Shown here: positions 1 to 64,000 of the stretch, piece by piece
Layout: each line of letters starts with the position of its first letter
Numbering within the stretch: the first letter of the stretch is position 1
DNA from: Candidatus Latescibacterota bacterium
Lineage (GTDB): Bacteria; Latescibacterota; UBA2968; UBA8231
Assembly (NCBI GenBank): GCA_965200315.1
Contig: OZ241362.1
Coordinates: 4,224,001-4,288,000, forward strand
Direction: 5' to 3'
Length of the DNA: 64,000 nt
The notes under the pieces: generated by a model
Databases searched by the model: none
Told to the model about the DNA's origin: nothing
Seen by the model: the letters and a program-made list of their open reading frames with translations, nothing else
Made by a program: the position numbers and the translations under genes

Positions 1-99
1 CTAGCTATTTTGGCAAAAAGCCACGGCTTACCCCTTAAAGAGTATCTCAATAAAATTGCCGAAATGCTCTCCCCTTAGGACTTTTCTCGGAGCGTCGGT

Positions 100-609
100 T
101 TATTTGTTGCGATTCTTGTAGCGGCGGCCCCGGTCTTCGACGCGGCGCTCGCGCACTAATTCCATCACCGGGACGCCGTAGCCGCAACTAGTGCCGGTCA
201 GTTCGACCTCAACTTCGATTACTTGGCGTTTGGTGCGCAGGTGTTCGGATTCCGTTTGCAAGAGCAAGGCGGCGTGGGGCGATTCTTCTAGCGAGGTGGC
301 CGAGGCTTGGCCGTAGAGGCGGATGATGCCGGCGTCCGCTCCTGCAAAAGAGCAGACCATGACGGTAATCGGGCCGCCGGCCGTCGCGTGACGCGCTGTT
401 TCGTTGCCGCTGCCCAAGTAGTCGAGAAAGGCCACTCGGTTGGGATCAAGCACGTGCAGCGGTACGCCGCCCTTGGGCGAGAGGTTGACCGGGCCAATGC
501 CTTCGGGACCGGGCGCGAGTGCGGGATCGGCGGAGGCGATGAAAAACAACGGCGCGGCGCGGATCAACGCAGCTTGGTCGTCGGTGATGGAGGGGTAGTA
601 GGTGGCCAT
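100..609 (-). CDS. Pyridoxamine 5'-phosphate oxidase family (FMN-binding split-barrel) protein
   Basis: 169 aa with FFIASA, VNLSPKG, LDYLGSGNETARH and TSCGYGVP motifs typical of the family. Confidence 0.85.
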   Translation of the reverse strand: MATYYPSITDDQAALIRAAPLFFIASADPALAPGPEGIGPVNLSPKGGVPLHVLDPNRVAFLDYLGSGNETARHATAGGPITVMVCSFAGADAGIIRLYGQASATSLEESPHAALLLQTESEHLRTKRQVIEVEVELTGTSCGYGVPVMELVRERRVEDRGRRYKNRNK

Positions 610-630
610 AGGTTTTTTCTTTTGTGGGCG

Positions 631-2409
631 CTAGGCGAGCGTCTCGTTGTATTGCAATTGATGCAGGCGGGCGTAGATGCCGTCTTGGGCTAGCAGCTCT
701 TCGTGGCGGCCCTCTTCGCGTAGCTGGCCGCGATGCAGCACTAAAATTTTGTCGGCACTGCGAATGGTTGAGAGGCGATGGGCAATGACGATGGACGTGC
801 GGTCGCGCATCAGTTTTTCCACCGCCTCTTGGATCCAGCCTTCGGTCTCGGTGTCGATGTGGGCAGTGGCTTCGTCCAGCACCAAAATGTCCGGGTCGGC
901 CGCTAGGGCGCGGGCAAGGGACAAAAGCTGACGCTGACCGGCAGACAGGGCTGCGCCGCGCTCTTGTACCTCGTGCTGGTAGGTGTTGGGCAGGCGGTCG
1001 ATAAAGCGGTCGGCGTTGACATAGCGAGCTGCTTGGGCGACGGCTGAGTTTGACAGCTCGGGAGCACCGAAACGGATGTTGCTGGCAATGTCCCCGGCAA
1101 AGAGAAAGACGTCCTGCTGCACCAGACCAAAGCGCCGCCGCAATGCTTCTACATTCCATTCGCGGATGTCGATGCCATCGACCAAAATTTGCCCGCGTTG
1201 AATCTCGTAAAAGCGGCACAGCAAGCTGATGATGGTCGTCTTGCCCGAGCCGGTGGCTCCGACTAGTGCCAAGCTTTGGCCCGGGTCGGCGCAGAAGGAA
1301 ACGTCGCGCAGGACCCACTCCTCATCTTCATAAGCAAACCACACGCGGCGGAATTCAATGGCACCGGCGATGCGCTTCCGATGCACGGAACCGCCGCTTG
1401 GCTCTGGCTCGGCGTCCATTAGTTCAAAGATGCGCTCGGAGGAAGCCATAGCCACCTGCACGGTGGCGTATTCCTCGGCGAGGTTGCGGATGGGCATGAA
1501 GAAGCGGGGCACGTATTGCAGCATGGCCACCAGAACGCCCCAGGCGATTTCCTCGCGCAGCACTTGGCCGACGCCGTACCACAGCACCAGCGCCATCAGG
1601 GCCGCACCACACAACTCCATAAAGGGGAAGTAGGCTGAATGGTACAAGGTGCGCACCAAGCGGGCGTCGAGGTATTCGTCGGTGCCTTGGTTAAAGCGGC
1701 GGGCGCTGCGCGGCTCGCAGTTGAACAGTTTTACTACTTCTATACCCGACAAGGTTTCCTGCAAATCGGCGCTGAAGCGGGCAAAGCGAGTGCGGGCTTG
1801 GCGGAAGGCTTGGTAGGTGCGGTTTTGTAGCCACAGGGTGGCGGCAAAGGCCACCGGCAAAAAGGCGCAGGTGATAAGGCCCAGCTCGACATCGAGATAG
1901 TAGAAGATGTAAAACAGGATAGAGGCGATGGTGACGGCTTCAGTCACCAACGAGACAGCACCGTAGGTGAAGAACTCGTTGAGCGCATCGACATCGCTGG
2001 TATTGCGCGCCATCAGCCGGCCAATGGGCGTGCGGTCGAAAAATTTGAGCGGCAGGCGCTGTAGGCAGGTGAAGATGTTCAAGCGCACGTCGCGCATAGT
2101 CCATTGGCCGACCATGCTGGTGATCCAGCTCTGGGCGTAGCCGATGGCGAATTGAGCGACCAACAGCGCGGCGAAGAGCAGGACGAGGGTGCCCAAACCG
2201 TCCAAGTCGCCGGGCACGATGTGGTCGTCAACGGCTATTTTGGTCAGCACGGGACCGGCTTGGCGGGCCAGCGAGGCCACGAGGATGAGCAGCAACGTCG
2301 AGACCGCCCACGGCCAGTAGGGCCGCAAGAAACCCAACAGCCTCGTCACCAAGCGGAGGTCGATAGATTTTTTGTCTATTTCCTGCTCGTCGCGGCTGGT
2401 CGGCGGCAT
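631..2409 (-). CDS. ABC exporter, fused permease/ATPase (MdlB/TmrAB-like heterodimer subunit)
   Basis: N-terminal TM domain, Walker A GATGSGKT, signature LSAGQRQ, Walker B ILVLDEAT, IAHRLST; start overlaps res stop (TAATG). Confidence 0.95.
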   Translation of the reverse strand: MPPTSRDEQEIDKKSIDLRLVTRLLGFLRPYWPWAVSTLLLILVASLARQAGPVLTKIAVDDHIVPGDLDGLGTLVLLFAALLVAQFAIGYAQSWITSMVGQWTMRDVRLNIFTCLQRLPLKFFDRTPIGRLMARNTSDVDALNEFFTYGAVSLVTEAVTIASILFYIFYYLDVELGLITCAFLPVAFAATLWLQNRTYQAFRQARTRFARFSADLQETLSGIEVVKLFNCEPRSARRFNQGTDEYLDARLVRTLYHSAYFPFMELCGAALMALVLWYGVGQVLREEIAWGVLVAMLQYVPRFFMPIRNLAEEYATVQVAMASSERIFELMDAEPEPSGGSVHRKRIAGAIEFRRVWFAYEDEEWVLRDVSFCADPGQSLALVGATGSGKTTIISLLCRFYEIQRGQILVDGIDIREWNVEALRRRFGLVQQDVFLFAGDIASNIRFGAPELSNSAVAQAARYVNADRFIDRLPNTYQHEVQERGAALSAGQRQLLSLARALAADPDILVLDEATAHIDTETEGWIQEAVEKLMRDRTSIVIAHRLSTIRSADKILVLHRGQLREEGRHEELLAQDGIYARLHQLQYNETLA

Positions 2410-2421
2410 TAGAGGTCGCTC
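2341..2421. repeat. Direct repeat copy 1 flanking the type III R-M cassette
   Basis: 2378-2421 matches 6798-6841 at 43/44 nt; weaker similarity extends to 2341 and 6760. Confidence 0.95.
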
Positions 2422-5003
2422 TCCTTGTCAAAATACTCCGGCAGCTTGGCTCTCCATTCGCTCATCAGAATCAGAGTGCCTTGCACTGTCTCGCCGTTGC
2501 TTTGGACAAGTTCTAGCTCACCGGCTGGGGTAAACTCGTCCCAACAGAAGTTGTCGGACAGGAAGGACAGGACTTCGCGCTTATAGGCCGTGTCGAGATT
2601 GTCGAGCTGGTCGCCTTTGGTCTCAAGGACGATGACGCCTTTGCCTCGAACGGCGAAGATGAAGTCGGGATAGATTTTGGCCTGCTTCCAAGCCTGAATG
2701 CCGTACTGCGTCCGCGCAACGTTGCGATGCCACCACGAGAGTGCGGCTTCACCGTCTAGGTAGATCGCAACATCGCGCTCGTCTTGGTTCAATTCGCTTC
2801 CGTACACCGGCGCGAACAGGCTCTTTTCTAACGGCCCTCCCGTCGTGCTCACGAGCTGACGGGCATTGTCGGGCTCCATTGTCTCCGCAATAAACGGCAT
2901 GCGCCAATTGCGACCGTCAAGACGCAGCCGAAACTGAATCCGGCCCGCCTCCATCTCCGCCTTGAACAAGGCTTCGGCCCGCACGGTGCGCTCGGTATCC
3001 AAGCCCTTGCGCAGTTCCTCGACGATCAGGCTGGCAAGCCCGCCCAGTTTGGCTTCATCGAAGCCGCGCACCTTCAGGTCAGACAAGAGCTTGCCAACGA
3101 TTTCCCGCCCGACGAATGGGTTGGGCACTATATCTGATATCATCCTAACGGCATACGCGGGATCAAAGGCGAGGGTTTCGGCATTCTTGGCGACCGTCTC
3201 ACCAACGAACAATTCGTCCCCGTCATCGCTGAGTTTGATGCGCTGAAGCTGGCTCTCGGCGGCTTGGGCATTGTCGGGAATACGGGCCGCGATGTCCTTC
3301 GGGTCGTAGCCGCGCCAGTCAATGCACGACAACACATCGGTTTCATAGTCTAGGTCGCGCCCCTCGCCTCCGTCCACAATCAGGACCTTGGGCAGATAGA
3401 TTTCCGTTGAAGCGAAATCCGCTCGCCGCTCGAGCTGCCTCTCCACCCTGCCGCCGCCTGACGTGTCGTCTTGGGAGACCTGCAAGACCATATCCCCGAG
3501 ACCATCTTTCTCAAGACCATTCTTGATAGCCTCCACGACTTTCGCGGTAGCGGTGCGATGGGTTATGACGTGACATTCGTCCAGCGCGGTCACCTCAGCC
3601 TTGGTCGCACCCGGCTGACGGAGAATTCGCCCTACGAGCTGGGTCATGGCCTTCAGGTTGGAATTGGCGGCTAAGGCACAAAGCAGATAGGCGAAGGGGC
3701 AGTCCCAGCCTTCTTGAAGTGCCTGCTTGGTGATGATGAAGCGGACGCGGTTCGTTGGCGACAGAAGGTTCTGGTTTTCTGGCTGGTTCAGGTCGTTCTG
3801 TTCAGCCGTCTTGATTGCGATTTCCGCCTCATCAAAGCCCGCCTTTAGAAGCCAGTCCTTCACGTCCTCCGCATGGATGTGCCCGCTTTCGCGCTGGTCC
3901 GCGCCGGTGCGCTCCACCTGTATCAGCATGATGGGCCGAATGTAGCGCCCCGTGTCGGCCTGCAGCTTCCGAGCCTCGTCGCCCAGATCGCCGAGCTTGG
4001 CGACAGCGGCGTTCAAGGTCGTCTTCCAGTCATTACCCTGCCGGGGATCGAGATTGAGAGGCATCTTGATCATGCCCTCGCGGTCCAGATCGCGCCCGGT
4101 CACTTCGACCAGCACATTCGCGTATCGGCCCTCGCGCGGGTTCCTGCCACCACGCGGCTGCACATCTTGGGGCGTCGCCGTGAGTTCCAGCACGAAACAC
4201 GGGTTGAAACCGTAAAGCGTACGAAACGCCAAATCGGAAATGGCCCGGTGCCCCTCGTCGAGCACCACGACGGGACGGATGATCCGCAGGGCGTTGCCGA
4301 GCGAATCCTTCACCATCGGGAATATGTCGTTATAGCCGTCTAGGTTGGGTGTCTGATCGAGTGCTGCCTTGTGGGCCTGCTGTGCGCCTTCGGGCGGGAA
4401 GAAGCCATGCACATCGCCGCGATCCTGAAACATTTTCAGCGAGTCCTTGTTCTCGCGGTTCGAGGATTGCAGCATCAAGAGCATGACGCAGAGGTTGGTT
4501 TCCACGTCGCGGGCATTGAGGCGGTCGGTCTTCTCCATGAGCTGCACCCGGCCAGCGGCGGCGCGATCAAGTGCCTGCCGGTAGGGGTGTTGGCGGTCCT
4601 TCAGATGCTTCAGCGTCTGGGTGTAGATCGCTTCGTTGGGGACGACCCATAGTACAAAGCCGGTGTTGCGATTGAGATAGCGGCCCATAATCCGCGAGAC
4701 GGCAGAGACCGCGAGATAGGTCTTGCCACCGCCGGTTGGGACCTTCAGGACGGCGTTTGGTACGGGCCGGTCGCACCCGTCTAGGCGGGGCGAAAAAGGA
4801 ATCGCCGCACGGGAGGCCGGGAGGTTTGCTCTCAGGGCCTCCCATGCCTCTTGGGCGAAATCTGGGAGCGGGAGGTTGAGATAGGGGTTTTCTACGGCCA
4901 GTGCGACGATCTGGTCGGATCGGGCCTTTTTCTCCTGCAGAAGATCGAGATGAGCGTCAATGGCCGTAAGGGCGCGGTCCTGGTAGTTGAGCTGGCGGAA
5001 CAT
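2409..5003 (-). CDS. res: Type III restriction endonuclease subunit (SF2 helicase plus PD-(D/E)xK nuclease)
   Basis: VPTGGGKT, DEGH, ELTATP, LQEGWDCP, QLVGRILR, C-terminal YPDF...LETKG; directly downstream of mod. Confidence 0.92.
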   Translation of the reverse strand: MFRQLNYQDRALTAIDAHLDLLQEKKARSDQIVALAVENPYLNLPLPDFAQEAWEALRANLPASRAAIPFSPRLDGCDRPVPNAVLKVPTGGGKTYLAVSAVSRIMGRYLNRNTGFVLWVVPNEAIYTQTLKHLKDRQHPYRQALDRAAAGRVQLMEKTDRLNARDVETNLCVMLLMLQSSNRENKDSLKMFQDRGDVHGFFPPEGAQQAHKAALDQTPNLDGYNDIFPMVKDSLGNALRIIRPVVVLDEGHRAISDLAFRTLYGFNPCFVLELTATPQDVQPRGGRNPREGRYANVLVEVTGRDLDREGMIKMPLNLDPRQGNDWKTTLNAAVAKLGDLGDEARKLQADTGRYIRPIMLIQVERTGADQRESGHIHAEDVKDWLLKAGFDEAEIAIKTAEQNDLNQPENQNLLSPTNRVRFIITKQALQEGWDCPFAYLLCALAANSNLKAMTQLVGRILRQPGATKAEVTALDECHVITHRTATAKVVEAIKNGLEKDGLGDMVLQVSQDDTSGGGRVERQLERRADFASTEIYLPKVLIVDGGEGRDLDYETDVLSCIDWRGYDPKDIAARIPDNAQAAESQLQRIKLSDDGDELFVGETVAKNAETLAFDPAYAVRMISDIVPNPFVGREIVGKLLSDLKVRGFDEAKLGGLASLIVEELRKGLDTERTVRAEALFKAEMEAGRIQFRLRLDGRNWRMPFIAETMEPDNARQLVSTTGGPLEKSLFAPVYGSELNQDERDVAIYLDGEAALSWWHRNVARTQYGIQAWKQAKIYPDFIFAVRGKGVIVLETKGDQLDNLDTAYKREVLSFLSDNFCWDEFTPAGELELVQSNGETVQGTLILMSEWRAKLPEYFDKESDL

Positions 5004-5007
5004 GTCA

Positions 5008-6627
5008 TCAGCTCGGGTCTATGCGATAGAGCGCGTAGGGCAGGGGCACAAACTCTACGGGGATGTTCTGCTCGGCCAGCATCTTCTGGCTCACGAAGCG
5101 GGTAGAGGCAAAGACTAGGTGGCGCTTGTCCGGGGCCGTCTCTGCAAATTTCTTGGCACGGGTGAGTGTCAGCGCGGAGTCAGGTGACTTCAGATAGTCG
5201 AGATCGGGTTTGTAGATCAGCCAGACATGCTGGCCCGCGGTCGCGCCGAGATAGAAGTCCGCCTCGCGCACGGTCGCGGGCGTGAGGGCACTATTGGTCG
5301 CCATGTGGAACAGGGATGCACCAATTCCCGAATAGGAAGGCAGCGTTTCGCCGCTCAGTATCTTATCTAGTTCGACCGGGGAGCCTAGGGTGTAATAGGT
5401 GAAGGTGCCGCCCAGCCCTTCCCGCAACGACTGGTCGTGGGCCGAAGGTACGCCCTTGATGGCGTGGCGCACCCGCTCGGCGGTAGTTGTGTCGGCGTAT
5501 TTCTCGCACTCCACCAAGATAAACTTGCGATTGCCGCCATCCTCTTTATTGAGTGCCAAGACGGCGTGGGCGGTGGTGCCGCTGCCAGCAAAAGAGTCGA
5601 GAACGATAGCGTCTTTTCTACGCAATATCGCCAGCAAAAACTTCACTAGTTTTGTCGGTTTGGGTTGCGGAAATACTCCCCCCGTGCCGAATAGCTCTTG
5701 CAGCTCTCGGGTGCCGTCCTTGTTGAACCCCACCTCTTCTGGCGAAAGAATCGCGTCAGGTGGTTGCCCCTCTTGGACTTCATTCAGATACCGTTTTGCT
5801 TTGGGTTCTCTGCCGGAGAATACAATGCGATTCTGCTGCTCCATTTCTCGCAATTTGCATTTCGAGTACCTAGGGTATTTTCCAGAGGGAGGCTGCCAAA
5901 TGGTGCCATTTGCGAAGGTGAATGTGTAAGGTTCGTAATAGTTTCTTGCATGGATAGGATCAAGCTTGTACTGGCCGCGCCCATCATTGTCATCATGTGG
6001 ATACTTGCTTGCCTTGTCGGTAATGTGTCGAATGTAACGGGCCTTTTCTGAACTAAACCATGTCTTGTCCTTTGCATAGGCGAGAACATAGTCGGCGTTG
6101 AGGTTAAAGTCCTTGCTGGAATTGCGGACGGTGTGCATTGCTCTTCTCGTGAGAACAGCAAAAAAATTGATGTCACCGAAAACTTCATCCATTAACATCC
6201 GTAGATGGTGCTGCTCGTTATCGTCAATGGACACGAAAATCACGCCGTTATCGGCCAGTAATTCCCGTAGTAATCGCAGACGGGGCCACATCATTGCACA
6301 CCACTTGTCGTGGCGTAGACCGTCCTCAATCCCTACCGGGTTTGAATTGATCCACTCCTTGATCACGGGAGAATTTACGTTGTCGTTATAGCACCAGCCT
6401 TCGTTACCGGTGTTGTAGGGCGGGTCGATGTAGACGCAGTCCACCTTGCCCGCGTAGAGCGGCAGAAGTGCCTTGAGGGCGTGTAAGTTGTCGCCGTGAA
6501 TGATCAGGTTGCCGTCGAGCGCGACCGGGCCAATGCCCTTGGTCGCGTCCGGGACGAGCGGACGGAAGGGTACGGCAAGATGATGATTATAGACAAATTC
6601 CTTGCCCTTGAAATTCAGATCGGTCAT
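5008..6627 (-). CDS. mod: Type III R-M DNA methyltransferase (beta class, N6-adenine)
   Basis: IIHGDNL, YIDPPYNTG, FVSIDDNE, PKPTKL, LDSFAGSGTT motifs; lower-GC central target-recognition region. Confidence 0.95.
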   Translation of the reverse strand: MTDLNFKGKEFVYNHHLAVPFRPLVPDATKGIGPVALDGNLIIHGDNLHALKALLPLYAGKVDCVYIDPPYNTGNEGWCYNDNVNSPVIKEWINSNPVGIEDGLRHDKWCAMMWPRLRLLRELLADNGVIFVSIDDNEQHHLRMLMDEVFGDINFFAVLTRRAMHTVRNSSKDFNLNADYVLAYAKDKTWFSSEKARYIRHITDKASKYPHDDNDGRGQYKLDPIHARNYYEPYTFTFANGTIWQPPSGKYPRYSKCKLREMEQQNRIVFSGREPKAKRYLNEVQEGQPPDAILSPEEVGFNKDGTRELQELFGTGGVFPQPKPTKLVKFLLAILRRKDAIVLDSFAGSGTTAHAVLALNKEDGGNRKFILVECEKYADTTTAERVRHAIKGVPSAHDQSLREGLGGTFTYYTLGSPVELDKILSGETLPSYSGIGASLFHMATNSALTPATVREADFYLGATAGQHVWLIYKPDLDYLKSPDSALTLTRAKKFAETAPDKRHLVFASTRFVSQKMLAEQNIPVEFVPLPYALYRIDPS

Positions 6628-6759
6628 CTCGTCTCCTCGCCTTGTTCTTTGTTTGCCCGAGCGTCATTTCGCCCTTTGCTGGCGTTGATTTGAAATTGTG
6701 ATTGTCACTGCCAGGGACCAACGGCGCACTGTTGCTAGCATATACGCGAACTGCCTAAA

Positions 6760-6841
6760 CCTCGTCAAGCAAGCCCCGGTCAATGGATTTTTGCTCGATT
6801 TCCTGCTCGTCGCGGCTGATCGGCGGCATTAGAGGTCGCTC
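6760..6841. repeat. Direct repeat copy 2: end of upstream ABC gene plus vestigial 24-codon 5' stub of the downstream ABC gene
   Basis: Minus strand from 6829 reads MPPISRDEQEIEQKSIDRGLLDEV*, versus MPPTSRDEQEIDKKSIDLRLVTRLL at 2409. Confidence 0.93.
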
Positions 6842-8574
6842 AATTCATCGGTGAGGTGCTGGCGGCGGTACATATCAGCATACAGGCCATCGTGCGCGAG
6901 CAATTCGCCGTGGGTGCCCTCTTCGACAATGCGCCCTTCGTCGAGCACAATGATGTGATCCGCGGCCATGACGGTAGAGATGCGATGGGCGATGAGGATG
7001 GTGGTGCGCTCGGCCATGATGTCGCGCAGGCGCGTGAGGATTTGCTCTTCGGTGCGGGTATCGACGCTGGCTAGGGCGTCGTCGAGGATGAGGATTTTCG
7101 GTTGCCGCACCACCGAACGAGCTAAGGCCGTGCGCTGCTTTTGCCCGCCCGACAAGGTGACGCCGCGCTCGCCGACGATGGTGTCCAGCCCTTGGGGAAA
7201 GGTCTTGAGATCCGCGGCTAGTTGGGCCACCTCAACAGCGCGTTCGACCGCGTCCGCAGCGGCTGAGTCGAGGGCGATGTTGTCGCGGATGCTCTCGGAG
7301 AACAGGAAGGTGTCCTGCGGCACGTAGCCGATGGCGTCGCGGAAGGTGCGCAACGGCATATGTTCAATGGGTTTGCCGTCGATGAGGATTTGGCCCTCGC
7401 CGGCTTGGATGAGGCGGGGGATGAGCCGAGCCAGCGTGCTCTTGCCCGACCCGACCCGCCCGACGATGGCTAGGGTGCTGCCGGCCGGAATGTGAACATC
7501 TATATCGCGCACCACGGTTTGGCCATTGTAAGCAAAGGAGGCGCGGCGGAATTCGATTTCGCCTTTGATCGCCAAGCCGGCGTCTTGGTACTGGTCGGGC
7601 TGGGGCTGTTGTTTGAGCACGGACTCGATGCGCAGCATGGAAGCCATGGCGCGCTGGTATTCATCGACGATGCGGCCCATCATCATCATCGGGCGGCTCA
7701 TGCGGATCAAGTAGGCGTTGAAGGCGACAAAGGCCCCCAAGGTGAGCGTCCCTTCGACGACGCGGATGCCGCCGAGCCACAGAATGAACACCATGGACAG
7801 GCCGCTGATGAGGAAGGTGAAGGGGAAAAACGCGCTGTAGAGGTAGATTAGGCTGCGGTTGCGCTCGACGTACTCGTCGTTGAGCCGGGTGAAGTGGTCG
7901 ATCTCACGGCGACAGCGGGCAAATGCCTTGACCACGCGTACGCCCGCGAGGTTTTCCTGCAAGCAGGTGCTAATGGCGGCAAATTGCTCTTGCACCATGC
8001 GATAGCGTCGGCGCACTCTGCTGCCCACCACGCGCAAAATCGCGGTCATAATGGGCATGGGCAACAGCGCGTAGAGGGTCAGTTCCCAGTCGTACAGGCA
8101 CATGGCTACCATGCTGAAGCTGAAGCCGAGCAGGGCCCCTAGGAACATGCGGAAGCCGTGGCTGAGGTAGCGCTGCACGGCTTCGACGTCGTTGGTCGCC
8201 CGCGCCATCAAATCGCCGGTGCGGGCCTGTTGGAAGTAGCCCAAGGGCAAGGTGAGCAGGTGGGCGAAGTAGCGCTGGCGGATGTCGCGCTCGATGCGGA
8301 ACGAGGTGGCGGCCAAGTGCCAGCGCATGCCAAAGGCCATGCTCCACTGCGCCAAGCCCAAGCCGACTATGAGGGCGGCGTAGTGCGCGAGGAAAGTCAG
8401 GTTGGGTGTGGCTTGGTCTAGGCTGGCTTGGGCTTGGTCAATGGCGCGTTCGAGGACGAGGGGGATAGAGACGGAAACGAGCTGTTCGCCCAGCAAAAAG
8501 GCTAGGCCGATGACTAAGGCCCAGCGATATGGGCGGAGGTACGAGGCGAACGGTTTGAAGGGATTGAGACTCAT
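6829..8574 (-). CDS. ABC exporter, fused permease/ATPase (MdlA-like heterodimer subunit, degenerate Walker B)
   Basis: TM domain, GRVGSGKS, LSGGQKQR, ILDDALASVD, IAHRIST. Confidence 0.95.
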   Translation of the reverse strand: MSLNPFKPFASYLRPYRWALVIGLAFLLGEQLVSVSIPLVLERAIDQAQASLDQATPNLTFLAHYAALIVGLGLAQWSMAFGMRWHLAATSFRIERDIRQRYFAHLLTLPLGYFQQARTGDLMARATNDVEAVQRYLSHGFRMFLGALLGFSFSMVAMCLYDWELTLYALLPMPIMTAILRVVGSRVRRRYRMVQEQFAAISTCLQENLAGVRVVKAFARCRREIDHFTRLNDEYVERNRSLIYLYSAFFPFTFLISGLSMVFILWLGGIRVVEGTLTLGAFVAFNAYLIRMSRPMMMMGRIVDEYQRAMASMLRIESVLKQQPQPDQYQDAGLAIKGEIEFRRASFAYNGQTVVRDIDVHIPAGSTLAIVGRVGSGKSTLARLIPRLIQAGEGQILIDGKPIEHMPLRTFRDAIGYVPQDTFLFSESIRDNIALDSAAADAVERAVEVAQLAADLKTFPQGLDTIVGERGVTLSGGQKQRTALARSVVRQPKILILDDALASVDTRTEEQILTRLRDIMAERTTILIAHRISTVMAADHIIVLDEGRIVEEGTHGELLAHDGLYADMYRRQHLTDELSDL

Positions 8575-8678
8575 GCGCTGTTTGGTGGGCCGCTCATAAC
8601 CTATTTAGACTATACATATTTATAACCTGTGTCAAAGTAAGCGGGCGTTGCCCTAGCGACTACGAGGAGACGCACCAA

Positions 8679-9533
8679 ATGAATGCTTTCCGAATGACCG
8701 CCGACGAGCTCCAGCGTTGGGAGCGCGATGGATATTTTGTGCGCGCCAACGTCTTTTCACACGAGGAAAACGATCACTTGCGGCAGGTGGCCGAAGACGT
8801 TGTCGCCGGGAAACGCAGCATGCCTATGGCGCACATCGACCGCAATGCCTTGGTCCGCGACGGCAAAGACGCACGAGCGGGTGTCTATGGTATGCACAAG
8901 ATCCATCACCCCAGTTGCTACATCCCGGAGTTCCTCGCCCGCGTCCGCGATCCGCGCCTGACCGATCCGCTCGTGGATATTCTCGGCCCAGACATTCTGG
9001 GCATCAACAACCTCTTCATCTGGAAAGCTCCTGAAATCGGCTTGGGATTCCCGTGGCACCAAGACAAGTTTTACTTTGGCAAGCGGTTCAAAACCGCAAC
9101 GACCGTCGGCACTTGGACGGCAATCGACCCCGCCGATCGCGAAAACGGGTGCCTATACGTGATTCCTGGCAGTCACCAACAGGCCATTGCCGAACACGAC
9201 GACATTGAGGGGTCGCAGCAGACAGAATTCAAACTGGCCCGCAATGCCCGCGACGAGGACGGCCTGGCCGTGGAAGTTCCACCCGGTGCGGTCATTTGGT
9301 TTCACTCTCATCTGTTGCACAAAAGCACCAACAACCACAGCCAGCGATTTAGACGCAGCTATGTGTCTCATTACTTAAGCGCACAGGCTGAATGGTCTGA
9401 TCCAGAAAAAGCTGGCAAAGGTCAGCCGATTATGTGGGTACGAGGACGGACGTTCCCCGGCAAAGTTCGGGAGGTTACACGCGACGTTCTGCCCGTTCCC
9501 GACAAAAACTGTGAGAGAGGAGCACGTCCATGA
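8679..9533 (+). CDS. Phytanoyl-CoA dioxygenase (PhyH) family Fe(II)/2OG dioxygenase
   Basis: WHQD, ENGCLYVIPGSH, FHSHLLHKS..N.S...RR; SD AGGAG upstream. Confidence 0.92.
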   Translation: MNAFRMTADELQRWERDGYFVRANVFSHEENDHLRQVAEDVVAGKRSMPMAHIDRNALVRDGKDARAGVYGMHKIHHPSCYIPEFLARVRDPRLTDPLVDILGPDILGINNLFIWKAPEIGLGFPWHQDKFYFGKRFKTATTVGTWTAIDPADRENGCLYVIPGSHQQAIAEHDDIEGSQQTEFKLARNARDEDGLAVEVPPGAVIWFHSHLLHKSTNNHSQRFRRSYVSHYLSAQAEWSDPEKAGKGQPIMWVRGRTFPGKVREVTRDVLPVPDKNCERGARP

Positions 9534-10027
9534 AACTCGTCGCTTTTGTCTTATTTTTGTCCTTTTATTGGGCTCTCCATACGCAAGCTCAGACTGGAAA
9601 TATCGATCGTCATCGCGTAAGGGCTGAGCAGCTTAGCTACGAAAAATTCGCCGAGTCTGTTGAGAGTACCAGAAGCCTCCTAGCGGAGTTACAAGAAGTT
9701 ACCCGTTTGCTGGCCGAACACTGCAACCTAGAAAAGGTGCGCAATCAGGGCTCCATTCATACGAGCAACCTACCGCAGGACACAACGGTGGTTTTCGCAG
9801 TCCCTTCAGAAAAACTCGCCGAGTATCGTTGTCTGAACTGGGAAACGCAAAACATAGGGTTACCAAATCTCCTACAGAGGATCGCGGGCTACGGGTTGGT
9901 AAGTCGAGCAGAGCTCTTGAGACTGCAAGTTGAAAACATGAAGCACAAAAGACGTTGGTCCCAACTATTTCGGTTGTCAGCTCAGATTAGTGAAATGCTG
10001 TCGGAGGATGACGCAGATGAGAAGTAG
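9530..10027 (+). CDS. Hypothetical secreted protein, lower GC
   Basis: ATGA overlap with PhyH stop, signal-peptide-like N-terminus MKLVAFVLFLSFYWALHTQA; no recognised family. Confidence 0.6.
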   Translation: MKLVAFVLFLSFYWALHTQAQTGNIDRHRVRAEQLSYEKFAESVESTRSLLAELQEVTRLLAEHCNLEKVRNQGSIHTSNLPQDTTVVFAVPSEKLAEYRCLNWETQNIGLPNLLQRIAGYGLVSRAELLRLQVENMKHKRRWSQLFRLSAQISEMLSEDDADEK

Positions 10028-10134
10028 CCACGTAGATCTGTACAATCACGACGAGGATGCGGCTACGTATGATCAGGGCGTCATTGGCAGCGGCTCGTCG
10101 CCCGTGAGGCGTTGCAAAGATTCATTCATGTCTG

Positions 10135-11037
10135 TTACCCCTTCACCGCCCCTAGCTGAATCCCGCTGATAAACCAGCGCTGAAAAAAGACGAAAACCGC
10201 GATCATCGGCACGAGCATCAACACCGAGCCCGCGCAAATCAGCCCGTAGTCGTTGATGTACAGGTCCGACAGCTTGGCCAAGCCCACCGGCAGCACCATC
10301 ATGGAATCCGAATCCGTCATAATCAGCGGCCAGAGAAAGGCCCGCCAACGCCCGAGGAAGGTAAAAATCGCCAAGGCCCCCAGTGCTGGCTTAGAAAGCG
10401 GCACCACCACGTGCCAAAACACGCCCCACGCCGAGCATCCGTCGATGAGCGCCGCCTCCTCGATTTCGCGCGAAATGCCCAGCAAAAACTGCCGCAACAT
10501 GAACGTTCCGTATGCACTAAAACACCCCGGGGCGATGAGTGCAAAAAAGCTGTCTAGCCCCACGGGATGGCCGATGTAGTGGCTCTTTAAGTAGAGGAAA
10601 CCACTGAAAAAATCCGTTGCTAACACCGCGTTCAGCCATTCGGGAATTTTCTTCATCAGCACGAATTGCGGGATCATCAGCACGTCGGCCGGAATCATCA
10701 TCGTCGATAGATAGCCCAAAAAGAGCACGTCGCGGCCGCGGAACTGCAAGCGGGCAAACGCGTATGCTGCTAGTGCGCTGGTAGCAACTTGGATCACGGT
10801 AACGGCGGTGGCGATGAATAGCGAGTTGGCATAGTAGCGGAGGAAGGAGAAGGCGCTGAACACACCGGTGTAATTGTCAGTCGTCCAACGCGGCGGAATC
10901 CATCCAAGTGTCACATCGACGTTGTACTTGAAGGAGGTGAGCAGGGTCCACACCAGCGGCACCACCATGCCGCTGAGCACGAGTAGCAAGATCGCATAGA
11001 TCAGGACCGTTGATTGGTACTGACGCCAGCGCGACAT
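10135..11037 (-). CDS. Carbohydrate ABC transporter permease (MalG-like)
   Basis: AAYAFARL.F.GR, EIEEAALIDG EAA loop, ends GAVKG; start placed at ATG 11037 (TAATG overlap). Confidence 0.93.
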   Translation of the reverse strand: MSRWRQYQSTVLIYAILLLVLSGMVVPLVWTLLTSFKYNVDVTLGWIPPRWTTDNYTGVFSAFSFLRYYANSLFIATAVTVIQVATSALAAYAFARLQFRGRDVLFLGYLSTMMIPADVLMIPQFVLMKKIPEWLNAVLATDFFSGFLYLKSHYIGHPVGLDSFFALIAPGCFSAYGTFMLRQFLLGISREIEEAALIDGCSAWGVFWHVVVPLSKPALGALAIFTFLGRWRAFLWPLIMTDSDSMMVLPVGLAKLSDLYINDYGLICAGSVLMLVPMIAVFVFFQRWFISGIQLGAVKG

Positions 11038-11981
11038 TAGACGGCCTCCAACCGTTTGCCACCGTAGCACCAGTTGAGCAAAGTCGCTATGAAAATCAGC
11101 GCGAAGAGCACCATGGAAATCGCCGCGGCGTACCCTACCTCTAGCTGCTCGTAAGCTTGGGTGTAGATGTAGTAGCTCATGGTGGTCGTCGAGCCCTCGG
11201 GGCCGCCCCCGGTCATTACATAAGCAGCTTCAAAGCCGCCTTGCAGGCCGCCGATTATACTGGTGACGAGGATGAAAAACGTCGTGGGCGCTAGCTGGGG
11301 CACGGTGATGTGGATGAGCTGAGACCACCAGCCAGCGCCGTCCATTTCAGCGGCCTCGTAGAGTTCGGTCGGGATGTTTTGCAGGCCGGCTAAGTAGAGA
11401 ACCATGTTGTAGCCGCCGACGCTGGCCCAGATAAACATGATGATCAACGCGGGCTTGGCCCAAGATGCGTCGATTAGCCACCCCGGCAGGAGCGCGGCGG
11501 CCTGTTCGGGCGCGATCCCCAACACCCCAAAAATCTGCCACAAAAGCCCGTTGAAGATGCCGACGTTGGGCTCGTAGGTCAGGAGCATCTTCCAGACCAT
11601 GTAGATGGCGATGCCCGTACACAGGTGGGGAATAAAGAATAGGGTGCGGAAGAAGATGCGGCCGGGTAGTTCTTTGTTTAACAGCACGGCCAAGAGCAGG
11701 GAGCCGACCATGGCGAGCGGGATATTGAGCATTAAAAAGAGCGTGTTGCCGAGGTACTTCCAAAAATACGGGTCGCGTGCCACCCACTCGCCATCGACCT
11801 TTTTGAAGAGCACTAGATCCGCAAAGTTATCCAGCCCGATGAAGACGGGTGCGCCCGAGGCGAGCTGATAGCGGTAGAAGCCCATGCCCGCAGCCACGAC
11901 GACCGGTCCAAGCGCAAAGATGAGAAAGCCGACGAAATTGGGCAGCAGAAAGAAGAAGGCGGCTTTGTTTTGGTTCCTCAC
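11037..11981 (-). CDS. Carbohydrate ABC transporter permease (MalF-like)
   Basis: FIGLDNF, YLAGLQNIP.ELYEAAEMDGA; start placed at GTG 11981 overlapping SBP stop (GTGA). Confidence 0.93.
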   Translation of the reverse strand: MRNQNKAAFFFLLPNFVGFLIFALGPVVVAAGMGFYRYQLASGAPVFIGLDNFADLVLFKKVDGEWVARDPYFWKYLGNTLFLMLNIPLAMVGSLLLAVLLNKELPGRIFFRTLFFIPHLCTGIAIYMVWKMLLTYEPNVGIFNGLLWQIFGVLGIAPEQAAALLPGWLIDASWAKPALIIMFIWASVGGYNMVLYLAGLQNIPTELYEAAEMDGAGWWSQLIHITVPQLAPTTFFILVTSIIGGLQGGFEAAYVMTGGGPEGSTTTMSYYIYTQAYEQLEVGYAAAISMVLFALIFIATLLNWCYGGKRLEAV

Positions 11982-13270
11982 AATGCGCTTTCCTCGGCGT
12001 AGATGCGCTGTAGATAGGCATTGGTCACTTGGTGGGCCTCGGCGAGGGCTTCGGCCACGCTCTCGCGGCCGGTGAGGGCGGCGTCGAGTTCGTCGAGCAT
12101 CCGGCGGTAGAGGTCCTCCCACCACAACTCTTGGGGGAAGAGCCGGACTTTGTAGTCCATTGAGCGCACGAAGACCTCTTCCTCGTAGGGAGTCGATGCC
12201 CGCGGATAGGTACTGCGGGCGACCGAGCGCTGCGGCGGTAGGTCGCTGCCCAACTTGGCCATCTTGGTCGTCGCCTCGGCCGAGACCATGTGCTTGAGCA
12301 CATCCCAAGCAACTTCTGGATCGCGGGTGCCCTTCCAGATGGTAAAACCGACGCTGGCATAGCGCGTCTGTCGGCCGGCCGGCCCTTGGGGAAAGAGTGC
12401 CGCGTCCCACTCAAAGCGGTCCAAAAGCTGAAAAGTCGGCAGCATCCACGGCCCCATGATGCCGATGGCGATCCGCCCGGCCTCAAAGGTGAAGGTGCTC
12501 ATGGCGTTGTCGCTGCGCACGCCCGGCCGGGGCGGGCTGACCTTGTGCTTAAAGTAGAGATCGACATAGAACTGCACGGCTTGGGCCACCCGCGGATCGT
12601 CGAGATTGGAGACATAGCGCCCGTTTTCCTGCCGGAGGAAGTCCCCGCCCATGCTCCATACGTAGCTGGCGATGTCGTACGGGGTGCAGCCGTAGATGTC
12701 CGGCAGGCCGTCTTGATCCTCATCGATGGTCAGGGCCTTGGCCTTGACTAGGAGGTCGTCGAGCGTCCAGTCGTCGGTGGGATAGCTGATGCCGTAGCGG
12801 TCGAAGAGGTCTTTGTTGTAAAAGCAGGTAATGGTGCTGCCTTTGACGGGGATGCCGTAGAGGGTGTCGTGGTAGGTGTACGCTTGCAGGCCCACCGGAT
12901 AGTAATCGCCGGTGGCAAGCTGGTCGCGCCGCGCCAAGCCGTCGAGCGGCAAAAGCTGCCCGGTGCTAGCTACTTGGGGCATCTGCCGCCAGTGCAGTAC
13001 GCAGATGTCCGGGGCGTGCCCAGCGTCCATGCCCGTCAGCAGCTTTTGCACGACGCTGCGGCCGGGCACCACCTCTAAACGCAGGCGAACTTCCGGGTGC
13101 TGCTGGCGGTACTCGGCGGCGACATGGCGGTACAGCTCGGCCTCCTGAGGCGAGCCATAGACCCACATGGTCAGCACCTCTTCGGCCGGGTACCAGTGAA
13201 CGGAGAGGACGCCCCAGAGTGCTCCGGCAGCTAGTGCTGCGACGATCCCCAAGCGAACAAACGGCGGCAA
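11978..13270 (-). CDS. Sugar ABC transporter substrate-binding protein (family 1)
   Basis: APDI, LYGIP, FYNKDLFD..GI.YP..DWT, MGPW motifs; N-terminal hydrophobic anchor. Confidence 0.92.
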   Translation of the reverse strand: MPPFVRLGIVAALAAGALWGVLSVHWYPAEEVLTMWVYGSPQEAELYRHVAAEYRQQHPEVRLRLEVVPGRSVVQKLLTGMDAGHAPDICVLHWRQMPQVASTGQLLPLDGLARRDQLATGDYYPVGLQAYTYHDTLYGIPVKGSTITCFYNKDLFDRYGISYPTDDWTLDDLLVKAKALTIDEDQDGLPDIYGCTPYDIASYVWSMGGDFLRQENGRYVSNLDDPRVAQAVQFYVDLYFKHKVSPPRPGVRSDNAMSTFTFEAGRIAIGIMGPWMLPTFQLLDRFEWDAALFPQGPAGRQTRYASVGFTIWKGTRDPEVAWDVLKHMVSAEATTKMAKLGSDLPPQRSVARSTYPRASTPYEEEVFVRSMDYKVRLFPQELWWEDLYRRMLDELDAALTGRESVAEALAEAHQVTNAYLQRIYAEESAL

Positions 13271-13279
13271 GGCGAGAAT

Positions 13280-14146
13280 CTAGCCGGCGGCGAATACTTT
13301 TTCTTGCAGCGGCTTTTGTAGCTCGTAGATGCCGCCGCCGCCGCGCGCCCCGGCGGGCATGCGCGTGCGAGCCGTCATCGACACGAGGCGAAAATCGTAG
13401 GTGGGTTCACCGCGCAGAATGTTGGCGTTGAAGGCATCCCAGTTGCTCACTCCGCCGAACGGCCAAGCATCGACGGCCGCGTACTGATAGAGCAAGAGCC
13501 GCCGAGACGCACCCGAGCGGTTGAGCGCCGAGCCGTGCAAGGTGCGGGCGTGGTGGATGGAGAGCGAACCGGCTTTCATCTCTAGGGGCACGGCTGCCGT
13601 GAGGTCGATATGGTCGCGAGCGGGACTGATGGCGCCGATGAAGTAGCCGTCTTGGTGGTGATCGAGGATCGGTCCCCGGTGCGAGCCGGGCACTACCATC
13701 ATGCAGCCGTTTTCGCGCGTGGCGTCGTCTAGGGCAATGCCCACGGCGCACAAGTCGTCGTTGGTGTGCGGATAGTGGGCAAAGTCTTGGTGCCACTCGA
13801 CCGGGCTACCGCCGTCGGGCGGCTTCATGTTGAGCTTGTCGCCTTGGGCGCGAATGGCCGCGCCGATCAGGGGCGTCAACAGGTCTAGAATGCGGCGGTC
13901 GCGCATTAAGCCATCGAAGAAGGGGTGGTAACTCGCCGGCGCACTCAGGCGACGCACCTTGGGGTTTTCCGGGGTGTGATCCGGCTCTAGGTCGAAGTGC
14001 CCGCTCTGCTCGGAGACGTGCCGCGCCTGCTCGACGAAGTCATCGACAATGGCGTGTGCCTCCTCCAGCTCGTCTGGGCGCAACACATCCGCGACGACGA
14101 GATAGCCGTGTTCGCGGTAGAAATTGACCTGTTCCTCGGTGAGCAT
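13280..14146 (-). CDS. PhyH family dioxygenase
   Basis: MLTEEQV.FY.E.GYL, WHQD, ENGCM.VVPGSH, HGSA.NRS; AGGAGG SD before ATG 14146. Confidence 0.92.
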   Translation of the reverse strand: MLTEEQVNFYREHGYLVVADVLRPDELEEAHAIVDDFVEQARHVSEQSGHFDLEPDHTPENPKVRRLSAPASYHPFFDGLMRDRRILDLLTPLIGAAIRAQGDKLNMKPPDGGSPVEWHQDFAHYPHTNDDLCAVGIALDDATRENGCMMVVPGSHRGPILDHHQDGYFIGAISPARDHIDLTAAVPLEMKAGSLSIHHARTLHGSALNRSGASRRLLLYQYAAVDAWPFGGVSNWDAFNANILRGEPTYDFRLVSMTARTRMPAGARGGGGIYELQKPLQEKVFAAG

Positions 14147-14156
14147 ATAGCCTCCT

Positions 14157-14200
14157 AAAAATTCGGGCAGGCCCCGCATCTAGGCGAGACCTGCCCGGAA
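14157..14200 (-). terminator. Hairpin, probable intrinsic terminator or processing site after the CBM9-like gene
   Basis: CGGGCAGG...CCTGCCCG inverted repeat followed by AATTTTT on the minus strand. Confidence 0.6.
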
Positions 14201-14227
14201 TGGCACTACAATTGAGATGAAAATAGC

Positions 14228-15121
14228 CTAGAACTGGGACTTGATCCGGCCCCAGCTACTCGCCTCGGTGGCTGTGGCCGTGCCCCAGTCGATGCTGGGA
14301 TCGGCCGGAGTCAGCAGCAAGTCTTGGCCAGCGTGGCAGCACTCGATCGGGTTGGTGCTCCACATGCCGATGCGGTTGTCGCCGTCGCCGTCGCCGCCAT
14401 CGACATCGTTGACCGTTGCCGTGACGTGGATAATGCTACCCTCGGTCAGGTCGTGAATTTCTACCTGATCCTCAGTGGCCTCATCCGAGCGCGGCATCCG
14501 CTCGATCGGCAAGATACGGATTTCGTAGGTGTACGTGCTCTCGCCGAACTCTTCGCCCTCGAAGCTGGAGGCGATCTCGACCCACTGCGAGCCGCTGGTC
14601 ATCCAGGGCAGGTTGACGATGGGGCGATACCATTCAAAGGTCTCCTGATAGACCGGAAAGGCGAACTTGTAGCTAAAGCTGGTCGCATCGTCGCCGGGAT
14701 TCAGATCGTCGCGGGCTTGGTGTGCAGCGTTGAGCTCGTACTCGACGCTGTCATCCCAGAAGAATTTGCCCGGGTCTTGACGCTGAGTGATGTGAATGTC
14801 GTCGAAGACGCGGCTGGTGATGTACACGTTGTTGGTCGCATCGTTCCAGCCCATGATGTGGCGGATCTGCATCGAGCTGGCGTCCAGCCCGCCGCGATCG
14901 ACGTTCTCGCCGGCAAAGCCGTGGATCGAGAACAAGGTCTCGCTGAAAATCCCGTACTGCTCAAGGGGCACGGGGGCCCATTCGCCGGCGTCGCCATCGA
15001 TGACGGGCACGTTGGCATCGGGAAAATTCACGGCGACCAACAGCTCACCAGGTGGCTCGTGGGCTTGGGCGGCAACCACAAGGCCCAGCGAGGCTAAGGC
15101 GGTGGTGAGAAACTTTTTCAT
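14228..15121 (-). CDS. Secreted acidic CBM9/DOMON-like sugar-binding protein with C-terminal SWGRIK motif
   Basis: Signal peptide MKKFLTTALASLGLVVAAQA, PVIDGD..EW, GWND..N.VY....V.DD, WDDSVE, VNDVD; GGAGG SD before ATG 15121. Confidence 0.7.
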   Translation of the reverse strand: MKKFLTTALASLGLVVAAQAHEPPGELLVAVNFPDANVPVIDGDAGEWAPVPLEQYGIFSETLFSIHGFAGENVDRGGLDASSMQIRHIMGWNDATNNVYITSRVFDDIHITQRQDPGKFFWDDSVEYELNAAHQARDDLNPGDDATSFSYKFAFPVYQETFEWYRPIVNLPWMTSGSQWVEIASSFEGEEFGESTYTYEIRILPIERMPRSDEATEDQVEIHDLTEGSIIHVTATVNDVDGGDGDGDNRIGMWSTNPIECCHAGQDLLLTPADPSIDWGTATATEASSWGRIKSQF

Positions 15122-15245
15122 GGTAAAAGCTACCTCCACGAGATAGGGGTTAAAAAAGAGAGAAGATGCGGCGACTCGGCCGCCTTCTCGGTTTCGTTAC
15201 GTACAAACGTTCAATATACAAGGCTGCAAAAGAGTACGTCAAGGC

Positions 15246-17858
15246 TTAAATCCCCGCGTAAATGGCGATGAAGGATTGGGTTTCAGTGCGCGAGGAAGCG
15301 TCTTTGAAATTCTTGCGCTCTAGCACCAGTCCGATCACGGTCTGTAGCTTGTAGCCTTGGTAGGCCGATTCGTTTTTGAACTGAACGCCCCAAGTCAGCG
15401 CCGTGAAATCGTTGGCATCCACCTCAAAATCGTCGAAGATCAGGTACTCTAGGCCCGCTTGTAGCTTGGTGATTTCTAGGACATCGGTGACCGCCAACAG
15501 CGAGAAGAGTTCGGCTAGGGTCGTTCGGCGCTCGTCCGTGAACAGGTCGCGGCTCTGCTTGATAAACTCGCTCTTCCAGCGCGGCTCTAAAGAGAGAGGG
15601 CCGAGCGCATGGCGGTAGTGGGCCTTGTTGATCATCCCGAAGAAGAAATCCGTCTCGGCTAAAGCCCAGTGCTGCCGACGCTCGGCGTCCATGAGTTGGT
15701 GAAAGACCACATAGTTGACCTTGTTCTGTAGGTTCAGCGAAAAGGCGTGCACCTTGTGGCCGAGGAAGAGCTGGTTAATCCAAGTGTCGCGGGCCAGCAG
15801 CGGATCGTCGATCTCGGTCAGCGTACCGAGGCGCAGGGTGTTGTCGGGTGCCCACTGCAAGAGCGGGTCGGCGATGTCATCCTCCACGCGCTTGGTCATG
15901 CCGAAGAGGCGCAGATCGCCGCAGCGCGCCCAGCTTTGGTCGTACCTCAGGAGTGCGTACGCGCTGTGGTTTTTCTCGTTGGAAGAGATGCGGTCCTCGC
16001 GCAGGAGGCCGGCGACGACCTTTAGCTGCGGGGTCAAGTAGGTGCCGACGTACGCGTTGTAGCCTTGTCGGTCTCGCTTGTAGGGATAATCCGGCTCTTG
16101 GTCGTTTTCGTATTGGTCCGTCCAGAAGTTGTTGTTCATGTCAACGCCGAAGAGGAATTCGGGCCGATCTACTGCAAAGCGCAGGAAAGGCTCTTCGTAA
16201 TCCGGGATCGAGTTGGTGCGCACTCGGCTGTCGTTTTGGTTGATGTCGGGGACGAAGTCGTTGTTCTGGTCCCAGCCCGGAAAGACTTGGCGATCGGGGA
16301 AGGCCCAGTCGGCGCGGAAGGTGTCTGGCACCCGGTCTTGATCGTCGTTGTCTTCCACGAGGTCCATGAGGCTGCGGTCGTTTTGGTAGTCAATGCTGCC
16401 GTCGTCTTGGGTGACAAATGTTTGGGTGTTGTAGCGCGGGTGCATCTGATAGGCTTCGCCGTAGATGAAGAAGCGGGACCACTGGCGCGACAGATTGAGC
16501 ATATAGGCTGATGCACTGCGCTCGCCGACAATGCCGGCCGAAGTCTGGTGCTCTTCGACGAGGATATTGGGATATTTGCGGTAGTTCCAGTTGAGATCGT
16601 ACTCGCCGTATAGGTCGAAGCCCATTACGTCGCTAACCGTCACCGAACCGCCGAGGATGTGGGTCGCTGTGGGTAGCCCGGCCTCAAAGCTGATGACGCG
16701 CAGATTGGACAAGTCCTTGATATTGCCCGGCGCTTGGGTCATCAGCAGAAACACAGGCTCGCCAGCGCTGGTCTGCTGATCGGAGGTCATCCAGACCTGA
16801 TAGTCGTTGGCTACCACCAGCCGGAATTCCACTTTGACGATCTCGGTTTTGTCGGCCGCAGCTCGGTTGATGAAGCTGGCGCTGTCGAAGTCGTAGCGCA
16901 GGCGGATTTCGTCGTTGCCGTTGGCTTCGATATAGCCCGGCTTGGGCGCGCCGCCTTCCACCACCGGTTCAAAGCGGATATCGCGGCCCGAGTCCACGCG
17001 GCCATCCCGATAGGTGATGAAAATGTCCGATCCAGCCGGAAAATAAGCTGCGCCACCCACGCCATCGTCTGGCGAGTCGTCCCGCAGCGCGATTTCGATA
17101 CGGGAGATAGTCCGGTTCTGGCCTTGGGTCAGCGATCCGGTTATCCAATTGCTTAACAGGGCTTCTTCCGAGAGCGAATTGGCTTGGTGGGCGTTGGCCG
17201 CGTGGATGCCGAGCTCGACGAAATCGCCGATTTGCACCTCAAAGCGCCCGCCGATCAGGGTGGTGGAATTAGTGCGGAGCAATTCTTGATTGGTAATGCC
17301 GCGCGGGGCACTGGCCTGCGCGTAGAGGAATGTGCCCCGGTACTTGTCCATGGCAAAGTCGAACTGCACGCCGTCGAGGCGCGGTTTGGATAGCACCATG
17401 GGCGTCAGGGTGGTGCGCAGGTCGCTGCTAATGGTCAGCGCGTACGCGTATTGTCCTTTTTGTTCGGAGGCCACGGCGACTTCGGAAAACCAGTTGCGGA
17501 AGTGCTGAGCCTCAAACAGTACGGTGCCGAATTCCTCGGGGTTGGCTTGGGATACATTATATATAAGCCAGCCCTGATTGAGGAAGTTGCCAAAGGCGTC
17601 GTAGAAGTAATCTCCTTCGATGCTGGGACTAACATACCGCTGATAGGGAGTACGCGCATAGTTGGTGGCGCTCCACTGCCGCCAGTGGTGTTCGGCGACC
17701 AGCTCTTGAGGCACGTACCAGCGGCGCATCGCCGGGTTGAGGGCCTCCGTGCCTGGGGAAGCCAGCGATGGCAGCCCGATTTGGGCCGCGGCCGAGCTGC
17801 CGCTTACGGCCCATAAAAGCAGGGCGACCTTGCAGATGTGTTTCGCAGTTCCTGCCAT
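15246..17858 (-). CDS. Large exported protein, putative outer-membrane beta-barrel with Asp/Asn-rich loops (paralog of 23972-26641)
   Basis: Signal peptide, alternating aromatic beta-strand patterns, EDNDDQDR.PD / WDQNNDFVPDINQND / DMNNNFW motifs, ends QSFIAIYAGI; ORF is clear, function inferred. Confidence 0.65.
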   Translation of the reverse strand: MAGTAKHICKVALLLWAVSGSSAAAQIGLPSLASPGTEALNPAMRRWYVPQELVAEHHWRQWSATNYARTPYQRYVSPSIEGDYFYDAFGNFLNQGWLIYNVSQANPEEFGTVLFEAQHFRNWFSEVAVASEQKGQYAYALTISSDLRTTLTPMVLSKPRLDGVQFDFAMDKYRGTFLYAQASAPRGITNQELLRTNSTTLIGGRFEVQIGDFVELGIHAANAHQANSLSEEALLSNWITGSLTQGQNRTISRIEIALRDDSPDDGVGGAAYFPAGSDIFITYRDGRVDSGRDIRFEPVVEGGAPKPGYIEANGNDEIRLRYDFDSASFINRAAADKTEIVKVEFRLVVANDYQVWMTSDQQTSAGEPVFLLMTQAPGNIKDLSNLRVISFEAGLPTATHILGGSVTVSDVMGFDLYGEYDLNWNYRKYPNILVEEHQTSAGIVGERSASAYMLNLSRQWSRFFIYGEAYQMHPRYNTQTFVTQDDGSIDYQNDRSLMDLVEDNDDQDRVPDTFRADWAFPDRQVFPGWDQNNDFVPDINQNDSRVRTNSIPDYEEPFLRFAVDRPEFLFGVDMNNNFWTDQYENDQEPDYPYKRDRQGYNAYVGTYLTPQLKVVAGLLREDRISSNEKNHSAYALLRYDQSWARCGDLRLFGMTKRVEDDIADPLLQWAPDNTLRLGTLTEIDDPLLARDTWINQLFLGHKVHAFSLNLQNKVNYVVFHQLMDAERRQHWALAETDFFFGMINKAHYRHALGPLSLEPRWKSEFIKQSRDLFTDERRTTLAELFSLLAVTDVLEITKLQAGLEYLIFDDFEVDANDFTALTWGVQFKNESAYQGYKLQTVIGLVLERKNFKDASSRTETQSFIAIYAGI

Positions 17859-17865
17859 TGCTCAC

Positions 17866-19914
17866 TCAGTAGGCCACAGCTACGGTGCCCGCGGCTGCTG
17901 AAATGCCCTTGTCGGTGGTTAGATCGACTTGGTAGAGGTACACGCCTGGGGCGACTAAGTCTCCCCCGGCGCGACGGCCATCCCAAACCGCGGCAAAACT
18001 GCCGCTGACGGCTGGCGTGGAGATTACCTCGCGCACCAACCGGCCGGACAGGTCGAAAATCCGTAGCGCGATTTGGCGCGGCGCGCCGATATTGCGCAGA
18101 TCGTATGAAATCATGGTCTGATCGTTGATCCCGTCGCCATTGGGCGTCAGCGTCGTGGGGTGCGCGGTGACCTTCCGCACGAGTTCGCCGCCGACGGGCG
18201 TACGCACCGAGAGGGCGTCGCCGGCAAAGCGGAAAGTCGAGTTGCCGGGCCGGACTTGTTGTTTGAGTTCGGGCTCGGTGCTGTCGTACACCCACCCGGT
18301 GAATTCTGCGCCAAAGCGCAGCACCTTGGCGTCGAAGACGACCTCAATGCGGCGCTCGTTGTCGCGCGGCGCGACAAACGGCTCAAAGCTAATGACGATC
18401 CTATCTTCCTCTAATTGGGGCGGAAAGTCGTCGATGATTTCCCGGCCATCGATCGCGACCGAATGCACGGCTTCGGCTGGGACTTGGGTGAAAATTTCCA
18501 GCCGGTCAAAGCCGCGGTCGCCGTCTTCAAGCACGGGCCGCACCACATAGGTGAAGGTCTGCGGCTCGAAGTTTTCAGTCTCAACCGGCCAGATTTCGGC
18601 GATCACGCTTTGGGCCGCGGGGTCTTCGGCAAACAGCAGGGACATTTCGTCGATGCGCGGCGCTTGGTCCCCGTCGGAAAACATGACCACTTCTAGCTGC
18701 AAGTAGCGGCTGGGGCCGGGCGAGAGCAGGGGCGTCCCGTCCTCCCAGCCTGTTGCCTCTGGGTTGCGCCGCCCGGCCGCAAAGTCGTAGGGCGTTGACC
18801 AGAAGCTCCAATTTTCTACGTCGTAGGTCGCTTGGATTTGATTGAACCGACCCACTTGGTACGTGGTGGTGTACTCGTCTTTGGACACCCGCTCAAAGTT
18901 GCCGGTGCTGCCGATTTTCCAAAATAGATTGGGCTGGGGCGTGGTGCCGGTGCGCGAGCGCAACACGAGCCGAGTACCTTGGGGCACCTCGCCCTGCCAG
19001 CGAATTTTGCTCCAAGCCACCGGACGGCCGAAGTCTAGCACGCCCGTGCGATAGGAGGTCTTGGTGACAAAGCCCTCGCCGTACACCTCCATTTCGGCGA
19101 TCTCCCAGGTGCGTTCGGGATTGATCGGGCGAATGCCGACCCAGCGCAAGTCGCGCGTGGGAAAGCGCAAATCCACGACGTAGTCGAGGTTTTCAACGTT
19201 GCGCTCTAGGATGTCGAATTCCGGGTCATTGGTCGAGGTGAGCGAGCGGTTGATGTCATGGTACCAGCGCTTGCCCGGTGCTTTCTCTTGGGGCGAGGAT
19301 ATAAAAGGCGCGGTGTTGTCGGCTACGCCGATTTCGTACCAAGCCAAGTAGTTTTCCTCAAAGCCCGGGCGCGGATAAAAGCGGATGCGGTTGACTGGCA
19401 TCTCGGCTCCCAAATTGACGACCGTGTTTTTCACGTAGCCGATATTGAGGCCAGCTAGGCGCGGCGAGATATCGACTTGGCGCAAGGTCGCCGTTTCCGG
19501 GTCGCCATCGATCATCACTTGGACCTCTTTGGCCGCCTCGCGGGTATAGCCGGTGGAGACACTCGTGAAGAGGTTGCCGCCGCGCGGAGTCAAGTTCACG
19601 TCTAGCGCGAGATTGACGGACGGATCAACCCATATGGGCCGGATGGCGTTGTCATCGTAGGCGATCATGGTATCGACGCCCGCTTCCTCCGCACCGATGG
19701 CGATGGGAAGCGTACCCAAGACCGCGCCTTGGTCGTCGACGATGGTGTACTCGGTCTGCTCATCAGTGATCAGCCCCTGCCAAGAAGTACCCGTCGGGCC
19801 GCCGATGTGGAACTCGGCCCGGCCCCACACCGCGCTGGTACACCAAGCCGCGAGCACTACGTTTAACAACATTCGCTTTAACACGATCTTTTCTCCGTCA
19901 TTACGCCCCATCAC
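17866..19914 (-). CDS. Secreted protein with discoidin-like region and C-terminal FlgD-Ig/CHU_C-like domain
   Basis: Signal peptide, MIDGDPET, NLG...PVNRIRFYPR, EIAEMEVYG, TPNGDGIND, IFDLSGRLVR, WDG, PGVYLYQ, ends VAVAY; exact start uncertain. Confidence 0.75.
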   Translation of the reverse strand: MMGRNDGEKIVLKRMLLNVVLAAWCTSAVWGRAEFHIGGPTGTSWQGLITDEQTEYTIVDDQGAVLGTLPIAIGAEEAGVDTMIAYDDNAIRPIWVDPSVNLALDVNLTPRGGNLFTSVSTGYTREAAKEVQVMIDGDPETATLRQVDISPRLAGLNIGYVKNTVVNLGAEMPVNRIRFYPRPGFEENYLAWYEIGVADNTAPFISSPQEKAPGKRWYHDINRSLTSTNDPEFDILERNVENLDYVVDLRFPTRDLRWVGIRPINPERTWEIAEMEVYGEGFVTKTSYRTGVLDFGRPVAWSKIRWQGEVPQGTRLVLRSRTGTTPQPNLFWKIGSTGNFERVSKDEYTTTYQVGRFNQIQATYDVENWSFWSTPYDFAAGRRNPEATGWEDGTPLLSPGPSRYLQLEVVMFSDGDQAPRIDEMSLLFAEDPAAQSVIAEIWPVETENFEPQTFTYVVRPVLEDGDRGFDRLEIFTQVPAEAVHSVAIDGREIIDDFPPQLEEDRIVISFEPFVAPRDNERRIEVVFDAKVLRFGAEFTGWVYDSTEPELKQQVRPGNSTFRFAGDALSVRTPVGGELVRKVTAHPTTLTPNGDGINDQTMISYDLRNIGAPRQIALRIFDLSGRLVREVISTPAVSGSFAAVWDGRRAGGDLVAPGVYLYQVDLTTDKGISAAAGTVAVAY

Positions 19915-19961
19915 ACGCGGTGAGGGGAGAAATCATGGAAATCACACAAATCCCATAAATC

Positions 19962-22028
19962 CTAGTACGCCACGCCGACGGTGCGCGTGCTGGCGCTAGC
20001 GCGCGCATCGCCTGCGATGTTGAGTTGGATTAGATAGAGGCCAGGAGTCACGTTCTCACCCTGATCATCGGTCCCGTCCCATTGCAATTGGGGCAAGTTT
20101 TCCGAGCTGTACACGCCGCTCTGTCCTTCGATGTCGAAGAGGCGGCGCACCCGGCGTCCCCCTAGGTCGTAAATATTGACCACAATTTGCCCGCCGTCGA
20201 CTGCGAGGACCTCGCATTCCATGTTTAAGATGTCGTTGATTCCGTCGCCATTGGGCGTGATAACGGACGCGGCGAGGTCAAAGCTACCCACGAGGCTGCC
20301 GCTATTGACGGCTGGACTCAAGACGGTAGTGTCCGACTTAAACGAGATGTCGCCTTCGTCTAGTGAGGTGGCATCGCCGGCTTGGACGCTCTGAAAGGCA
20401 TCTTCTTCCAGCAACAATCCCCGGCCCTCAAAGGCCGTGCTGTACGAGAGGATGCGGCTGACGAAGTGGATCTTCAACACGGTGTTGTGCGCGGCCACCC
20501 GCGGGAAGCGCACCGCAAAGCTGCGCTCCGAGATCGCGGTGATGGCCACGTCGCCCTCGTCGACGACTGCGTCTTGCACTGCCAAGTCGTGCGCTAGCAG
20601 GAACTCGCCTTGCGAGTCGATAATTTCAATGCGCTCGATGCGATCTATGCGGCTGCCGGTGACGAGCTCAAAGCTGTCGAAACCCTGCAAATCCCCGCTG
20701 CCCATCTCGGCGCGCACGGCATAGACAAAGGGAATGTCTGCGGCCGCAGGCACCTCGCGTGGAAAGATCTCGCCGACGAGAACATCGGCCAATGGCGGCG
20801 TTGTGAAGTCAAAGGAAAACTGCCGCAGGATTTTGGCCGATTCTAGGGCGTCGGACTGAAAATCAACCCGGAATTGGAAGTAGCGGCGCGGCCCGGGCGA
20901 GAGAACCAACGCGCCCTCGCTGCCAGTGCCCGCGACCGGATCGTAGGGCGAGGTCCACGGACTCCAATTGGCCAAATCGTCGCGCACGGGACCGCGTTCC
21001 CACACATCGGCGGGGCCTCCTTTAGCCGGCAGATCGAGGTACTCGTCGCGCAAGAGCGGCTGGTCGGGATTATCGACTGAGAAGGAGATTTCCTCAGCGT
21101 CTTGCCGCCCCACTCGCTTGCGAGTATAGGCAAACGGCGACGTGTCGCTGCCGCTGCGGGTGCGGATGTTCATCTGCACGGCGCTCGCCTGCCCAACGGT
21201 CTCCTCCAGCCAGCGCAAGCGTCCCCAATTGGCCGGGGTGCCCATGTCGATGAGCGGCGAAATGTACTGCACGGTGGGGAAGAAGCCCTCGCCAAATACT
21301 TGGAATTTCTCGACCTCAAAGGGGATGGATGAGGTGGCGCGCAGGCGAATGAAGCGCAAAAAGCGCGGCGGGTCGATCTCGATGGTGGCGACCGGATCGG
21401 GGTTGTTGGTCCGCACCGCAAAGCTCTCCCATATGGGATTGCCGGCCTCGGTCAACACTTGGCCGTCGTTGACCTGCAACTCGAAGTTTTTGAGAAAATC
21501 CTCTTGAAAGGGCGTCGATGGCGACGGAAAGACCGTATTGCGCGGGAAGAAGCGGATTTGGTTGACGCCAAAGCGCGCGCCCAAATCGAGCACGAGCAAG
21601 GTGCCCAACACGTCCCGTCCCTTGCGCTCGAAGGCCCCGCCAGAGGGATCGGGCGACACGATCTGCTCGAGGATGTTTTGTAGCTGGGACTCGGCGAGGT
21701 CGAAAACGGTCGGGGCGCGGATGCTGCCGCCGCGCTCGGCGATTTCAGCGGCGAGGTTTTGGCCTTCCTGCACCCGGCGGGGGAGGATGCTGCTGGGAAA
21801 ATCCGCGCTAGAAAAATCGACGAGATTGACTGGTGCGACGCCGATTTCGGTGATGTTGGGATCTAGGGTGGAGCGGTACTCCGGCTCGATGGTTTGCACC
21901 GCAGCCCCGGCCTCCACTTCCCCCCTCCAGCTAATCTGGCCGTCTTGGCCGATGAGCAATACTTGACGCCCTTGCGAATCGCTGCTGTGCAAAAGCATCA
22001 TTGCACCTATGAGAAGCAAGTGCTTCAT
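19962..22028 (-). CDS. Secreted protein with discoidin-like region and C-terminal FlgD-Ig/CHU_C-like domain
   Basis: Signal peptide, DLGARFGVNQIRFFPR, SPGPRRYFQ, TPNGDGIND, IYDLGGRRVR, WDG, PGLY, ends VGVAY. Confidence 0.75.
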   Translation of the reverse strand: MKHLLLIGAMMLLHSSDSQGRQVLLIGQDGQISWRGEVEAGAAVQTIEPEYRSTLDPNITEIGVAPVNLVDFSSADFPSSILPRRVQEGQNLAAEIAERGGSIRAPTVFDLAESQLQNILEQIVSPDPSGGAFERKGRDVLGTLLVLDLGARFGVNQIRFFPRNTVFPSPSTPFQEDFLKNFELQVNDGQVLTEAGNPIWESFAVRTNNPDPVATIEIDPPRFLRFIRLRATSSIPFEVEKFQVFGEGFFPTVQYISPLIDMGTPANWGRLRWLEETVGQASAVQMNIRTRSGSDTSPFAYTRKRVGRQDAEEISFSVDNPDQPLLRDEYLDLPAKGGPADVWERGPVRDDLANWSPWTSPYDPVAGTGSEGALVLSPGPRRYFQFRVDFQSDALESAKILRQFSFDFTTPPLADVLVGEIFPREVPAAADIPFVYAVRAEMGSGDLQGFDSFELVTGSRIDRIERIEIIDSQGEFLLAHDLAVQDAVVDEGDVAITAISERSFAVRFPRVAAHNTVLKIHFVSRILSYSTAFEGRGLLLEEDAFQSVQAGDATSLDEGDISFKSDTTVLSPAVNSGSLVGSFDLAASVITPNGDGINDILNMECEVLAVDGGQIVVNIYDLGGRRVRRLFDIEGQSGVYSSENLPQLQWDGTDDQGENVTPGLYLIQLNIAGDARASASTRTVGVAY

Positions 22029-23968
22029 AAATTTTCCCCGAGAACTTTTTTCGCCAATGCCTTCTGCTCAGCCTCAACTCGCTGCTGGAGCTGGGCGCGC
22101 TGCCTCGCCCGCTGATAGCGCGTCTGTGCGTCCCGCGCCTCGGCGTCCCGCCCCAACTGACTGTATGCCCTGCTCAAGTGGCCTTGGATCCGCCAATTGT
22201 GAGGCTCTAGTTCGGCAAGGCGCAGCCAATGGGGCAGTGCCTCGCCGGGCCGTTCCTGCTCTAAAAGCACCTTGCCGAGCAGAAGCAGTCCCTCGCGGTG
22301 ATCTGGCGCTAGCGCTAGGACTTGCGAAAGCAGCGGCTCGGCGGCGGCTGGTTCGCCATTGTGTCGCAAGAGTGCGGCGGTTTCCACCCGTGCCTGTACT
22401 CCATAGGTCGGGCTGTCTAGGAGCTGGCTATAGGCTTGCTCGGCGCCTGCGATCCGCCCGCTCGCAGCGTAGGCGCGCGCCAGTTGGTAGCGCACTCGGC
22501 TGCTATCTGGGCTCAACGTTAGCAGCCGCTCGTAGGATTGTATGGCCTCGTCGAGCGCACCGCTCGTTAGCTGTGCATCCCCCAAGCTCCCCAGTAGGTT
22601 CTCCCGTTCGCCGCCTGCGACGAGCTGTTGGTAGATTGTGCGCGCTTGTTGGGGACGCCCCACCGCCATGTAGCGATCGCCGAGTGCTTGCTGCCCGCGC
22701 TCGTCGGCGGGCCAGCGCGCGACGAATGCCCGGCTAATGCCGAGTGCTCGCTCTGGTTTGCCGCTGGCGTCGTAGAGCGCCGCCAAAGCCCGGTACACGT
22801 CCTTGGCGGTGCTGCCCGCGGCCAAGGACTGCTCGTACGCGGCGATTGCCGTAGCCGTCATGCCCAACTCCGCATAGGCGCGGCCTAAATAGCGCTGCTG
22901 CGAGGCTTGCGCTGCGCGGTCCATGGCGGGCGTGCTGGCGTTGACCAATCCCGCGATTAGAACCAATCCCACCACGGCGATCCCCCGCCACGCCCAAGAC
23001 AACTGCGCCAGTTGTCCGACCCCGCTCACCGCAAAGAGCAAGAGCACAGGGACCAGCACCATGCGCGTCTCGGCATGAGCACCGTAGAGCGCGGTTCCGA
23101 CCGCGCCGGTTGCGACAAACAGCAGGGCGAGCAAGGCACCCCGCTCCCGAGTCGCCAAGGCAAAACCCACGCCTAGCAGCGCGAGCGGTAGGACCAAACC
23201 AAAGGGAAACGCGAGCCCCCATTTCCACAACAGGGCCGCTAAGACAGCGGAATCGCCGCGCCCGTGGTACATATCCAGCGCGGGCAAGTGCTCCCCGCCG
23301 CGCACGAGGAAGTCGGGCGAGCCGCCCGCACTCGTGGCCACCCCCAAAAAGTACCACAGCGCGAGCGCACCAGCCGTCCCCAATGCACAGGCCCAACACG
23401 CCCGTTGTCTTTCTCCTATCCACAGCCACCACAGTATGGCTGGCGCGAAGAGCGCGACTTGCGGGGCGGCCAACAAGCAAAGTCCCAGCAAAACTCCGAC
23501 TCCTAGGAAAGCCCTCCCATCGCTCTGCTCGTCAGCCCACAAGAGCGCCGCCAACAGCGAAAGCACCAGAAATACCGCGAGGGCCGGGGGCAGCAAGGAG
23601 CCAGTGAAATAGACGGCTGGCCCGTACAGAGCGGCGCACAAAGCGGCGATGAGTCCCGTGCCCGGCCCCCAGAGGGCGCGGCCGATTAGGGCCAATAGCG
23701 CACAACTGGCCACGCCTAGCAGGACTTGGACGTAGCGAGGTGCCAGCCCGATGGCCACGATGCCGCGCAAAAAGAACGGGTACAAGGGGCTGGCAACCGC
23801 GGCCTTCCCCTCCCCTCTAGCGGCTTCGACATAAGGCATGCTCGCCGCGGTCGGCACCTCCAAGAAGGGGCTTTGCTTGACTTCATCTAGGTAGGTCAGG
23901 CGCGGCCAAAGGGCCACCAGCGCGATGCCGATGACGGCTGCGCCGAAATTGTCGTTGCGCCAGATCAC
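22025..23968 (-). CDS. Multi-pass membrane protein, ArnT/PMT-like (GT-C) N-terminal half fused to TPR repeats
   Basis: SPLYPFFL, QVLLG..SC.L...IG..L.G...G..AA...ALY pattern, many TM segments, then repeated LG..Y...G....A...Y TPR motifs. Confidence 0.75.
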   Translation of the reverse strand: MIWRNDNFGAAVIGIALVALWPRLTYLDEVKQSPFLEVPTAASMPYVEAARGEGKAAVASPLYPFFLRGIVAIGLAPRYVQVLLGVASCALLALIGRALWGPGTGLIAALCAALYGPAVYFTGSLLPPALAVFLVLSLLAALLWADEQSDGRAFLGVGVLLGLCLLAAPQVALFAPAILWWLWIGERQRACWACALGTAGALALWYFLGVATSAGGSPDFLVRGGEHLPALDMYHGRGDSAVLAALLWKWGLAFPFGLVLPLALLGVGFALATRERGALLALLFVATGAVGTALYGAHAETRMVLVPVLLLFAVSGVGQLAQLSWAWRGIAVVGLVLIAGLVNASTPAMDRAAQASQQRYLGRAYAELGMTATAIAAYEQSLAAGSTAKDVYRALAALYDASGKPERALGISRAFVARWPADERGQQALGDRYMAVGRPQQARTIYQQLVAGGERENLLGSLGDAQLTSGALDEAIQSYERLLTLSPDSSRVRYQLARAYAASGRIAGAEQAYSQLLDSPTYGVQARVETAALLRHNGEPAAAEPLLSQVLALAPDHREGLLLLGKVLLEQERPGEALPHWLRLAELEPHNWRIQGHLSRAYSQLGRDAEARDAQTRYQRARQRAQLQQRVEAEQKALAKKVLGENL

Positions 23969-23971
23969 TCG

Positions 23972-26641
23972 CTATTCCAATCCTGCGTAGATCGTTATAA
24001 AGGTCTGACTCGTGTACCGCGCCTTGACTTCTTTGAAATCTTCGCGCTCGATGCGCAGCCCGGCTAAGGCGTGGAGGCTGTAACCCAAGTACTGAGACTG
24101 ATTGGTAAACTGAAACGCGCCAGTAATGGAGTTGAAGTCGTTGGCATCGACGTCGAAGTCGTTAAAAATCAGGTACTCGACGCCCGCTTGGAGCCGAGTG
24201 GCTCGCAGGACGCGAGTTTCGACGACAGCCGAAAATAGTTCGTAGAGGCTGGTGGAATGCTCTAGGGTGAAGAGGCTGCGCGACTGCTTGCGGAACTCGC
24301 TCTTCCAGCGCGGCTCCAAGCTCAGCCGGCCCAAGGAATAGCGGTAGCTGGCCTTGTTAATTACCCCAAAGAAGAAGTCCTGTTCGTCTAGTTCTAGGGC
24401 CTGCCGGCGGGTTTCGCTCATTAGCTGGCGGAAGCGCACGTAGTTGACCTTGGTCTGTACGCGATAGGAGGCCGACTGCAAGTTGTGGCCCACAAAGAAC
24501 TGGTTGATCCAAGTGTCGCGGGCCAACAAGGGATCTTCGACCTTGGTCAACTCGCCGCCGCGCAGGGTGTTGTCCGGTGCCCACTGCAAGAGGGGGTTGG
24601 GGATGTCGTCCTCTACCAATTTGCTCATTTCAAAGAAGCGCAAGCGCCCAAAGCGCGGGGAGTTGTTGTCGTACGTCACGAGGGCGTAGGTGCTCTTGTT
24701 TTGCTGGTTTGAGGAGATGAGTTCCTCGCGCAGCGCACCGACCATCACCTTGAGTTGCGGCGTCAGGTCGGCACCGCCGTACACATTGTAACCACGATGG
24801 TCGCGGCGGTAGGGGTAGTCTGGCTCTTCGTCGTTTTCGTACTGGTCGATCCAGAAGTTGTTGTTCATGTCCATTCCGAAGAGGAATTCCGGGCGGTCGG
24901 AATGGAAGCGGAGAAAAGGCTCTTCGTAGTCGGGCACGGCATTGGAGCGCACGAAGTTGTCGTTTTGGTTGATGTCAGGTACGAAGTCGTTGTTTTGGTC
25001 CCAGCCTGGGAAGACTTGGGAATCGCCCTGGAGCCAGTCGAAGCGCACGGTGTCGGGAAATCGGTCTTGGTCGTCGTTGTCTTCGACGAGCTCGACGATA
25101 CCTTCGCGCTCGCTGTCGTAGCGGATCTCGCCCGTGCCCGTGGTGACAAAGGTCCGCGTGTTGTAGAGCGGATCCATGCTGTACGCCTCGCCGAAGACAA
25201 AGAAAGGAGCGGCCTTTTTGGATGCGTTCACCATCCAAGCCGGTGCCCGGCGGCGACCGCCGATGCCGGATGCCGTGTGGTGCTCGTCGCGCAGGACGTT
25301 GGGGTACTTGCGGTAGCTTAGGCTCAGGTCGTATTCGGCGTATAGGTCGAAGCCCTTGTAGTCGCGCAGTTCGATGTTGCCGCCGAAGATGTGGGTCGCC
25401 GTCGGCAGGCCGTACTCGAAGCGGACGGTCTGCAAATTGGTGATGTCTTGCACGTTGCCGTCGGCTTGGGCCACGAGCAGTAGCACGGCTTCTCCGTCGC
25501 GGTTGACTTGGCGGTCGGACGTCATCCAGACCTGATAGTCGTTGCCCAGCACCAGCCGGAACTCGACTTTGACGATGTCCTCTTTGGGAAACGAGGCCCG
25601 ATCGACAAAGGCCGGGCTGTCGAAGTCGTAGCTAAGGCGTATTTCCTCCGGGCCATTGGCGGCGATGTAGCCCTGCTGGATAAAGCCGCCCTCGATGACC
25701 GGCTCGAATTGGATGTCTTTGCCGGCATCGACAGTCCCGTCCTCGTAGGTAATTAGCACGTCCGAGCCGGCCTGAAAGAAGGCTGCCCCACCCGTTCCGT
25801 CGCCTGGAGAATCGTCGCGCAGGACGATCTGAATCAGCGACACGGTCTTGTTTTGGGCCACGGTCAAAGCGCCGGAAAACGGGTTGCCCACTAGACGGTC
25901 TGAAAGCGTGTTCGACTGGTGGGCGTTGACCGCGTGCAGGCCCAATTGCAAGGCGTCGCTGAGCTGGTAGGCGAAGCGCCCGCCAAAGAGCGTGGTGTTG
26001 TTGGTGCGGAGTACTTCTTGGTCTTCAGTTGTTGAGCCGCCTGGATTGCTCAAGCGCGAATAGATGAGCGTCCCTTCGTAGCGGTCGGTGGCGAGGTCGA
26101 ACTGTACGCCGTCCATGCGCGGCTTGGAAAAGACCATCGGCGAGATCACCGAGCGCATCTGTGCGCTCGTCGTCAGGGTGTAGAAGTATTGGCCCTTGGC
26201 GTCTGAGGCGATGACCACGTCGGAAAACCACTGTTGGAAGCGATTGGACTTGAGCAGCGAGTTGCCGAACTGCTGGGGCTTGCTCTGCGAGTTGTTGAAG
26301 ATCAGCCAGCCACGGGTGAGGAAATTGCCGTACAGATCGTAAAAGTAGTCGCCTTCGAGGCTAATATCGACGTAGCGCTGATAGGGGTTGCGGGCGTAGT
26401 TGGTGTACTGCCACTGACGCCACTGGTACTCTTTGTAGAGCTCCTGCGGCACGTACCAGCGGCGCACCGCGGGGTCGAGGACGCCGAGCATGACGTCCGG
26501 CCCTTGGGGCGCAAAAGAGGTTTCGTCGCCTTGTTGCAGCCCGAGGCGCGAGCTGTAATCGACTTGGCCGGCCGCCTCTTGGGCTGCTCCGGCAGCGACG
26601 AGTAGCAAAACGAGGCTTATTCTACTAGTAACAGTGTGCAT
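23972..26641 (-). CDS. Large exported protein, putative outer-membrane beta-barrel with Asp/Asn-rich loops (paralog of 15246-17858)
   Basis: Start placed at ATG 26641 (GGGAG SD, signal peptide MHTVTSRISLVLLLVAAGAA), 889 aa; long blocks shared with paralog (GWDQNNDFVPDINQND, PDYEEPFLRF, LLQWAPDNTLR, LEPRWKSEF). Confidence 0.65.
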   Translation of the reverse strand: MHTVTSRISLVLLLVAAGAAQEAAGQVDYSSRLGLQQGDETSFAPQGPDVMLGVLDPAVRRWYVPQELYKEYQWRQWQYTNYARNPYQRYVDISLEGDYFYDLYGNFLTRGWLIFNNSQSKPQQFGNSLLKSNRFQQWFSDVVIASDAKGQYFYTLTTSAQMRSVISPMVFSKPRMDGVQFDLATDRYEGTLIYSRLSNPGGSTTEDQEVLRTNNTTLFGGRFAYQLSDALQLGLHAVNAHQSNTLSDRLVGNPFSGALTVAQNKTVSLIQIVLRDDSPGDGTGGAAFFQAGSDVLITYEDGTVDAGKDIQFEPVIEGGFIQQGYIAANGPEEIRLSYDFDSPAFVDRASFPKEDIVKVEFRLVLGNDYQVWMTSDRQVNRDGEAVLLLVAQADGNVQDITNLQTVRFEYGLPTATHIFGGNIELRDYKGFDLYAEYDLSLSYRKYPNVLRDEHHTASGIGGRRRAPAWMVNASKKAAPFFVFGEAYSMDPLYNTRTFVTTGTGEIRYDSEREGIVELVEDNDDQDRFPDTVRFDWLQGDSQVFPGWDQNNDFVPDINQNDNFVRSNAVPDYEEPFLRFHSDRPEFLFGMDMNNNFWIDQYENDEEPDYPYRRDHRGYNVYGGADLTPQLKVMVGALREELISSNQQNKSTYALVTYDNNSPRFGRLRFFEMSKLVEDDIPNPLLQWAPDNTLRGGELTKVEDPLLARDTWINQFFVGHNLQSASYRVQTKVNYVRFRQLMSETRRQALELDEQDFFFGVINKASYRYSLGRLSLEPRWKSEFRKQSRSLFTLEHSTSLYELFSAVVETRVLRATRLQAGVEYLIFNDFDVDANDFNSITGAFQFTNQSQYLGYSLHALAGLRIEREDFKEVKARYTSQTFITIYAGLE

Positions 26642-26649
26642 GGTGCTCC

Positions 26650-29600
26650 CTAATAGGCTACCGCGATAAGGTGGGATTGCCGTTGTCCGGCGCTGTCTTC
26701 GGCGTCGGTGTCCACGTCGATCTGGCAGATGTAGAGCCCGGGTGGCACGACGCGGCCGTGGTCGTCCTTGCCGTCCCAAGTAAAGCGCTGGTGCCCGCCT
26801 TGGGCCGTGCCTTCTAGCAGGCGCATGGGCCGGCCGTCGAGTGCCCAAATGCGGACGGCAGCCGGTCGCTCGGCATAGACCTTGAACAGCGAGAACTCGA
26901 TTTGGGCCACGTCGTTTACGAGGTCGCCGTTGGGCGTGAAGGGATTGGGCGCGACCGAGATGTCGGCGACGATCTGCACGGCACCGAGCGCGGCGATCGA
27001 CAGGGTTTGCGAGGGGCGCAGCGCGGTGGCGTCAGCGGCGTCGGCGGGCTGATAGGGCGTGTCGGCCGCTTGGTTGCGCACCGCCACCTTTAGCTTGGTG
27101 CCGTGGAGAAATACCTTGGCCGCAAAGCGCAGGCGCACGAGTTGGCCGTGGCCGACGACCCATCCTCTGGCACGGCCTAGCCGGCCGTACTGGGCCGCGC
27201 TGAGCGTGTCGCCGGCCTCGTCGAAAAGCGTCTGGGTCCCCAAACCTACGACCTTGCGGAAGTAGCGCACGGGCCCTTGGGATTCGGGCGGCAGCTCGTC
27301 GTAGGCCGCTTGATCCACTTCCACTAGCTCCTCTCCGGCAATGCGGAAGTAGCGCACCGCGCCGCGTACCGCGTCTGAGAGCAGGGCATGCGAAGTCGCC
27401 GTCAGGAGCTGGCCGTCGATGCTGGTGGGCACTTCCTCGCCATCGGCTGCCGTGCGGAAGTATAGCTGCGGTAGTTCGTCGGTGTCGCTGAGGGCAACTT
27501 CCGGGAGGCGCACTAGGAGCGAGTCGCCTTGCAGCATCTGGCCGTCGGTGCTTGCCAAGTCCAAGAGCGATTGCGGTGCTCCAGATGCAAACTGTTCCTC
27601 GGTGCCTATTGCCACATCGATAAGCTGCATGTCGAGGCCCGGATCGGCGCTGATGAGCATCTCGTCGAACCCGAGGCTGCGGACCGAAGTGGGCCGCTCT
27701 AAGAACTGAGGTTGGACGAAGACCTCGAAGGTGTCCAGAACCCCCACTTGGGCCTCGGGCGGCCAGACTTCGGCTCGCAGTCCGAGAGCGACGGGAGTGT
27801 GTAGCTCTACGGAGATGCGCTCTAGCGCTGGTGCAATATGGCGGTCTTCGCTGAGCAGGCGGGCCTGGATTTGCATGAACTTGCGCAGGCTGGGCGACGT
27901 TACTTGGTCGCCGGGTTGCTGGTACTGCTGGCTCCAAGCACTCCAGCCTGGGCCTATTGCGAAGGACGTGTCGATTGGCCCTTTGAGGAAGGCGAGGAGT
28001 TTCTTGTGCTCGGCCGCGGTCTTTTCGATGCCATTGCTGTCGTAGAAGCGTATCTGCTGGATGAGTTGGTCGCCGGTGCGGGTGCGAATCTCGACCTTGG
28101 TGCCCGGAGGCGTGTCGGCCTTCCAGTCGATACTGCCCAAGGTCAACAGCCGAGGCAACTCAATCAGATCGGATTGCAGTTCGATTTCCGCGGGTACACC
28201 TTCGGCAAACAGCATGAGTTCGTTGAACTGAGGCCAGAAGCGGTCGGTGCGGTTTTGGGTGTCGCCGATGAAATTGGCCAAGGTCAACAGGTCGAGGAAG
28301 CGCACCTTGCGCACGGGGTTTTGCACATCGTTGAGGTAGCCAAAGAATCCGTGATCGACGTTGGTTACTCGCTCCGGCGGGGTGATGGTGCGCCAGCGCA
28401 GCTTGCCTTGGGCGTCGCGTTCCCCGGTGGACGACCGCATCTGATAGCCGCGGATATTACTACCAGTGACGCGGATTTGGTCCAGCCACACCGTACCGCC
28501 GATGTCGATGGTCAGCACGTTGGCACCTGGGTCGAGGGGGTCTCGGGTGGGTTGCTGATAACGGCTGCTGATATCCCCGTCGAAAGCCGGGGACGGCGTC
28601 TTGCCGGCCGAGGTCAGATTCAAAGTGCCGCCCCCTCCGACTAGGCCGAGGCTGATGTTGTCTCCCCACCCCCACACTTCGACCTCGGCTAGGCGCGGCA
28701 ATTCTCGGCGATAGAATTCTCGCCGTCCGCGGCGCTCCTCCTCCAAGGACTCGTAGGTCTCGGCGTCCACCGGCTCTTCGCGGCCGGCGAAGTCGCGCAC
28801 GAAGTGGACGATGTCGCCGCGTTCATGCGCGGGCAACGCCTCCCATGCGGCTTGGTCGATCTGCTCGGCCCGCCCGCCGCGTGTGTCGGTAATTACGATG
28901 CGGATGGTTTCGATGACCTTGCCGGTCCAAGCCGGGTCGGCACTGCTTTGGTGCAGTTTCTTGACACTGCTGATCCCGCCGGCGGAAACTACGAGGCCGG
29001 GGTTGACCGGGGGCGCAAGGGTTGCTCCCCCAGTTGCGGCGGCACTTTCAAAGAAGAAGGCGCGCTGCTCGGTATTGGGGCCTTCGTGGGGGACGAACAG
29101 CTCAAAGCTAACCTTGCGATCATCGGTAAGCGATAGTGTCTGGTTCCGGGCCAAGAGGAGGAGGTACTTGAAGAACGGATCGCCCAGCCCTTCTTCGACG
29201 AAGCGCACGGAAATGCCCTCCACGGGCACGGCGCGGCCCAGATCGACCTCGACCCACCACTGCTCGATGGGGTCGGCTGGGTCGGGCTCCCAGAAGGTAG
29301 TGGGATCGCCATCTACGATGCGGGCCGCCATCTCGATGTTGGAGCCTGCGCGGCTGACCCCGGGGCGCACGATATAGTCGTACACGAATTTTTTCTGGGC
29401 GTCTTGGATGGGTTGGCCGAGCACATCTACTTTCAGGGTGCTATCCACATTGAGGATGCGCGGGGCTTTGTTGGTGATTACGACCGGACGGGCGATGCTG
29501 GGATCGGCGAGGACGTTGTAAATCGAGCGCAGGTGGCGCGGACGCACCGCGCCCGAGGGGTCGATAGTGGTCAGGTGTTCGGGTTTTTTCCAGTGCTCCC

Positions 29601-29721
29601 AGTGGCTGCGCCCGGTGACGACGATGCGGTCGTCCACGATGTCGTACCCTTGCTGTGCGCTGGCTGGCAGCCACGCCCCCAACAGGCAGTACGCGATGGC
29701 ACCCCATTTTATTTTTGCCAC
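26650..29721 (-). CDS. Large secreted protein with F5/8-type-C (discoidin)-like domains and C-terminal FlgD-Ig/CHU_C-like domain
   Basis: Signal peptide, IVDGDPTTFW...WVEVDLGR, AFDGD, PNPFTPNGDLVND, WDGKD, PGLY, ends IAVAY. Confidence 0.78.
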   Translation of the reverse strand: MAKIKWGAIAYCLLGAWLPASAQQGYDIVDDRIVVTGRSHWEHWKKPEHLTTIDPSGAVRPRHLRSIYNVLADPSIARPVVITNKAPRILNVDSTLKVDVLGQPIQDAQKKFVYDYIVRPGVSRAGSNIEMAARIVDGDPTTFWEPDPADPIEQWWVEVDLGRAVPVEGISVRFVEEGLGDPFFKYLLLLARNQTLSLTDDRKVSFELFVPHEGPNTEQRAFFFESAAATGGATLAPPVNPGLVVSAGGISSVKKLHQSSADPAWTGKVIETIRIVITDTRGGRAEQIDQAAWEALPAHERGDIVHFVRDFAGREEPVDAETYESLEEERRGRREFYRRELPRLAEVEVWGWGDNISLGLVGGGGTLNLTSAGKTPSPAFDGDISSRYQQPTRDPLDPGANVLTIDIGGTVWLDQIRVTGSNIRGYQMRSSTGERDAQGKLRWRTITPPERVTNVDHGFFGYLNDVQNPVRKVRFLDLLTLANFIGDTQNRTDRFWPQFNELMLFAEGVPAEIELQSDLIELPRLLTLGSIDWKADTPPGTKVEIRTRTGDQLIQQIRFYDSNGIEKTAAEHKKLLAFLKGPIDTSFAIGPGWSAWSQQYQQPGDQVTSPSLRKFMQIQARLLSEDRHIAPALERISVELHTPVALGLRAEVWPPEAQVGVLDTFEVFVQPQFLERPTSVRSLGFDEMLISADPGLDMQLIDVAIGTEEQFASGAPQSLLDLASTDGQMLQGDSLLVRLPEVALSDTDELPQLYFRTAADGEEVPTSIDGQLLTATSHALLSDAVRGAVRYFRIAGEELVEVDQAAYDELPPESQGPVRYFRKVVGLGTQTLFDEAGDTLSAAQYGRLGRARGWVVGHGQLVRLRFAAKVFLHGTKLKVAVRNQAADTPYQPADAADATALRPSQTLSIAALGAVQIVADISVAPNPFTPNGDLVNDVAQIEFSLFKVYAERPAAVRIWALDGRPMRLLEGTAQGGHQRFTWDGKDDHGRVVPPGLYICQIDVDTDAEDSAGQRQSHLIAVAY

Positions 29722-29733
29722 GATGGCACCTCC

Positions 29734-31338
29734 TTACAGGCGCTCGGCGAACAAGGCGACTTGGCTTTCGCGCTCGGCGCGCAGGCGTTGGATGAGCGCG
29801 TCCATGAGCGCGTCCCGACGCCTTGCTTCCAAGATGCCCCGCGCTCGCGCTCGCGCTTGGGCAAAAGGTTGGATGTCGCCGCCTTCTTTCTGGCGTACCC
29901 GGAATACGGCAAATTGGTCTAGCACCGCCACTGGCCCACCCCATTCGCCGATCTCTGCGGCAAAGGCCGCATCTACAAGCTGAGGATAGCGCGCCCGCAC
30001 CACCTTGCGCAGGCGCAGTGCTCCGTCGTCGTGCGGGTCGCCGTGGGTTTCGACGCTTGGCCGGGCCAACAGCTCGGCGACGCTGCTGCCGTTTGCGAGG
30101 GCGTCGCGCAACGCTTGGGCCTGCTCGCGGGTGGGCGCGAGGAGCTGGTTGATGTGGACGGATTCAGCCGTGCGGAAGCGCGTCTTGTTGGCCTCGTAGT
30201 ACGCGGCGACTTCCTCTTCGCTGGGGATGGCCTTTGTCGCTGTTTCTGCCTTGGTGAGCTGCTGCAAAACGAGAGCTTTGCGCTTGCGCTCGCGCCACTC
30301 GGCGAATTCGGCCTCTCGATCCCATCCGCGCTGCTGGGCGCCCGCGGTCATCAGATAGGCTGGCAAGAGCGCGGCATGGGCTAGCGAGACGACTTGGGCG
30401 CTGTCTTGCAACGCGCCCCGGAAGCCGACGGCGCGCAGGTCGTGGAGGCATTCGCCCAAGGAAATCGCTCCGCCGTCAAAGCGGTAGAGCGGAAGCGCGG
30501 CGAGCGAATCGGAGAGATTCGGCGCGGCGAGCAAGGCTTGTAGGCCCTCGTGATTCAACTGGAGATTCAAGGAGCGGCTCAAGGTTTCCACTTCGATTTG
30601 CCGGCGGCTCTGCCACTTTTCGCGGTGCGCCGCGCTGGCGGCTTCTTCGGCGTAGTCGGCCTTGTCGGCTGTTCGGTCTTCGACAAAGCGGTAAATCTGC
30701 CAGCCGCCCGCCAGTGCCAGCGGCTCGGCGATTTGGCCGACCGGGAGGGAGAGGAATATCTGCGGCGGAATGGCGAGGCGCTGCGCTTGGGTGCGCCCGA
30801 TCCAACCGACGACTCCGTCGCCCTGTGGGGCGAAAAGGTCGTTGGCCGCAAAGCGCTGCGCTAGTTCGGCAAAAGGCTGGCCCTCGTGCAGTGCCCGCAA
30901 CACGCGGTCCACGTCTTGTTGCTGCCGCACCAGAATTCGCGCCAAGAGCCGCTCGCGGTCAAAGCCCATATCGACGAAGGTGCGCTCGATTTCCTCGGGT
31001 GTTACCGCGACTTGGGGAGCGAGCACTTCGGCTTGGTAGCGCTGGGAGAGCTGCTTGCGGACGAGGGCGTTTAGCTGGTAGCGGACCTCGTTGCTTTGCT
31101 CGATTCCCCTAGCGCGGGCCTCTTGTAGCAGCAGTTCCTGATCGACGAAGGACTGTAGGTAGTCGCGTGCGTCCTCGCTTTGCAAGCCGGGCGGCAAGCG
31201 CTCGACAAAGCGCAGGTACTCGGCTTTGGTGAGAGCCACGTCGCCGACTTGGGCCACGACTGGGTCGTCTGGTGTGCAGCCAAACAGGGCCAAGAGGGCG
31301 ACAGCGCACCCGAGGGAGCGGAAAGTAGCGAAAAACAT
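29734..31338 (-). CDS. PpiC/parvulin-type peptidyl-prolyl isomerase lipoprotein (SurA/PrsA-like, two parvulin-like domains)
   Basis: Lipobox LFGC after ATG 31338, VVAQVG, ELLLQEA..RGI, ARILV....G.PFAELA, EEVAAYYEANK..F. Confidence 0.85.
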   Translation of the reverse strand: MFFATFRSLGCAVALLALFGCTPDDPVVAQVGDVALTKAEYLRFVERLPPGLQSEDARDYLQSFVDQELLLQEARARGIEQSNEVRYQLNALVRKQLSQRYQAEVLAPQVAVTPEEIERTFVDMGFDRERLLARILVRQQQDVDRVLRALHEGQPFAELAQRFAANDLFAPQGDGVVGWIGRTQAQRLAIPPQIFLSLPVGQIAEPLALAGGWQIYRFVEDRTADKADYAEEAASAAHREKWQSRRQIEVETLSRSLNLQLNHEGLQALLAAPNLSDSLAALPLYRFDGGAISLGECLHDLRAVGFRGALQDSAQVVSLAHAALLPAYLMTAGAQQRGWDREAEFAEWRERKRKALVLQQLTKAETATKAIPSEEEVAAYYEANKTRFRTAESVHINQLLAPTREQAQALRDALANGSSVAELLARPSVETHGDPHDDGALRLRKVVRARYPQLVDAAFAAEIGEWGGPVAVLDQFAVFRVRQKEGGDIQPFAQARARARGILEARRRDALMDALIQRLRAERESQVALFAERL

Positions 31339-31557
31339 GCTGCTTGATTTAAGCAACGGCTCGGCGAGTGTCAAGTTTTTGCCCCTGCAACTAACTATAT
31401 GTAATTTTGCTTTTTAGATACTATTTCTCGTCCTTCCGCTCAGTACATGACCCCACGATCTTAGCTGGGAGCGTGGACGTTTCGCCTGCCTCAAGACGGC
31501 GGAGAAAACGCGTCTTCAGTAAGGCGAACCCACTCTCATTAATAGGGAATTGACCTA

Positions 31558-31982
31558 ATGAAATTTTTGCTTGGCAGCCTCATCGGCTTCGTGTTGAGCA
31601 TGAGTGTCGGCGCGGAGCCACTGCTTGAGGGCTGGGCGCGGCTGTCGTCTGGGGCTATGGGCTGACCGCTTCGGGTCAAGGTTTGGTCGCGTATGTGGAC
31701 CCGGCCTTTCGGGTGGGGATGAGTACGGCTTCTATCGTGGTTGAACCCGCTGCCGGTGCGCCGCGGATGAAGCTTGCGGCGGGCGGCGTCTTGGGTGATG
31801 TGAACAACGATGGCCGGGTCAATAGTGCCGACGCGGTGCTCCTCATCCTATACCTCAGTGATCCATTCGATCCCACGTTGCCGTTGCAGCTCGGACGGAC
31901 CGAGGTGTCGTTAGGGAGTTCGATAGCGGCTTCATTACCGGTAGGGGCCGTGGAACTGTATGTAATTCTTGGCTTTATTTGA
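31558..31982 (+). pseudogene. Internally deleted remnant of a secreted dockerin-containing protein
   Basis: MKFLLGSLIGFVLSMSVGAEPLLEGWARLSSG signal stub (31558-31665) joined out of frame to YGLTASGQGLVAYVDPAF...LGDVNNDGRVNSADA (dockerin-like repeat). Confidence 0.65.
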
Positions 31983-32019
31983 TTAGACGCCATCCCATAA
32001 ACCCTGCGTACCGCCCGCC

Positions 32020-33966
32020 TCAATACATGCGAATTACGTTGCCCGTCATTCCGGTGAAGCCATCCACGACCAGCCACGCCCCACCCGAAGCGAATTGCCC
32101 GAGTATCACCCCCAAAAAGAACCAGCGCGTCGAGCGATAGCCGTTCGGCCCCATGTATTTCAAGACGACGGACTTAATCATCCAAGCGAGAAAGATACTG
32201 AACCAGACGTTGCCGAGAATCCAAGTGCCGCTGGCCACGTAGCCGATGGGATGCAAAGGCCACCACAGCAAGTGGTGACGCGCCCACAGCAAGAGCGCCA
32301 TGACTGCGGCCCCCACCCCGTTCCAGAGCCAGCCCAGCCAATAGGGGCCAGTCGGCGTCTCGATGAAGCGGGCAGCAAAGCGAAACGGCTCCCAAGCGAA
32401 AAGCCCAGAGAAGTACTGGCGGTGCAGGTTGAGCGCCCCGTACTGGTAGCCCAAGTTCAAGGTCGCGTAGAGCGAACCCAAAAGGCCGATGGCCAGCGCC
32501 GCCGTTAGCATTAATAGGATGCGCCGCCGCCCGACCTTGAGGCCGTGCAACATGCGGATGCTGTTGGCGCAGGGGGCCATCATAAAGACCAGCAGGTCGC
32601 CCGCCCAAGCGAGGGTAAAGCCCAGCGCCATCATCCCGGTTGCCCCCAGTGCCGACGAGCCGACGCCCGAGACCACAAAGCCCGCGCCCGACAGCCCCTC
32701 CACAGCCGACGAGAGACCCGCTTCGACGATCACGCGGGTGAGCGCGAAGAAGATGGCGAATGCCGCGCCGAGAAACAGCACCACCGCCCACCAAGGCAAC
32801 CCCGTCTGACACAGCCACAAGCCCATGACGACCAAGCCCACGGCCAAGCCCACCAAGGCCGTCCGACAGGACAGCAACTCCCCGGCTGCGCTGCCGCCGA
32901 CTTTGGCCTGTTGCCACACGGCCTTTAGATGCCCGCGGGCCGTCCACAGCCCCAAGACGACCAGTGCGATCATCGCGCCCATGCTCTGATGGCTCAACAT
33001 GCCCGTAGTGGGGCCGGCGTGACTGAAGGCGTCGAGCTGTTCGGTCGTGAAGATGCCGAGGGTCGAGCAGGCCCATTCTTGGGCTTTGGCCAACAGGTAG
33101 AAAAACCACAAGCTGCCGGAGATTCCCGTGTTGATAAAATAGGCCAGGCCCATCATCAAGAAGTTGAGCCGGACGCGCAAGACAACCGCGTCGTGCCCCA
33201 AGGCGAGCGGCAGGTTGAGATCGACGCGCGGCGCAAATTCGTAGTAGTGGCTAAAGGAGTTGATCGTGTTGAGAATCGCCGGCACCGCAAACCCGGCCCA
33301 CATGATTGGGTTGCGTAAAAAGGGCTTTATGCGCGCTGGCCGCGGGCCGTCTTCAATCATCCCCAACGGCACTTGGACCAGCGGATAGAGCAACCGCTCG
33401 TGGTCCATCCACTGCCGCCGCATAATCACCATCGCGCAGAGGAGCACGAGATAGAAGGCCGCCATAAAGAACAACCACCAAAAAAGCGGCTCGACCCAAG
33501 CACCCCAAGGGATGGATTCGCCGCGGGGGAGTCCTTCGTAAAACTGCTTGATCGCCACTTCGTCTTGGACGACCAGCCAAGTGGGGATGTGGGGTATTAG
33601 CAGCTCGGCCCAGTTGTTTTCTGGGGTCGCATAGTAGAGCACGCTAGAAATGGCGGGGATCGCGGCACCGGTAAAGCCCCGCGATGGGATCGCCGTTGCC
33701 AGCATCATCATCGCGGTAATCAGCAGCAATTCGGCGCGGTTGAAGGCCCAATTTCGTCGCACGAGCCCCAGCAGCGGTTGCACCAGCGCGAGCAAACAGA
33801 AGAGCAGGAAAAAGGCGGCTGGCGTCGAGGAGCTCAAACCCAGCCGGGTGCCCTTGATCACGAATTCCCCGTAGGGCAGCCCCACGGCGATCAGGGCGCA
33901 AAGCCCGAGGCCAGTCAGCATGGCCGGTAGGCCGATTGCAGGGGAGGGCTGGGGATCTAGGGACAT
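32020..33966 (-). CDS. Polytopic membrane protein, DUF6785/DUF6784-like (putative transporter)
   Basis: YYATPENNW, RRQW.DHERL.YPL..VP, WWPLHPIGY, WMIK..VLKY.G; start placed at ATG 33966. Confidence 0.75.
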   Translation of the reverse strand: MSLDPQPSPAIGLPAMLTGLGLCALIAVGLPYGEFVIKGTRLGLSSSTPAAFFLLFCLLALVQPLLGLVRRNWAFNRAELLLITAMMMLATAIPSRGFTGAAIPAISSVLYYATPENNWAELLIPHIPTWLVVQDEVAIKQFYEGLPRGESIPWGAWVEPLFWWLFFMAAFYLVLLCAMVIMRRQWMDHERLLYPLVQVPLGMIEDGPRPARIKPFLRNPIMWAGFAVPAILNTINSFSHYYEFAPRVDLNLPLALGHDAVVLRVRLNFLMMGLAYFINTGISGSLWFFYLLAKAQEWACSTLGIFTTEQLDAFSHAGPTTGMLSHQSMGAMIALVVLGLWTARGHLKAVWQQAKVGGSAAGELLSCRTALVGLAVGLVVMGLWLCQTGLPWWAVVLFLGAAFAIFFALTRVIVEAGLSSAVEGLSGAGFVVSGVGSSALGATGMMALGFTLAWAGDLLVFMMAPCANSIRMLHGLKVGRRRILLMLTAALAIGLLGSLYATLNLGYQYGALNLHRQYFSGLFAWEPFRFAARFIETPTGPYWLGWLWNGVGAAVMALLLWARHHLLWWPLHPIGYVASGTWILGNVWFSIFLAWMIKSVVLKYMGPNGYRSTRWFFLGVILGQFASGGAWLVVDGFTGMTGNVIRMY

Positions 33967-34151
33967 GGAGTGGTCTATGAGGAATGGAGTGGCAGGTGCG
34001 CAGTGAAGTGGCAAACGTAGCCAAATTCGCAGATACCCGTCAATAAATGGCCGGCCCCGCGACAAGGGATGGCGGCGATCTGGTTGCTGTCGGCGGGAAA
34101 AAGCCGCTAACTATCTGGGTATCTGGTGACCTTTTTCATAGACGAGGAGAT

Positions 34152-36125
34152 ATGGAGCGCAAAATCTACGCCTTTGGCATGGACGGCTTTATCGTCCCGA
34201 TGATGAAGCGATTCGCCGCCGAAGGGGCTTTGCCCCATTGCGAACGCCTGTTGCGCCAGGGCGCGGTCAATCAGACCCTGCCCTCTTTCCCGGTGTGGAC
34301 CCCGACTAACTGGGCCACCCTTTCGACCGGGGCGCACACGGGTACGCACGGGGTGACGCGCTGGCGGGTGGAAGTCGTGCCGGGCCAGCGGATCGACAGT
34401 TTCGACGGGCGGGCCAACAATGCCGAGCGCATCTGGAACGCCTTGGAACGGGCAGGCATGCAGAGCGTGGCCGTACACTATCCGGCCGCCCATCCTTCCG
34501 GGGTGAAGACGGGCTTTGTCGTCGATGGCTTTGGCCACCCTGGGCATCGCAGCACGGATTTTGAAGTGGCTATCTGCCAAGCCTATACCACGGAGGCCGC
34601 GCTAGAGGGAGCTATCGAAATGGACCACGATGGCACGGCCGTGCGGCAAAAACAGCGCAGCGTCGAGCCGATTCCGCCGCTAACATCGGCGCAGGCGTGG
34701 CGGAACCTGCCCGAGAGCAAAGCCCCGCCGCTGGAGAGCCGCATTGAGGTGGTGGCTCGGTTGGGCGGGGATGTCACCGCGTTCCACTTGCTGGCGGTGG
34801 ATAGTGAGGGGAGGGGCTACGACCGGGTGCTGGTGTGTCGGGAGCGCGACGGAGCCAGTTGCATAGCTGCTGCCGGAGTGGGGGAATGGAGCGAGTGGGC
34901 GGTGGAAGACTTTGCCATCAGCGGGAACAGACGTTCGGCATCGGTGCGCTTCAAGCTGATGGAACTGGCCGCGGATGGCAGCCGCCTGAAGCTCTACCGC
35001 ACTCAAGTGACTTACACCGATGGCTTCACGCTGCCCGACGAGTTGGCCGGGGAGCTGGTGGAACGCCTTGGCCCCTATCAGGAACACGCCTCCATGTTGC
35101 CCTATACCTCTGGGATGGCCGATTTTGACACGGCCTTGGAAGAATGCGAGTACCAAGGGATGTGGTTTGCCGAGGTCGCCCGCTACATGCTGCGCGAGCG
35201 GGGCTGTTCCTTTTTTATCTGCCACTGGCATCTGTACGACTATCTCAACCACATCCACCTCGGGGACGTGGACCCGGTGTGCCCAGGGTACGAAGCGGAG
35301 CGCACCGAACAGTACGTGGACTATTTTCGGCGGGCCTATCAGGTGGGGGACCGCATCTTGGGGCGGCTGTGGGAGGCCGCAGACGAGCATACATACGTGG
35401 GCGTGGTGTCCGACCACGGGTGTTCGCCCGATGTGCGGGTGGCTAATATCCGGCAGTTTTTGCACGAGCAGGGCTTTCTGGCGCTCAAGGGCGGCGGGGA
35501 AGAAGCGCTGGTGCGCGATCAGGTGCGCGAAGAGGACATCGATTGGGAGCACACCCGGGCCTATATGAAGGACGACAAGGGCTTCGACATTTTCATCAAC
35601 GCCGAGCCGGGGCCGGAATTCGACCGGATTGAGGCCGAGTTGCTGTTGTCCTTGCGCACTTGGGTTGACCAAGAAGTGGGGCGCAATCCGGTGGCCATAG
35701 CACTGCCGCGGCGAGACGCGTACATCTTGGGCCAGTGGGGAGACCAATGCGGCGATGTGGTCTTTGCTTGGGACCATGGGTACGTGAGCGGGTACTATGG
35801 GCAGTGGCGCGGCATTGCGGGCGGGGGCTGCGTAGGAGCGCCCAATGTGTTCGGAGCGCACCACGGGGGTTTTCTGCCGACCCAAAGCGAGGACTCGTCC
35901 AGCTTTGGCTCGTGGTTGTTGGCCGGGCCAAGCGTAAAGCAGGGCTACGAGCGGCCGGTGGACAAACTAGGGTACATCCACGCCGCCGACGTCGTGCCCA
36001 CCTTTTGCCAGATACTGGGAGCCGAGCCGCCGCGACAGGCGCAGGGGACGGTGGCGCGGGATCTGTTTGAGGGGTACGAAATGGTGCGGGAGCGGGCTCC
36101 AGTCTGCGATCAATCCTCCTCATAG
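34152..36125 (+). CDS. Alkaline phosphatase superfamily / type I phosphodiesterase-nucleotide pyrophosphatase
   Basis: FGMDG, PVWTPTNWATLSTGA..GTHGV, VVSDHG, DVVPT; AGGAG SD before ATG 34152. Confidence 0.9.
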   Translation: MERKIYAFGMDGFIVPMMKRFAAEGALPHCERLLRQGAVNQTLPSFPVWTPTNWATLSTGAHTGTHGVTRWRVEVVPGQRIDSFDGRANNAERIWNALERAGMQSVAVHYPAAHPSGVKTGFVVDGFGHPGHRSTDFEVAICQAYTTEAALEGAIEMDHDGTAVRQKQRSVEPIPPLTSAQAWRNLPESKAPPLESRIEVVARLGGDVTAFHLLAVDSEGRGYDRVLVCRERDGASCIAAAGVGEWSEWAVEDFAISGNRRSASVRFKLMELAADGSRLKLYRTQVTYTDGFTLPDELAGELVERLGPYQEHASMLPYTSGMADFDTALEECEYQGMWFAEVARYMLRERGCSFFICHWHLYDYLNHIHLGDVDPVCPGYEAERTEQYVDYFRRAYQVGDRILGRLWEAADEHTYVGVVSDHGCSPDVRVANIRQFLHEQGFLALKGGGEEALVRDQVREEDIDWEHTRAYMKDDKGFDIFINAEPGPEFDRIEAELLLSLRTWVDQEVGRNPVAIALPRRDAYILGQWGDQCGDVVFAWDHGYVSGYYGQWRGIAGGGCVGAPNVFGAHHGGFLPTQSEDSSSFGSWLLAGPSVKQGYERPVDKLGYIHAADVVPTFCQILGAEPPRQAQGTVARDLFEGYEMVRERAPVCDQSSS

Positions 36126-36328
36126 ACAGCCTCCCCACGGTGCAGCCGCTGGGCGATCTCGAGAGTTTGGAGCAGCTCGCGCTGAGTGGGTGCCTTGGCC
36201 GCCAGAAAGCGGGCTGCGGCCACCATCAGAATCCGTTGCTCACCGACGTCAGTGCGCTCTCCATACTGGCGGATGGCTGCCTCGAGCATCTGAAAGCTGT
36301 GGAACTCGGCGTCCTCTCTCACTAGGGA
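36110..36328 (-). pseudogene. C-terminal fragment of a gene resembling Rieske-domain-associated helical proteins
   Basis: LVREDAEFHSFQMLEAAIRQY...AAARFLAA.APTQRE..QT..IA.RLHRGE; 5' part missing. Confidence 0.6.
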
Positions 36329-36330
36329 AG

Positions 36331-36460
36331 CGCTTTCAACCACTGCCCATCACCCTAGCGCACGCCTTGGCCGTGGTCTCCTTGCCCCCGATCCATCAGG
36401 ACCCCTTTGATCGCATCCAAGCGGCGCAGGCGAAATTGGAGAACTTAATTAGTGACGCGG
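36331..36460 (+). pseudogene. C-terminal fragment of PIN-domain (VapC-like) toxin
   Basis: FQPLPITLAHALAVVSLPPIHQDPFDRIQAAQAKLENL matches the H.DPFDR...AQA..E.L motif; no start or antitoxin. Confidence 0.75.
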
Positions 36461-36608
36461 GATGCCCGCCTCAAGCAGTGCGGCATCCCTTGTATCGACG
36501 CCTGAACCTCCTTGATGGGTACGGCGCGCTCTGTAGCGAGGGTGCTTGACAAGGCGACTTTTTGGTGGGTATCTAGGGCGCTGTCAATGACTTATTTGAG
36601 GAGGAACC

Positions 36609-37493
36609 ATGGACAATTTGAATAAACGCACCTTGGGTCGCACGGGGCTCGAAGTCACGCAACTCGGCTTTGGCGCGGCCGAGCGCGGCTTGCCGGATGA
36701 AGCCGAGTACGACGATCAGGCCGGCAGCGTCTTGAATGCGGCTCTCGATGCGGGGATTAATCTCGTTGACACGGCTCCAGATTACGGCGCGAGCGAGGAG
36801 CGGGTCGGCCAGTACCTCAGCCATCGCCGCGACGAGTTTTTCTTGGCTACCAAGTGTGGCTGCAACATCGACGTGGAGGGCAACAGGCTGGAGCCGGGCC
36901 ACCTGTGGACGGCCGAGCGCCTGCGCACCAACATTGACCAGAGCCTGCGCCGCCTGAAAACCGACTGCGTAGATCTGCTACAAATGCACAATCCCACCGT
37001 GGAAGATGTTGAGTTGGGGGGGCTGATCGAGGTGCTAGAGGCTATTCGACAGGCGGGAAAGACCCGTTTCATTGGCGTGTCTTCCACGCTGCCGCATTTG
37101 GCCGCGTTCGTGGAGTCGGGGGCGTTTGATGTGTTTCAGATTCCCTACTCAGCCCTTGAGCGCCAGCACGAAAGGATTATTCAGGAAGCGGCCGACGCCG
37201 GAGCCGGCATTCTCATTCGCGGCGGCATCAGTTTGGGCCACCGAGCCAATGAGGAGCGCCAGTCGAAGTGGGAGCGGTCCGGTTTGGACGAACTCACCGG
37301 CGAGATGAGTCGCCACGAGTTTATACTGCGTTTCACCCTCGCGCATCCAGCGTGTCACACGACGATTGTCGGCACGACGAACCTCGAACACATGAAGTCC
37401 AATGTCGCGGCGGCCTTGGCGGGGCCACTGCCTGCGGAGCGCTATGCGGAGGCGAGGGCCAAGCTGGCGAGTATTGGCGAGGAGCCAGCGTAG
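36609..37493 (+). CDS. Aldo/keto reductase
   Basis: LGRTGLEVT.LGFG, DTAPDYG.SEE, ATKCG, SLRRLKTD..DLLQMH, GKTRFIGVS; GAGGAGG SD. Confidence 0.95.
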   Translation: MDNLNKRTLGRTGLEVTQLGFGAAERGLPDEAEYDDQAGSVLNAALDAGINLVDTAPDYGASEERVGQYLSHRRDEFFLATKCGCNIDVEGNRLEPGHLWTAERLRTNIDQSLRRLKTDCVDLLQMHNPTVEDVELGGLIEVLEAIRQAGKTRFIGVSSTLPHLAAFVESGAFDVFQIPYSALERQHERIIQEAADAGAGILIRGGISLGHRANEERQSKWERSGLDELTGEMSRHEFILRFTLAHPACHTTIVGTTNLEHMKSNVAAALAGPLPAERYAEARAKLASIGEEPA

Positions 37494-37541
37494 CTCTGCC
37501 GGCTTGGGAGCGACGACGCACCCTCGGAAAAGGGGTTGGGG

Positions 37542-38054
37542 CTAGTCTGAAACTTGAGGCCGCCTTGGCACGGTTTTTGTCCAAGTTGATCGGTCGATAA
37601 TATCCCTCACAACCATTCTCACGGCCTTGCCGATAGCTTGCTCGCGCTCGGCATCCACTTCATACGTCCCCCACCCTGTCGCCTCGTATTGCCTCAGCAG
37701 TACCGGCCCCTCAAAGGCTTTTATCTCGACGGAGACCACCACAGAGAATCGATATTGATCTACGGATTGAGCCGAGGGGTGGAAGTGATCTTCAACGGAG
37801 AGGATGTCGAGATAGAGGATCGCATCGGCTCCTTCCTCGTCCGCAATGCGCAATCGCCCTTCTTGGCTAAAGGCTCTTAGCGACATCTCGGTCAGGCTAT
37901 CGGCAACGGACTGTTCTGAGGTCTGGTTACTCGGCCGGGGTATCCCTATGCTGTTGATCCCGCCTAAGAAGCTGCTTGGAGTCGCGTAGTAGCAGCCGGT
38001 GGCGAGGAAAAGGGCGAGCAGAAGTTTTGCCAAAGGGGCCACTTCTTTAGTCAT
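37542..38054 (-). CDS. LptE-like lipoprotein
   Basis: Lipobox ATGC, INSIGIP...NQT, ADAILY..I, AEREQAI..AV......DI pattern of LPS-assembly LptE family. Confidence 0.6.
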   Translation of the reverse strand: MTKEVAPLAKLLLALFLATGCYYATPSSFLGGINSIGIPRPSNQTSEQSVADSLTEMSLRAFSQEGRLRIADEEGADAILYLDILSVEDHFHPSAQSVDQYRFSVVVSVEIKAFEGPVLLRQYEATGWGTYEVDAEREQAIGKAVRMVVRDIIDRSTWTKTVPRRPQVSD

Positions 38055-38102
38055 GGTTTGGGAGATCGGGGAGATTTGGACATGGCAATTGGGACGCGGC
38101 CC

Positions 38103-38873
38103 CTAACTGAGCATGGCGCGTTCTTCGTCGCTCATGTCGAGGATGTAATCGGGGACTTGCGTCTGATGATAGCCGGGCGCGTGGGCTTGGAAAGATGGAC
38201 TGTATTTGTAGATCAGGGAGCGGCGCTGGTGTTCGCCCTGCCATACTAGGGTGCCGTGAGTCAGTGCTTCGGTGAAGATGATGGCGTCGCCGGCTTGGCT
38301 GTGGACCTCTTTGACGTACTCGCGGTGTTCCTCGTACAGGGATAGCTTCTCGGGCAGGGGAAAATTGGCTTTGTGGGACCCGGGTATGACCGCTAGGCCG
38401 CCGTCGCCGGGGCCTTCGTCGGCTAGCTGGAATTCGACCGCGGTCAAGCCGCAGAACATCTGGCCGTATTTGAAAGTGTAGGTCTGCGAGAAGTCTTGGC
38501 GCTCAACGCCGCCGCCGTGCAAGAAGTGGCCGCCGTCGCCTTTGTCCATGGCAATGAGCAAGGGACCGTGATCTAAGCGGTAGCCGCCGCCGAGCAGTTC
38601 GTTGAGATAGGGCTGGATCACGGCGTGGACGAGTAGGTCGCGAAAAGGCTCGCAGTGCGGGCGTTCCCATTCCAACATGCCCTCCATCCACTTTTGCTTG
38701 TTCGTGCCGCCGAGGACCTTGGAGTCTCCTTCGAGGGTGCGCTCGGTCTGGAAAAAGTGCTCGGCGTGGGCGTCGATGGCGGCGTTGCAGCGGTCCACTT
38801 CCTCTTGGCTCAGCACCCCCTTGAGGTGGACGAAGCCTTTAAGATCGAAGAAGAATTTATCGTCGTCGTTCAT
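38103..38873 (-). CDS. PhyH family dioxygenase (C-terminus possibly clipped)
   Basis: KFFFDLKG, YRLDH, LHGG, GDGGLAVIPGSHKANF, FTEALTHGT..W...HQRR. Confidence 0.9.
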   Translation of the reverse strand: MNDDDKFFFDLKGFVHLKGVLSQEEVDRCNAAIDAHAEHFFQTERTLEGDSKVLGGTNKQKWMEGMLEWERPHCEPFRDLLVHAVIQPYLNELLGGGYRLDHGPLLIAMDKGDGGHFLHGGGVERQDFSQTYTFKYGQMFCGLTAVEFQLADEGPGDGGLAVIPGSHKANFPLPEKLSLYEEHREYVKEVHSQAGDAIIFTEALTHGTLVWQGEHQRRSLIYKYSPSFQAHAPGYHQTQVPDYILDMSDEERAMLS

Positions 38874-38944
38874 ACGTAGGGTCCCTAACCAGACTGGATG
38901 TTCCGCCTAAAAGCCTGCGCCCGTGAAACGGGTGCGCGGTGCAG

Positions 38945-38990
38945 CCTGCTTTCGCCGGAATGACCGGGGCGGGCGAGACGCCCGCGCTCC
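38945..38990. repeat. Two REP-like palindromic elements between tandem PhyH genes
   Basis: GTCATTCCGGCGAAAGCAGG half-element on minus strand (38945-38964) and GCGGGC-GAGAC-GCCCGC hairpin (38969-38985). Confidence 0.6.
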
Positions 38991-39023
38991 GAGCAATCGC
39001 CCGTCGGGTTTTGTTAGAGTCTG

Positions 39024-39800
39024 TTAGTGTGGTGGCTGGAGGACGGCTTGTTGCTCTGGCGTCATGGTTTGGACGTAGGGTGGATACGATACTTCGTAGA
39101 GGGCGGCGACGCGGGCTTGATAGCGCGGGCAGTAGGAGTAAAGCAGGGTGCGGCGCTGGTGGTCCGCCCGCCAGATTAGGGTGCCGTGAATGGTGGCTTC
39201 GGCGAAGATCACCACATCGCCAGCGCACACGTTGACCTCGACCACTTCGTCTTGGAACGCCTCGTAATGGCGCAGTGCTTCGGGGATTGGATAGTTGGCT
39301 TTATGGCCGCCGGGGATTACGGCCAAGCCGCCATCGCCGGGGCCTTCGTCGGCCAGCGGGACTTCCACCAAGGTCAGGCTGTTGTAGATTTTGCCGAATT
39401 TCCAGTGATAGGTCAGCGAATAGGACAGCCGATCGAGTTGGCCGCCGTGGAGGTAGTGACCGGCGCAGCCTTGGTCCATCACAATTAGTCGCGGCCGGGT
39501 GGCCATGTGATAGCCGCCGATTATTTCGCGCAAGTAGGGTTTGAGGCGAGGGTGTACCATCAATTGGCGGAAGGGCTCGCAATAGGGCCGCTCCCAAGCG
39601 ACCATCTCATCGCTCCAGCGCTGTCGGATGTCGCTGGTCAGGGCCTTGGACTCGCCTTCAAAGCGGCGCTCGTGGACCTCGATCTGGTCGTCGTAGCGAT
39701 CGATGGCCTCGTTGCAGCGGCGGATGGTGTCTGGATCGACGACATCTCTGAGGACGAGGTAGCCGTTGAGGTCGAAGAAGTACTTTTCGTCGTCTGTCAT
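39024..39800 (-). CDS. PhyH family dioxygenase, paralog of 38103-38873
   Basis: MTDDEKYFFDLNG, LADEGPGDGGLAVIPG, HGT..W...HQRR; start placed at ATG 39800. Confidence 0.9.
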   Translation of the reverse strand: MTDDEKYFFDLNGYLVLRDVVDPDTIRRCNEAIDRYDDQIEVHERRFEGESKALTSDIRQRWSDEMVAWERPYCEPFRQLMVHPRLKPYLREIIGGYHMATRPRLIVMDQGCAGHYLHGGQLDRLSYSLTYHWKFGKIYNSLTLVEVPLADEGPGDGGLAVIPGGHKANYPIPEALRHYEAFQDEVVEVNVCAGDVVIFAEATIHGTLIWRADHQRRTLLYSYCPRYQARVAALYEVSYPPYVQTMTPEQQAVLQPPH

Positions 39801-39870
39801 ACGCCAATTTCCCGTAAATAGTGGGACTAGGAAAGTGGGCGCTGACTCAGCGGTACGCAACTCCGGGACT

Positions 39871-40313
39871 TCACTCTGGCACTGGTTGCAAGCTGTCCAG
39901 TGCTTCTTGGAGAGCAGCGGTTAGGGCCTCGGGCTCATTCGTGCCGATGCGATAGGTCTTGCCGCTTTTCATTTTTAGCTCTACCGCTTCCTGTCCCGAG
40001 ACATTGTAGAGCCAGCCGTGGGGTGTCAGGCGGATGCCCCAGCCGTAGATCAAGGGGTTTCTCACCGGCCGGCCGGCGTCGATCTGATCGAGGGGGAAGC
40101 GCTTGCGGATTAGGCCGCTGCCAAAGCGGATGCGGAGGTGCCCGGCGTCGATTTCGACGGTCAGGTTGGCGAACAGGGCCAAGGCTACGGCGAGGACTAC
40201 CACTGCGCTGGTGGCCATTCCGCCCCCCCCGCGGGCAGGACAGTTAGCGGTATGGCGGCCGAGGCGATGGCGACGACGACCTTGCCGAACTGAGTGTGGC
40301 GATAGGTGTTCAC
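39871..40313 (-). pseudogene. Small membrane protein (bacterial PH-like), frameshifted at a G8 run
   Basis: GTG 40313 overlaps upstream stop and reads NTYRHTQFGKVVVAIA; downstream frame has YGWGIR...GWLYNVSG...RIGT.EP; frames join if C8 at 40223-40230 were C9. Confidence 0.75.
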
Positions 40314-41296
40314 TGCATCTGCTCCTGCCATGGTTTGATCCACAGGCCCACCAGTTTGCCGTCTTGATCGAGGACGACGCGCACTTCGGGTGATGCGGTA
40401 CTGTACCGACCTCTGAAGCGGTGGATCAGCAGGTTCGGCTGGCTTTCTATGGCGTGGGTCTCGACGAAGTCTAGGCCCTCAAAGGTGCCGAAGAGTTGCC
40501 GGAGTTGTTGGTAGCTGTGGCGCTGGACCTCTGAGGTGAAAGCCCTGCGAAAGCCCTCGGCGGCTTCTGGTCCCAAGGTTTCAAAGCGACCCTGTTCGTG
40601 GGCTTGGAGGATTTGGGTGGCCAGTTGTGCGGCCAGATGGCGTTGCTCGGACTGGACGGGTGCGCTGGCAACGGTCTGGGGGGTTGCGGTCCCCGGCAGC
40701 AGGCGTCCCGCCGCTCCGGTGGCGACCTCGCCTAGGGCGATGGCGGCGATGAATACGGTAATGGCCCGACCACCGGCGACATTGCACGAAACAGCAAAGG
40801 CGCGGTACATCAGGAACACCATCCAGACCATCAGGAGTATCAGCACTAGGCCCGCCGAAATGAGGAGGGCAAGCTGCGCGATGGAGAGATACGAGATGCC
40901 TTGGGCGATCAAAGCCGTGGTGAGGTCGAGAAAGGGAGGCGACACCGCGATCAGGGCGATGAGCAGTCCGGGAGCCCGGGCTAGGGCTTGGGTGCCGAAG
41001 ACGTCGATGGGGCGCACGCGGCTGCGACTGATCAGGCGACCGCCGACGTAGAGCAGGGCACTGGGGATGGCCCAGGCCATGAGGCCCTGCGCTATAGCGT
41101 ACCAGAGTGGGGCCGGGGCCGTGCGCTGGAAGGAAATCACGCCTGTGAAGCGTAAATCGAAGATGCCGCCAAGCCAAGTAGCCAAAGCGATACACGTCAG
41201 GCCATAGGCTAGGGCTTGGCCGCCGGCTAGGAAGTGAAAGGGATTGAACAGCCACAGGTGCCAAGCTGAGGTCGTGCGGGTGTGGGGAGCGTCCAT
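40310..41296 (-). CDS. Membrane protein, Yip1-like N-terminus with DUF3887-like C-terminal domain
   Basis: LFNPF...AG..AL, R.IDVFGT.ALAR.P, several TM helices, C-terminal QLFG.F...VRVVLDQDGKLVGLWI.P. Confidence 0.6.
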   Translation of the reverse strand: MDAPHTRTTSAWHLWLFNPFHFLAGGQALAYGLTCIALATWLGGIFDLRFTGVISFQRTAPAPLWYAIAQGLMAWAIPSALLYVGGRLISRSRVRPIDVFGTQALARAPGLLIALIAVSPPFLDLTTALIAQGISYLSIAQLALLISAGLVLILLMVWMVFLMYRAFAVSCNVAGGRAITVFIAAIALGEVATGAAGRLLPGTATPQTVASAPVQSEQRHLAAQLATQILQAHEQGRFETLGPEAAEGFRRAFTSEVQRHSYQQLRQLFGTFEGLDFVETHAIESQPNLLIHRFRGRYSTASPEVRVVLDQDGKLVGLWIKPWQEQMQ

Positions 41297-41323
41297 GGCG
41301 AGCTGCTTTCTGTGAGATGAGCG

Positions 41324-41653
41324 TCACCCTTGCTCGACTAGAGGGTCCTTTGGTTTTGCCTCCTCTTCCAACGGCTGCAGTTGCTCGACGAGGGCATCGA
41401 GGCGGTTGCGCAGAGTGGGGTAGGAGACTCCGTAGAGTTTGGCCATGTGCTTGAGATTGCCGCCGGTCTGGAGGAAGCAGAGCACAAAGGTCTGATCCTC
41501 TGGGGCAAGGCGGGCCAACGGCGGCAGGGCAAAATCGCCTAGCACGGCCGTATCGCACTCGGTACAATCTAGGCGGGCGACCTGCAGGGATGCGGAACAA
41601 GCCGGGCAATGGGTAGGCAAGCGAGGGGTCTGTATTGGATCAGTGTGATTCAT
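41324..41653 (-). CDS. DUF2089 family protein (zinc ribbon plus HTH)
   Basis: CPAC...L.V..L.C..C.T...G.F, GNLK.MAK.YGVSYPTLRNRLD. Confidence 0.9.
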   Translation of the reverse strand: MNHTDPIQTPRLPTHCPACSASLQVARLDCTECDTAVLGDFALPPLARLAPEDQTFVLCFLQTGGNLKHMAKLYGVSYPTLRNRLDALVEQLQPLEEEAKPKDPLVEQG

Positions 41654-41894
41654 TTTTATTCAACAAATTTTTAAAAAAGTTAAAGTATAATTATCTTTTA
41701 CGCAATAATAATTTTTAAATATACAAGCGTTCGCGTCCGAAGTAGTAGCGATTCGACAAGGGGTCTGTCGCTACCGGGAAATCCTTGCCACGAGGGTAGG
41801 TTCATGGTATCTTGCCCGAACTGGTGAAGTAACGTCCTCTGTAACTGCTACCGCTCCACGCTAATAAATTCCTGTGAATCAAGGCTTTGTGCTC

Positions 41895-44561
41895 ATGAGG
41901 AAGCTGGCACTCGTTTTCGTTGCGGCGTCCATATACGTGCCTTCTCTCCAAACCCAAGATCAACGGCTCGAACTGCCAACCTATCACCTGACCGTCGATC
42001 CCGCCGACCTGAGTGCCCTCTACCAGTCCCCCCACAGCAATGTCCGCTATCCCGCCCAATTTTCCTTCGCGGGAGAGGTTGTCGAGTGCGAGGTGCGATT
42101 CCGGGGCGGGACATCGTCCCGCAAGTACCCCAAGAAAAGCTGGAAGGTTTGGTTTGAGGAGCCATCCAATCCGGTTGGAGTCAGCGAGCTCAACCTCAAA
42201 GCGGAATACTCGGATCGCTCGTTGATGCGCAACGCGCTGGCCATGAGGTTGTATGAGTTCATCGGTCATCCAGCGCCGAATACCGAGCACATCAGCCTGA
42301 TGGTCAACGATGACTTCATGGGCGTCTTCGTCGAGGTAGAGGAGCCTGATCAGGATCTTCTACGGAGGTACGACTACGAGTTCGGCAGTCTCTACAAATC
42401 CGAGGATCACGGTGGGAGTACCGCGCCGTTGCTGAACTACGACACCTACCTTTATTCGTGGAACAAGAAGGTGGGAGGTGAATCCGACTATATCGATGGG
42501 CAGCGGCTATTCAATCAGCTTCTCTATCTGACGTATGAGGATTTTGCAGAGCGGGTTCCCCTCCTGATGGATGTGGAGAATGTGCTTCAATACTTTGCGG
42601 TCGCCTATGCGATCTCCAGTACAGACGCCGTGACGAAGAATACGCTGCTCTATTTCGAGCCGAGCGGGCGCTTGCAGCAAATTTTACCTTGGGATCACGA
42701 TGCTTCCTTCGGCAATCACTGGACCGGAGAATACCGGCCCTACTTTGAAACGATCTCCGAACACCCCCATCTGAACCACCATCTTCTATTTCAGAGGTTG
42801 ATGGAATACGACGCTTGGCGCGAGTCGTTCTGGAGCAAGGTCCGCTTCGTCATCGAGCACGGATTCGCCGCCGTGGAGGTCGAGATCGATTCAACATACG
42901 AGTTGATCAAGTCGGACGTTTATCTGGACGGAGCCAAGCTTGGCACCAACGCCGAATTTGACGATGAAATCTCGCGTCTGAAAGGCTTTCTGGCGGCGAG
43001 GAGATCGTTCCTGACGGATTTCCCCGTTGTCGAAAAGAATCTTCTCTCGGACTTGTACTGCTCCGATCCGTTTCCCTCGCCCGATGCCGATGATCGCGGC
43101 GTGGTGTTTCGAGCCACTTCGCGCAGCCCCCAGGCCGTCGTGGTCGAATACATCACGGATTTGTCGTCCTACGAGACATGGGGAGAACAGATCACGGTCA
43201 AGCAACTCGCGCTGTTCGACGATGGTCGCCACGACGATCTGCAGGCGGGGGACCTCGTCTATGGCAATCGTCTCGTGCTGCCCAAAAACTACACGGGCCT
43301 CGTACCCTATTCTTTCAGGGCCGGAGGCTACAGCTATCCCTCCAACGGGCTATACTACATCAATTACAGGGCCACGAAGACGTTCGCTTTGAATGTGAAT
43401 CACGCCGGTATCGAGGGGTATCGACACTTGCAGATCGGAGACGTTCATCGGATACGCGATGAACATTTCATCGAGATCATCAATGCCGGTGAGTTGAATC
43501 TGAACCTTTCCTACTGCAGCTTTGAAGCCGGGGAGTATTTCAACCGCTTCATGTTCCCGCCCGGGACGAACATCGAGGCGGGCAACAGCCTGATCCTTTC
43601 CTCGAACAGAGATGCCGCCGGGGACTTGTTTCCAGACTCACCCGTCTTCGGCAACCTTTTTTTCGCTGTCTCGCTGGGCGACACGATGAAGCTTTTGACG
43701 CCCACCCTGACGGTGATCACGGCTCGCGTCAACGAGACCTACAGAGCTGTCGATCTTCCGATACCCTCCATTGTGATCAACGAAATCAACTATCATTCAG
43801 CGGATGATCTGGATACGGGAGATTGGGTCGAGTTGTACAATCCCAACGATGCTTCCATCGATCTTTCCGGTTGGTACTTTCAAGACGACGATGACGACCA
43901 TTCCTTTGTGCTGCCCGGTGGGACGCTCATCGGGCCGCGCGGATTTCTGGTGTTGTGCCGAGATGGTGCGGCTCTCGAATCCCTCCTCGGGGTCTCTTGT
44001 GTCGGAGACTTCGATTTCGGATTGCGGAACAGTGGAGAGCTGGTTCGCCTCTTCGACAGCGATGGATTACTGGTCGATTCTGTCACCTACCTAGACGACA
44101 GTCCGTGGCCGGTGGAGGCGGACGGCGACGGTCCTACTCTGGAGTTGCTTCACTATAGCCTAGACAATGCGGACCCCATGCACTGGCAGGCTTCCATCCC
44201 GGTGGGGGGCACTCCGGGTCGGGCCAACAGCGTGTTGGTGCCCCCTACATCTGTCGCGAGCGAGACGGACGCGGGCACACCGCGGTCGTTCAATCTCTTG
44301 CAGAACTATCCCAATCCCTTCAATAGCGAAACCCACATCGCCTTTCACCTACCGAGAACGGAGCATCTTTCTCTGGAAATCTTCAGCTTGACCGGCCAAT
44401 TGGTAGCCACCCTGATGGAGGGCGTTTATCGAGCGGGCAGACACCGGATAGCTTGGGACGGGCGGAACGATCGAGGAGAGTCCGCTGGTTCCGGGATATT
44501 CTTCTATCGGTTGACGACGGAAACCTTGCAGTCAACTCGAACCATGGTCCTCGTCAAGTGA
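41895..44561 (+). CDS. CotH kinase family protein with lamin-tail domain(s) and T9SS type A/FlgD-Ig C-terminal domain
   Basis: FRGGTS....KKSWKV, LNLKAEYSD.SLMRN, LPWDHD.SFG, LFDDG.HDD..AGD.VYG, VINEINY...DWVELYN, GTPG.AN, QNYPNPFNSET; start 41895 or 41874. Confidence 0.9.
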   Translation: MRKLALVFVAASIYVPSLQTQDQRLELPTYHLTVDPADLSALYQSPHSNVRYPAQFSFAGEVVECEVRFRGGTSSRKYPKKSWKVWFEEPSNPVGVSELNLKAEYSDRSLMRNALAMRLYEFIGHPAPNTEHISLMVNDDFMGVFVEVEEPDQDLLRRYDYEFGSLYKSEDHGGSTAPLLNYDTYLYSWNKKVGGESDYIDGQRLFNQLLYLTYEDFAERVPLLMDVENVLQYFAVAYAISSTDAVTKNTLLYFEPSGRLQQILPWDHDASFGNHWTGEYRPYFETISEHPHLNHHLLFQRLMEYDAWRESFWSKVRFVIEHGFAAVEVEIDSTYELIKSDVYLDGAKLGTNAEFDDEISRLKGFLAARRSFLTDFPVVEKNLLSDLYCSDPFPSPDADDRGVVFRATSRSPQAVVVEYITDLSSYETWGEQITVKQLALFDDGRHDDLQAGDLVYGNRLVLPKNYTGLVPYSFRAGGYSYPSNGLYYINYRATKTFALNVNHAGIEGYRHLQIGDVHRIRDEHFIEIINAGELNLNLSYCSFEAGEYFNRFMFPPGTNIEAGNSLILSSNRDAAGDLFPDSPVFGNLFFAVSLGDTMKLLTPTLTVITARVNETYRAVDLPIPSIVINEINYHSADDLDTGDWVELYNPNDASIDLSGWYFQDDDDDHSFVLPGGTLIGPRGFLVLCRDGAALESLLGVSCVGDFDFGLRNSGELVRLFDSDGLLVDSVTYLDDSPWPVEADGDGPTLELLHYSLDNADPMHWQASIPVGGTPGRANSVLVPPTSVASETDAGTPRSFNLLQNYPNPFNSETHIAFHLPRTEHLSLEIFSLTGQLVATLMEGVYRAGRHRIAWDGRNDRGESAGSGIFFYRLTTETLQSTRTMVLVK

Positions 44562-44591
44562 CGCATGGCCCCTGTTTGATACATATGCGCG

Positions 44592-44748
44592 CGACGACCA
44601 GCAGCGCGGCCTTTTTCTTCTCCAGTCCCGCCTTCACGTACACGCCATCCGCCGAGGCGTAAACCACCTTCTGGTCGTCCAGACCGCCGCTGCCGCCAGC
44701 CCTCGAACTCCGCCTCCCACTTGGTCCGCAGACGCGAGAATGGCGAGC
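44592..44748 (-). mobile_element. IS256-family transposase fragment (frameshifted)
   Basis: SRLRTKWEAEFEGWRQRR then, in another frame, LDDQKVVYASADGVYVKAGLEKKKAALLVV, resembling the region around the first catalytic Asp of IS256 transposases. Confidence 0.75.
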
Positions 44749-44886
44749 TATACATCGCTTGTATTCATTGACTGATTCCATTGGCTAATATTTGACGATA
44801 TACAGTGAATAAGTGAATGTAGCTCACCAGAGCTGAGTCTCGATGCTGGCTCGCTCACTAGGGCAACAGTCTGGAGAGGAACAATT

Positions 44887-45705
44887 ATGAACGAACTCGC
44901 ATTGGCGGAGGATTTCCAGTTCGACGCGCAGGGCTTTCTCATGCTGCGCAACGTCTTTGACGCCGAGCGCTGTCGGCGCTACCTCGAAGAGCTTGAGCGG
45001 CTATTCGAGATCAAATACGATGACCCTTGGCTGCGCGATGGGGTGCGCGGACAGACGACGGTCCAGCTCTCGGAAGGTCAGCGGCGGATCAACGGCCTGC
45101 CGCTGTGGACGGAAGCGTTTGACGAGGTCATCAGTTTTGCGCCGGCGGTGGAGCGCTTGCGGCGCTGGATGCAGCATCCCCAGCTCGTCAACACGTGGGC
45201 CATTGAGAAGACGGAGGGCACACCTTGGGGTGGGTGGCACCGAGGGTTAAATCCTGATGATTACACCGTGCGCCGAGGGCAGATCCGTACGCGCATGTTG
45301 AATTGCGTGTACTTCCTGACGGACAACGAGGAAGAAGACGGCTGCCTAACGGTGGTGCCTGGTGCTCACAAGTCGGAGATTGACCTGCCCATGGCCGAGT
45401 ACCGAGGCCGCGATTTGCCTGGGGCCGTGCGGGTCACCGGCAAGGCGGGGGATATGGTCATGTTCTCGGAGACGCTGCTCCACACGGGCGCAACCAAAAA
45501 CTCTTCTCGTCAGCGTACGAATCTCTATTTCAATTACATCGACGCCACCTACAACCCGGCGATGCGGGAACTGCTGGCCGGCAATCAAGGCAATGTGAAT
45601 CACTACGTGTTCCCACCGGCGGTGCGTTCTCGCTTCGACGAGACTCAGCGCGAGCTTACCGAGTGGATGGAGTGGCAGCGCACGGCGCCGGCGTCGAGTG
45701 GCTAA
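44887..45705 (+). CDS. PhyH family dioxygenase
   Basis: FQFDAQGFL, WHRG, DGCLTVVPGAHKS, AGDMVMFSETLLHTG; GAGAGG SD. Confidence 0.88.
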   Translation: MNELALAEDFQFDAQGFLMLRNVFDAERCRRYLEELERLFEIKYDDPWLRDGVRGQTTVQLSEGQRRINGLPLWTEAFDEVISFAPAVERLRRWMQHPQLVNTWAIEKTEGTPWGGWHRGLNPDDYTVRRGQIRTRMLNCVYFLTDNEEEDGCLTVVPGAHKSEIDLPMAEYRGRDLPGAVRVTGKAGDMVMFSETLLHTGATKNSSRQRTNLYFNYIDATYNPAMRELLAGNQGNVNHYVFPPAVRSRFDETQRELTEWMEWQRTAPASSG

Positions 45706-45945
45706 AGCAAGCGATTAACAGGCGATAAAGGAGAATCGTTTGTCGATCCTCCCTACACTGTGCGTCACAACATGAACGGTTTCGTTAAATACAACCAGAA
45801 CATCTTTGCTTGGGAGGACCAAATTAGGGCTGGAGACCGTTGTGTCGGAAGCGGACAATCATTCATAGAATGCAACCTGTCACTTCTCAGTTTGCCATTC
45901 TTCTTGGTGGACCAGAGATTTGTTCCTAGGAGGCCACGTCAACCG

Positions 45946-46107
45946 ATGAACGAAAATTCTACTGACAAAAAGCGCGACCGGACGAATCTGAAGAGGCTGG
46001 ATAGCCTCACCGACGAAGAGGTTGAACAGGCGGCTCGGTCCGATGCCGATACCTTGCTGTTGGAAGAGTGCGATATGGCGTCCCTAAGAGTAAACAAACC
46101 GCAGTGA
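45946..46107 (+). pseudogene. Short ORF resembling the N-terminus of BrnA-like antitoxins
   Basis: AGGAGG upstream, MNENSTDKKRDRTNLKRLDSLTDEEVEQAARSDAD; no C-terminal DNA-binding part, stop overlaps surE start. Confidence 0.45.
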
Positions 46108-46787
46108 AACTAATCGTCACCAACGACGACGGCATCGAAGCAGAAGGCCTACAGACCCTAGTCCGCCTAGCGTCGCGGTGGGGTGAGGTCGTCGTTGTCG
46201 CGCCGGCTGAGCCGCAGTCCGGTATTGGACATCAGTTGACGACCGATAGGCCCATTCGCGTGGATAAACTGACGGAAGAACGCTACCGGATATGGGGCAC
46301 GCCGGCCGACTGTTCTCGTCTGGCGCTCAACTGCCTAGCGTCCGACGGGGACTGGGTGCTTTCCGGGATCAATCACGGCGGCAATCTCGGGGTGGATGTG
46401 TACGAATCCGGCACGGTAGCCGCCGCCAGAGAGGCTGCTATTCACGGTTGTAAGGCCGTTGCCCTGTCCCACTATACAGTAAAGGACCGGTCGGTTGATT
46501 GGCCACTGGCCGCCGAACGGCTGCGGCCGGTTTTGGATGACGTGCTGAACGGGACGCTAAAAGCCGGATATTTTTTGAACGTGAATCTGCCTCATCCTGA
46601 GCACAATCGGACATGCTTGGAAACGAAACACACCTCGGTGGACACGAGTCCCCACAGAACCACATTCTCGCAGACCAGTGACGGCTTTCTATACACTGGA
46701 ATCTATCAGGAGCGCTGGCGGCGAGCCGGTAGCGACGTGGACCTCTGTTTCAAGGGGCACATTTCGCTGTCGAAAATCGCCGTTTGA
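46104..46787 (+). CDS. surE: 5'/3'-nucleotidase SurE
   Basis: IVTNDDGI.A.G, VVAP..PQSG.G, GTPADC, SGINHGGNLG.DVY.SGTVAAAREA; GTG start 46104. Confidence 0.93.
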   Translation: MKLIVTNDDGIEAEGLQTLVRLASRWGEVVVVAPAEPQSGIGHQLTTDRPIRVDKLTEERYRIWGTPADCSRLALNCLASDGDWVLSGINHGGNLGVDVYESGTVAAAREAAIHGCKAVALSHYTVKDRSVDWPLAAERLRPVLDDVLNGTLKAGYFLNVNLPHPEHNRTCLETKHTSVDTSPHRTTFSQTSDGFLYTGIYQERWRRAGSDVDLCFKGHISLSKIAV

Positions 46788-46943
46788 ATAGGTTGTACCT
46801 AAGTACATGACACCTAACCTGAGAGCGCGTCTTCGGATGTCGTCTTGGGAACGCGGGCCTCTGGCCCGCACTCCGAGATGAAACCCTACTGTCGCGTACT
46901 TAAGGGTTGCATTTTAATCGACAAAATACGACGGAGCAGATCG

Positions 46944-48101
46944 ATGAAGATAGCTGACGTTAGAGCATTCCCGTTGCGGATCAGTAAGGCGGAAGAGGCG
47001 TCGTGTGCGCCAAAGGTTGATGGCGGCGATTACCACGTGGACCACTCGCGGTCCATCACGATCTACTCGCCCCATCACGAGACCACCATTATCAGGATTG
47101 AGACGGACAACGGGATCGTCGGGTGGGGTGAGGCGCAGTCGCCGGTGTCGCCGAATACTACGGCGACGATCGTGCGCGAATTGGTGCGGCCGTTGGTGAT
47201 GGGGCGCGATCCGTTCGACATCGAGGCGATTTGGACGTGCAACTACGATGCGATGCGGGAGCGCGGACATCTGACGGGCTTCTACATCGATGCTCTCGCC
47301 GGGACGGACATCGCGTTGTGGGATATCGTGGGGAAGGCCATCGGGAAGCCGGTACACAAAATTGCGGGTGGGCGGTATCGAGATGAAATTTTGCTCTATG
47401 CAGGGATTGGGGGCACGGACCCGGCAAAGGTTGCGGATGCGGCCGAGGAGCACGTAGGCTATGGATACAAGGCACTGAAGCTGCACTTGCTACTGGATGC
47501 AGAGCGCGTCGCGGAAATTTGCCGCGCCGTGCGGCAGCGCGTCGGGCCGGACATCATGCTGATGGTCGATACCCACATGCGGCAGACGGTCGCAAGCTCG
47601 ATAATGCTGGGCCGCGAACTGGAGAAGCTACGTTTCACTTGGCTGGAGGCACCGATCATACCGGACGATATCCCGGGTCAGGCTGAGATCACCCGGGCGT
47701 TGGATATGGCGGTGGCGATAGGGGAGTGGACGCGCACTCGCTACGAGATGCGCGAGCAGTTTGAGCGCCGGGCGTACGACATCTTGATGCACGACATCGC
47801 GCGGACGGGGATTACCGAGGGGCATCGGATTGCGACGCTGGCCGACACCTACAACATTCCGGTCGCGCCGCACATCGGAGGGGGTGGGATTTTGGCGATT
47901 GCGGCAACCGTCGAGTGGTCGGCATCGTGTCCGAACTTCCTGATCATGGAGCACGCCCATCACGCCAACGCGATGAAGAGTCAGATACTCAAGGAGCCGT
48001 ACGAACCCGAAAACGGCTACTACAAGGTCGCGGATCGGCCGGGTTTGGGGGTTGAGGTGGATGAGGGGGCGTTGGAGAGGTACGCGTTTCTGGGGGGTTG
48101 A
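46944..48101 (+). CDS. Mandelate racemase/muconate lactonizing enzyme family protein
   Basis: IETDNGIVGWGE, DIALWDI.GK..G.PV, K.LK, LMVD, WLE.P, A.GE, PGLGVEVD; start placed at ATG 46944. Confidence 0.93.
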   Translation: MKIADVRAFPLRISKAEEASCAPKVDGGDYHVDHSRSITIYSPHHETTIIRIETDNGIVGWGEAQSPVSPNTTATIVRELVRPLVMGRDPFDIEAIWTCNYDAMRERGHLTGFYIDALAGTDIALWDIVGKAIGKPVHKIAGGRYRDEILLYAGIGGTDPAKVADAAEEHVGYGYKALKLHLLLDAERVAEICRAVRQRVGPDIMLMVDTHMRQTVASSIMLGRELEKLRFTWLEAPIIPDDIPGQAEITRALDMAVAIGEWTRTRYEMREQFERRAYDILMHDIARTGITEGHRIATLADTYNIPVAPHIGGGGILAIAATVEWSASCPNFLIMEHAHHANAMKSQILKEPYEPENGYYKVADRPGLGVEVDEGALERYAFLGG

Positions 48102-48253
48102 TATGATCCGCAGATGGGCGCAGATAGACTCAGAATAGTAGAAACAAGATGATCCGCATCTCAAATCGTTCAATCATTCAGGATTGCCATATCATCGTCC
48201 GGTGCTGGCTGGCTGCGGGGCTGACGGTCGATTGAGCCAAGAGGAGCAATGCC

Positions 48254-49144
48254 ATGCGTTTGCAGGGCAAGGTGGCCCTGATTACGGGGGCCGGCAGCAA
48301 TATCGGACGGGCCATGGCCCGCTTGTTTGCCCGCGAGGGCGCGGCGGTGGTGGTCGGCGATACGGACGAAGTCGGCGGCGGCGAAACCGTGCGGCTCATT
48401 GAAGCGGCCGGAGGTCGGGCCTGTTCGGTCGCCGGCGATGTTAGCACTACGCAGGGCTTGCGTCAGAGTATTGACAAAGCGGTGGAGACGTATGGGCGGC
48501 TCGATATATTCTTGAGCAATGCCAATTCCGGGGCCTCAGGCACCATTGCCCAATTTGACCGGGCCGGGGCCGAAAAGCTGTTGCTGGTCAACCTCATGGC
48601 GCTAATGGAAGGGGCCCACTACGGCCTCCCCCACATGCAGCAGGCCGGCGGCGGGGCCATTGTCGCCACCTCCTCGGTGCAGGCCCTAGTGGGCGTACCC
48701 GGGCATCCGGCCTACGGGGCGGCTAAGGCCGGCATTTTGGGGGCGGTGCGCAGTATGGCGGTGGAATTGTGGCCCTACAAGGTGCGGGTCAACGCCGTGT
48801 GTCCGGGGGGTACTGCGGGCAATACTTGGACCGTGATCGACGAGTTGGGCGAAGAGTATCTGCCCGAGTTTGAGGCGCGCTTTGGCAAGCAGATGCGCCA
48901 TTTGCCTCTGCCCGTGCCCACGGACCCAATGGCCATTGCCCAGGCCGCGCTGTTTTTGGCCTCGGACGAAGCCAGTTATATCACCGGCCAGCACCTATCG
49001 GTCGACGCGGGCTTGGGCATGTTGCGCTACGATGGCTTCCACGGACCGGAGCCGCTCGACACGCCGCAGGCCAAAAGCCAGCGACGAAGCGAATTGCAAG
49101 CCGAATTTGAGGCGTGGTTGGCCGCGAAGAAAGAAGAGCGGTAA
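48254..49144 (+). CDS. Short-chain dehydrogenase/reductase
   Basis: ITGAGSNIG, YGAAK, VRVNAVCPG, FLASDEASYITG. Confidence 0.95.
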   Translation: MRLQGKVALITGAGSNIGRAMARLFAREGAAVVVGDTDEVGGGETVRLIEAAGGRACSVAGDVSTTQGLRQSIDKAVETYGRLDIFLSNANSGASGTIAQFDRAGAEKLLLVNLMALMEGAHYGLPHMQQAGGGAIVATSSVQALVGVPGHPAYGAAKAGILGAVRSMAVELWPYKVRVNAVCPGGTAGNTWTVIDELGEEYLPEFEARFGKQMRHLPLPVPTDPMAIAQAALFLASDEASYITGQHLSVDAGLGMLRYDGFHGPEPLDTPQAKSQRRSELQAEFEAWLAAKKEER

Positions 49145-49540
49145 ATGGCAGAGCGTGCGCACCGCGTGGAAGCTCTGGCCCGCTTAGGCCGAACCGTGGC
49201 GGGGCCAGCAATTTTATGGTCGGCATCGGGTCCGAACTTCACCCCCATGGACTGATTGTTGCCAGCAGAAGGGCCTATTCGATCTTGCACTGATCAGCCA
49301 AATGCGGGAGATCCGCAAGCCCCGGCGGTTCATCTCGGGCTTGGGGTTTCTGCCGATGAAGCTGCGCCGCAGGCTGATGAATCGCATTTGGATAGCATAC
49401 CAGAAACGGGATGTACTACAGGATGTGGTGATCTGGAAACGGAAGCGGTATCGAACCCCCCGCGGCTGTGTCGGGCGGACGGCCCCATAGGGACGTACCG
49501 CCGCTATTGCCGGCAGTTCTATCCCGATCTGACGATTGCG
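49145..49540 (+). pseudogene. Remnant of KshA/Neverland-like Rieske oxygenase
   Basis: QDVVIWKRKRY then, frameshifted at C6 near 49447, PRLCRADGPIGTYRRYCRQFY; short N-terminal stub at 49145; Rieske motif absent. Confidence 0.7.
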
Positions 49541-49742
49541 ACGGGAAGTGAGGACTCGGTCGCCGATGAGGCGGACGATGGTCGCAGGACAAGAGGCCAA
49601 AGCGACAACGTTCACGAGATTTTCCGCAGCGCGATCGTTCAAGTCATTCAGGACCGCTTTCTGACAGATTATCGCTTATGCCTATGCGTTGGCTTGATAG
49701 ACTGGAAAAGTGCTTCGCCTGTGCCGAGGCAGAGGGAAAATC

Positions 49743-50546
49743 ATGACCGATCTCACCTTGAGTGCTGAACAGATTCGCCAGTTTGAGGAGGACGGATACC
49801 TCATTCTCGAAAACCTCTTGGACCCGGAAGACGCCGAGCGGATTCTGCACATCGCCCGTTGCGACCCGCAGTTGGCGGCCGACGCCAAAGGCAACCAGAA
49901 TTACGAGAGCGAAGGGCTCGACACCCGCTTGGCCTACCGCGCCGGCCTTGCCGACGACGCGTACAGCGCCCTAGCCCGCAGCCGCCAGCTCGTTGAACCG
50001 CTCGAACAGTTGTTCGGCGACCGGGTGCGCTACTATTATCAATTGCAAATGCTGAAAGACCCTCAGACCGGCGGGTGGCAATATCACCAAGACTACGGCT
50101 ACCACTACGAGCAATTCTTCTATCCCGCGTTCGCCAGTGTCATGGTCGCCCTCGACCCGGCCACCCGCGCCAATGGCTGTCTGAAAGTGGTGCGCGGGTC
50201 CAACCGCCTAGGCCGGCTCGAACACCAGTCCTCCGGCTCCCAACTCATCGCCGATCCCGAGAGAGTCGCCATGGCGCTGAGGGAAATGGAGGAAGTGCAT
50301 TGCGAACTGACACCGGGATCGGTCCTGTACTTTCACGGCAACACGCTGCACGCTTCAGACCCCAACTTCAGCTCGCAGCCGCGCTGGTCGCTCATCTACG
50401 CGTACGTGGCTGCTTCCAATACGTACGTCCTACCCGACTGGCCCGACGACCAGTGCCCCCTCCTAGAAAAATGGGACGACTCTGAGGTCGAAGCTGCTGC
50501 TCAGCGGCACTGGGCGGCCGTGGCCGCAGCGAACAAAGGAAGATGA
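49743..50546 (+). CDS. PhyH family dioxygenase
   Basis: LSAEQIRQFEEDGYL, YHQDYGY, ANGCLKVVRGS, FHGNTLHAS.PN.S..PRW; start placed at ATG 49743. Confidence 0.92.
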   Translation: MTDLTLSAEQIRQFEEDGYLILENLLDPEDAERILHIARCDPQLAADAKGNQNYESEGLDTRLAYRAGLADDAYSALARSRQLVEPLEQLFGDRVRYYYQLQMLKDPQTGGWQYHQDYGYHYEQFFYPAFASVMVALDPATRANGCLKVVRGSNRLGRLEHQSSGSQLIADPERVAMALREMEEVHCELTPGSVLYFHGNTLHASDPNFSSQPRWSLIYAYVAASNTYVLPDWPDDQCPLLEKWDDSEVEAAAQRHWAAVAAANKGR

Positions 50547-50690
50547 GCATGGAGCATTCCAAAGTGAACGTTGCAGCCGTTGTGTCAGGCATCATGCACA
50601 CCGCGCTGAGCTGGCGCAGCCGGCCGGTTATAAAAGAAAGGGGTACGTCGGCCCCATGATGGCCGTCCCTTTTGCCCAAGACCGGCACCA
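50487..50690. repeat. Degenerate direct repeat copy A (3' end and downstream region of PhyH gene)
   Basis: 50487-50559 aligns with 51260-51332 at about 61/73 nt; TGGCCGTCCCTTTTGCCCAAGA identical at 50660 and 51436. Confidence 0.85.
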
Positions 50691-51125
50691 TAAGATCGGC
50701 CGGAATGCCTACGGGAACGGGTTTGAGTGCTGTGGATGGGGTCCGGGAATCGGAGAGCATATCCGCGGGGCCTCCCGTAAGTATCCATAGCCGTCCCTCG
50801 GCATCCGCCCGCAGTGCTTCTTTTTGCGGCAATTCGGCTTGGGCTTCGCGCAGGCTCCGCCGTGCCGCGTGGAGATCGCGCAAATCGGTCAACCCGCAAG
50901 CGATTCCCGCTACAATAAAATTTCCACTTCGCCTGCCAGCCTGAGTTGGTGGCGCAAACTGACGATCTCTAGATTAGGTACGCACGGTTGCGGCCAGCGG
51001 CTGTCAGGTAGTACGCTTCCGCAGCGAGTCGCTCGGCTCCGGCGGCGCATGCGTCGTTGCGATTGCGGCCCCGGCAATCGAGTTCATAGGCGAATTCCGC
51101 GCCGATGTTGTAGGTAGTCAGGCCG
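50690..51125 (-). pseudogene. Fragment of NodT/OprM (TolC-family) efflux outer-membrane protein
   Basis: Across frameshifts and stops: YNIGAEFAYELDCRGRNR...AA.AE..AAE, LEIVSLRHQLRLA, LREAQAELPQ.EA..ADAEGRL.IL.G, VPVGIPADL. Confidence 0.7.
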
Positions 51126-51259
51126 CGCCGGTCTGGGAGCGCGGTTCCGTCAACTAGTCAAGATGAGTATTTCAGGCCCCACAAAGTCTTGCGCACCATT
51201 TCAACATTTTGACAGATTATCGCCAAAAGGTGCCTTATCGTAGCGGATAGACCGCCTAA

Positions 51260-51466
51260 GTCGAAACCACTGCACGGCGGCACTGGGGGGCCGTGGCCGC
51301 AACCACCAAAGGAAGATGAGCGTGGAAAATTCGCGAGTAAGCCATGTAATCGTCTCAACAGTTATTTCAGCCTGCTGCTTTATCCGCGTCATCCCTCGGC
51401 TGGCACAGCCGGCCAATGATGAGAGAGGGGTATGGTGGCCGTCCCTTTTGCCCAAGAGCTGCCCCA
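51260..51466. repeat. Degenerate direct repeat copy B
   Basis: Encodes VETTARRHWGAVAATTKGR*, versus VEAAAQRHWAAVAAANKGR* at the PhyH end. Confidence 0.85.
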
Positions 51467-51613
51467 TCAAGTTTCTGCTCAGGTTCCCGTCTTGGGGAAA
51501 ATTCTACAGAACGTACGTCGAAGGAAAAGACAATAATTCCCACGTGGCCGGCGGCATCTTGAAGTACGCGTTTTAAGTTGCCTTATATGCCTAATTGGTG
51601 ATAGGATTAGATA

Positions 51614-52645
51614 ATGAAAAAAAAGCAAGCTACCATCAAAGACATTGCACGGGAGTTGAAAATTTCGCATTCAACTGTCTCTCGGGCACTATCTGAGGAT
51701 CAAAAGGTCTCGGCATTAGTAGCTGAGAAGACCCGAAAACGGGTGCAACAAAAAGCCGCCGATTTGGACTACAGTCCCAATTTGATGGCGCAGGCGTTCG
51801 TAACGGGGAGGACGGGGACCTTGGGTTTGCTGACCTACGAGATTGCCCAGGAAACGATTGGCCGTCAGACTGATCGGATTTTGCGGGAGACTGACAAGCA
51901 AAGCTATCAGGTCCTGATAGGCATGGCCCCTAGCCGGCTTCAGGAGTTGCCGCTAGAGGACCAAACCTTGCAGATCGAACAGTTGCTTTCCCGGGGCATA
52001 GACGGGCTCTTGATTCATACGCGGGGAGACCAAAGAGAGTCCGAGCGCATTTCAAATGCCGTGCGGGGGCGAGTGCCGGTGGTGACTTTTACCCACCCGA
52101 TTCAAAACTTGAGTGGAGTTGTGGTGGAAGAGATAACGAGTTTTTTCGAGGCCACCGAGCATTTGATCCGGCTGGGGCACAAGCGGATCGGGTTTATCGG
52201 GATGGACTGGAATGAGAACTTCAGAGGTGCCGCCAAGGGCAAGGGATATCTGCTGGCGATGCAAAAGCACGGCTTGATCCCCAAACGCATACCTAGCAGA
52301 ACTTTTGCTAAAAAACCAACGCATTGCCTAGAGAAAAGGCTCGACGACCAGTTTACAGCTCTTGTGTGCCGAAACGATTATACGGCCATAATCGCTTGTC
52401 ACGGGCTAAGGGCAGCAGGCCTTCGCGTCCCCGAGGATGTGGCTGTGGTGGGAAATGGCGATCTGGGGTTAGCGGCGTATGTGACACCGGCACTGACTAC
52501 CTTGGCAACTCCCTATGAGGCGATTGCCCAAGCGGCGATGGAGTTGATGCTGGAACAGCTTGAAGGGCAGGATATGTCTCGGCAAGTAACCTTGAAATCG
52601 CCGCTGGTTGTGCGGGATTCCTGCGGGGCGAACGGCAGAGAATAA
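51614..52645 (+). CDS. LacI family transcriptional regulator
   Basis: TIKDIARELKISHSTVSRAL HTH, YSPNLMA hinge, GHKRIGFI, CRND..A, GLRVPEDVAVVG, LVVRDSC. Confidence 0.96.
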   Translation: MKKKQATIKDIARELKISHSTVSRALSEDQKVSALVAEKTRKRVQQKAADLDYSPNLMAQAFVTGRTGTLGLLTYEIAQETIGRQTDRILRETDKQSYQVLIGMAPSRLQELPLEDQTLQIEQLLSRGIDGLLIHTRGDQRESERISNAVRGRVPVVTFTHPIQNLSGVVVEEITSFFEATEHLIRLGHKRIGFIGMDWNENFRGAAKGKGYLLAMQKHGLIPKRIPSRTFAKKPTHCLEKRLDDQFTALVCRNDYTAIIACHGLRAAGLRVPEDVAVVGNGDLGLAAYVTPALTTLATPYEAIAQAAMELMLEQLEGQDMSRQVTLKSPLVVRDSCGANGRE

Positions 52646-52662
52646 TCGGAACAGTGCTTGGC

Positions 52663-52690
52663 TTGACAGTGTAGCGATAGAGGGTACATT
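52663..52690 (+). promoter_or_regulatory. Putative sigma70 promoter of second LacI-like gene
   Basis: TTGACA-16 nt-TACATT. Confidence 0.5.
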
Positions 52691-52711
52691 AATCGGTTTA
52701 AATGCAAACGT

Positions 52712-53596
52712 GTGAATATAAGCATGATTAAGGAGTATGTCAATTTGATAACGCAGGGGAATGTAACGGAGAAGACAGGTACTTTAGGACTGCTGACCTA
52801 CAAAATTTTCGGGGCTATGTTCGGCCGGCAGATCGATCACATTTTGAGGGTAGCTTACGAGCGGGAGTATCAGGTCGTGATGGGCCGGATGCCTCTGACC
52901 CGACTGAACGACCAAGCCATGCAGATCGAAGCGTTGCTTTCCCAAGGCATAGACGGATTCTTGATTTATACGCAGGGCGACGGAGGGGAATCCACGCACA
53001 TTTTGCAGACCATACAGGGACGCGTACCGGTGGTGACGTTTCACGACCCAACTCAAATGAGTGGGGTCGTGCTGGACAATACAACGGGTTTTCGCGAGGC
53101 CACCGAGCATTTGATCCTGTTGGGGCACGAGCGGATCGGGTTTATCGGCGCAGACTCGGCGCAGACTTGCCTAGGGTCGGCCAAGGGGTATCTGCTGGCA
53201 ATGCAAAAGCACGGACTGACTCCCAAACGCATACCCGGTAAAATCACTAGTACAGAATCGGGGTATCGCTTGGGCAAAAGGCTTGGCGACGGGCTTTTTA
53301 CGGCCCTTGTGTGCCGGAACGATTATACGGCGATAGGCGTTTGTCGCGGGCTACGGGAAGCAGGTCTTCGCGTGCCCGGGGATGTGGCTGTTTTGGGGAA
53401 CGGCGCTATCGACATGGGGGAATATATGACACCAGCGCTGACGACTTTGGCAACTCCTTATGAGGAGATTGCCGAGGCGGTGATGGAGTTGATGCTGGAA
53501 CAGCTTGAGGGGAGGCAGGATGAGCCTCGGCAAATAACTTTGAAATCGTCGCTGATCGTGCGGGAGTCGTGCGGGGCGGACATAAGTAAAAAGTGA
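52712..53596 (+). CDS. LacI-family ligand-binding domain lacking the HTH (tandem duplicate; possibly pseudogene)
   Basis: Colinear with 51614-52645 from the hinge onward (TGTLGLLTY, KGYLLAMQKHGL.PKRIP, TPALTTLATPYE.IA); start uncertain. Confidence 0.8.
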   Translation: MNISMIKEYVNLITQGNVTEKTGTLGLLTYKIFGAMFGRQIDHILRVAYEREYQVVMGRMPLTRLNDQAMQIEALLSQGIDGFLIYTQGDGGESTHILQTIQGRVPVVTFHDPTQMSGVVLDNTTGFREATEHLILLGHERIGFIGADSAQTCLGSAKGYLLAMQKHGLTPKRIPGKITSTESGYRLGKRLGDGLFTALVCRNDYTAIGVCRGLREAGLRVPGDVAVLGNGAIDMGEYMTPALTTLATPYEEIAEAVMELMLEQLEGRQDEPRQITLKSSLIVRESCGADISKK

Positions 53597-53662
53597 TCGC
53601 ATGGGTGCGCATTGCCCCGAGTGAGGGTGTGCCCTACATTGTAGAGACATTGAGTATATAGC

Positions 53663-53746
53663 TTCCGTTGGGGGTGGCCCGGCAGCGGGCCTGAGATTGA
53701 GACCCTTCGAACCTGAACTGGATCGTGCCAGCGTAGGAAAACGGAT
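53663..53746 (+). ncRNA. TPP riboswitch (THI element)
   Basis: GGGGTG...CTGAGA...ACCCTTCGAACCTGAACTGGATCGTGCCAGCGTAGGAA core, P1 TCCGTT/AACGGA; upstream of TonB receptor and thiN. Confidence 0.95.
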
Positions 53747-53766
53747 GCCGTACGCACCGCGTACGC

Positions 53767-53800
53767 ACCGCTGGCCCATCTAGGGGCGAGCGGTTTTTTT
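53767..53800 (+). terminator. Intrinsic terminator of the riboswitch expression platform
   Basis: ACCGCT-G-GCCC loop GGGC-G-AGCGGT followed by a T7 run. Confidence 0.8.
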
Positions 53801-53848
53801 GTGCCCCTCGACGGATTCTTCCGCAAATCGAGACGAGGGAGCAGATTT

Positions 53849-56197
53849 ATGAGAATTTCACTACTATCGGTCAGCTTGCTGGTCGGTTTATTGACGCTGT
53901 CGGCGGTGTCTGTGGCGCAGGCCGAGGAAGTGCTTGGCCAAGTGCTAGATGCGGCCACGGGTCGTCCTTTGGCAGGGGCCAACGTGCAGGCCGGGGATAG
54001 GGCTACCACTACGGATGCCCAAGGCCGCTTCAAGATGGAGGCAGCCCTAGGCGATTCGCTCGACATTTCCTTTATCGGCTACCAGCGCACGCGGGTGGCG
54101 GTCGTCTTGCCGCTAGTCGTGGCCTTGGAACGCGCGATTTTGCAAGCGCCGGAGGTGGTGGTGGAAGGCGGTTTGGTGCGTCAGCGGCTTGACCGCTTGG
54201 CCGCGAGCGTTACAGTGTTAGAGGGGGAGCACTCGCGGGCCAGCGGAGCCGGGCACTTGCAGGATGCGACCCATGCGGTGCCCAATTTGAATTGGGCCGG
54301 CGGCTCGTCCCGGCCGCGTTATTTCCAGATCCGGGGCATTGGCGAGCGCAGCCATTACGCCGGCGAAGGGCCGCCCAGTTTTTCGGTGGGATTCGTCATG
54401 GACGACGTTGACTTGAGCGGCATGGGCACGGCTGGGTTGCTCTTTGACGTCGATCAGGTCGAGGTCTTCAAAGGCCCTCAGTCAACCATTTTTGGTCCCA
54501 ATGCCTTGGCTGGCCTAATCAACCTGCGCTCGGCCGATCCCCAGCAGGAGTTTGCCGGAGCGGGCAGCGCTGAGATGGGCAGCTATGGTTTAGGGCGTTT
54601 TTCCGGGGCGGTAAATCTGCCGGTCGGGAGCGATCTGGCACTGCGCGTGGGGTACGAGAACGGTCGTTCCAACGGCTTCCGCAGCAATTCCTTTCTCGAT
54701 GCCGACGATACCAATAAGCGGCGCGAGCAGTTGTTGCGCACCAAGGTCGGCTGGACCCCGGCGGCTGGTCCCGAGGTGTTGGGGACCTTCTTTTGGGCCG
54801 ATATGGACAATGGGTACGACGCCTGGGTTCCCGACAACAACGAGGACTTGACCACCTATTCCGACAAGCCGGGCAAGGACCGCCAGCAAACGACCGGCGC
54901 CTCGCTCAAGAGCACTTGGGGGCTGGGCGCGAGCGGCGCGGAATTGGTCGCGATTACCGCGTTTTCGCGCAGCGAATTGGAGCACAGCTACGACGGCGAT
55001 TGGGGCAACGACGAGTACTGGCTAGCGGAGCATGGATTTGACCCAGACGCCGAGGGGTGGAGCTACGACTTTTTCGACCGCAATGTGCGCGACCGCACGG
55101 TTGTGAGCCAAGAGGCCCGGGTCTTGGTTGAGGAACTGGTGGTGGGAGCCTATTGGAAGCGTCTCGAAGAGGAAGACCATGCCGCGGGCTATTTGTTCGG
55201 CGGCGACGCCACTGATCTGAATGGGCGCTACGAGATCGACAACCTAGCTTTTTACGGCCAGTACGGGCTGACCTTGGGCGAAAAATTGCGCTTGGAAGTC
55301 AATGCGCGGCTCGACCGCAACGACACGGCCTACGAAGGGACGACGGCGAATTACGGGGCCGATAGCACGAGCACTGCGTTTGCCGTTGATCAATGGCTGG
55401 GCGGTGGCAAAGCGGCCCTCAGTTACGACTGGCGTCCGGGCCAAACCTTATATGCTTCGGCCTCGCGCGGTTACCGCTCCGGCGGGGTCAACCAGCACCC
55501 GTACTTGGCCGCGGAAAACCGCCCCTATAACCCCGAGTACATAGTCAATTTTGAACTCGGCTGGCGGGCCAGCGGACCGCGCTCTTCCACCGGATTGACC
55601 CTGTTCCACGCCCTGCGCTCGGACCAGCAGGTCGAGCTGTCGAGCCAGCAGGATCCGGGCGATCCCAACAGCTTTTTCTACTTCACGGCCAATGCCGTCA
55701 AAGGCCGCAACAGCGGCTTGGAATGGGAGCATACCGTCCGCCTCCTGCCCCAAGTCGAACTCTTCGGCTCGCTAGGTCTGCTTACTACCCACATCGATAC
55801 GTACACCTTCCCCACGGAAGATGGGGAAGTAACGCTGGGCGACCGGGCCGCAGCTTATGCCCCCAACTACACCTTCAGCTTAGGAGGCGAGTACCGCCAT
55901 CGGTCGGGTTTGGGGGCGCGGCTGGTCCTGATCGGCATGGACCAATTCTTCTACTCCGATGGCCACGACCAAGTCTCAGAGCCTTATCGATTGGTCAACG
56001 CCCACATTGCCTACCAGTCGGATGAGTGGTCCGTGCAACTATGGGGGCGCAACCTGCTCGACGAGCGCTACGCTGTGCGCGGCTTCTACTTTGGCCTAGA
56101 GCCGCCCGATTACGCCGACAAGCTGTACAAAAGCTACGGCGATCCGCGCCAAGTCGGCGTGCGGCTGACGACGCAGTTTTCTTCCTTGGGAAACTGA
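53849..56197 (+). CDS. TonB-dependent receptor, probably thiamine uptake
   Basis: Signal peptide, carboxypeptidase-regulatory-like domain (G.VLDA.TG.PL.GANV), IRGIG, VEVFKGPQST.FG.NALAG.IN plug, GRNLLDE.Y, GDPRQVGV; start placed at ATG 53849. Confidence 0.93.
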   Translation: MRISLLSVSLLVGLLTLSAVSVAQAEEVLGQVLDAATGRPLAGANVQAGDRATTTDAQGRFKMEAALGDSLDISFIGYQRTRVAVVLPLVVALERAILQAPEVVVEGGLVRQRLDRLAASVTVLEGEHSRASGAGHLQDATHAVPNLNWAGGSSRPRYFQIRGIGERSHYAGEGPPSFSVGFVMDDVDLSGMGTAGLLFDVDQVEVFKGPQSTIFGPNALAGLINLRSADPQQEFAGAGSAEMGSYGLGRFSGAVNLPVGSDLALRVGYENGRSNGFRSNSFLDADDTNKRREQLLRTKVGWTPAAGPEVLGTFFWADMDNGYDAWVPDNNEDLTTYSDKPGKDRQQTTGASLKSTWGLGASGAELVAITAFSRSELEHSYDGDWGNDEYWLAEHGFDPDAEGWSYDFFDRNVRDRTVVSQEARVLVEELVVGAYWKRLEEEDHAAGYLFGGDATDLNGRYEIDNLAFYGQYGLTLGEKLRLEVNARLDRNDTAYEGTTANYGADSTSTAFAVDQWLGGGKAALSYDWRPGQTLYASASRGYRSGGVNQHPYLAAENRPYNPEYIVNFELGWRASGPRSSTGLTLFHALRSDQQVELSSQQDPGDPNSFFYFTANAVKGRNSGLEWEHTVRLLPQVELFGSLGLLTTHIDTYTFPTEDGEVTLGDRAAAYAPNYTFSLGGEYRHRSGLGARLVLIGMDQFFYSDGHDQVSEPYRLVNAHIAYQSDEWSVQLWGRNLLDERYAVRGFYFGLEPPDYADKLYKSYGDPRQVGVRLTTQFSSLGN

Positions 56198-56201
56198 AGC
56201 C

Positions 56202-56867
56202 GTGAGCGGTCGATCTGCGCTGATCGTCGGTAATGGCGAGCCGCCCTCCCGAGAATTATTCGCCGCCTGCGCCCAAGAAGCCGAGCTGATCCTGTGTGCC
56301 GATGGCGGGGCTAATACCGCCTTGGAGTACGGGTACGCGCCCGATTACGTCGTCGGCGACCTCGACTCGGTTAGCCGCCAAAGCAAGGCCGCCCTCGCCG
56401 CCGACCGCGTCGTCCTCGTTGACCCCGAGGGCAATGTGGGCACAGATGGCCAGAAAGTCCTCAACCACGCGGTCGCCTTGGGCGTTACTAAGGCCGTCCT
56501 GCTCGGTTTTACGGGACGGCGCACCGATCACCTGCTGGGCAATTTGAGCCTGCTCAAGACTTTTGCCGACCGCCTCGCCTTGTGCATAGTGGACGACTAC
56601 TGCGGCATCCGCCTCATCGACCGCTGCATCCGCTTTCGCGCCGCTATTGGTCAAAAAATTTCCCTGTGCCCGCTCGACGGCGCGGCCGAAGGCATTACCA
56701 CCAAGGGGCTGAAATGGGCCTTGCGGTCCGAAAGCCTCATTCCGGGTGTGCGCGACGGCATCTCCAACGAGGTGGTGGATAACCCGGTCGAAATTCGGGT
56801 CGGGCGCGGCGATTTGTTGTTGTGTGTGCAGCGGGAGGGAGGTTGCGGCCAAATTATCTTGGAGTGA
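56202..56867 (+). CDS. thiN: Thiamine diphosphokinase
   Basis: CADGGAN, PDYVVGDLDS, TDGQK, G.RTDHLLGN, GLKWAL, GISNE. Confidence 0.93.
   Translation: MSGRSALIVGNGEPPSRELFAACAQEAELILCADGGANTALEYGYAPDYVVGDLDSVSRQSKAALAADRVVLVDPEGNVGTDGQKVLNHAVALGVTKAVLLGFTGRRTDHLLGNLSLLKTFADRLALCIVDDYCGIRLIDRCIRFRAAIGQKISLCPLDGAAEGITTKGLKWALRSESLIPGVRDGISNEVVDNPVEIRVGRGDLLLCVQREGGCGQIILE
56729..56832. repeat. Direct repeat copy 1 within thiN 3' end
   Basis: 102/104 nt identical to 59021-59124. Confidence 0.97.
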
Positions 56868-56912
56868 TTATATTCGTAAAAGCGTTGTAAAAGCCACTTA
56901 GGGCAAATAGCG

Positions 56913-57770
56913 ATGACCAATACATGCGAGAGCCGTAAAGCGACAGGAGGATGTAAACCGCTGCCAGAATTTGCAAGGCCGCCCGTCGTCGAAGTCGCTG
57001 TCTCGGTGCAGTTTGATGCGCCGGTCCTCGATGGTCCTCTAATCGCGCTTAGATGGGGTCAGGTTCGCGATCGGTTCCCACTACGTGAAGAGACCGCCCC
57101 GCTAACCCCAACAATCGAGACATTCGGGGAGCCGCAAGAGCCTCGGATCGAGATTCAGTTCAGCGGCGCTTCGCCTACCCGACGGCTTTTGATGCTGAGT
57201 GAGTTCAAAACGAAACTATTGCAAATCCAAAAAGATCTATTCGGGTACAGTTGGCGGAAGCTCCAACCACAACATGAATATCCGCGCTACGAGCAAATAC
57301 GAAACGACTTCGAGAGCGAACTTGTCGCCTTCCATACCTTTCTCTCCGCAGAAGGGCTCAACGATCTATCCCCCATCCAGTGCGAAGTAACCTACGTCAA
57401 CGTCATCTTGTCCGAAGAACATGTCCGGATCAGGCATTCGGACTTGGGAAGAGTAATCCCTTCGGCGACACCCCGCCTCACCGCAGGCTTTCTGCCACCG
57501 CCCGAGCAGACGAGATACGCCTCTCAATATGTCATTCCCGGCGAGGGAAATGTCCCTCAAGGCAGACTATATGTGAGTGTCGAACCAACGCATCACATGA
57601 CGGACAAGACGCCGATGTACCTGATGAAACTCACATTTCGAGGTGCCCCCCAGGGGGACGGTACGGATGGTATCATCAAGGCTATGGACCTTGGGCACGA
57701 GTGGATCGTCCAAGGATTTGCGACGCTAACTTCGAGTGAGATGCACCGCGTTTGGAGGAGGACGAATTGA
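56913..57770 (+). CDS. TIGR04255 family protein
   Basis: LPEF.RPPVVEV..SVQF, LLQIQ.D.F.YSWRK...YPRYE, QCEVTYVN.I, HEWIVQGF..LT..EMH.VW. Confidence 0.85.
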   Translation: MTNTCESRKATGGCKPLPEFARPPVVEVAVSVQFDAPVLDGPLIALRWGQVRDRFPLREETAPLTPTIETFGEPQEPRIEIQFSGASPTRRLLMLSEFKTKLLQIQKDLFGYSWRKLQPQHEYPRYEQIRNDFESELVAFHTFLSAEGLNDLSPIQCEVTYVNVILSEEHVRIRHSDLGRVIPSATPRLTAGFLPPPEQTRYASQYVIPGEGNVPQGRLYVSVEPTHHMTDKTPMYLMKLTFRGAPQGDGTDGIIKAMDLGHEWIVQGFATLTSSEMHRVWRRTN

Positions 57771-58315
57771 CAACTATCGCACTTAGCCCGAGCCTGAATG
57801 TACAGGAGTGGCACTCTCCAGACAGTGCTACTTTCAATGATTTTCTACAGGTTCCCCCTTTAGTGCCTACGAGTGAAACAATCTCCTCGCCCGATACTGA
57901 AATCTATGTCCATGACAACAGGGTAATTGACATTGAGGTGCGGCCTATTAGGGGGCAAAATCTACACGCGATGGAATGGTTCTACCCCACGCTTCGTGCG
58001 ATGGCCGCTCTGCCGTGGCGGACGGACAATTGGAGTTCCGGTGCTACGCGTACTCAAGGTGCAGCGATTGCCTGTATGGTAGAGACATTGCTTGAGGTGC
58101 TCGACAGCCACACACCGCCTCCCGCTGTCGTGCCTACTTGGAATGGAGGAGTACAAGTTGAATGGCATCGCAACGGCATTGATCTTGAGATCGAAGTGGA
58201 TCCAGAGGGCGAGATAGAGTATTTCTTTAAGAGTCCTGACGAAGAGTACGAAGGGCGAATCAGCGGCGATTTTAGTCCATTGTCTGAGTATGCGCGGGCA
58301 GTGCTTGAAAGCTAG
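57752..58315 (+). CDS. Hypothetical acidic protein, second gene of cassette
   Basis: Overlaps TIGR04255 stop; L...DNWSSGA, PP.VVPT.NGGVQVEWH.NG.DLEIEV.P.G; start uncertain (57752 or 57767). Confidence 0.75.
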   Translation: MEEDELTTIALSPSLNVQEWHSPDSATFNDFLQVPPLVPTSETISSPDTEIYVHDNRVIDIEVRPIRGQNLHAMEWFYPTLRAMAALPWRTDNWSSGATRTQGAAIACMVETLLEVLDSHTPPPAVVPTWNGGVQVEWHRNGIDLEIEVDPEGEIEYFFKSPDEEYEGRISGDFSPLSEYARAVLES

Positions 58316-58336
58316 AAGTCACAGCCCGAGTAAACG

Positions 58337-58710
58337 ATGGAATGCGACGACGCCAGCATTAGCGACGATGAAATCGTACTCCGCCGCGTCGCTGAGAATT
58401 TCGTTACTGACGATCAAAACCTCCAAAAGCTTCGGCCTTCGACTCAAGCGTTCAAGCAGGGTGGCCCTGATGGACTCGTTTCCGTGTATCTGTTTTCGGA
58501 GACCAACCCGGCTGCGGTTGCGGATGAGGGACCCGAAAAATACCTAGCGTCTGTAAGAGTGGGAAGATTACGCGAGTTGGGGTTGGGAGTAGTTCGCGAT
58601 CCCTCGTCGGGTGTCCTGGGCACTGCGTTATCACGGGTAGGAAGACCAAGGGAAGGCTAAACCGGATCGTCTGCGAGGCCGAGTGGGTCAACGGGTACGC
58701 ACCCGTATAA
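58337..58710 (+). pseudogene. Small hypothetical protein, possibly RES/ART-like, with apparent 1-nt frameshift near 58612
   Basis: EIVLRRV...RPSTQAF...GLVSV...LGLGVVRDP then, in another frame, PGHCVITGRKTKGRLNRIVCEAEWV to TAA 58710. Confidence 0.6.
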
Positions 58711-59020
58711 GAGACCTTCACCGCGCCACCCGTTTTCACGGGCGCAGGCTTTTAGGCGTGCCATCCAGTTTTGTTAGGGCCTCTTATAGCAATCCCACGT
58801 CCTTCATAAGATGAAAAGCATGACGGGGTGCGCGGGCGTCTCGCTTGCGGGCAGGGAACGCAGCGAAGACGGTGCCGCTGAACGTTCCATGCTTGTAAGT
58901 CATGTAGGATTGCTATAGTACATCCTCCTCGTCCCGTGTCGCCAAGCCGAACCATCGGCCACCCTCCGACACCCTAAACCCACCACCAACACACCGCGTT
59001 TTCCCGCTGCTCCAAGCCAG

Positions 59021-59162
59021 CGAAAGCCTCATTCCGGGTGTGCGCGACGGCATCTCCAACGAAGTGGTGGATAACCCGGTCGAAATTCAGGTCGGGCGCG
59101 GCGATTTGTTGTTGTGTGTGCAGCCGCAGAGCGCGTTAGGGCAGATCGAATTGTTGGATTAG
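59021..59162 (+). repeat. Direct repeat copy 2: displaced 3' end of thiN
   Basis: ESLIPGVRDGISNEVVDNPVEIQVGRGDLLLCVQPQSALGQIELLD*; its TAG (59160-59162) abuts the stop of the convergent radical SAM gene. Confidence 0.95.
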
Positions 59163-60095
59163 TCAGGCCGAGCAGCTAGCGCCTCCGAGGACGCAAAATT
59201 GGGCGCAGTGCGGGTGGTTGAGCGCCACCGGACTCGAGGCTTCGGCCAAGGTCCGGCCCATCTCAAAGGCCGCGTCATAAGGCAGCAGGGTACAGGAGAG
59301 CACGACCGGAGAATCCGCGCCCTTGCGCTTGACGACCATGCGCGACGAGGCGCACATGATGTCGTCGGGCGACTGGCCGAGAATGTCCCAGCAGCCGGTG
59401 GTGATTTCGGGAACATCGACTGAGGAGTTCATTTCCGGGAAGATCACGAGCTGGCTGGGGTCGGCTGCGTCAATGCACACGCCGAGGTCGGCAAAAAGAC
59501 GGGCGAAGCCAGCGCGCAACGCGCTTTCTTCGCCGCCCCAGAGCATGCGGCTAGCGGCTGTTAGGTGGAAGCCGCATGCGGAAAGCCAGCGCAAGCCCTC
59601 GATCATCGGTGCCCAAGAGTGCTCGCCGCGCTCTACCTCGTGCAAAGCCGGCTCGTAGTGGTCGATGGAGACGCGGATCGCCAGCCGGTCGCCGTGCGCC
59701 TCGCGCAGCCGCAACAGGCCGTCGGCGCACTTCATCATCGGCCGCATGGCGTTGGTCAGCACCAAGCTCTCAAAGCCCCGTCCCAGCACATCCTCCAGCA
59801 TGTCGAGCATCTCGGGATTCATAAAAGGCTCGCCGCCAGTGAAGCCGATCTCGCACGTGCCCAGCCGGTCGCGCTCGATTTCGTCGAGATAGGCCGCCAC
59901 TTCTGCCGCCGTGAGGTACGCCAAGCGGTCGTTGCGCGGGCTCGATTCGATGTAGCAGTTGGCGCACTCTAAATTGCAGAGCGTGCCGGTGTTGAACCAC
60001 AGGGTCTCCAGCCGCGTCAACGCTACGCGAGCGCGTTCCTCTCCGTCGGCGGTGATGTCGGGGTCTTGGAATTTGCGTGGGTCTAGGTGGGGCAT
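59163..60095 (-). CDS. Radical SAM protein (ArsS-related family)
   Basis: CNLECANC cluster motif, FTGGEPFMN, LTNA, PEITTGCW, MC..SRM, C-terminal HCAQFCVLGGASC; start placed at ATG 60095. Confidence 0.88.
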   Translation of the reverse strand: MPHLDPRKFQDPDITADGEERARVALTRLETLWFNTGTLCNLECANCYIESSPRNDRLAYLTAAEVAAYLDEIERDRLGTCEIGFTGGEPFMNPEMLDMLEDVLGRGFESLVLTNAMRPMMKCADGLLRLREAHGDRLAIRVSIDHYEPALHEVERGEHSWAPMIEGLRWLSACGFHLTAASRMLWGGEESALRAGFARLFADLGVCIDAADPSQLVIFPEMNSSVDVPEITTGCWDILGQSPDDIMCASSRMVVKRKGADSPVVLSCTLLPYDAAFEMGRTLAEASSPVALNHPHCAQFCVLGGASCSA

Positions 60096-60324
60096 GCTGT
60101 CTCCGGTTTGGCCCTCCGGGGATCGCTTGGGCGTCGTAGGCTGCAAAAGAGTCGATAGTTTAACAGGCTGTCAAGACGCCCGGTGCGTACAGCAGGGGGG
60201 AGGCTCTGGCGAAGTTTGGGTCGGATGAGTAGGTTGTCTGCGGCATAGAAAGGCGAACCACACGCGGTTTTCAAGGGCGAGACGCCCTCGTTCCCATCGG
60301 AGCTGCATAGAAAGGAGAATTACC

Positions 60325-61401
60325 ATGAAGAAGCACACAGTAGCTATCATCGGCCTCGGGCGCATGGGCAGCACCATTGATGACGAAGGGCACGGTCGCT
60401 TGCCTTATTCGGTTGCAGCCGCAACGAGGGCGAGCGAGCGGCTGGAGCTCGTGGCCGGAGCGGACCTACTGCCGGATAAGCGCGATGCGTTTCAAAGCCG
60501 CTGGGGCGTGGCCGTGTACGAGGACTTCCGCGACATGATCAGCCGCGAAGAGCCAGACATCGTAGCCATCTGCACGGCGGCCTGTTTGCCCAAGCCCGCC
60601 AGAGAGGCCCCGGACGCGAGTTTTCGCGGCGACTCGCACGCCGATCTAGCGGTAGCGGTGGCCGATCTGGGCGTGCCGATGATCTACCTCGAAAAGGCCA
60701 TGGCCAGCTCAATGGAGCGCGCCGACGAAATCCGCGATGCTGTAAAGCGCAACAACGCGCTCTTCAACACGGGCGTCCTGCGCCGCTTTGACAACCGCTA
60801 CGAGGTGGTCAAGGACGCGGTCGCCGCCGGTCAGGTCGGCGAGGTGCGGGCCGTGATTCACTACGCCAGTTCCAGCCTGATGCACGGGCACATCCATTCG
60901 ATCGACACGGTGTCCTATCTCATCGGCGACCCGGCGATTGAAGCTGTGCGCGGCGAGCTGTTGCCGCGCGGCTTGCAAGTCGAGGGCAATCACATTCCGT
61001 CTGATCCTTTGGCCACCTATCAACTGCGCTTTGCCAACGGCGTCGAGGCGTGGTCCATTCCAGCGGCCCCGTGGGAATTCGAGGTTATCGGCTCGGAGGG
61101 CGCGATTCGCTCGGGCAACAATGGGGCCAACGTTTTGCTGCGCCAGCCCGGCACCGTGCAAGGACGGAACGCCTTGTGGGAGGAGGTATCTGTCGATCCG
61201 GTGACGCCGCGCAGTACGACGCAGTGCTGCTTGGAGGATTTGGTTGAGGCGCACGAATCCGGCCAACCCACGCGCGGCCACATCGACGTGACGCACCACA
61301 TCACCGAAGCCACCATTGCCGTCGCCGAGAGCCATCGCCAAGGCGGTGCTTGGGTGGAGTTACCGCTGCCTTCGCGCGACTTGTACATTTTTCACGTCTA
61401 G
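60325..61401 (+). CDS. Gfo/Idh/MocA family oxidoreductase
   Basis: IIGLGRMG, Y.DF..M...E.PDIVAICT, LEKAMA; AAGGAG SD. Confidence 0.92.
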   Translation: MKKHTVAIIGLGRMGSTIDDEGHGRLPYSVAAATRASERLELVAGADLLPDKRDAFQSRWGVAVYEDFRDMISREEPDIVAICTAACLPKPAREAPDASFRGDSHADLAVAVADLGVPMIYLEKAMASSMERADEIRDAVKRNNALFNTGVLRRFDNRYEVVKDAVAAGQVGEVRAVIHYASSSLMHGHIHSIDTVSYLIGDPAIEAVRGELLPRGLQVEGNHIPSDPLATYQLRFANGVEAWSIPAAPWEFEVIGSEGAIRSGNNGANVLLRQPGTVQGRNALWEEVSVDPVTPRSTTQCCLEDLVEAHESGQPTRGHIDVTHHITEATIAVAESHRQGGAWVELPLPSRDLYIFHV

Positions 61402-61441
61402 GGGCCTCTACCTCTACCTACTTACTACTGAAAGGATACAC

Positions 61442-62227
61442 GTGCTAAAAGCAGGCATATTCCTCGATATGGAAAATCTCAACCGCTGCGGCGGCTATGC
61501 CATCCGCTTTCGCCGGATCAAGGCCCTCGTGGAGGCGCAGCAGGCGGTTGTGGTGCGGGCCAACGCCTATATGGCTGTTGACCGCGAACGCGAAAACATG
61601 GACGCAGAGTACCGCCAAAAAAGGGAAACGTATCGCAATCGAGCGCGGCGCGAGGGCTACCACCTAATACTTAAAGAAGTGCGGCGTTATCGCAGTTCGG
61701 ACGGCGAGACGATCGTCAAGGCCGACGCCGATCTAGAGCTGGCGATAGATGCCCTGTTGCAGTCGGCCAACTTGGACTACGTGCTGTTGGGCAGCGGCGA
61801 TGGCGATTTTGTGCGCTTGGTGCGCGCCCTGCAAAACCGGGGTAAGCGGGTTGATCTGCTGTCTTTTATGAACACCAGCACCGAGCTGCGCCAAGAGGTA
61901 GATTACCACTTTTCCGGGTATCTAGTGCCCGGCATTCTGTTCGCTGAACGCGGCCCAACCCAGCGCCTGCGCGGCATCTTACACGCAGTCAACGAGGAGA
62001 AGGGCTACGGGTTCTTGACCGCGCAGACTGGCTTGGGGATGGACACCATGCGCGAGGATATCTTTCTGCATATTACCGACCTGCGAACAGCGAGAGGCGA
62101 GGGGGTGTCCAACGCGGATTTTGCCTATCTGCGGGTGAGCGGTGCGATCATCGAGTTTGAGGTGGAGGACGATGGCGACCGGAAAAAGGCCGTCAATGCG
62201 GTGGAGTTCCGGCCGGAGTTGCTGTGA
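61442..62227 (+). CDS. NYN (LabA-like PIN) domain protein with C-terminal cold-shock-like domain
   Basis: FLDMEN, KADADLELAID, LGSGDGDF..LV..LQ..GK.V, then EKGYGFL...DIFLHITD (RNP1/RNP2-like); GTG start 61442. Confidence 0.88.
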   Translation: MLKAGIFLDMENLNRCGGYAIRFRRIKALVEAQQAVVVRANAYMAVDRERENMDAEYRQKRETYRNRARREGYHLILKEVRRYRSSDGETIVKADADLELAIDALLQSANLDYVLLGSGDGDFVRLVRALQNRGKRVDLLSFMNTSTELRQEVDYHFSGYLVPGILFAERGPTQRLRGILHAVNEEKGYGFLTAQTGLGMDTMREDIFLHITDLRTARGEGVSNADFAYLRVSGAIIEFEVEDDGDRKKAVNAVEFRPELL

Positions 62228-62961
62228 CGATGAAAAAGGACTGGTGCGCCGAGGAGTTTCGCTGTATGGTCGCCCTCGGCGAGAGTACCACTGCTGGCGG
62301 CTGGAGCACCGCTCCCGATCGCTGCTGGGTGCCTCTCCTCGGTGCGCTCATCAACGACTTCCAGACCGCGCCGATGCGGATCGTCAACGCTGGAATCGGC
62401 GCCAACCTCATCGCCCGGCGCAGCCCAGCATACGAGGAAAGCGGCAAGCCGGCTGCCGACGAGCGCCTCGACAAACACGTCCTCGCCCACGACCCCGACC
62501 TGCTCGCGATCTCCTACGGCCTCAACGACGCCCGGGGCGGTACGCCATTGGCTCAGTTCCGCGAAGACCTTGTCCTGCTCGTGGGGCGCATACGCCAACG
62601 CGGGAACCCGCTCATCCTGTTGCTCGGGCCTTACTTCATGACCGACTTCACCGTCGGGGGGAAGACTTGGAGCCGCGCTGGGCTGCCCCTGTTCAGGCAC
62701 TTCAATGCGGCCACGGCCGAGGTGGCGGCCGAACTCGACTGTCTGTACGTCGATCTGCTGGCCGCCAGCGGTGAAGCACCTTGGATGGTCCACTACGACG
62801 GCGTACACCAAAACGACCTCGGCCACCGGATCGTCGCCAATCGCATCTTCGAGGTACTCGCCCAGAATTGTTCCTGCTTGGCGAAGCGGACCCGGCAGGC
62901 CGAGCGGAGCAGTCCGAGGTGGCGGGACGAGTCGGTGCTGAAGTCCGATTACGGCTTCTGA
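62224..62961 (+). CDS. SGNH/GDSL hydrolase family protein
   Basis: LGESTTAG, NAGIG, YGLND, DGVHQNDLGH. Confidence 0.9.
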   Translation: MTMKKDWCAEEFRCMVALGESTTAGGWSTAPDRCWVPLLGALINDFQTAPMRIVNAGIGANLIARRSPAYEESGKPAADERLDKHVLAHDPDLLAISYGLNDARGGTPLAQFREDLVLLVGRIRQRGNPLILLLGPYFMTDFTVGGKTWSRAGLPLFRHFNAATAEVAAELDCLYVDLLAASGEAPWMVHYDGVHQNDLGHRIVANRIFEVLAQNCSCLAKRTRQAERSSPRWRDESVLKSDYGF

Positions 62962-62973
62962 CCAAAAGGAGGT

Positions 62974-64000
62974 ATGAGCGCCATGATTCGCGTCGCTATC
63001 GCCGGCTGCCACCGCCAGATTCTGCGCAAGCCGACGAGCCACAATTTCGCCTCTGCTTTCTGTGCCCATCCCGACTCGGAAGTCGTCGGTGTCTTCGATT
63101 ACGGCGAACAGGAGCGCACAGCATTCGTCGAGTGCTGGCGGGATGTGTGGGGAGAGGTGCCGACCTTTGACGACTACGAGCAGCTTTTCAAAGAGGTCGG
63201 TCCCGACATTGTCTGCATCGCCACTCGACAGACGATGCACGCCGACCAGATCGAAAGGGCGGTGGCCGCTGGCGTCCGCTGGATTCTGAGTGACAAACCG
63301 CTGGTCACGCCCCTCGCCGAAATGGATCGCATCGTCGCGGCCTGTGAGGAGACCCCCCTTGCCTTCGCCTTGGACCGGCGCTGGGACTCGGCCTATCGGG
63401 CACTAAGCTCGGCCATCGCTGGCGGCCTAATCGGCGAGGTGACCAGTCTGGTGGTATATGGCATCCCGAATACAATCAATCACGGCTGTCACTGGTACGA
63501 CGCCATGCTTGCGCTGCTGGGCGATCCGGAGCCTGCATGGGTCAGCGGCTTTGTCGATCCGGGCGACCCCGCGGATGAGCGTCGCCGGATCGATCCGCCC
63601 TGCCGGGCGCAGATCGGGATGGACAACGGCGCTGTGGCCTATGTAACCGGCGACGGACCCAAAGGCCCCGCCTTTGAGGTGGGGGGCGATGGCGGCCGGC
63701 TCTCGGTATTCGCCGACGCGAGCGCAGCCCGCATTTGGAGGGACGACTCTGAAGAGTTATTTCCCTTGCCGCCAAAGGCGGAAGGCTGGCCGGCTGGCAT
63801 GAACATGGTGAATGACCTGATCCGCACGGTCAAAGAGGGTGGCCGCACTGCGTGCGACATCTCCGAGGCCCGACGCGCAACCGAAATCGGATTCGCCATC
63901 TGCTCTTCCTCGGAGCGGGAAGGGGTTAGGGTTGCGCTGCCCTCAGCAGATCGATCCCTCCGCGTCGAGTCGTATCCGTGGGGGAACGAAGCTCCGAATG
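62974..64000 (+). CDS. Gfo/Idh/MocA family oxidoreductase, runs off the window end
   Basis: AGGAGG SD, MSAMIRVAIAGC, DDYEQLF.EV.PDIVCIAT...HA, DKPL; absent from ORF track because no stop lies in the window. Confidence 0.88.
   Translation, partial: MSAMIRVAIAGCHRQILRKPTSHNFASAFCAHPDSEVVGVFDYGEQERTAFVECWRDVWGEVPTFDDYEQLFKEVGPDIVCIATRQTMHADQIERAVAAGVRWILSDKPLVTPLAEMDRIVAACEETPLAFALDRRWDSAYRALSSAIAGGLIGEVTSLVVYGIPNTINHGCHWYDAMLALLGDPEPAWVSGFVDPGDPADERRRIDPPCRAQIGMDNGAVAYVTGDGPKGPAFEVGGDGGRLSVFADASAARIWRDDSEELFPLPPKAEGWPAGMNMVNDLIRTVKEGGRTACDISEARRATEIGFAICSSSEREGVRVALPSADRSLRVESYPWGNEAPN

Follow-up and report, generated by a model that had tools for sequence, protein, structure and literature searches.

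In the window (the whole 64,000-nt stretch of Candidatus Latescibacterota DNA that was analyzed; its genome is called G000 here), a Type III restriction-modification (R-M) cassette lies between the two genes of an ABC exporter operon. We regard it as very probable that this arrangement is an R-M insertion with long target duplication, which went into the TAATG overlap of the two ABC genes without an integrase. Insertions of this sort were reportedly described in 2000 by Nobusato, Uchiyama, Ohashi and Kobayashi, in Gene 259:99. In most published cases the insertion is a polymorphism among strains of cultured bacteria, which for the most part are naturally competent. The locus offers a well-resolved case in a sponge-associated lineage that has not been cultured, documented by 23 empty sites and by another species that carries the insertion, and it leaves the understanding of R-M mobility unchanged.

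All genes of the locus are on the minus strand. ABC-A, the upstream half-transporter (6829-8574; an open reading frame of 581 amino acids with a TMD and an NBD), ends in ...DELSDL-TAA. The ATG of the TAATG overlap at its end opens a stub of 24 codons (6755-6829), which is a frameshifted copy of the ABC-B 5' end, reads MPPISRDEQEIEQKSIDRGLLDEV and stops at TAG. In G004, a genome of another species with the same insertion, the stub continues to 47 codons (hand count from the sequence) versus 24 in G000, and hence lacks conservation at the protein level. In the upstream junction copy (6760-6841), 12-13 nt from the end of ABC-A precede TAATG, which is followed by ~70 nt from the start of ABC-B. 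After this copy come a 127-nt leader (6628-6754) with GAGGAG ahead of the mod ATG, mod (5008-6627, 539 amino acids) and, after a gap of 4 nt, res (2409-5003, 864 amino acids); leader, mod and res make up the 4338 nt of unique DNA between the repeats. The leader, which presumably carries the mod-res promoter, is found only in G000 and G004 among 31 genomes of the genus. The downstream junction copy (2341-2421) runs on into functional ABC-B (631-2409), an intact half-transporter of 592 amino acids recognized by its open reading frame and Pfam domains, whose ATG overlaps the res stop in TAATG at 2407-2411. The sequence-only reading had proposed a Type III cassette between the ABC genes, a duplicated junction, a dead ABC-B remnant behind ABC-A and the lack of an integrase. 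All four hold: mod and res sit precisely at the overlap, the two junction copies and the remnant can be read directly, and no recombinase lies between the repeats, where the seven largest alternative-frame open reading frames have no Pfam match (E<=0.01).

Without gaps, the direct repeat covers 2350-2421 and 6770-6841 (72 nt, 88% identical, 4420 bp from start to start); with one gap it covers 2341-2421 and 6760-6841 (82 columns, 86.6%, E 6e-23 by blastn of the two 1.5-kb flanks). Its core, identical at 43 of 44 positions, is G AGCGACCTCTAATGCCGCCGA[T/C]CAGCCGCGACGAGCAGGAAAT. Alignment with the 23 empty sites places a 1-nt insertion near +57 in the upstream copy, and the proposal that a single recombination would restore the operon agrees with the repeat geometry for an exchange to the left of this indel. 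Since the longest perfect identity between the G000 copies is only 21-22 nt, crossing-over there is expected to be rare. The two copies of G004 differ at none of 54 sites, versus 6 of 54 between orthologous copies, which points to homogenization by gene conversion and indicates that the flanking repeats may still be recombinationally active. How far the original duplication reached on its left side is uncertain, as AGCGACCTC before TAATG is absent in G004.

Mod matches Pfam N6_N4_Mtase (1e-32) and PADLOC MTase_III (4.9e-192) and carries DPPY at 68 and FAGSG at 346; DPPY and FxGxG we take to be the methyltransferase motifs of Mod. Res, encoded directly after mod, matches Pfam ResIII (1e-14) and PADLOC REase_III (1.8e-177) and shows the SF2 helicase/ATPase and nuclease motifs (GGGKT at 91, DEGH at 249, TAT at 275, QLVGR at 455 and PD...ETK at 779-796, that is PD-x14-ETK). 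By these motifs, mod and res form an intact Type III system. Type III systems in general have an N6-adenine-type Mod that can work without Res, hemimethylate an asymmetric site, and cleave in an ATP-dependent reaction for which two sites in inverse orientation are required. The present system resembles the EcoP15I and EcoP1I type in the order of mod then res, in DPPY preceding FxGxG in Mod, and in the SF2 helicase motifs and C-terminal PD-(D/E)xK-like motif of Res. Yet its sequence similarity to EcoP15I Res is remote (4zcf_C, a weak match with E 2.6e-5 over 56 residues), and that protein has 970 amino acids versus 864 here.

The target is, judging from its sequence, a conserved heterodimeric ABC exporter operon with presumptive translational coupling. 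Both ABC-A (ABC_membrane 4e-52, ABC_tran 5e-31) and ABC-B have the same two Pfam domains, and for the pair all NCBIfam equivalogs stayed below their cut-offs. ABC-A orthologues from 23 relatives are 88-95% identical over residues 83-581, and ABC-B orthologues from 24 relatives are 93-96% identical. The two genes are adjacent and the site is empty in 23 of the 24 same-genus genomes examined, each with a single undivided junction; this is the empty site that the sequence-only reading had asked for in relatives, where it had allowed that an adjacent pair might be missing. The TAATG overlap is kept in 22 of the 23 empty sites, the exception being G045, which has 6 extra nt. The insertion of G004 is collinear with that of the window and 90.5% identical over 8143 bp, so that two of 25 species are carriers. 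These two are not sister species: G004 is sister to the empty G043 (SH-aLRT 99-100% in rpoB, ABC-A and ABC-B trees), and a clade of G000 and G004 is rejected by the AU test (p 0.0024 for the flanks, 2.6e-8 for rpoB). It follows that there were either several precise losses of the cassette or a move from one species to another.

The sequence-only reading presented the arrangement without recognizing that it belongs to an already described class, of which it is a clean example. The passages of Furuta et al. that define this class ask for R and M both inside the insert, an insert below 20 kb and a duplication of more than 30 bp (Furuta et al., 2010, NAR 38:2428, PMC2853133). At the locus, mod and res are inside, the two repeat copies lie 4420 bp apart, and the repeat of 81/82 nt is present as a single copy in 23 of 24 same-genus genomes. 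The likeness to the cases in those passages extends to R and M standing alone between long direct repeats without a mobility gene, the repeat being single in empty relatives, to the sizes (a duplication of ~82 bp and an insert of 4.4 kb) and to a repeat that lies over a stop/start with the target genes left intact. The same passages note that start or stop sites are frequently spanned by the repeats and that operon-like clusters are among the targets, and the Type III cases that they list are from Campylobacter, with repeats of 107-208 bp (PMC2853133). The present locus differs in its uncultured sponge-associated host lineage, in being old and common to two species instead of a strain polymorphism, in repeats that are 87% identical in one species and homogenized in the other, and in a res end secondarily fused to duplicated host codons. 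Tandem amplification of R-M units with long direct repeats, as cited in part of that source (PMC2853133), is comparable in that the architecture permits unequal crossing-over; here, however, no amplification is seen, the cassette being single-copy in the genome with raw-read depth alike inside and outside.

Based on these data, we can suggest the following course of events. A Type III unit of leader, mod and res would have entered the chromosome of an ancestor of the sponge-associated lineage, without an integrase, at the 1-nt stop/start overlap of the exporter operon, and the duplicated part of the target would have measured ~82 nt, with TAATG between the final ~12 nt of ABC-A and the initial ~70 nt of ABC-B. 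Because of this duplication, ABC-A retains its end, followed by the dead stub, and ABC-B retains its complete 5' end behind res. Transcription of ABC-B would then pass through mod-res and start at the promoter of ABC-A, at that of the cassette, or at both. Its translation may occur by termination-reinitiation at TAATG with AAGGAG in G000, and from AAGGA 8 nt upstream in G004. The repeat copies may still recombine, and the precise losses or the excision behind two non-sister carriers in 25 species would probably have gone through a crossover between them.

The end of res differs between the two carriers. In G000 it reads ...KLPEYFDKESDL-TAA, with a non-native tail of DKESDL and TAA (2409-2429), in which SDL-TAA is the duplicated ABC-A end. 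In G004 it is ...KLPKYLRRG-TGA, 17 nt ahead of the ABC-B ATG and with 10 nt extra relative to G000, and res homologues usually stop 0 to ~10 residues past KLPxY(L/F). Going by the family's usual ...Y-L end only, the G004-like end appears to be ancestral. A 10-nt deletion in G000 would have removed the native stop, so that res now ends on SDL-TAA and the TAATG overlap is restored. The earlier claim that res uses the host SDL stop is right for G000, but this stop was not brought by the insertion; it is specific to G000, where the 10-nt indel shifts res into the ABC-A-derived SDL-TAA. Small indels may thus re-engineer such a junction and restore coupling with the downstream host gene. As was also pointed out earlier, the last res codons hold AAGGAG (2421-2426), 11 nt 5' of the ABC-B ATG.

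Divergence between G000 and G004 at four-fold sites is 0.17 for mod, 0.23 for res, 0.17 for ABC-A, 0.22 for ABC-B and 0.19 for rpoB, and dS is 0.19 for mod, 0.28 for res and 0.26-0.38 for the flanks. The divergence of the cassette is on a par with that of the flanking genes, which dates the insertion as old and as having outlasted speciation. The dN/dS values of the same pair (mod 0.16, res 0.19, ABC-A 0.18, ABC-B 0.08) indicate that all four genes are under purifying selection, and such an insertion can, on this evidence, persist through speciation with every one of them selected. When reads were searched for excised or circular joints, as had been proposed, no such joints, loose ends or indels were found in the raw reads of run X21 (~8x) or in the contigs of X2, X6 and X7, a depth too low to exclude rare excision. 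Excision is not frequent, as the insertion outlasted speciation (dS 0.19-0.28) and left no joints at ~8x.

Dependence of ABC-B on read-through or translation of res, which the sequence-only reading had put forward, is plausible. Read-through is favored by a scan of positions 1-9200 in which terminator-like sites are no more frequent than chance (7 versus 9.4 expected), by the dN/dS of ABC-B, which remains 0.08, and by contigs from RNA libraries that span res/ABC-B and ABC-A/stub/mod, although DNA may be present among these contigs, which fall short of demonstrating one continuous transcript. In the same 1-9200 region a promoter scan for sigma-70-type sites gave 3 promoter-like sites versus 3.4 expected, neither this count nor that of the terminators being informative in itself. 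Obligatory coupling through an RNA structure that occludes the ABC-B start was also considered and gave no signal (z -0.44 to +1.55 in six windows of 100 nt: upstream and downstream in G000 and G004, and one each in G043 and G002).

One explanation for the two non-sister carriers, which we hold to be possible but somewhat doubtful, keeps the insertion class and attributes the patchiness to lateral spread: a circle excised through the repeats would have re-integrated Campbell-style, by the ~70-nt junction homology, into an empty TAATG. A 'virus-like life cycle' is hypothesized for such R-M units in part of the literature (PMC2853133). That the carriers are not sisters speaks for spread, and gain plus transfer (two events) is no less parsimonious than gain plus two to four losses. 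Every 150-nt flank window compared also puts G004 nearer to the empty G043 than to G000, as far as ~130 nt from the junction in ABC-A and, in ABC-B, right from its start, a pattern predicted by transfer of the cassette free of its flanks. Flanks co-transferred between G000 and G004 were looked for and none were found at 150-nt resolution. Against spread, the G000-G004 dS of the cassette (0.19-0.28) is higher than the flank dS of G004-G043 (0.16-0.17) and close to that of G000-G004, so that a transfer would need either an age near that of the species or a donor in a third lineage that was not sampled. The reads contain no circle or empty-site joints, and when metagenome contigs were scanned with Mod, the 80 best of 577 relatives were all at most 66% identical, with no further occupied or alternative site among them.

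Another hypothesis, which goes further and which we consider rather unlikely, is that the cassette is more than a passive insertion and acts as a long-lived 'hostage-taker' of the operon. Imprecise deletions would be lethal to the transporter, the cassette would borrow the operon's transcription, and G000 would have re-created the stop/start overlap that couples ABC-B translation to res. The cassette's only way out would then be through the ~80-nt repeats, whose similarity gene conversion would maintain, by rare scar-free excision and possibly by circles that re-enter the same site in relatives. If true, this would supply a 'release and re-infection' step, for which the relevant passage of Furuta et al. 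states that there is no experimental evidence (PMC2853133). The locus provides a defined site at which excision products and circles can be tested by PCR.

A site-specific integrative element, with the repeats as attL/attR and with an integrase that acts in trans or has meanwhile disappeared, is highly improbable compared with the integrase-free insertion. Direct repeats do bracket the insert, and integrase-made repeats of at least 40 nt are known at tRNA genes, according to part of the same source (PMC2853133). But the sequence between the repeats encodes neither an integrase nor a transposase, alternative frames included, terminal inverted repeats were not reported at the cassette borders, the target is a protein-coding junction and not a tRNA gene, and the leader is not a repeated element. 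Moreover, of 68 other loci of the cassette family whose flanks were long enough, 65 lack a flanking repeat within 1.5 kb, two (L078 and L095) have only weak flank matches of 29-36 nt (E 0.002-0.007), and the long repeats of L054 contain a DUF772 transposase-domain fragment, which marks them as IS remnants of a different kind. Finally, an assembly chimera, in which a short repeat led to a false join of an R-M block with the ABC operon, has a negligible probability even though the source genome is metagenome-derived and repeats can mislead assemblers, since the same arrangement stands in the chromosome of the second species, contigs of 10.7 kb and 18.9 kb from the independent run X2 of another study each cross one junction, and both junctions are covered by X21 raw reads, which belong to a third study and show neither joints nor loose ends.

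The cassette family is widespread: many Alphaproteobacteria and members of other phyla have a Res of ~80% identity, which in each case has mod upstream. Similarity to these relatives spans the mod ATG to the native res stop; the leader has no match in 79 other mod-res loci, where similarity begins at the mod ATG. Long flanking repeats as a general feature of the family were considered and rejected in the survey of 68 loci described above. In the genus, Res at least 89% identical is present in 2 of 31 genomes, and other Type III Res matches are at most 41% identical and located elsewhere. Within mod, a stretch of low GC (0.46-0.50) was observed at ~5600-6400.

The genes of the locus all lie on the minus strand, in the order ABC-A (6829-8574, 581 aa), a 24-codon ORF that copies the start of ABC-B (the stub, 6755-6829), a non-coding leader of 127 nt (6628-6754), mod (5008-6627, 539 aa), res (2409-5003, 864 aa), which starts 4 nt past mod, and ABC-B (631-2409, 592 aa). 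ABC_membrane and ABC_tran domains were found in both half-transporter proteins, N6_N4_Mtase in Mod and ResIII in Res (Pfam), and the Type III models of PADLOC match both enzymes (MTase_III, E 4.9e-192; REase_III, E 1.8e-177). Mod contains DPPY (68) and FAGSG (346) and Res contains GGGKT (91), DEGH (249), TAT (275), QLVGR (455) and PD-x14-ETK (779-796), which we take to be methyltransferase, helicase and nuclease motifs, after EcoP15I-type enzymes. The sole solved relative found by sequence is EcoP15I Res (E 2.6e-5).

The leader, mod and res are bracketed by a direct repeat. A repeat search gives an ungapped match of 72 nt between 2350-2421 and 6770-6841 with 88% identity, spaced by 4420 bp, and a gapped comparison widens it to 2341-2421 and 6760-6841 (82 columns, 86.6%, E 6e-23). 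Reading both copies directly on the minus strand, we found that each opens with G-AGC-GAC-CTC-TAATG-CCG-CCG; in the upstream copy the end of ABC-A (SDL and stop) overlaps an ATG, and in the downstream copy the end of res (KLPEYFDKESDL and stop) overlaps the ATG of ABC-B, with AAGGAG 11 nt upstream of it. For about 70 nt the upstream copy tracks the 5' end of ABC-B; it carries a single inserted nucleotide near +57 and reaches a TAG stop after 24 codons. The sequence-only reading had described this junction as occurring twice, with a 43/44-nt core and 4420 bp apart, and that description is correct.

A search of relatives with ABC-B returned 19 same-genus loci with an orthologue at 94-96% identity. 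In 18 of them the two genes are adjacent, with ABC-A ending 2 nt ahead of the ATG of ABC-B; the exception, G004, has res upstream of ABC-B. Five further genus members are all empty, so that the site is empty in 23 of 24 same-genus genomes. Six genus genomes lie outside this count: G015, G016, G017, G024 and G018 (ABC-B matches 53-69% identical only) and G041 (not searched with ABC-B). The TAATG overlap is kept in 22 of the 23 empty sites of the junction alignment. The other one, G045 (locus L156), is a natural variant that has lost this overlap: 6 extra nt (CTCTAATTTTTAATG) stand between the stop of ABC-A and the ATG of ABC-B. Since each sequence duplicated in G000, the window's own genome, is single copy in the empty sites, this alignment indicates that the occupied state is derived and that the duplicated segment is the insertion target. 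A second, paralogous half-transporter locus, 53% identical to ABC-B (G000:C1:2468657-2470420), is also present in most relatives and has no part in the repeat.

The observation of an R-M cassette between two duplicated junctions is thereby confirmed in its genes, repeat and spacing, and its interpretation was largely right. The locus is a further case of an already described class. In the account of Furuta, Abe and Kobayashi (2010; PMC2853133), an insertion with long target duplication has both R and M genes within the insert, an insert below 20 kb and a duplication above 30 bp without another mobile element; all three are found in the window's cassette. The authors report the class for Types I-IV, with Type III cases in Campylobacter, describe repeats that often cover translation start or stop sites while the target gene stays intact, mention insertion into an operon-like structure, and hypothesise that such units are inserted, amplified and released in a cycle, with no experimental evidence for release and re-infection; the founding paper is given there as Nobusato et al. 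2000 (its reference 37). What the present locus adds is modest: an insertion persisting through speciation, concerted evolution of the repeat copies, a secondary fusion of res to duplicated host codons, and non-sister carriers that call for scar-free loss or cassette transfer.

The second carrier, G004, is a MAG labelled Candidatus Latescibacterota. It is collinear with window positions 652-8775 (90.5% over 8143 bp) and shares with G000 the stub, the leader and both R-M genes, mod and res. Collinearity stops at about 8775, and the PhyH-family dioxygenase gene adjoining ABC-A (8679-9533, plus strand) is not at the matching place in the fetched 14-kb G004 region. Four-fold-site divergence between G000 and G004 is 0.17 for mod, 0.23 for res, 0.17 for ABC-A, 0.22 for ABC-B, 0.23 for orf169 and 0.19 for rpoB, and these values point to a cassette that has been resident in the two lineages for roughly the whole time since they parted. 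By the Nei-Gojobori method (NG86) the same pair gives dS and dN/dS of 0.19 and 0.16 (mod), 0.28 and 0.19 (res), 0.26 and 0.18 (ABC-A) and 0.38 and 0.08 (ABC-B), so all four genes are still under purifying selection; ABC-B also has a dN/dS of 0.08 between G000 and the empty G043, and its constraint in the two carriers is no weaker.

We built an rpoB tree (28 rows; left out were G018, for which no match was found, and the incomplete rows of G020 and G041) and two flank trees of 25 rows each, from the 3' 1.5 kb of ABC-A and from ABC-B minus its first 90 nt. Each of the three trees makes G004 the sister of the empty G043 (SH-aLRT 99-100) and places G000 elsewhere; a clade of G000 and G004 is rejected by the AU test (concatenated flanks, p 0.0024; rpoB, p 2.6e-8). 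In 150-nt windows the G004 flanks are nearer G043 than G000 on both sides; in ABC-A this holds up to about 130 nt from the junction, and in ABC-B from the start of the gene onwards. Between G004 and G043 the flanks have a dS of 0.16-0.17, below that of the cassette between G000 and G004. Because the cassette thus looks older than the G004/G043 split, we favour, as somewhat the better bet, an ancestral insertion followed by two to four scar-free losses, including one in G043. A lateral move that brought the cassette, without its flanks, to this very site is a less probable but serious option, against which this apparent age speaks. Both need recombination in the repeats. Independent insertions are very unlikely, since, of 31 genus genomes, G000 and G004 alone have the leader plus stub end; Res at 89% identity or more is likewise found in 2 of the 31.

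Over 54 nt from TAATG to +52, the two G004 copies differ at no site, while six differences separate the upstream copies of G000 and G004, their downstream copies, and the two G000 copies from each other. The sequence common to both G004 copies has variants also found in G043 ABC-B; together these findings are a clear sign of gene conversion between the G004 copies after the species split. At +14 both G000 copies have a G, which is found in none of the 23 empty sites, and conversion between these two copies is possible. Such conversion would lend indirect support to the earlier proposal that one crossover could excise the unit. The longest perfect block between the G000 copies is only 21-22 nt, so a low recombination rate is expected.

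The res tail appears to have been remodelled. Family Res C-termini extend 0 to about 10 residues past a conserved KLPxY(L/F), and an SDL ending is found in none of the family homologues compared. In G004, res ends KLPKYLRRG-TGA, followed by CAAGGACGCATATA-ATG. G000 is without 10 nt of G004 (GAGAAGGGGT) directly after TATTT; the TGA is thereby no longer in frame, and res reads on through DKESDL to the TAA overlapping the ABC-B ATG. As G004 has the family-typical Y-L end, we infer that the G000 end is the derived form. The use of the host stop by res, noted before, is present in G000, but would thus be a later, lineage-specific change and not part of the insertion. Indel variants at this site were seen in none of the four sequencing runs.

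It was also suggested that ABC-B expression now depends on read-through from res. Neither terminator-like sites above chance (minus strand, between ABC-A and ABC-B) nor stable RNA structure around the junctions was found. Metatranscriptome contigs bridge res and ABC-B (1800-3386 in run X6, 1800-3236 in X7) and, in X7 (6365-6849), mod, leader, stub and the ABC-A end, although such contigs may include DNA and a bridging contig does not prove one transcript. Read-through is plausible, being consistent with these contigs, the continued ABC-B constraint and the terminator result, and dependence on it is no more than plausible. In both RNA libraries the contig over ABC-B and the 3' end of res breaks off at 3236-3386; its word depth is about double that of the contig that follows, though contig depth is a poor measure. 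Within res there is a sigma-70-like hexamer pair at 3514-3487, and this stretch (3236-3514, minus strand) might hold an internal promoter that feeds ABC-B. As for the arrangement, contigs of 10,666 and 18,882 nt from another study (X2), each with a single mismatch, cover 1800-3813 and 4464-7400, and raw reads of a third (X21, about 8x, a slightly different strain) also cover both junctions; joints, loose ends and indels were absent from the X2, X6 and X7 contigs and from the X21 reads.

Res homologues about 80% identical occur in many Alphaproteobacteria and other phyla, always with mod upstream, among the best 80 loci retained (77 of which have both genes). DNA similarity to these loci runs from the mod ATG as far as the native end of res, at about 2426-2433. 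For Mod, identity to most of them is only about 45-55%, compared with about 80% for Res, and GC falls to 0.46-0.50 within mod at about 5600-6400, against about 0.60 around it; these features suggest a swap of the target-recognition region, which would pair a conserved Res with a different specificity. A conserved third ORF, starting ATGGAATT(C/T)GAT, follows within about 20-30 nt 3' of res in at least 10 loci of the family (L044, L045, L048, L056, L062, L064, L065, L067, L072 and L111); it is absent from the window's cassette. In L054, from a Rhodobacteraceae MAG, a mod-res pair of the same family lies between diverged direct repeats of about 600 nt (75-86%; L054:2393-3007 and L054:8096-8818), the downstream one overlapping an ORF with a DUF772 transposase-domain fragment. 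The repeats look like IS remnants on either side of the R-M unit, which would be a mobility context unlike that of the window.

Follow-up and report, generated by a model that had tools for sequence, protein, structure and literature searches.

The window analysed here, a 64-kb stretch of Latescibacterota DNA, contains eight tightly packed genes on the minus strand that are transcribed in the order P-A1-B1-G-A2-A3-B2-X, with intergenic spacing ranging from a 4-nt overlap up to ~106 nt. A sequence-only reading had described eight closely spaced, co-oriented genes, and all were found at the coordinates below; Pfam likewise agreed with its domain calls for P, A1, A2, A3 and G, and for the neighbouring PhyH and sugar ABC importer genes. 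The cassette and adjoining genes are as follows:

32020..34065, minus strand: D, polytopic inner-membrane protein (DUF6785 and DUF6784, Pfam), probable accessory, upstream of P
29734..31338, minus strand: P, SurA/PrsA-like peptidyl-prolyl isomerase (PPIase), probable lipoprotein (..ALLALFGC/TPDD), with Rotamase_2 and Rotamase
26650..29721, minus strand: A1, 1023-aa secreted protein with discoidin and C-terminal CHU_C/FlgD_ig-like domains (Pfam), ending ..IAVAY
23972..26641, minus strand: B1, 889 aa, predicted to form a giant outer-membrane beta-barrel; first B position, with G next (homology to B2, signal peptide)
22025..23968, minus strand: G, membrane protein, GT-C-like (PMT_2) and multi-pass in its N-terminal part, TPR in its C-terminal part (Pfam)
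19962..22028, minus strand: A2, secreted protein of 688 aa built of several beta-sandwiches, C-terminal domain of CHU_C type (Pfam), ending ..VGVAY
17866..19914, minus strand: A3, secreted protein of 682 aa built of several beta-sandwiches, C-terminal domain of CHU_C type (Pfam, AlphaFold), ending ..VAVAY
15246..17858, minus strand: B2, 870 aa, predicted to form a giant outer-membrane beta-barrel; second B position, with X next (AlphaFold, Foldseek)
14228..15139, minus strand: X, ~300-aa secreted protein, possibly CBM9/DOMON-like (weak family matches)
13280..14179, minus strand: PhyH-family dioxygenase (PhyH E 6.2e-39), its link to the cassette confined to the window's clade and the sister clade
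10135..13270, minus strand: carbohydrate-type ABC importer (SBP_bac_1 and two BPD_transp_1), its link to the cassette likewise confined to those two clades; binding protein 11978-13270, permeases about 11037-11978 and 10135-11070

At its longest the B1 ORF reaches 26848, the 889-aa form beginning MHTVTSR; X probably starts at MKKF.. (15121), and the real start of D probably lies downstream of the TTG of its ORF. Pfam assigned SBP_bac_1 (E 2.6e-36) and, twice, BPD_transp_1 to the importer, and NCBIfam MalE/UgpA/UgpE-like matches were weak. In agreement with the sequence-only reading, which saw no TonB plug or SusD motif, Plug, TonB_dep_Rec and SusD were absent from every cassette protein in Pfam searches that found both Plug and TonB_dep_Rec in the window's true receptor (53801-56197). 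Components of the T9SS machinery (SprA/Sov, PorK/L/M/N, PorV/PorU) were found neither within the 64-kb window nor in 74 cassette loci of ~20 kb, and a literature search found no report of a T9SS in Latescibacterota.

These 74 loci, from 37 assemblies that were mostly Latescibacterota MAGs, were collected in a survey anchored on B genes, so that A-type genes away from any B fall outside its counts. An A gene was located directly upstream, on the same strand, of 82 of the 96 complete B genes having an upstream neighbour (median gap 10 nt), and the gene directly 3' of B was either G (53) or X (32) in 85 of 97 cases. When B was clustered at 80% identity, A was still upstream in 29 of 35 clusters. 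The order P-A-B-G-A-A-(B)-X recurred as several paralogous copies per genome, with at least six loci on OZ244561.1 and at least four each on OZ242361.1, OZ247580.1 and OZ220690.1 among the 74 kept. It was retained where paralogous B proteins were only ~50% identical and A proteins 35-45% identical, and in L071-L074 the genes were rearranged with the gene set unchanged. A-then-B and the whole cassette are kept across paralogous loci and genomes, in agreement with the arrangement first noted in the window. The claim that the A-then-B module occurs twice holds here and in a related clade; however, the second B is optional and many paralogous cassettes have one B. One-B cassettes have three A genes, hence the pairing of A and B is not one-to-one.

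Conservation did not extend to the flanking transport genes. A PhyH homologue was near the cassette in 15 of 74 loci and the ABC importer was present in 14-15 and absent from ~59, with the linkage of both restricted to the clade of the window and the sister clade, down to ~58% B identity. The suggested link to the importer and PhyH thus holds in these two clades only. The proposed role in glycan uptake is also weakened, in that no CAZyme or glycoside hydrolase was a regular member across the 74 loci; sugar-catabolism genes were instead scattered in the flanks of other cassettes (GH2-like in 4 loci, GH42, GH20b, BNR, sulfatase, UxuA, and MR_MLE in 4 loci).

A1, A2 and A3 are predicted Sec-exported, non-catalytic chains of beta-sandwich domains, each with an Ig-like CHU_C/FlgD_ig end domain. 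The N-terminus of A1 is signal-peptide-like. CHU_C (PF13585) scored above its Pfam cut-off of 27 in A2 (29.0 bits) and A3 (35.2 bits, with FlgD_ig at 26.4 bits) and under it in A1 (17.3 bits), which matched F5_F8_type_C at 30.4 bits (cut-off 28.2). At E<=0.01, CHU_C was detected in 29/29 A2/A3-type and 26/27 A1-type members, whereas F5_F8_type_C (PF00754) was detected in 25/27 A1-type and only 2/29 A2/A3-type members. This discoidin domain of A1-type proteins is lectin-like and a candidate carbohydrate binder. A2 and A3 shared 26% identity over their full length (E 1e-47), and A3 matched A1 at E 8e-18. The AlphaFold model of A3 (pLDDT 82.5) was multi-domain and all-beta, and Foldseek related it to beta-sandwich chains of alpha-2-macroglobulin, galactose oxidase, PorU and C5a peptidase.

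The C-terminal domain of the A proteins carries the motif TPNGDG(I/V)ND and a nearly invariant ..VAY end, at least 162 of 173 A ORFs having a terminal Tyr, and some of its public homologues are titled 'gliding motility-associated C-terminal domain-containing protein'. The T9SS type B sorting domain model TIGR04131 matched A3 at 22.4 bits, below its cut-off of 35, and gave no match in A1 or A2 (NCBIfam). By sequence the A C-terminal domains are nonetheless of the type-B-like T9SS sorting-domain kind, in line with the type B comparison drawn in the sequence-only reading; Pfam describes CHU_C and Por_Secre_tail C-terminal domains as T9SS signals. FlgD_ig or Por_Secre_tail domains also terminate proteins with no B neighbour, at L062:585-2540 and at 41874-44561 of the window, the latter a CotH protein with an NYPNPFN-type tail. 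Because similar tails occur on proteins without B alongside, the A-type C-terminal domain is probably a general sorting signal, and it does not prove the dedicated surface-display pathway that had been suggested. The presence of TPNGDG-type A proteins and an NYPNPFN-type CotH protein in one genome mirrors the split between type A and type B.

B1 and B2, which are 62% identical across 836 aa and have signal peptides, are predicted to be very large outer-membrane beta-barrels. Neither had a Pfam or NCBIfam match at E<=0.01, including PorP_SprF, the NCBIfam T9SS models, Usher, POTRA and TpsB, and the family, with no PDB sequence match, appears to be uncharacterised and without a curated family. 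PorP/SprF-like barrels are roughly 300-400 aa. The AlphaFold model of B2 (pLDDT 66.6, pTM 0.64; residues 18-153 below 50) consisted of long beta-hairpins, with a beta-sandwich insertion at 253-375, low-confidence Asp/Asn-rich loops at 500-595, barrel strands at the C-terminal end and no long helix except the signal peptide; ~24-28 strands were counted from it. Foldseek returned 149 PDB matches at E<=0.001 with TM-scores of ~0.2, and the top matches among those listed were outer-membrane barrels, with SlpA, MtrB and LptD first. SlpA was best (7zgx, E 1.4e-9, then 8agd and 8ae1), and FimD and PapC, at E 5e-6 to 1e-5, were no better than LptD or TonB-dependent receptors. Signal peptides, model and Foldseek matches together support the suggested outer-membrane barrel. 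Invariant Asp/Asn clusters mark the B family, and the conserved Asp/Asn-rich loops look Ca2+-binding.

B itself had no SlpA_C match (Pfam), and profile searches of the PDB with 36 or 69 B-family sequences gave no SlpA. Among distant B relatives, SlpA_C (PF21620) matched 10/24 below threshold (best E 2e-7, 30.2 bits against a cut-off of 35) over only ~70-100 profile positions, and a precomputed PF21620 flag, for which the threshold is not stated, was carried by 41 among 120 sister-subfamily members listed. The earlier description of novel ~880-aa outer-membrane proteins therefore stands insofar as B1 and B2 are uncharacterised predicted barrels, but is tempered by a sister subfamily with sub-threshold SlpA_C matches and by SlpA as the top structural match. 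The B family comprised at least 475 confirmed stretches in GTDB representative genomes and 940 representative clusters at E<=0.001. In the B tree, B1 grouped with other G-followed B genes and the X-followed B genes formed essentially one clade. Such stable positional paralogues are expected if each B serves particular neighbours, but the pattern is also explicable by the neighbours' shared ancestry, without physical contact.

P, a probable lipoprotein PPIase, matched Rotamase_2 (71.7 bits) and Rotamase (27.6 bits) in Pfam, with weak NCBIfam PPIase matches, and has a single N-terminal hydrophobic segment; a strict lipobox pattern was present in 18/29 family members, and visual inspection showed further members in which a Cys follows the hydrophobic stretch. 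G matched TPR families at up to 84 bits and, marginally, PMT_2 (26.4 bits, cut-off 26.1), and its 8 hydrophobic segments all fall in residues 69-349. TPR was found in 24/24 G family members and PMT_2 in 15/24 (best E 2e-12), 3/24 being TPR-only forms, and in some cassettes the G position is taken by a TPR-only protein with a lipoprotein-like signal. G supplies a periplasmic TPR domain that is tethered to the membrane and, in most cases, joined to a putative GT-C glycosyltransferase-like domain. X was found in 56/74 loci. Its 'CBM9-like' label is weak, since X of the window had no Pfam match and a profile search of the PDB with X found nothing; 8/23 family members matched CBM9_1 (PF06452) at E<=1 (best 3.7e-6). 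D (DUF6785 E 1.8e-116, DUF6784 E 2e-28) has at least 10 hydrophobic segments and adjoins P or A in L017, L045, L069, L071 and L042. With locus boundaries at +-10 kb, the counts for P (at least 29/74 loci) and D (at least 17/74) are lower bounds.

Taken together, the cassette probably builds a cell-surface complex not previously described. The region represents one of several copies of a conserved Latescibacterota cell-envelope cassette. Our tentative interpretation, to which we assign somewhat less than an even chance, is that its B barrels hold a surface A lectin complex via the C-terminal domain. The A proteins would pass the outer membrane, via a T9SS if the organism has one, and the cognate B barrel would retain them on the cell surface through the uncleaved C-terminal domain, much as SprF retains SprB, and PorP retains PG1035, in Bacteroidota. 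P may help A or B to fold or to cross the periplasm, G may scaffold the complex and possibly glycosylate it, and X may be an additional secreted subunit. The product would be a glycan-binding surface lectin-barrel complex, coupled in the window's own clade to the sugar ABC importer. An A-B partnership is favoured because the A-upstream-of-B pairing and the cassette recur across paralogous loci, and the best reading of B is as the cognate outer-membrane partner of A, analogous rather than homologous to PorP/SprF. This fits the sequence-only reading of an 'analogous but non-homologous' system: B carries no PorP/SprF, TonB-receptor or SusD signature, and PorP is described as 14-stranded (PMC9143113). 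Since there is no sequence similarity and the strand number is about twofold greater, the analogy is one of gene order only. Anchoring is weakened by the moderate confidence of the B model, by TM-scores of ~0.2 and by the presence of three A genes with one B in some cassettes, and the type-B cargo reading by the sub-cut-off scores of A3 for TIGR04131 and A1 for CHU_C.

Other explanations were weighed against anchoring. Mere co-inheritance, an operon of functionally separate envelope genes with no A-B complex, has in its favour that the loci share descent, such that conserved order alone is no proof of interaction. It is nevertheless very improbable, as order survives at ~50% B and 35-45% A identity, the same gene set persists through the rearrangements in L071-L074, and only ~10 nt separate A and B. 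A TonB-independent analogue of SusCD is doubtful. Here B would be the uptake channel, for which the predicted barrel is big enough, A and X the surface glycan binders, and the ABC importer the route across the inner membrane. The discoidin domain in 25/27 A1-type proteins, CBM9_1 in 8/23 X, the multiple divergent cassettes per genome (as for PULs), the carbohydrate-type importer directly after the cassette in 14-15/74 loci of the window's clade and sister, and the scattered sugar-catabolism genes in other flanks are all consistent with it. However, ~59/74 loci do without the importer, no CAZyme family is recurrent inside the cassette, Pfam found no energising element (TonB box, plug), and to our knowledge neither a PPIase nor a GT-C/TPR protein is among the features of known uptake loci. 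Moreover, the B insertion and acidic loops may plug the pore, as in SlpA (PMC9388160).

That likeness also underlies a structural coat, in which B would be an abundant SlpA-like barrel bearing A as glycosylated, Ig-rich surface-layer or coat proteins, with paralogous cassettes encoding alternative coats. We regard this as unlikely: the two hallmarks of SlpA tethering, an SLH domain and a coiled coil, are absent from B, neither B nor the PDB profile searches returned SlpA_C or SlpA, respectively, and some cassettes have no GT-C domain. SlpA structures (7zgx, 8agd, 8ae1) do lead the Foldseek matches, the PF21620 signals in distant (10/24, sub-threshold) and sister (41/120 listed, flagged) relatives agree, the GT-C domain of G could glycosylate a coat protein, and the inserted domain and Asp/Asn clusters of B resemble the pore insertions with Asp metal sites reported for SlpA (PMC9388160). 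Dedicated, T9SS-independent export, with B as an usher-like or two-partner-like translocon of A and P as its periplasmic chaperone, is quite improbable. Usher, POTRA and TpsB signatures are absent from B, the usher matches (TM ~0.2) do not surpass the LptD or TonB-dependent receptor matches, the model closes with barrel strands and lacks usher C-terminal periplasmic domains, and CHU_C/Por_Secre_tail domains, T9SS signals in the Pfam descriptions, also occur on proteins without a B neighbour. In its favour are the cassette's own periplasmic PPIase, the presence of FimD and PapC among the Foldseek matches (E 5e-6 to 1e-5), the strand-like A C-terminus (..VAVAY) with its aromatic last residue, and a modelled beta-sandwich inserted mid-sequence, after the first barrel strands, in a position that resembles that of the usher plug (PapC/FimD). 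A broader version has little probability: a self-contained, modular, T9SS-free display and capture machine, in which a giant SlpA-like barrel would act as both exporter and anchor of lectin-type proteins, gripping their CHU_C-like tail, with its own lipoprotein PPIase and TPR scaffold and many substrate-specific copies, as a Latescibacterota counterpart of PULs without TonB or SusCD.

Latescibacterota are uncultured and widespread, and the cassette pairs secreted lectin-like proteins with very large, uncharacterised predicted outer-membrane barrels in several copies per genome. The B family, consistently found within this cassette, is thereby a well-defined object for structural studies and proteomics. 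Should B anchor CHU_C-tailed proteins, the anchoring of type-B cargo would not be confined to PorP-family barrels and T9SS-style surface display would reach beyond Bacteroidota. Were B a channel, it would represent a new TonB-independent route of glycan capture, and a remote link to SlpA would tie a Deinococcus-Thermus envelope protein to the FCB group.

The cassette shares features with several known systems. Like chaperone-usher systems, it combines a ~850-aa barrel containing a mid-sequence beta-sandwich with a periplasmic folding factor and Ig-like secreted subunits; unlike them, it has no Usher or PapD-type chaperone family, the folding factor being a parvulin-type PPIase. As in SusC/SusD PULs, barrel and surface-binder genes occur in divergent multiple copies, sometimes near sugar transport or catabolism, but the binders here carry C-terminal domains and are not lipoproteins, Plug, TonB-dependent receptor and SusD are lacking, and there is no regular CAZyme member. 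We know of no description of slpA beside genes for a PPIase, TPR and C-terminal-domain proteins. SlpA of Deinococcus/Thermus resembles B as a very large single-chain barrel with pore insertions and Asp-coordinated metal sites (PMC9388160), to which the insertions and acidic, metal-site-like loops of B compare, whereas B is without the SLH domain and coiled-coil stalk (Pfam, B2 model). In the SprB-SprF (Flavobacterium johnsoniae) and PG1035-PorP-PorE (Porphyromonas gingivalis) systems, as here, the gene for a CHU_C-type secreted protein directly precedes a barrel gene, and a second, NYPNPFN-type C-terminal domain in the window's genome recalls the type A/B T9SS division. It is reported that type B C-terminal-domain proteins are anchored by the PorP-like barrel encoded next to them and that TPR-containing porE-like genes lie beside six porP-like genes (PMC9143113), a succession of barrel and TPR envelope genes paralleled by A-B-G. 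PorP-like proteins are, however, 14-stranded FadL-family barrels (PMC9143113), compared with the 870-889 aa and ~24-28 predicted strands of B, and beyond the SprF/PorP arrangement the cassette includes a lipoprotein PPIase, a GT-C domain and X, frequently with D as well.

Eight co-oriented genes occupy positions 14228-31338 on the minus strand of the window, with spacing from a 4-nt overlap up to ~106 nt. The gene-by-gene description in the sequence-only reading was accurate, with qualifications for the label of X and the doubled A-then-B module:

29734-31338, minus strand: P, parvulin-type PPIase (Rotamase_2, 71.7 bits) with a lipoprotein-like signal
26650-29721, minus strand: A1, secreted protein of 1023 aa; F5_F8_type_C (30.4 bits, cut-off 28.2) and weak C-terminal CHU_C/FlgD_ig
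23972-26641, minus strand: B1, predicted outer-membrane barrel of 889 aa; no family
22025-23968, minus strand: G, protein with eight hydrophobic segments, TPR families, and PMT_2 (26.4 bits, cut-off 26.1)
19962-22028, minus strand: A2, secreted protein of 688 aa; CHU_C (29.0 bits, cut-off 27)
17866-19914, minus strand: A3, secreted protein of 682 aa; CHU_C (35.2 bits, cut-off 27)
15246-17858, minus strand: B2, predicted outer-membrane barrel of 870 aa; no family
14228-15139, minus strand: X, protein of ~300 aa; no family

B1 and B2 are 62% identical across 836 residues, homology between A2 and A3 extends from end to end (26% identity, E 1e-47), and A1 is related to both A2 and A3. A gene for a polytopic membrane protein, D (DUF6785/DUF6784), precedes the cassette on the same strand, and downstream are a PhyH gene, a gene for a carbohydrate-type binding protein, and two permease genes. 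Plug, TonB-receptor, and SusD domains were absent from all cassette proteins. Between 14200 and 34190, promoter and terminator sites were no commoner than in shuffled sequence and a clear internal terminator was absent, while Rfam and tRNA scans returned no match within 14228-31338. A 133-aa ORF at 31676-32077, Arg/Ser-rich and lacking a Pfam family, was dismissed as a gene.

Scanning GTDB representative genomes for B matched at least 633 stretches, at least 475 of them confirmed by tblastn, and the best 80 of the confirmed stretches yielded 74 loci from 37 assemblies, many of these loci being orthologous. Taxon labels were Latescibacter-type for 62 loci and Gemmatimonad-type for 10, with one Woeseia and one 'uncultured bacterium'. 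ORFs were called by a simple longest-ORF rule and labeled by BLASTP against the window proteins. In this survey, anchored on B, A and B were each present in 72 of the 74 loci, G in 64, X in 56, P in 29, D in 17, PhyH in 15, the permeases in 15 and 14, and the binding protein in 14, all lower bounds given that loci stop at ±10 kb or at contig ends. Ninety-nine complete B genes (≥800 aa) were found, and a same-strand A gene stood immediately upstream in 82 of the 96 having an upstream neighbor within the locus; the remaining 14 neighbors (eight unlabeled same-strand ORFs, four X, one P, and one opposite-strand ORF) include some ORF-calling artefacts. After clustering B at 80% identity, A was upstream in 29 of 35 clusters. 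The gene directly downstream of B was G in 53 of 97 cases and X in 32.

The repeated gene order was P-A(~1000-1100 aa)-B-G-A-A-(B)-X. The A-then-B module claimed to occur twice does so in the window, but not as a general rule. A clade with just one B exists, in which the pair of short A genes is often divergent; in L071-L074 the order is rearranged and the gene set unchanged. Paralogous cassettes share chromosomes, with at least six on OZ244561.1 among the loci kept; OX638377.1 and OZ242361.1 are further complete Latescibacterota chromosomes bearing the cassette. Sequence and models together show that the cassette is genuine and conserved, with several copies per genome. In a midpoint-rooted FastTree phylogeny (LG model) built from both window copies and those B proteins in the loci that measure 800-1000 aa (97 proteins), X-followed (position 2) genes formed essentially one clade separate from G-followed genes, a topology that points to an old, stable duplication behind the two B positions.

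Unlabeled flank ORFs of at least 150 aa (260, in 149 clusters) were surveyed by a Pfam scan of all 149 representatives, among which no T9SS machinery, PorP_SprF, or recurrent CAZyme was found. The commonest extras were FG-GAP/UnbV_ASPIC/TPR proteins (14 ORFs in 11 loci) and ABC exporters, and sugar-catabolism genes were scattered: GH2-like (4 loci), GH42, GH20b, BNR, sulfatase, UxuA, and MR_MLE (4 loci). Long apparent fusions, among them one in L025 ('B', 1508 aa) and one in L065 ('A', 1448 aa), were rejected as over-extended or merged calls of the simple ORF caller. Foreign genes lie between the two short A genes of three otherwise orthologous cassettes: a TdeIII-type restriction endonuclease and a DNA methylase in L007 (6214-7937) and at the same position in L014, and four ORFs without informative families in L003 (3569-7941). 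Cassettes sharing as much as 94% identity with ones on Latescibacterota chromosomes occur on contigs labeled Gemmatimonadota or Gemmatimonadetes (L010, L012, L035, L054, L068, and others) and on the Woeseia-labeled contig; L038 also belongs with the loci whose label departs from Latescibacterota. Disagreement of label or bin, rather than sharing between phyla, probably lies behind these occurrences.

Several features lie elsewhere in the window. PhyH-family dioxygenase genes show an unusual local expansion, six in 64 kb (8679-9533, 13280-14179, 38103-38873, 39024-39860, 44887-45705, and 49710-50546), and the flanks of related loci contain homologs too. At 631-8574 (minus strand), a ResIII helicase (2409-5003) and an N6_N4 DNA methylase (5008-6627) form a type III-like restriction-modification pair flanked by two ABC exporter genes (631-2409 and 6829-8574); the same two exporter genes are apparently adjacent in related loci L006-L008. 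On the plus strand, a TPP riboswitch (RF00059, 67.9 bits) directly 5' of a TonB-dependent receptor gene (53801-56197), which is followed by a thiamin pyrophosphokinase gene (56202-56867), gives 53660-56867 the look of a riboswitch-controlled operon for thiamine uptake and salvage. An LptE-like gene (37542-38054, minus strand; PF04390, 28.5 bits) fits an envelope of the diderm type that contains LPS.

The B family is uncurated. With B2 as query, a word-indexed search scored 8000 candidates and retrieved 363 of them at E ≤ 0.001; identity was at least 51% for all 120 that were listed, none of which had a precomputed Pfam domain, and the few named among them were all 'hypothetical protein' from Latescibacteria or Gemmatimonadota MAGs. 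An exhaustive profile search built on 36 B sequences reached 940 representative clusters at E ≤ 0.001 (307 at E ≤ 1e-30), taking in full-length relatives of 860-1050 aa at ~25% identity. Atlas searches with B2 gave only unnamed clusters labeled Gemmatimonadota or Latescibacterota, the nearest Pfam-bearing cluster being DUF6029 (score 0.89), which we treat as a lead only. Neither the 36-sequence nor the 69-sequence B profile had a meaningful match among PDB sequences. SlpA_C (PF21620) matched 10 of 24 distant B relatives below its cut-off, at best with E 2e-7 and 30.2 bits (cut-off 35), across ~70-100 profile positions. P0168 and P0270-P0388 belong to a highly paralogous sister subfamily of ~950-1000-aa barrels, ~25% identical to B, with at least 14 listed members on a single 5.87-Mb contig. 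A precomputed PF21620 flag appears on 41 of the 120 listed members of the P0168 subfamily; because P0168 itself scores 30.2 bits, this flag lies below gathering level.

The AlphaFold model of B2 (pLDDT 66.6, pTM 0.64; residues 18-153 below 50) contains long antiparallel hairpins at ~98-227, 387-472, and 597-869, a beta-sandwich insertion at 253-375, and low-confidence Asp/Asn-rich loops at 500-595, with a predicted ~24-28 barrel strands as counted from the DSSP string. Foldseek returned 149 PDB matches at E ≤ 0.001, the best listed being outer-membrane barrels, with TM-scores all ~0.2: Deinococcus SlpA (7zgx, 1.4e-9; 8agd; 8ae1) and MtrB (6r2q_B, 5.3e-9), as well as LptD, FimD/PapC ushers, and TonB-dependent receptors. 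On sequence and models, B is predicted to be a giant barrel of the outer membrane.

Sequence and models agree in showing A to be a secreted family built of beta-sandwiches, with a CHU_C-type tail and, in the A1 type, a discoidin domain. The A3 model (pLDDT 82.5) is a predicted string of beta-sandwich domains in which an enzyme fold is absent, and its Foldseek matches were limited to proteins of a generic multi-sandwich kind (alpha-2-macroglobulin, galactose oxidase, PorU, and C5a peptidase). Against the PDB, A profiles matched in the last ~90 residues only (FlgD, C5a peptidase Fn domains, and PorU).

Pfam domains in members of the A family
Domain; A2/A3-type; A1-type
CHU_C; 29/29; 26/27
FlgD_ig; 28/29; 22/27
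F5_F8_type_C; 2/29; 25/27

The tail motif is TPNGDG(I/V)ND...VAVAY, and of 173 A ORFs at least 162 have Tyr as the final residue. Querying with the A3 tail retrieved 353 of 1060 candidate proteins, and the names that some of them bear are 'gliding motility-associated C-terminal domain-containing protein' and 'FlgD immunoglobulin-like domain containing protein'. An 895-aa protein at 41874-44561 (plus strand), with CotH kinase, lamin-tail (LTD), and FlgD_ig domains and no B-family neighbor, has an NYPNPFN-type, type-A-like tail ending ..LVK, and a Latescibacterota flank protein (L062:585-2540) combines PAD_porph with Por_Secre_tail (37 bits). Both C-terminal domain kinds therefore occur in these genomes.

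P is a lipoprotein PPIase on the combined evidence of sequence and models, which also show G to be a tethered TPR protein that in most cases has a GT-C domain as well. All 24 G members have TPR and 15 have PMT_2, and in some cassettes the G position is instead occupied by a protein of 311-355 aa that is TPR-only and has a lipoprotein-like signal; the tethered periplasmic TPR is therefore the constant part of G. Support for the earlier 'CBM9-like' label of X consists of CBM9_1 hits at E ≤ 1 in 8 of the 23 members of its family, the window X itself having no family assignment, and a PDB search with the X profile found nothing.

By analogy with type B cargo systems, we infer that B would be the cognate outer-membrane partner that tethers A proteins at the surface through the A tail. 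Conceivably, A proteins might reach the surface via a T9SS, G might glycosylate them, and B might double as a conduit for solutes. The sequence-only reading had proposed an analogous, non-homologous system for either glycan uptake or surface display; its cassette observation is confirmed and its interpretation supported in part. That B is a channel, with A and X as surface glycan binders feeding the ABC importer, draws on the importer standing directly after X in two sister clades, one of them the window's own, but appears unlikely, as this link is missing in ~59 of 74 loci and the cassette includes no CAZyme. The resemblance of B to SlpA would also suit a barrel to which A proteins attach as a surface coat, an arrangement we regard as quite improbable. 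Still harder to credit is B as a translocon for A proteins with P as their chaperone: the cassette does bring its own PPIase, and B has a mid-barrel insertion, yet both likenesses are generic.

The proposed tethering of A by B finds its closest parallels in Bacteroidota. PMC9143113 describes type B cargo (SprB and PG1035) that retains its C-terminal domain and is anchored by an adjacent 14-stranded PorP-like barrel (SprF and PorP), and TPR-containing porE-like genes that adjoin six porP-like genes. The A-B-G(TPR) order parallels this cargo-barrel-porE arrangement, although B is no PorP homolog. In the literature searched, nothing was found that joins Latescibacter with type IX secretion/T9SS or mentions DUF6785, title and abstract screening on the Latescibacter outer membrane, polysaccharide, and gene clusters gave nothing relevant, and searches on type IX secretion with Fibrobacterota and Gemmatimonadota gave nothing useful. 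SlpA, in the account of PMC9388160, comprises an SLH domain, a coiled coil, and a 30-stranded barrel whose pore insertions bear Asp-coordinated metal sites; B too is predicted to form a giant barrel, likewise has insertions, and shows acidic clusters that are invariant, but has neither SLH domain nor stalk. The cassette is best filed under the theme of type-B cargo plus cognate outer-membrane barrel, from which it departs in its barrel, which is unrelated, giant, and SlpA-like, and in having folding and scaffold genes of its own; its phylum is one with an unexplored envelope.
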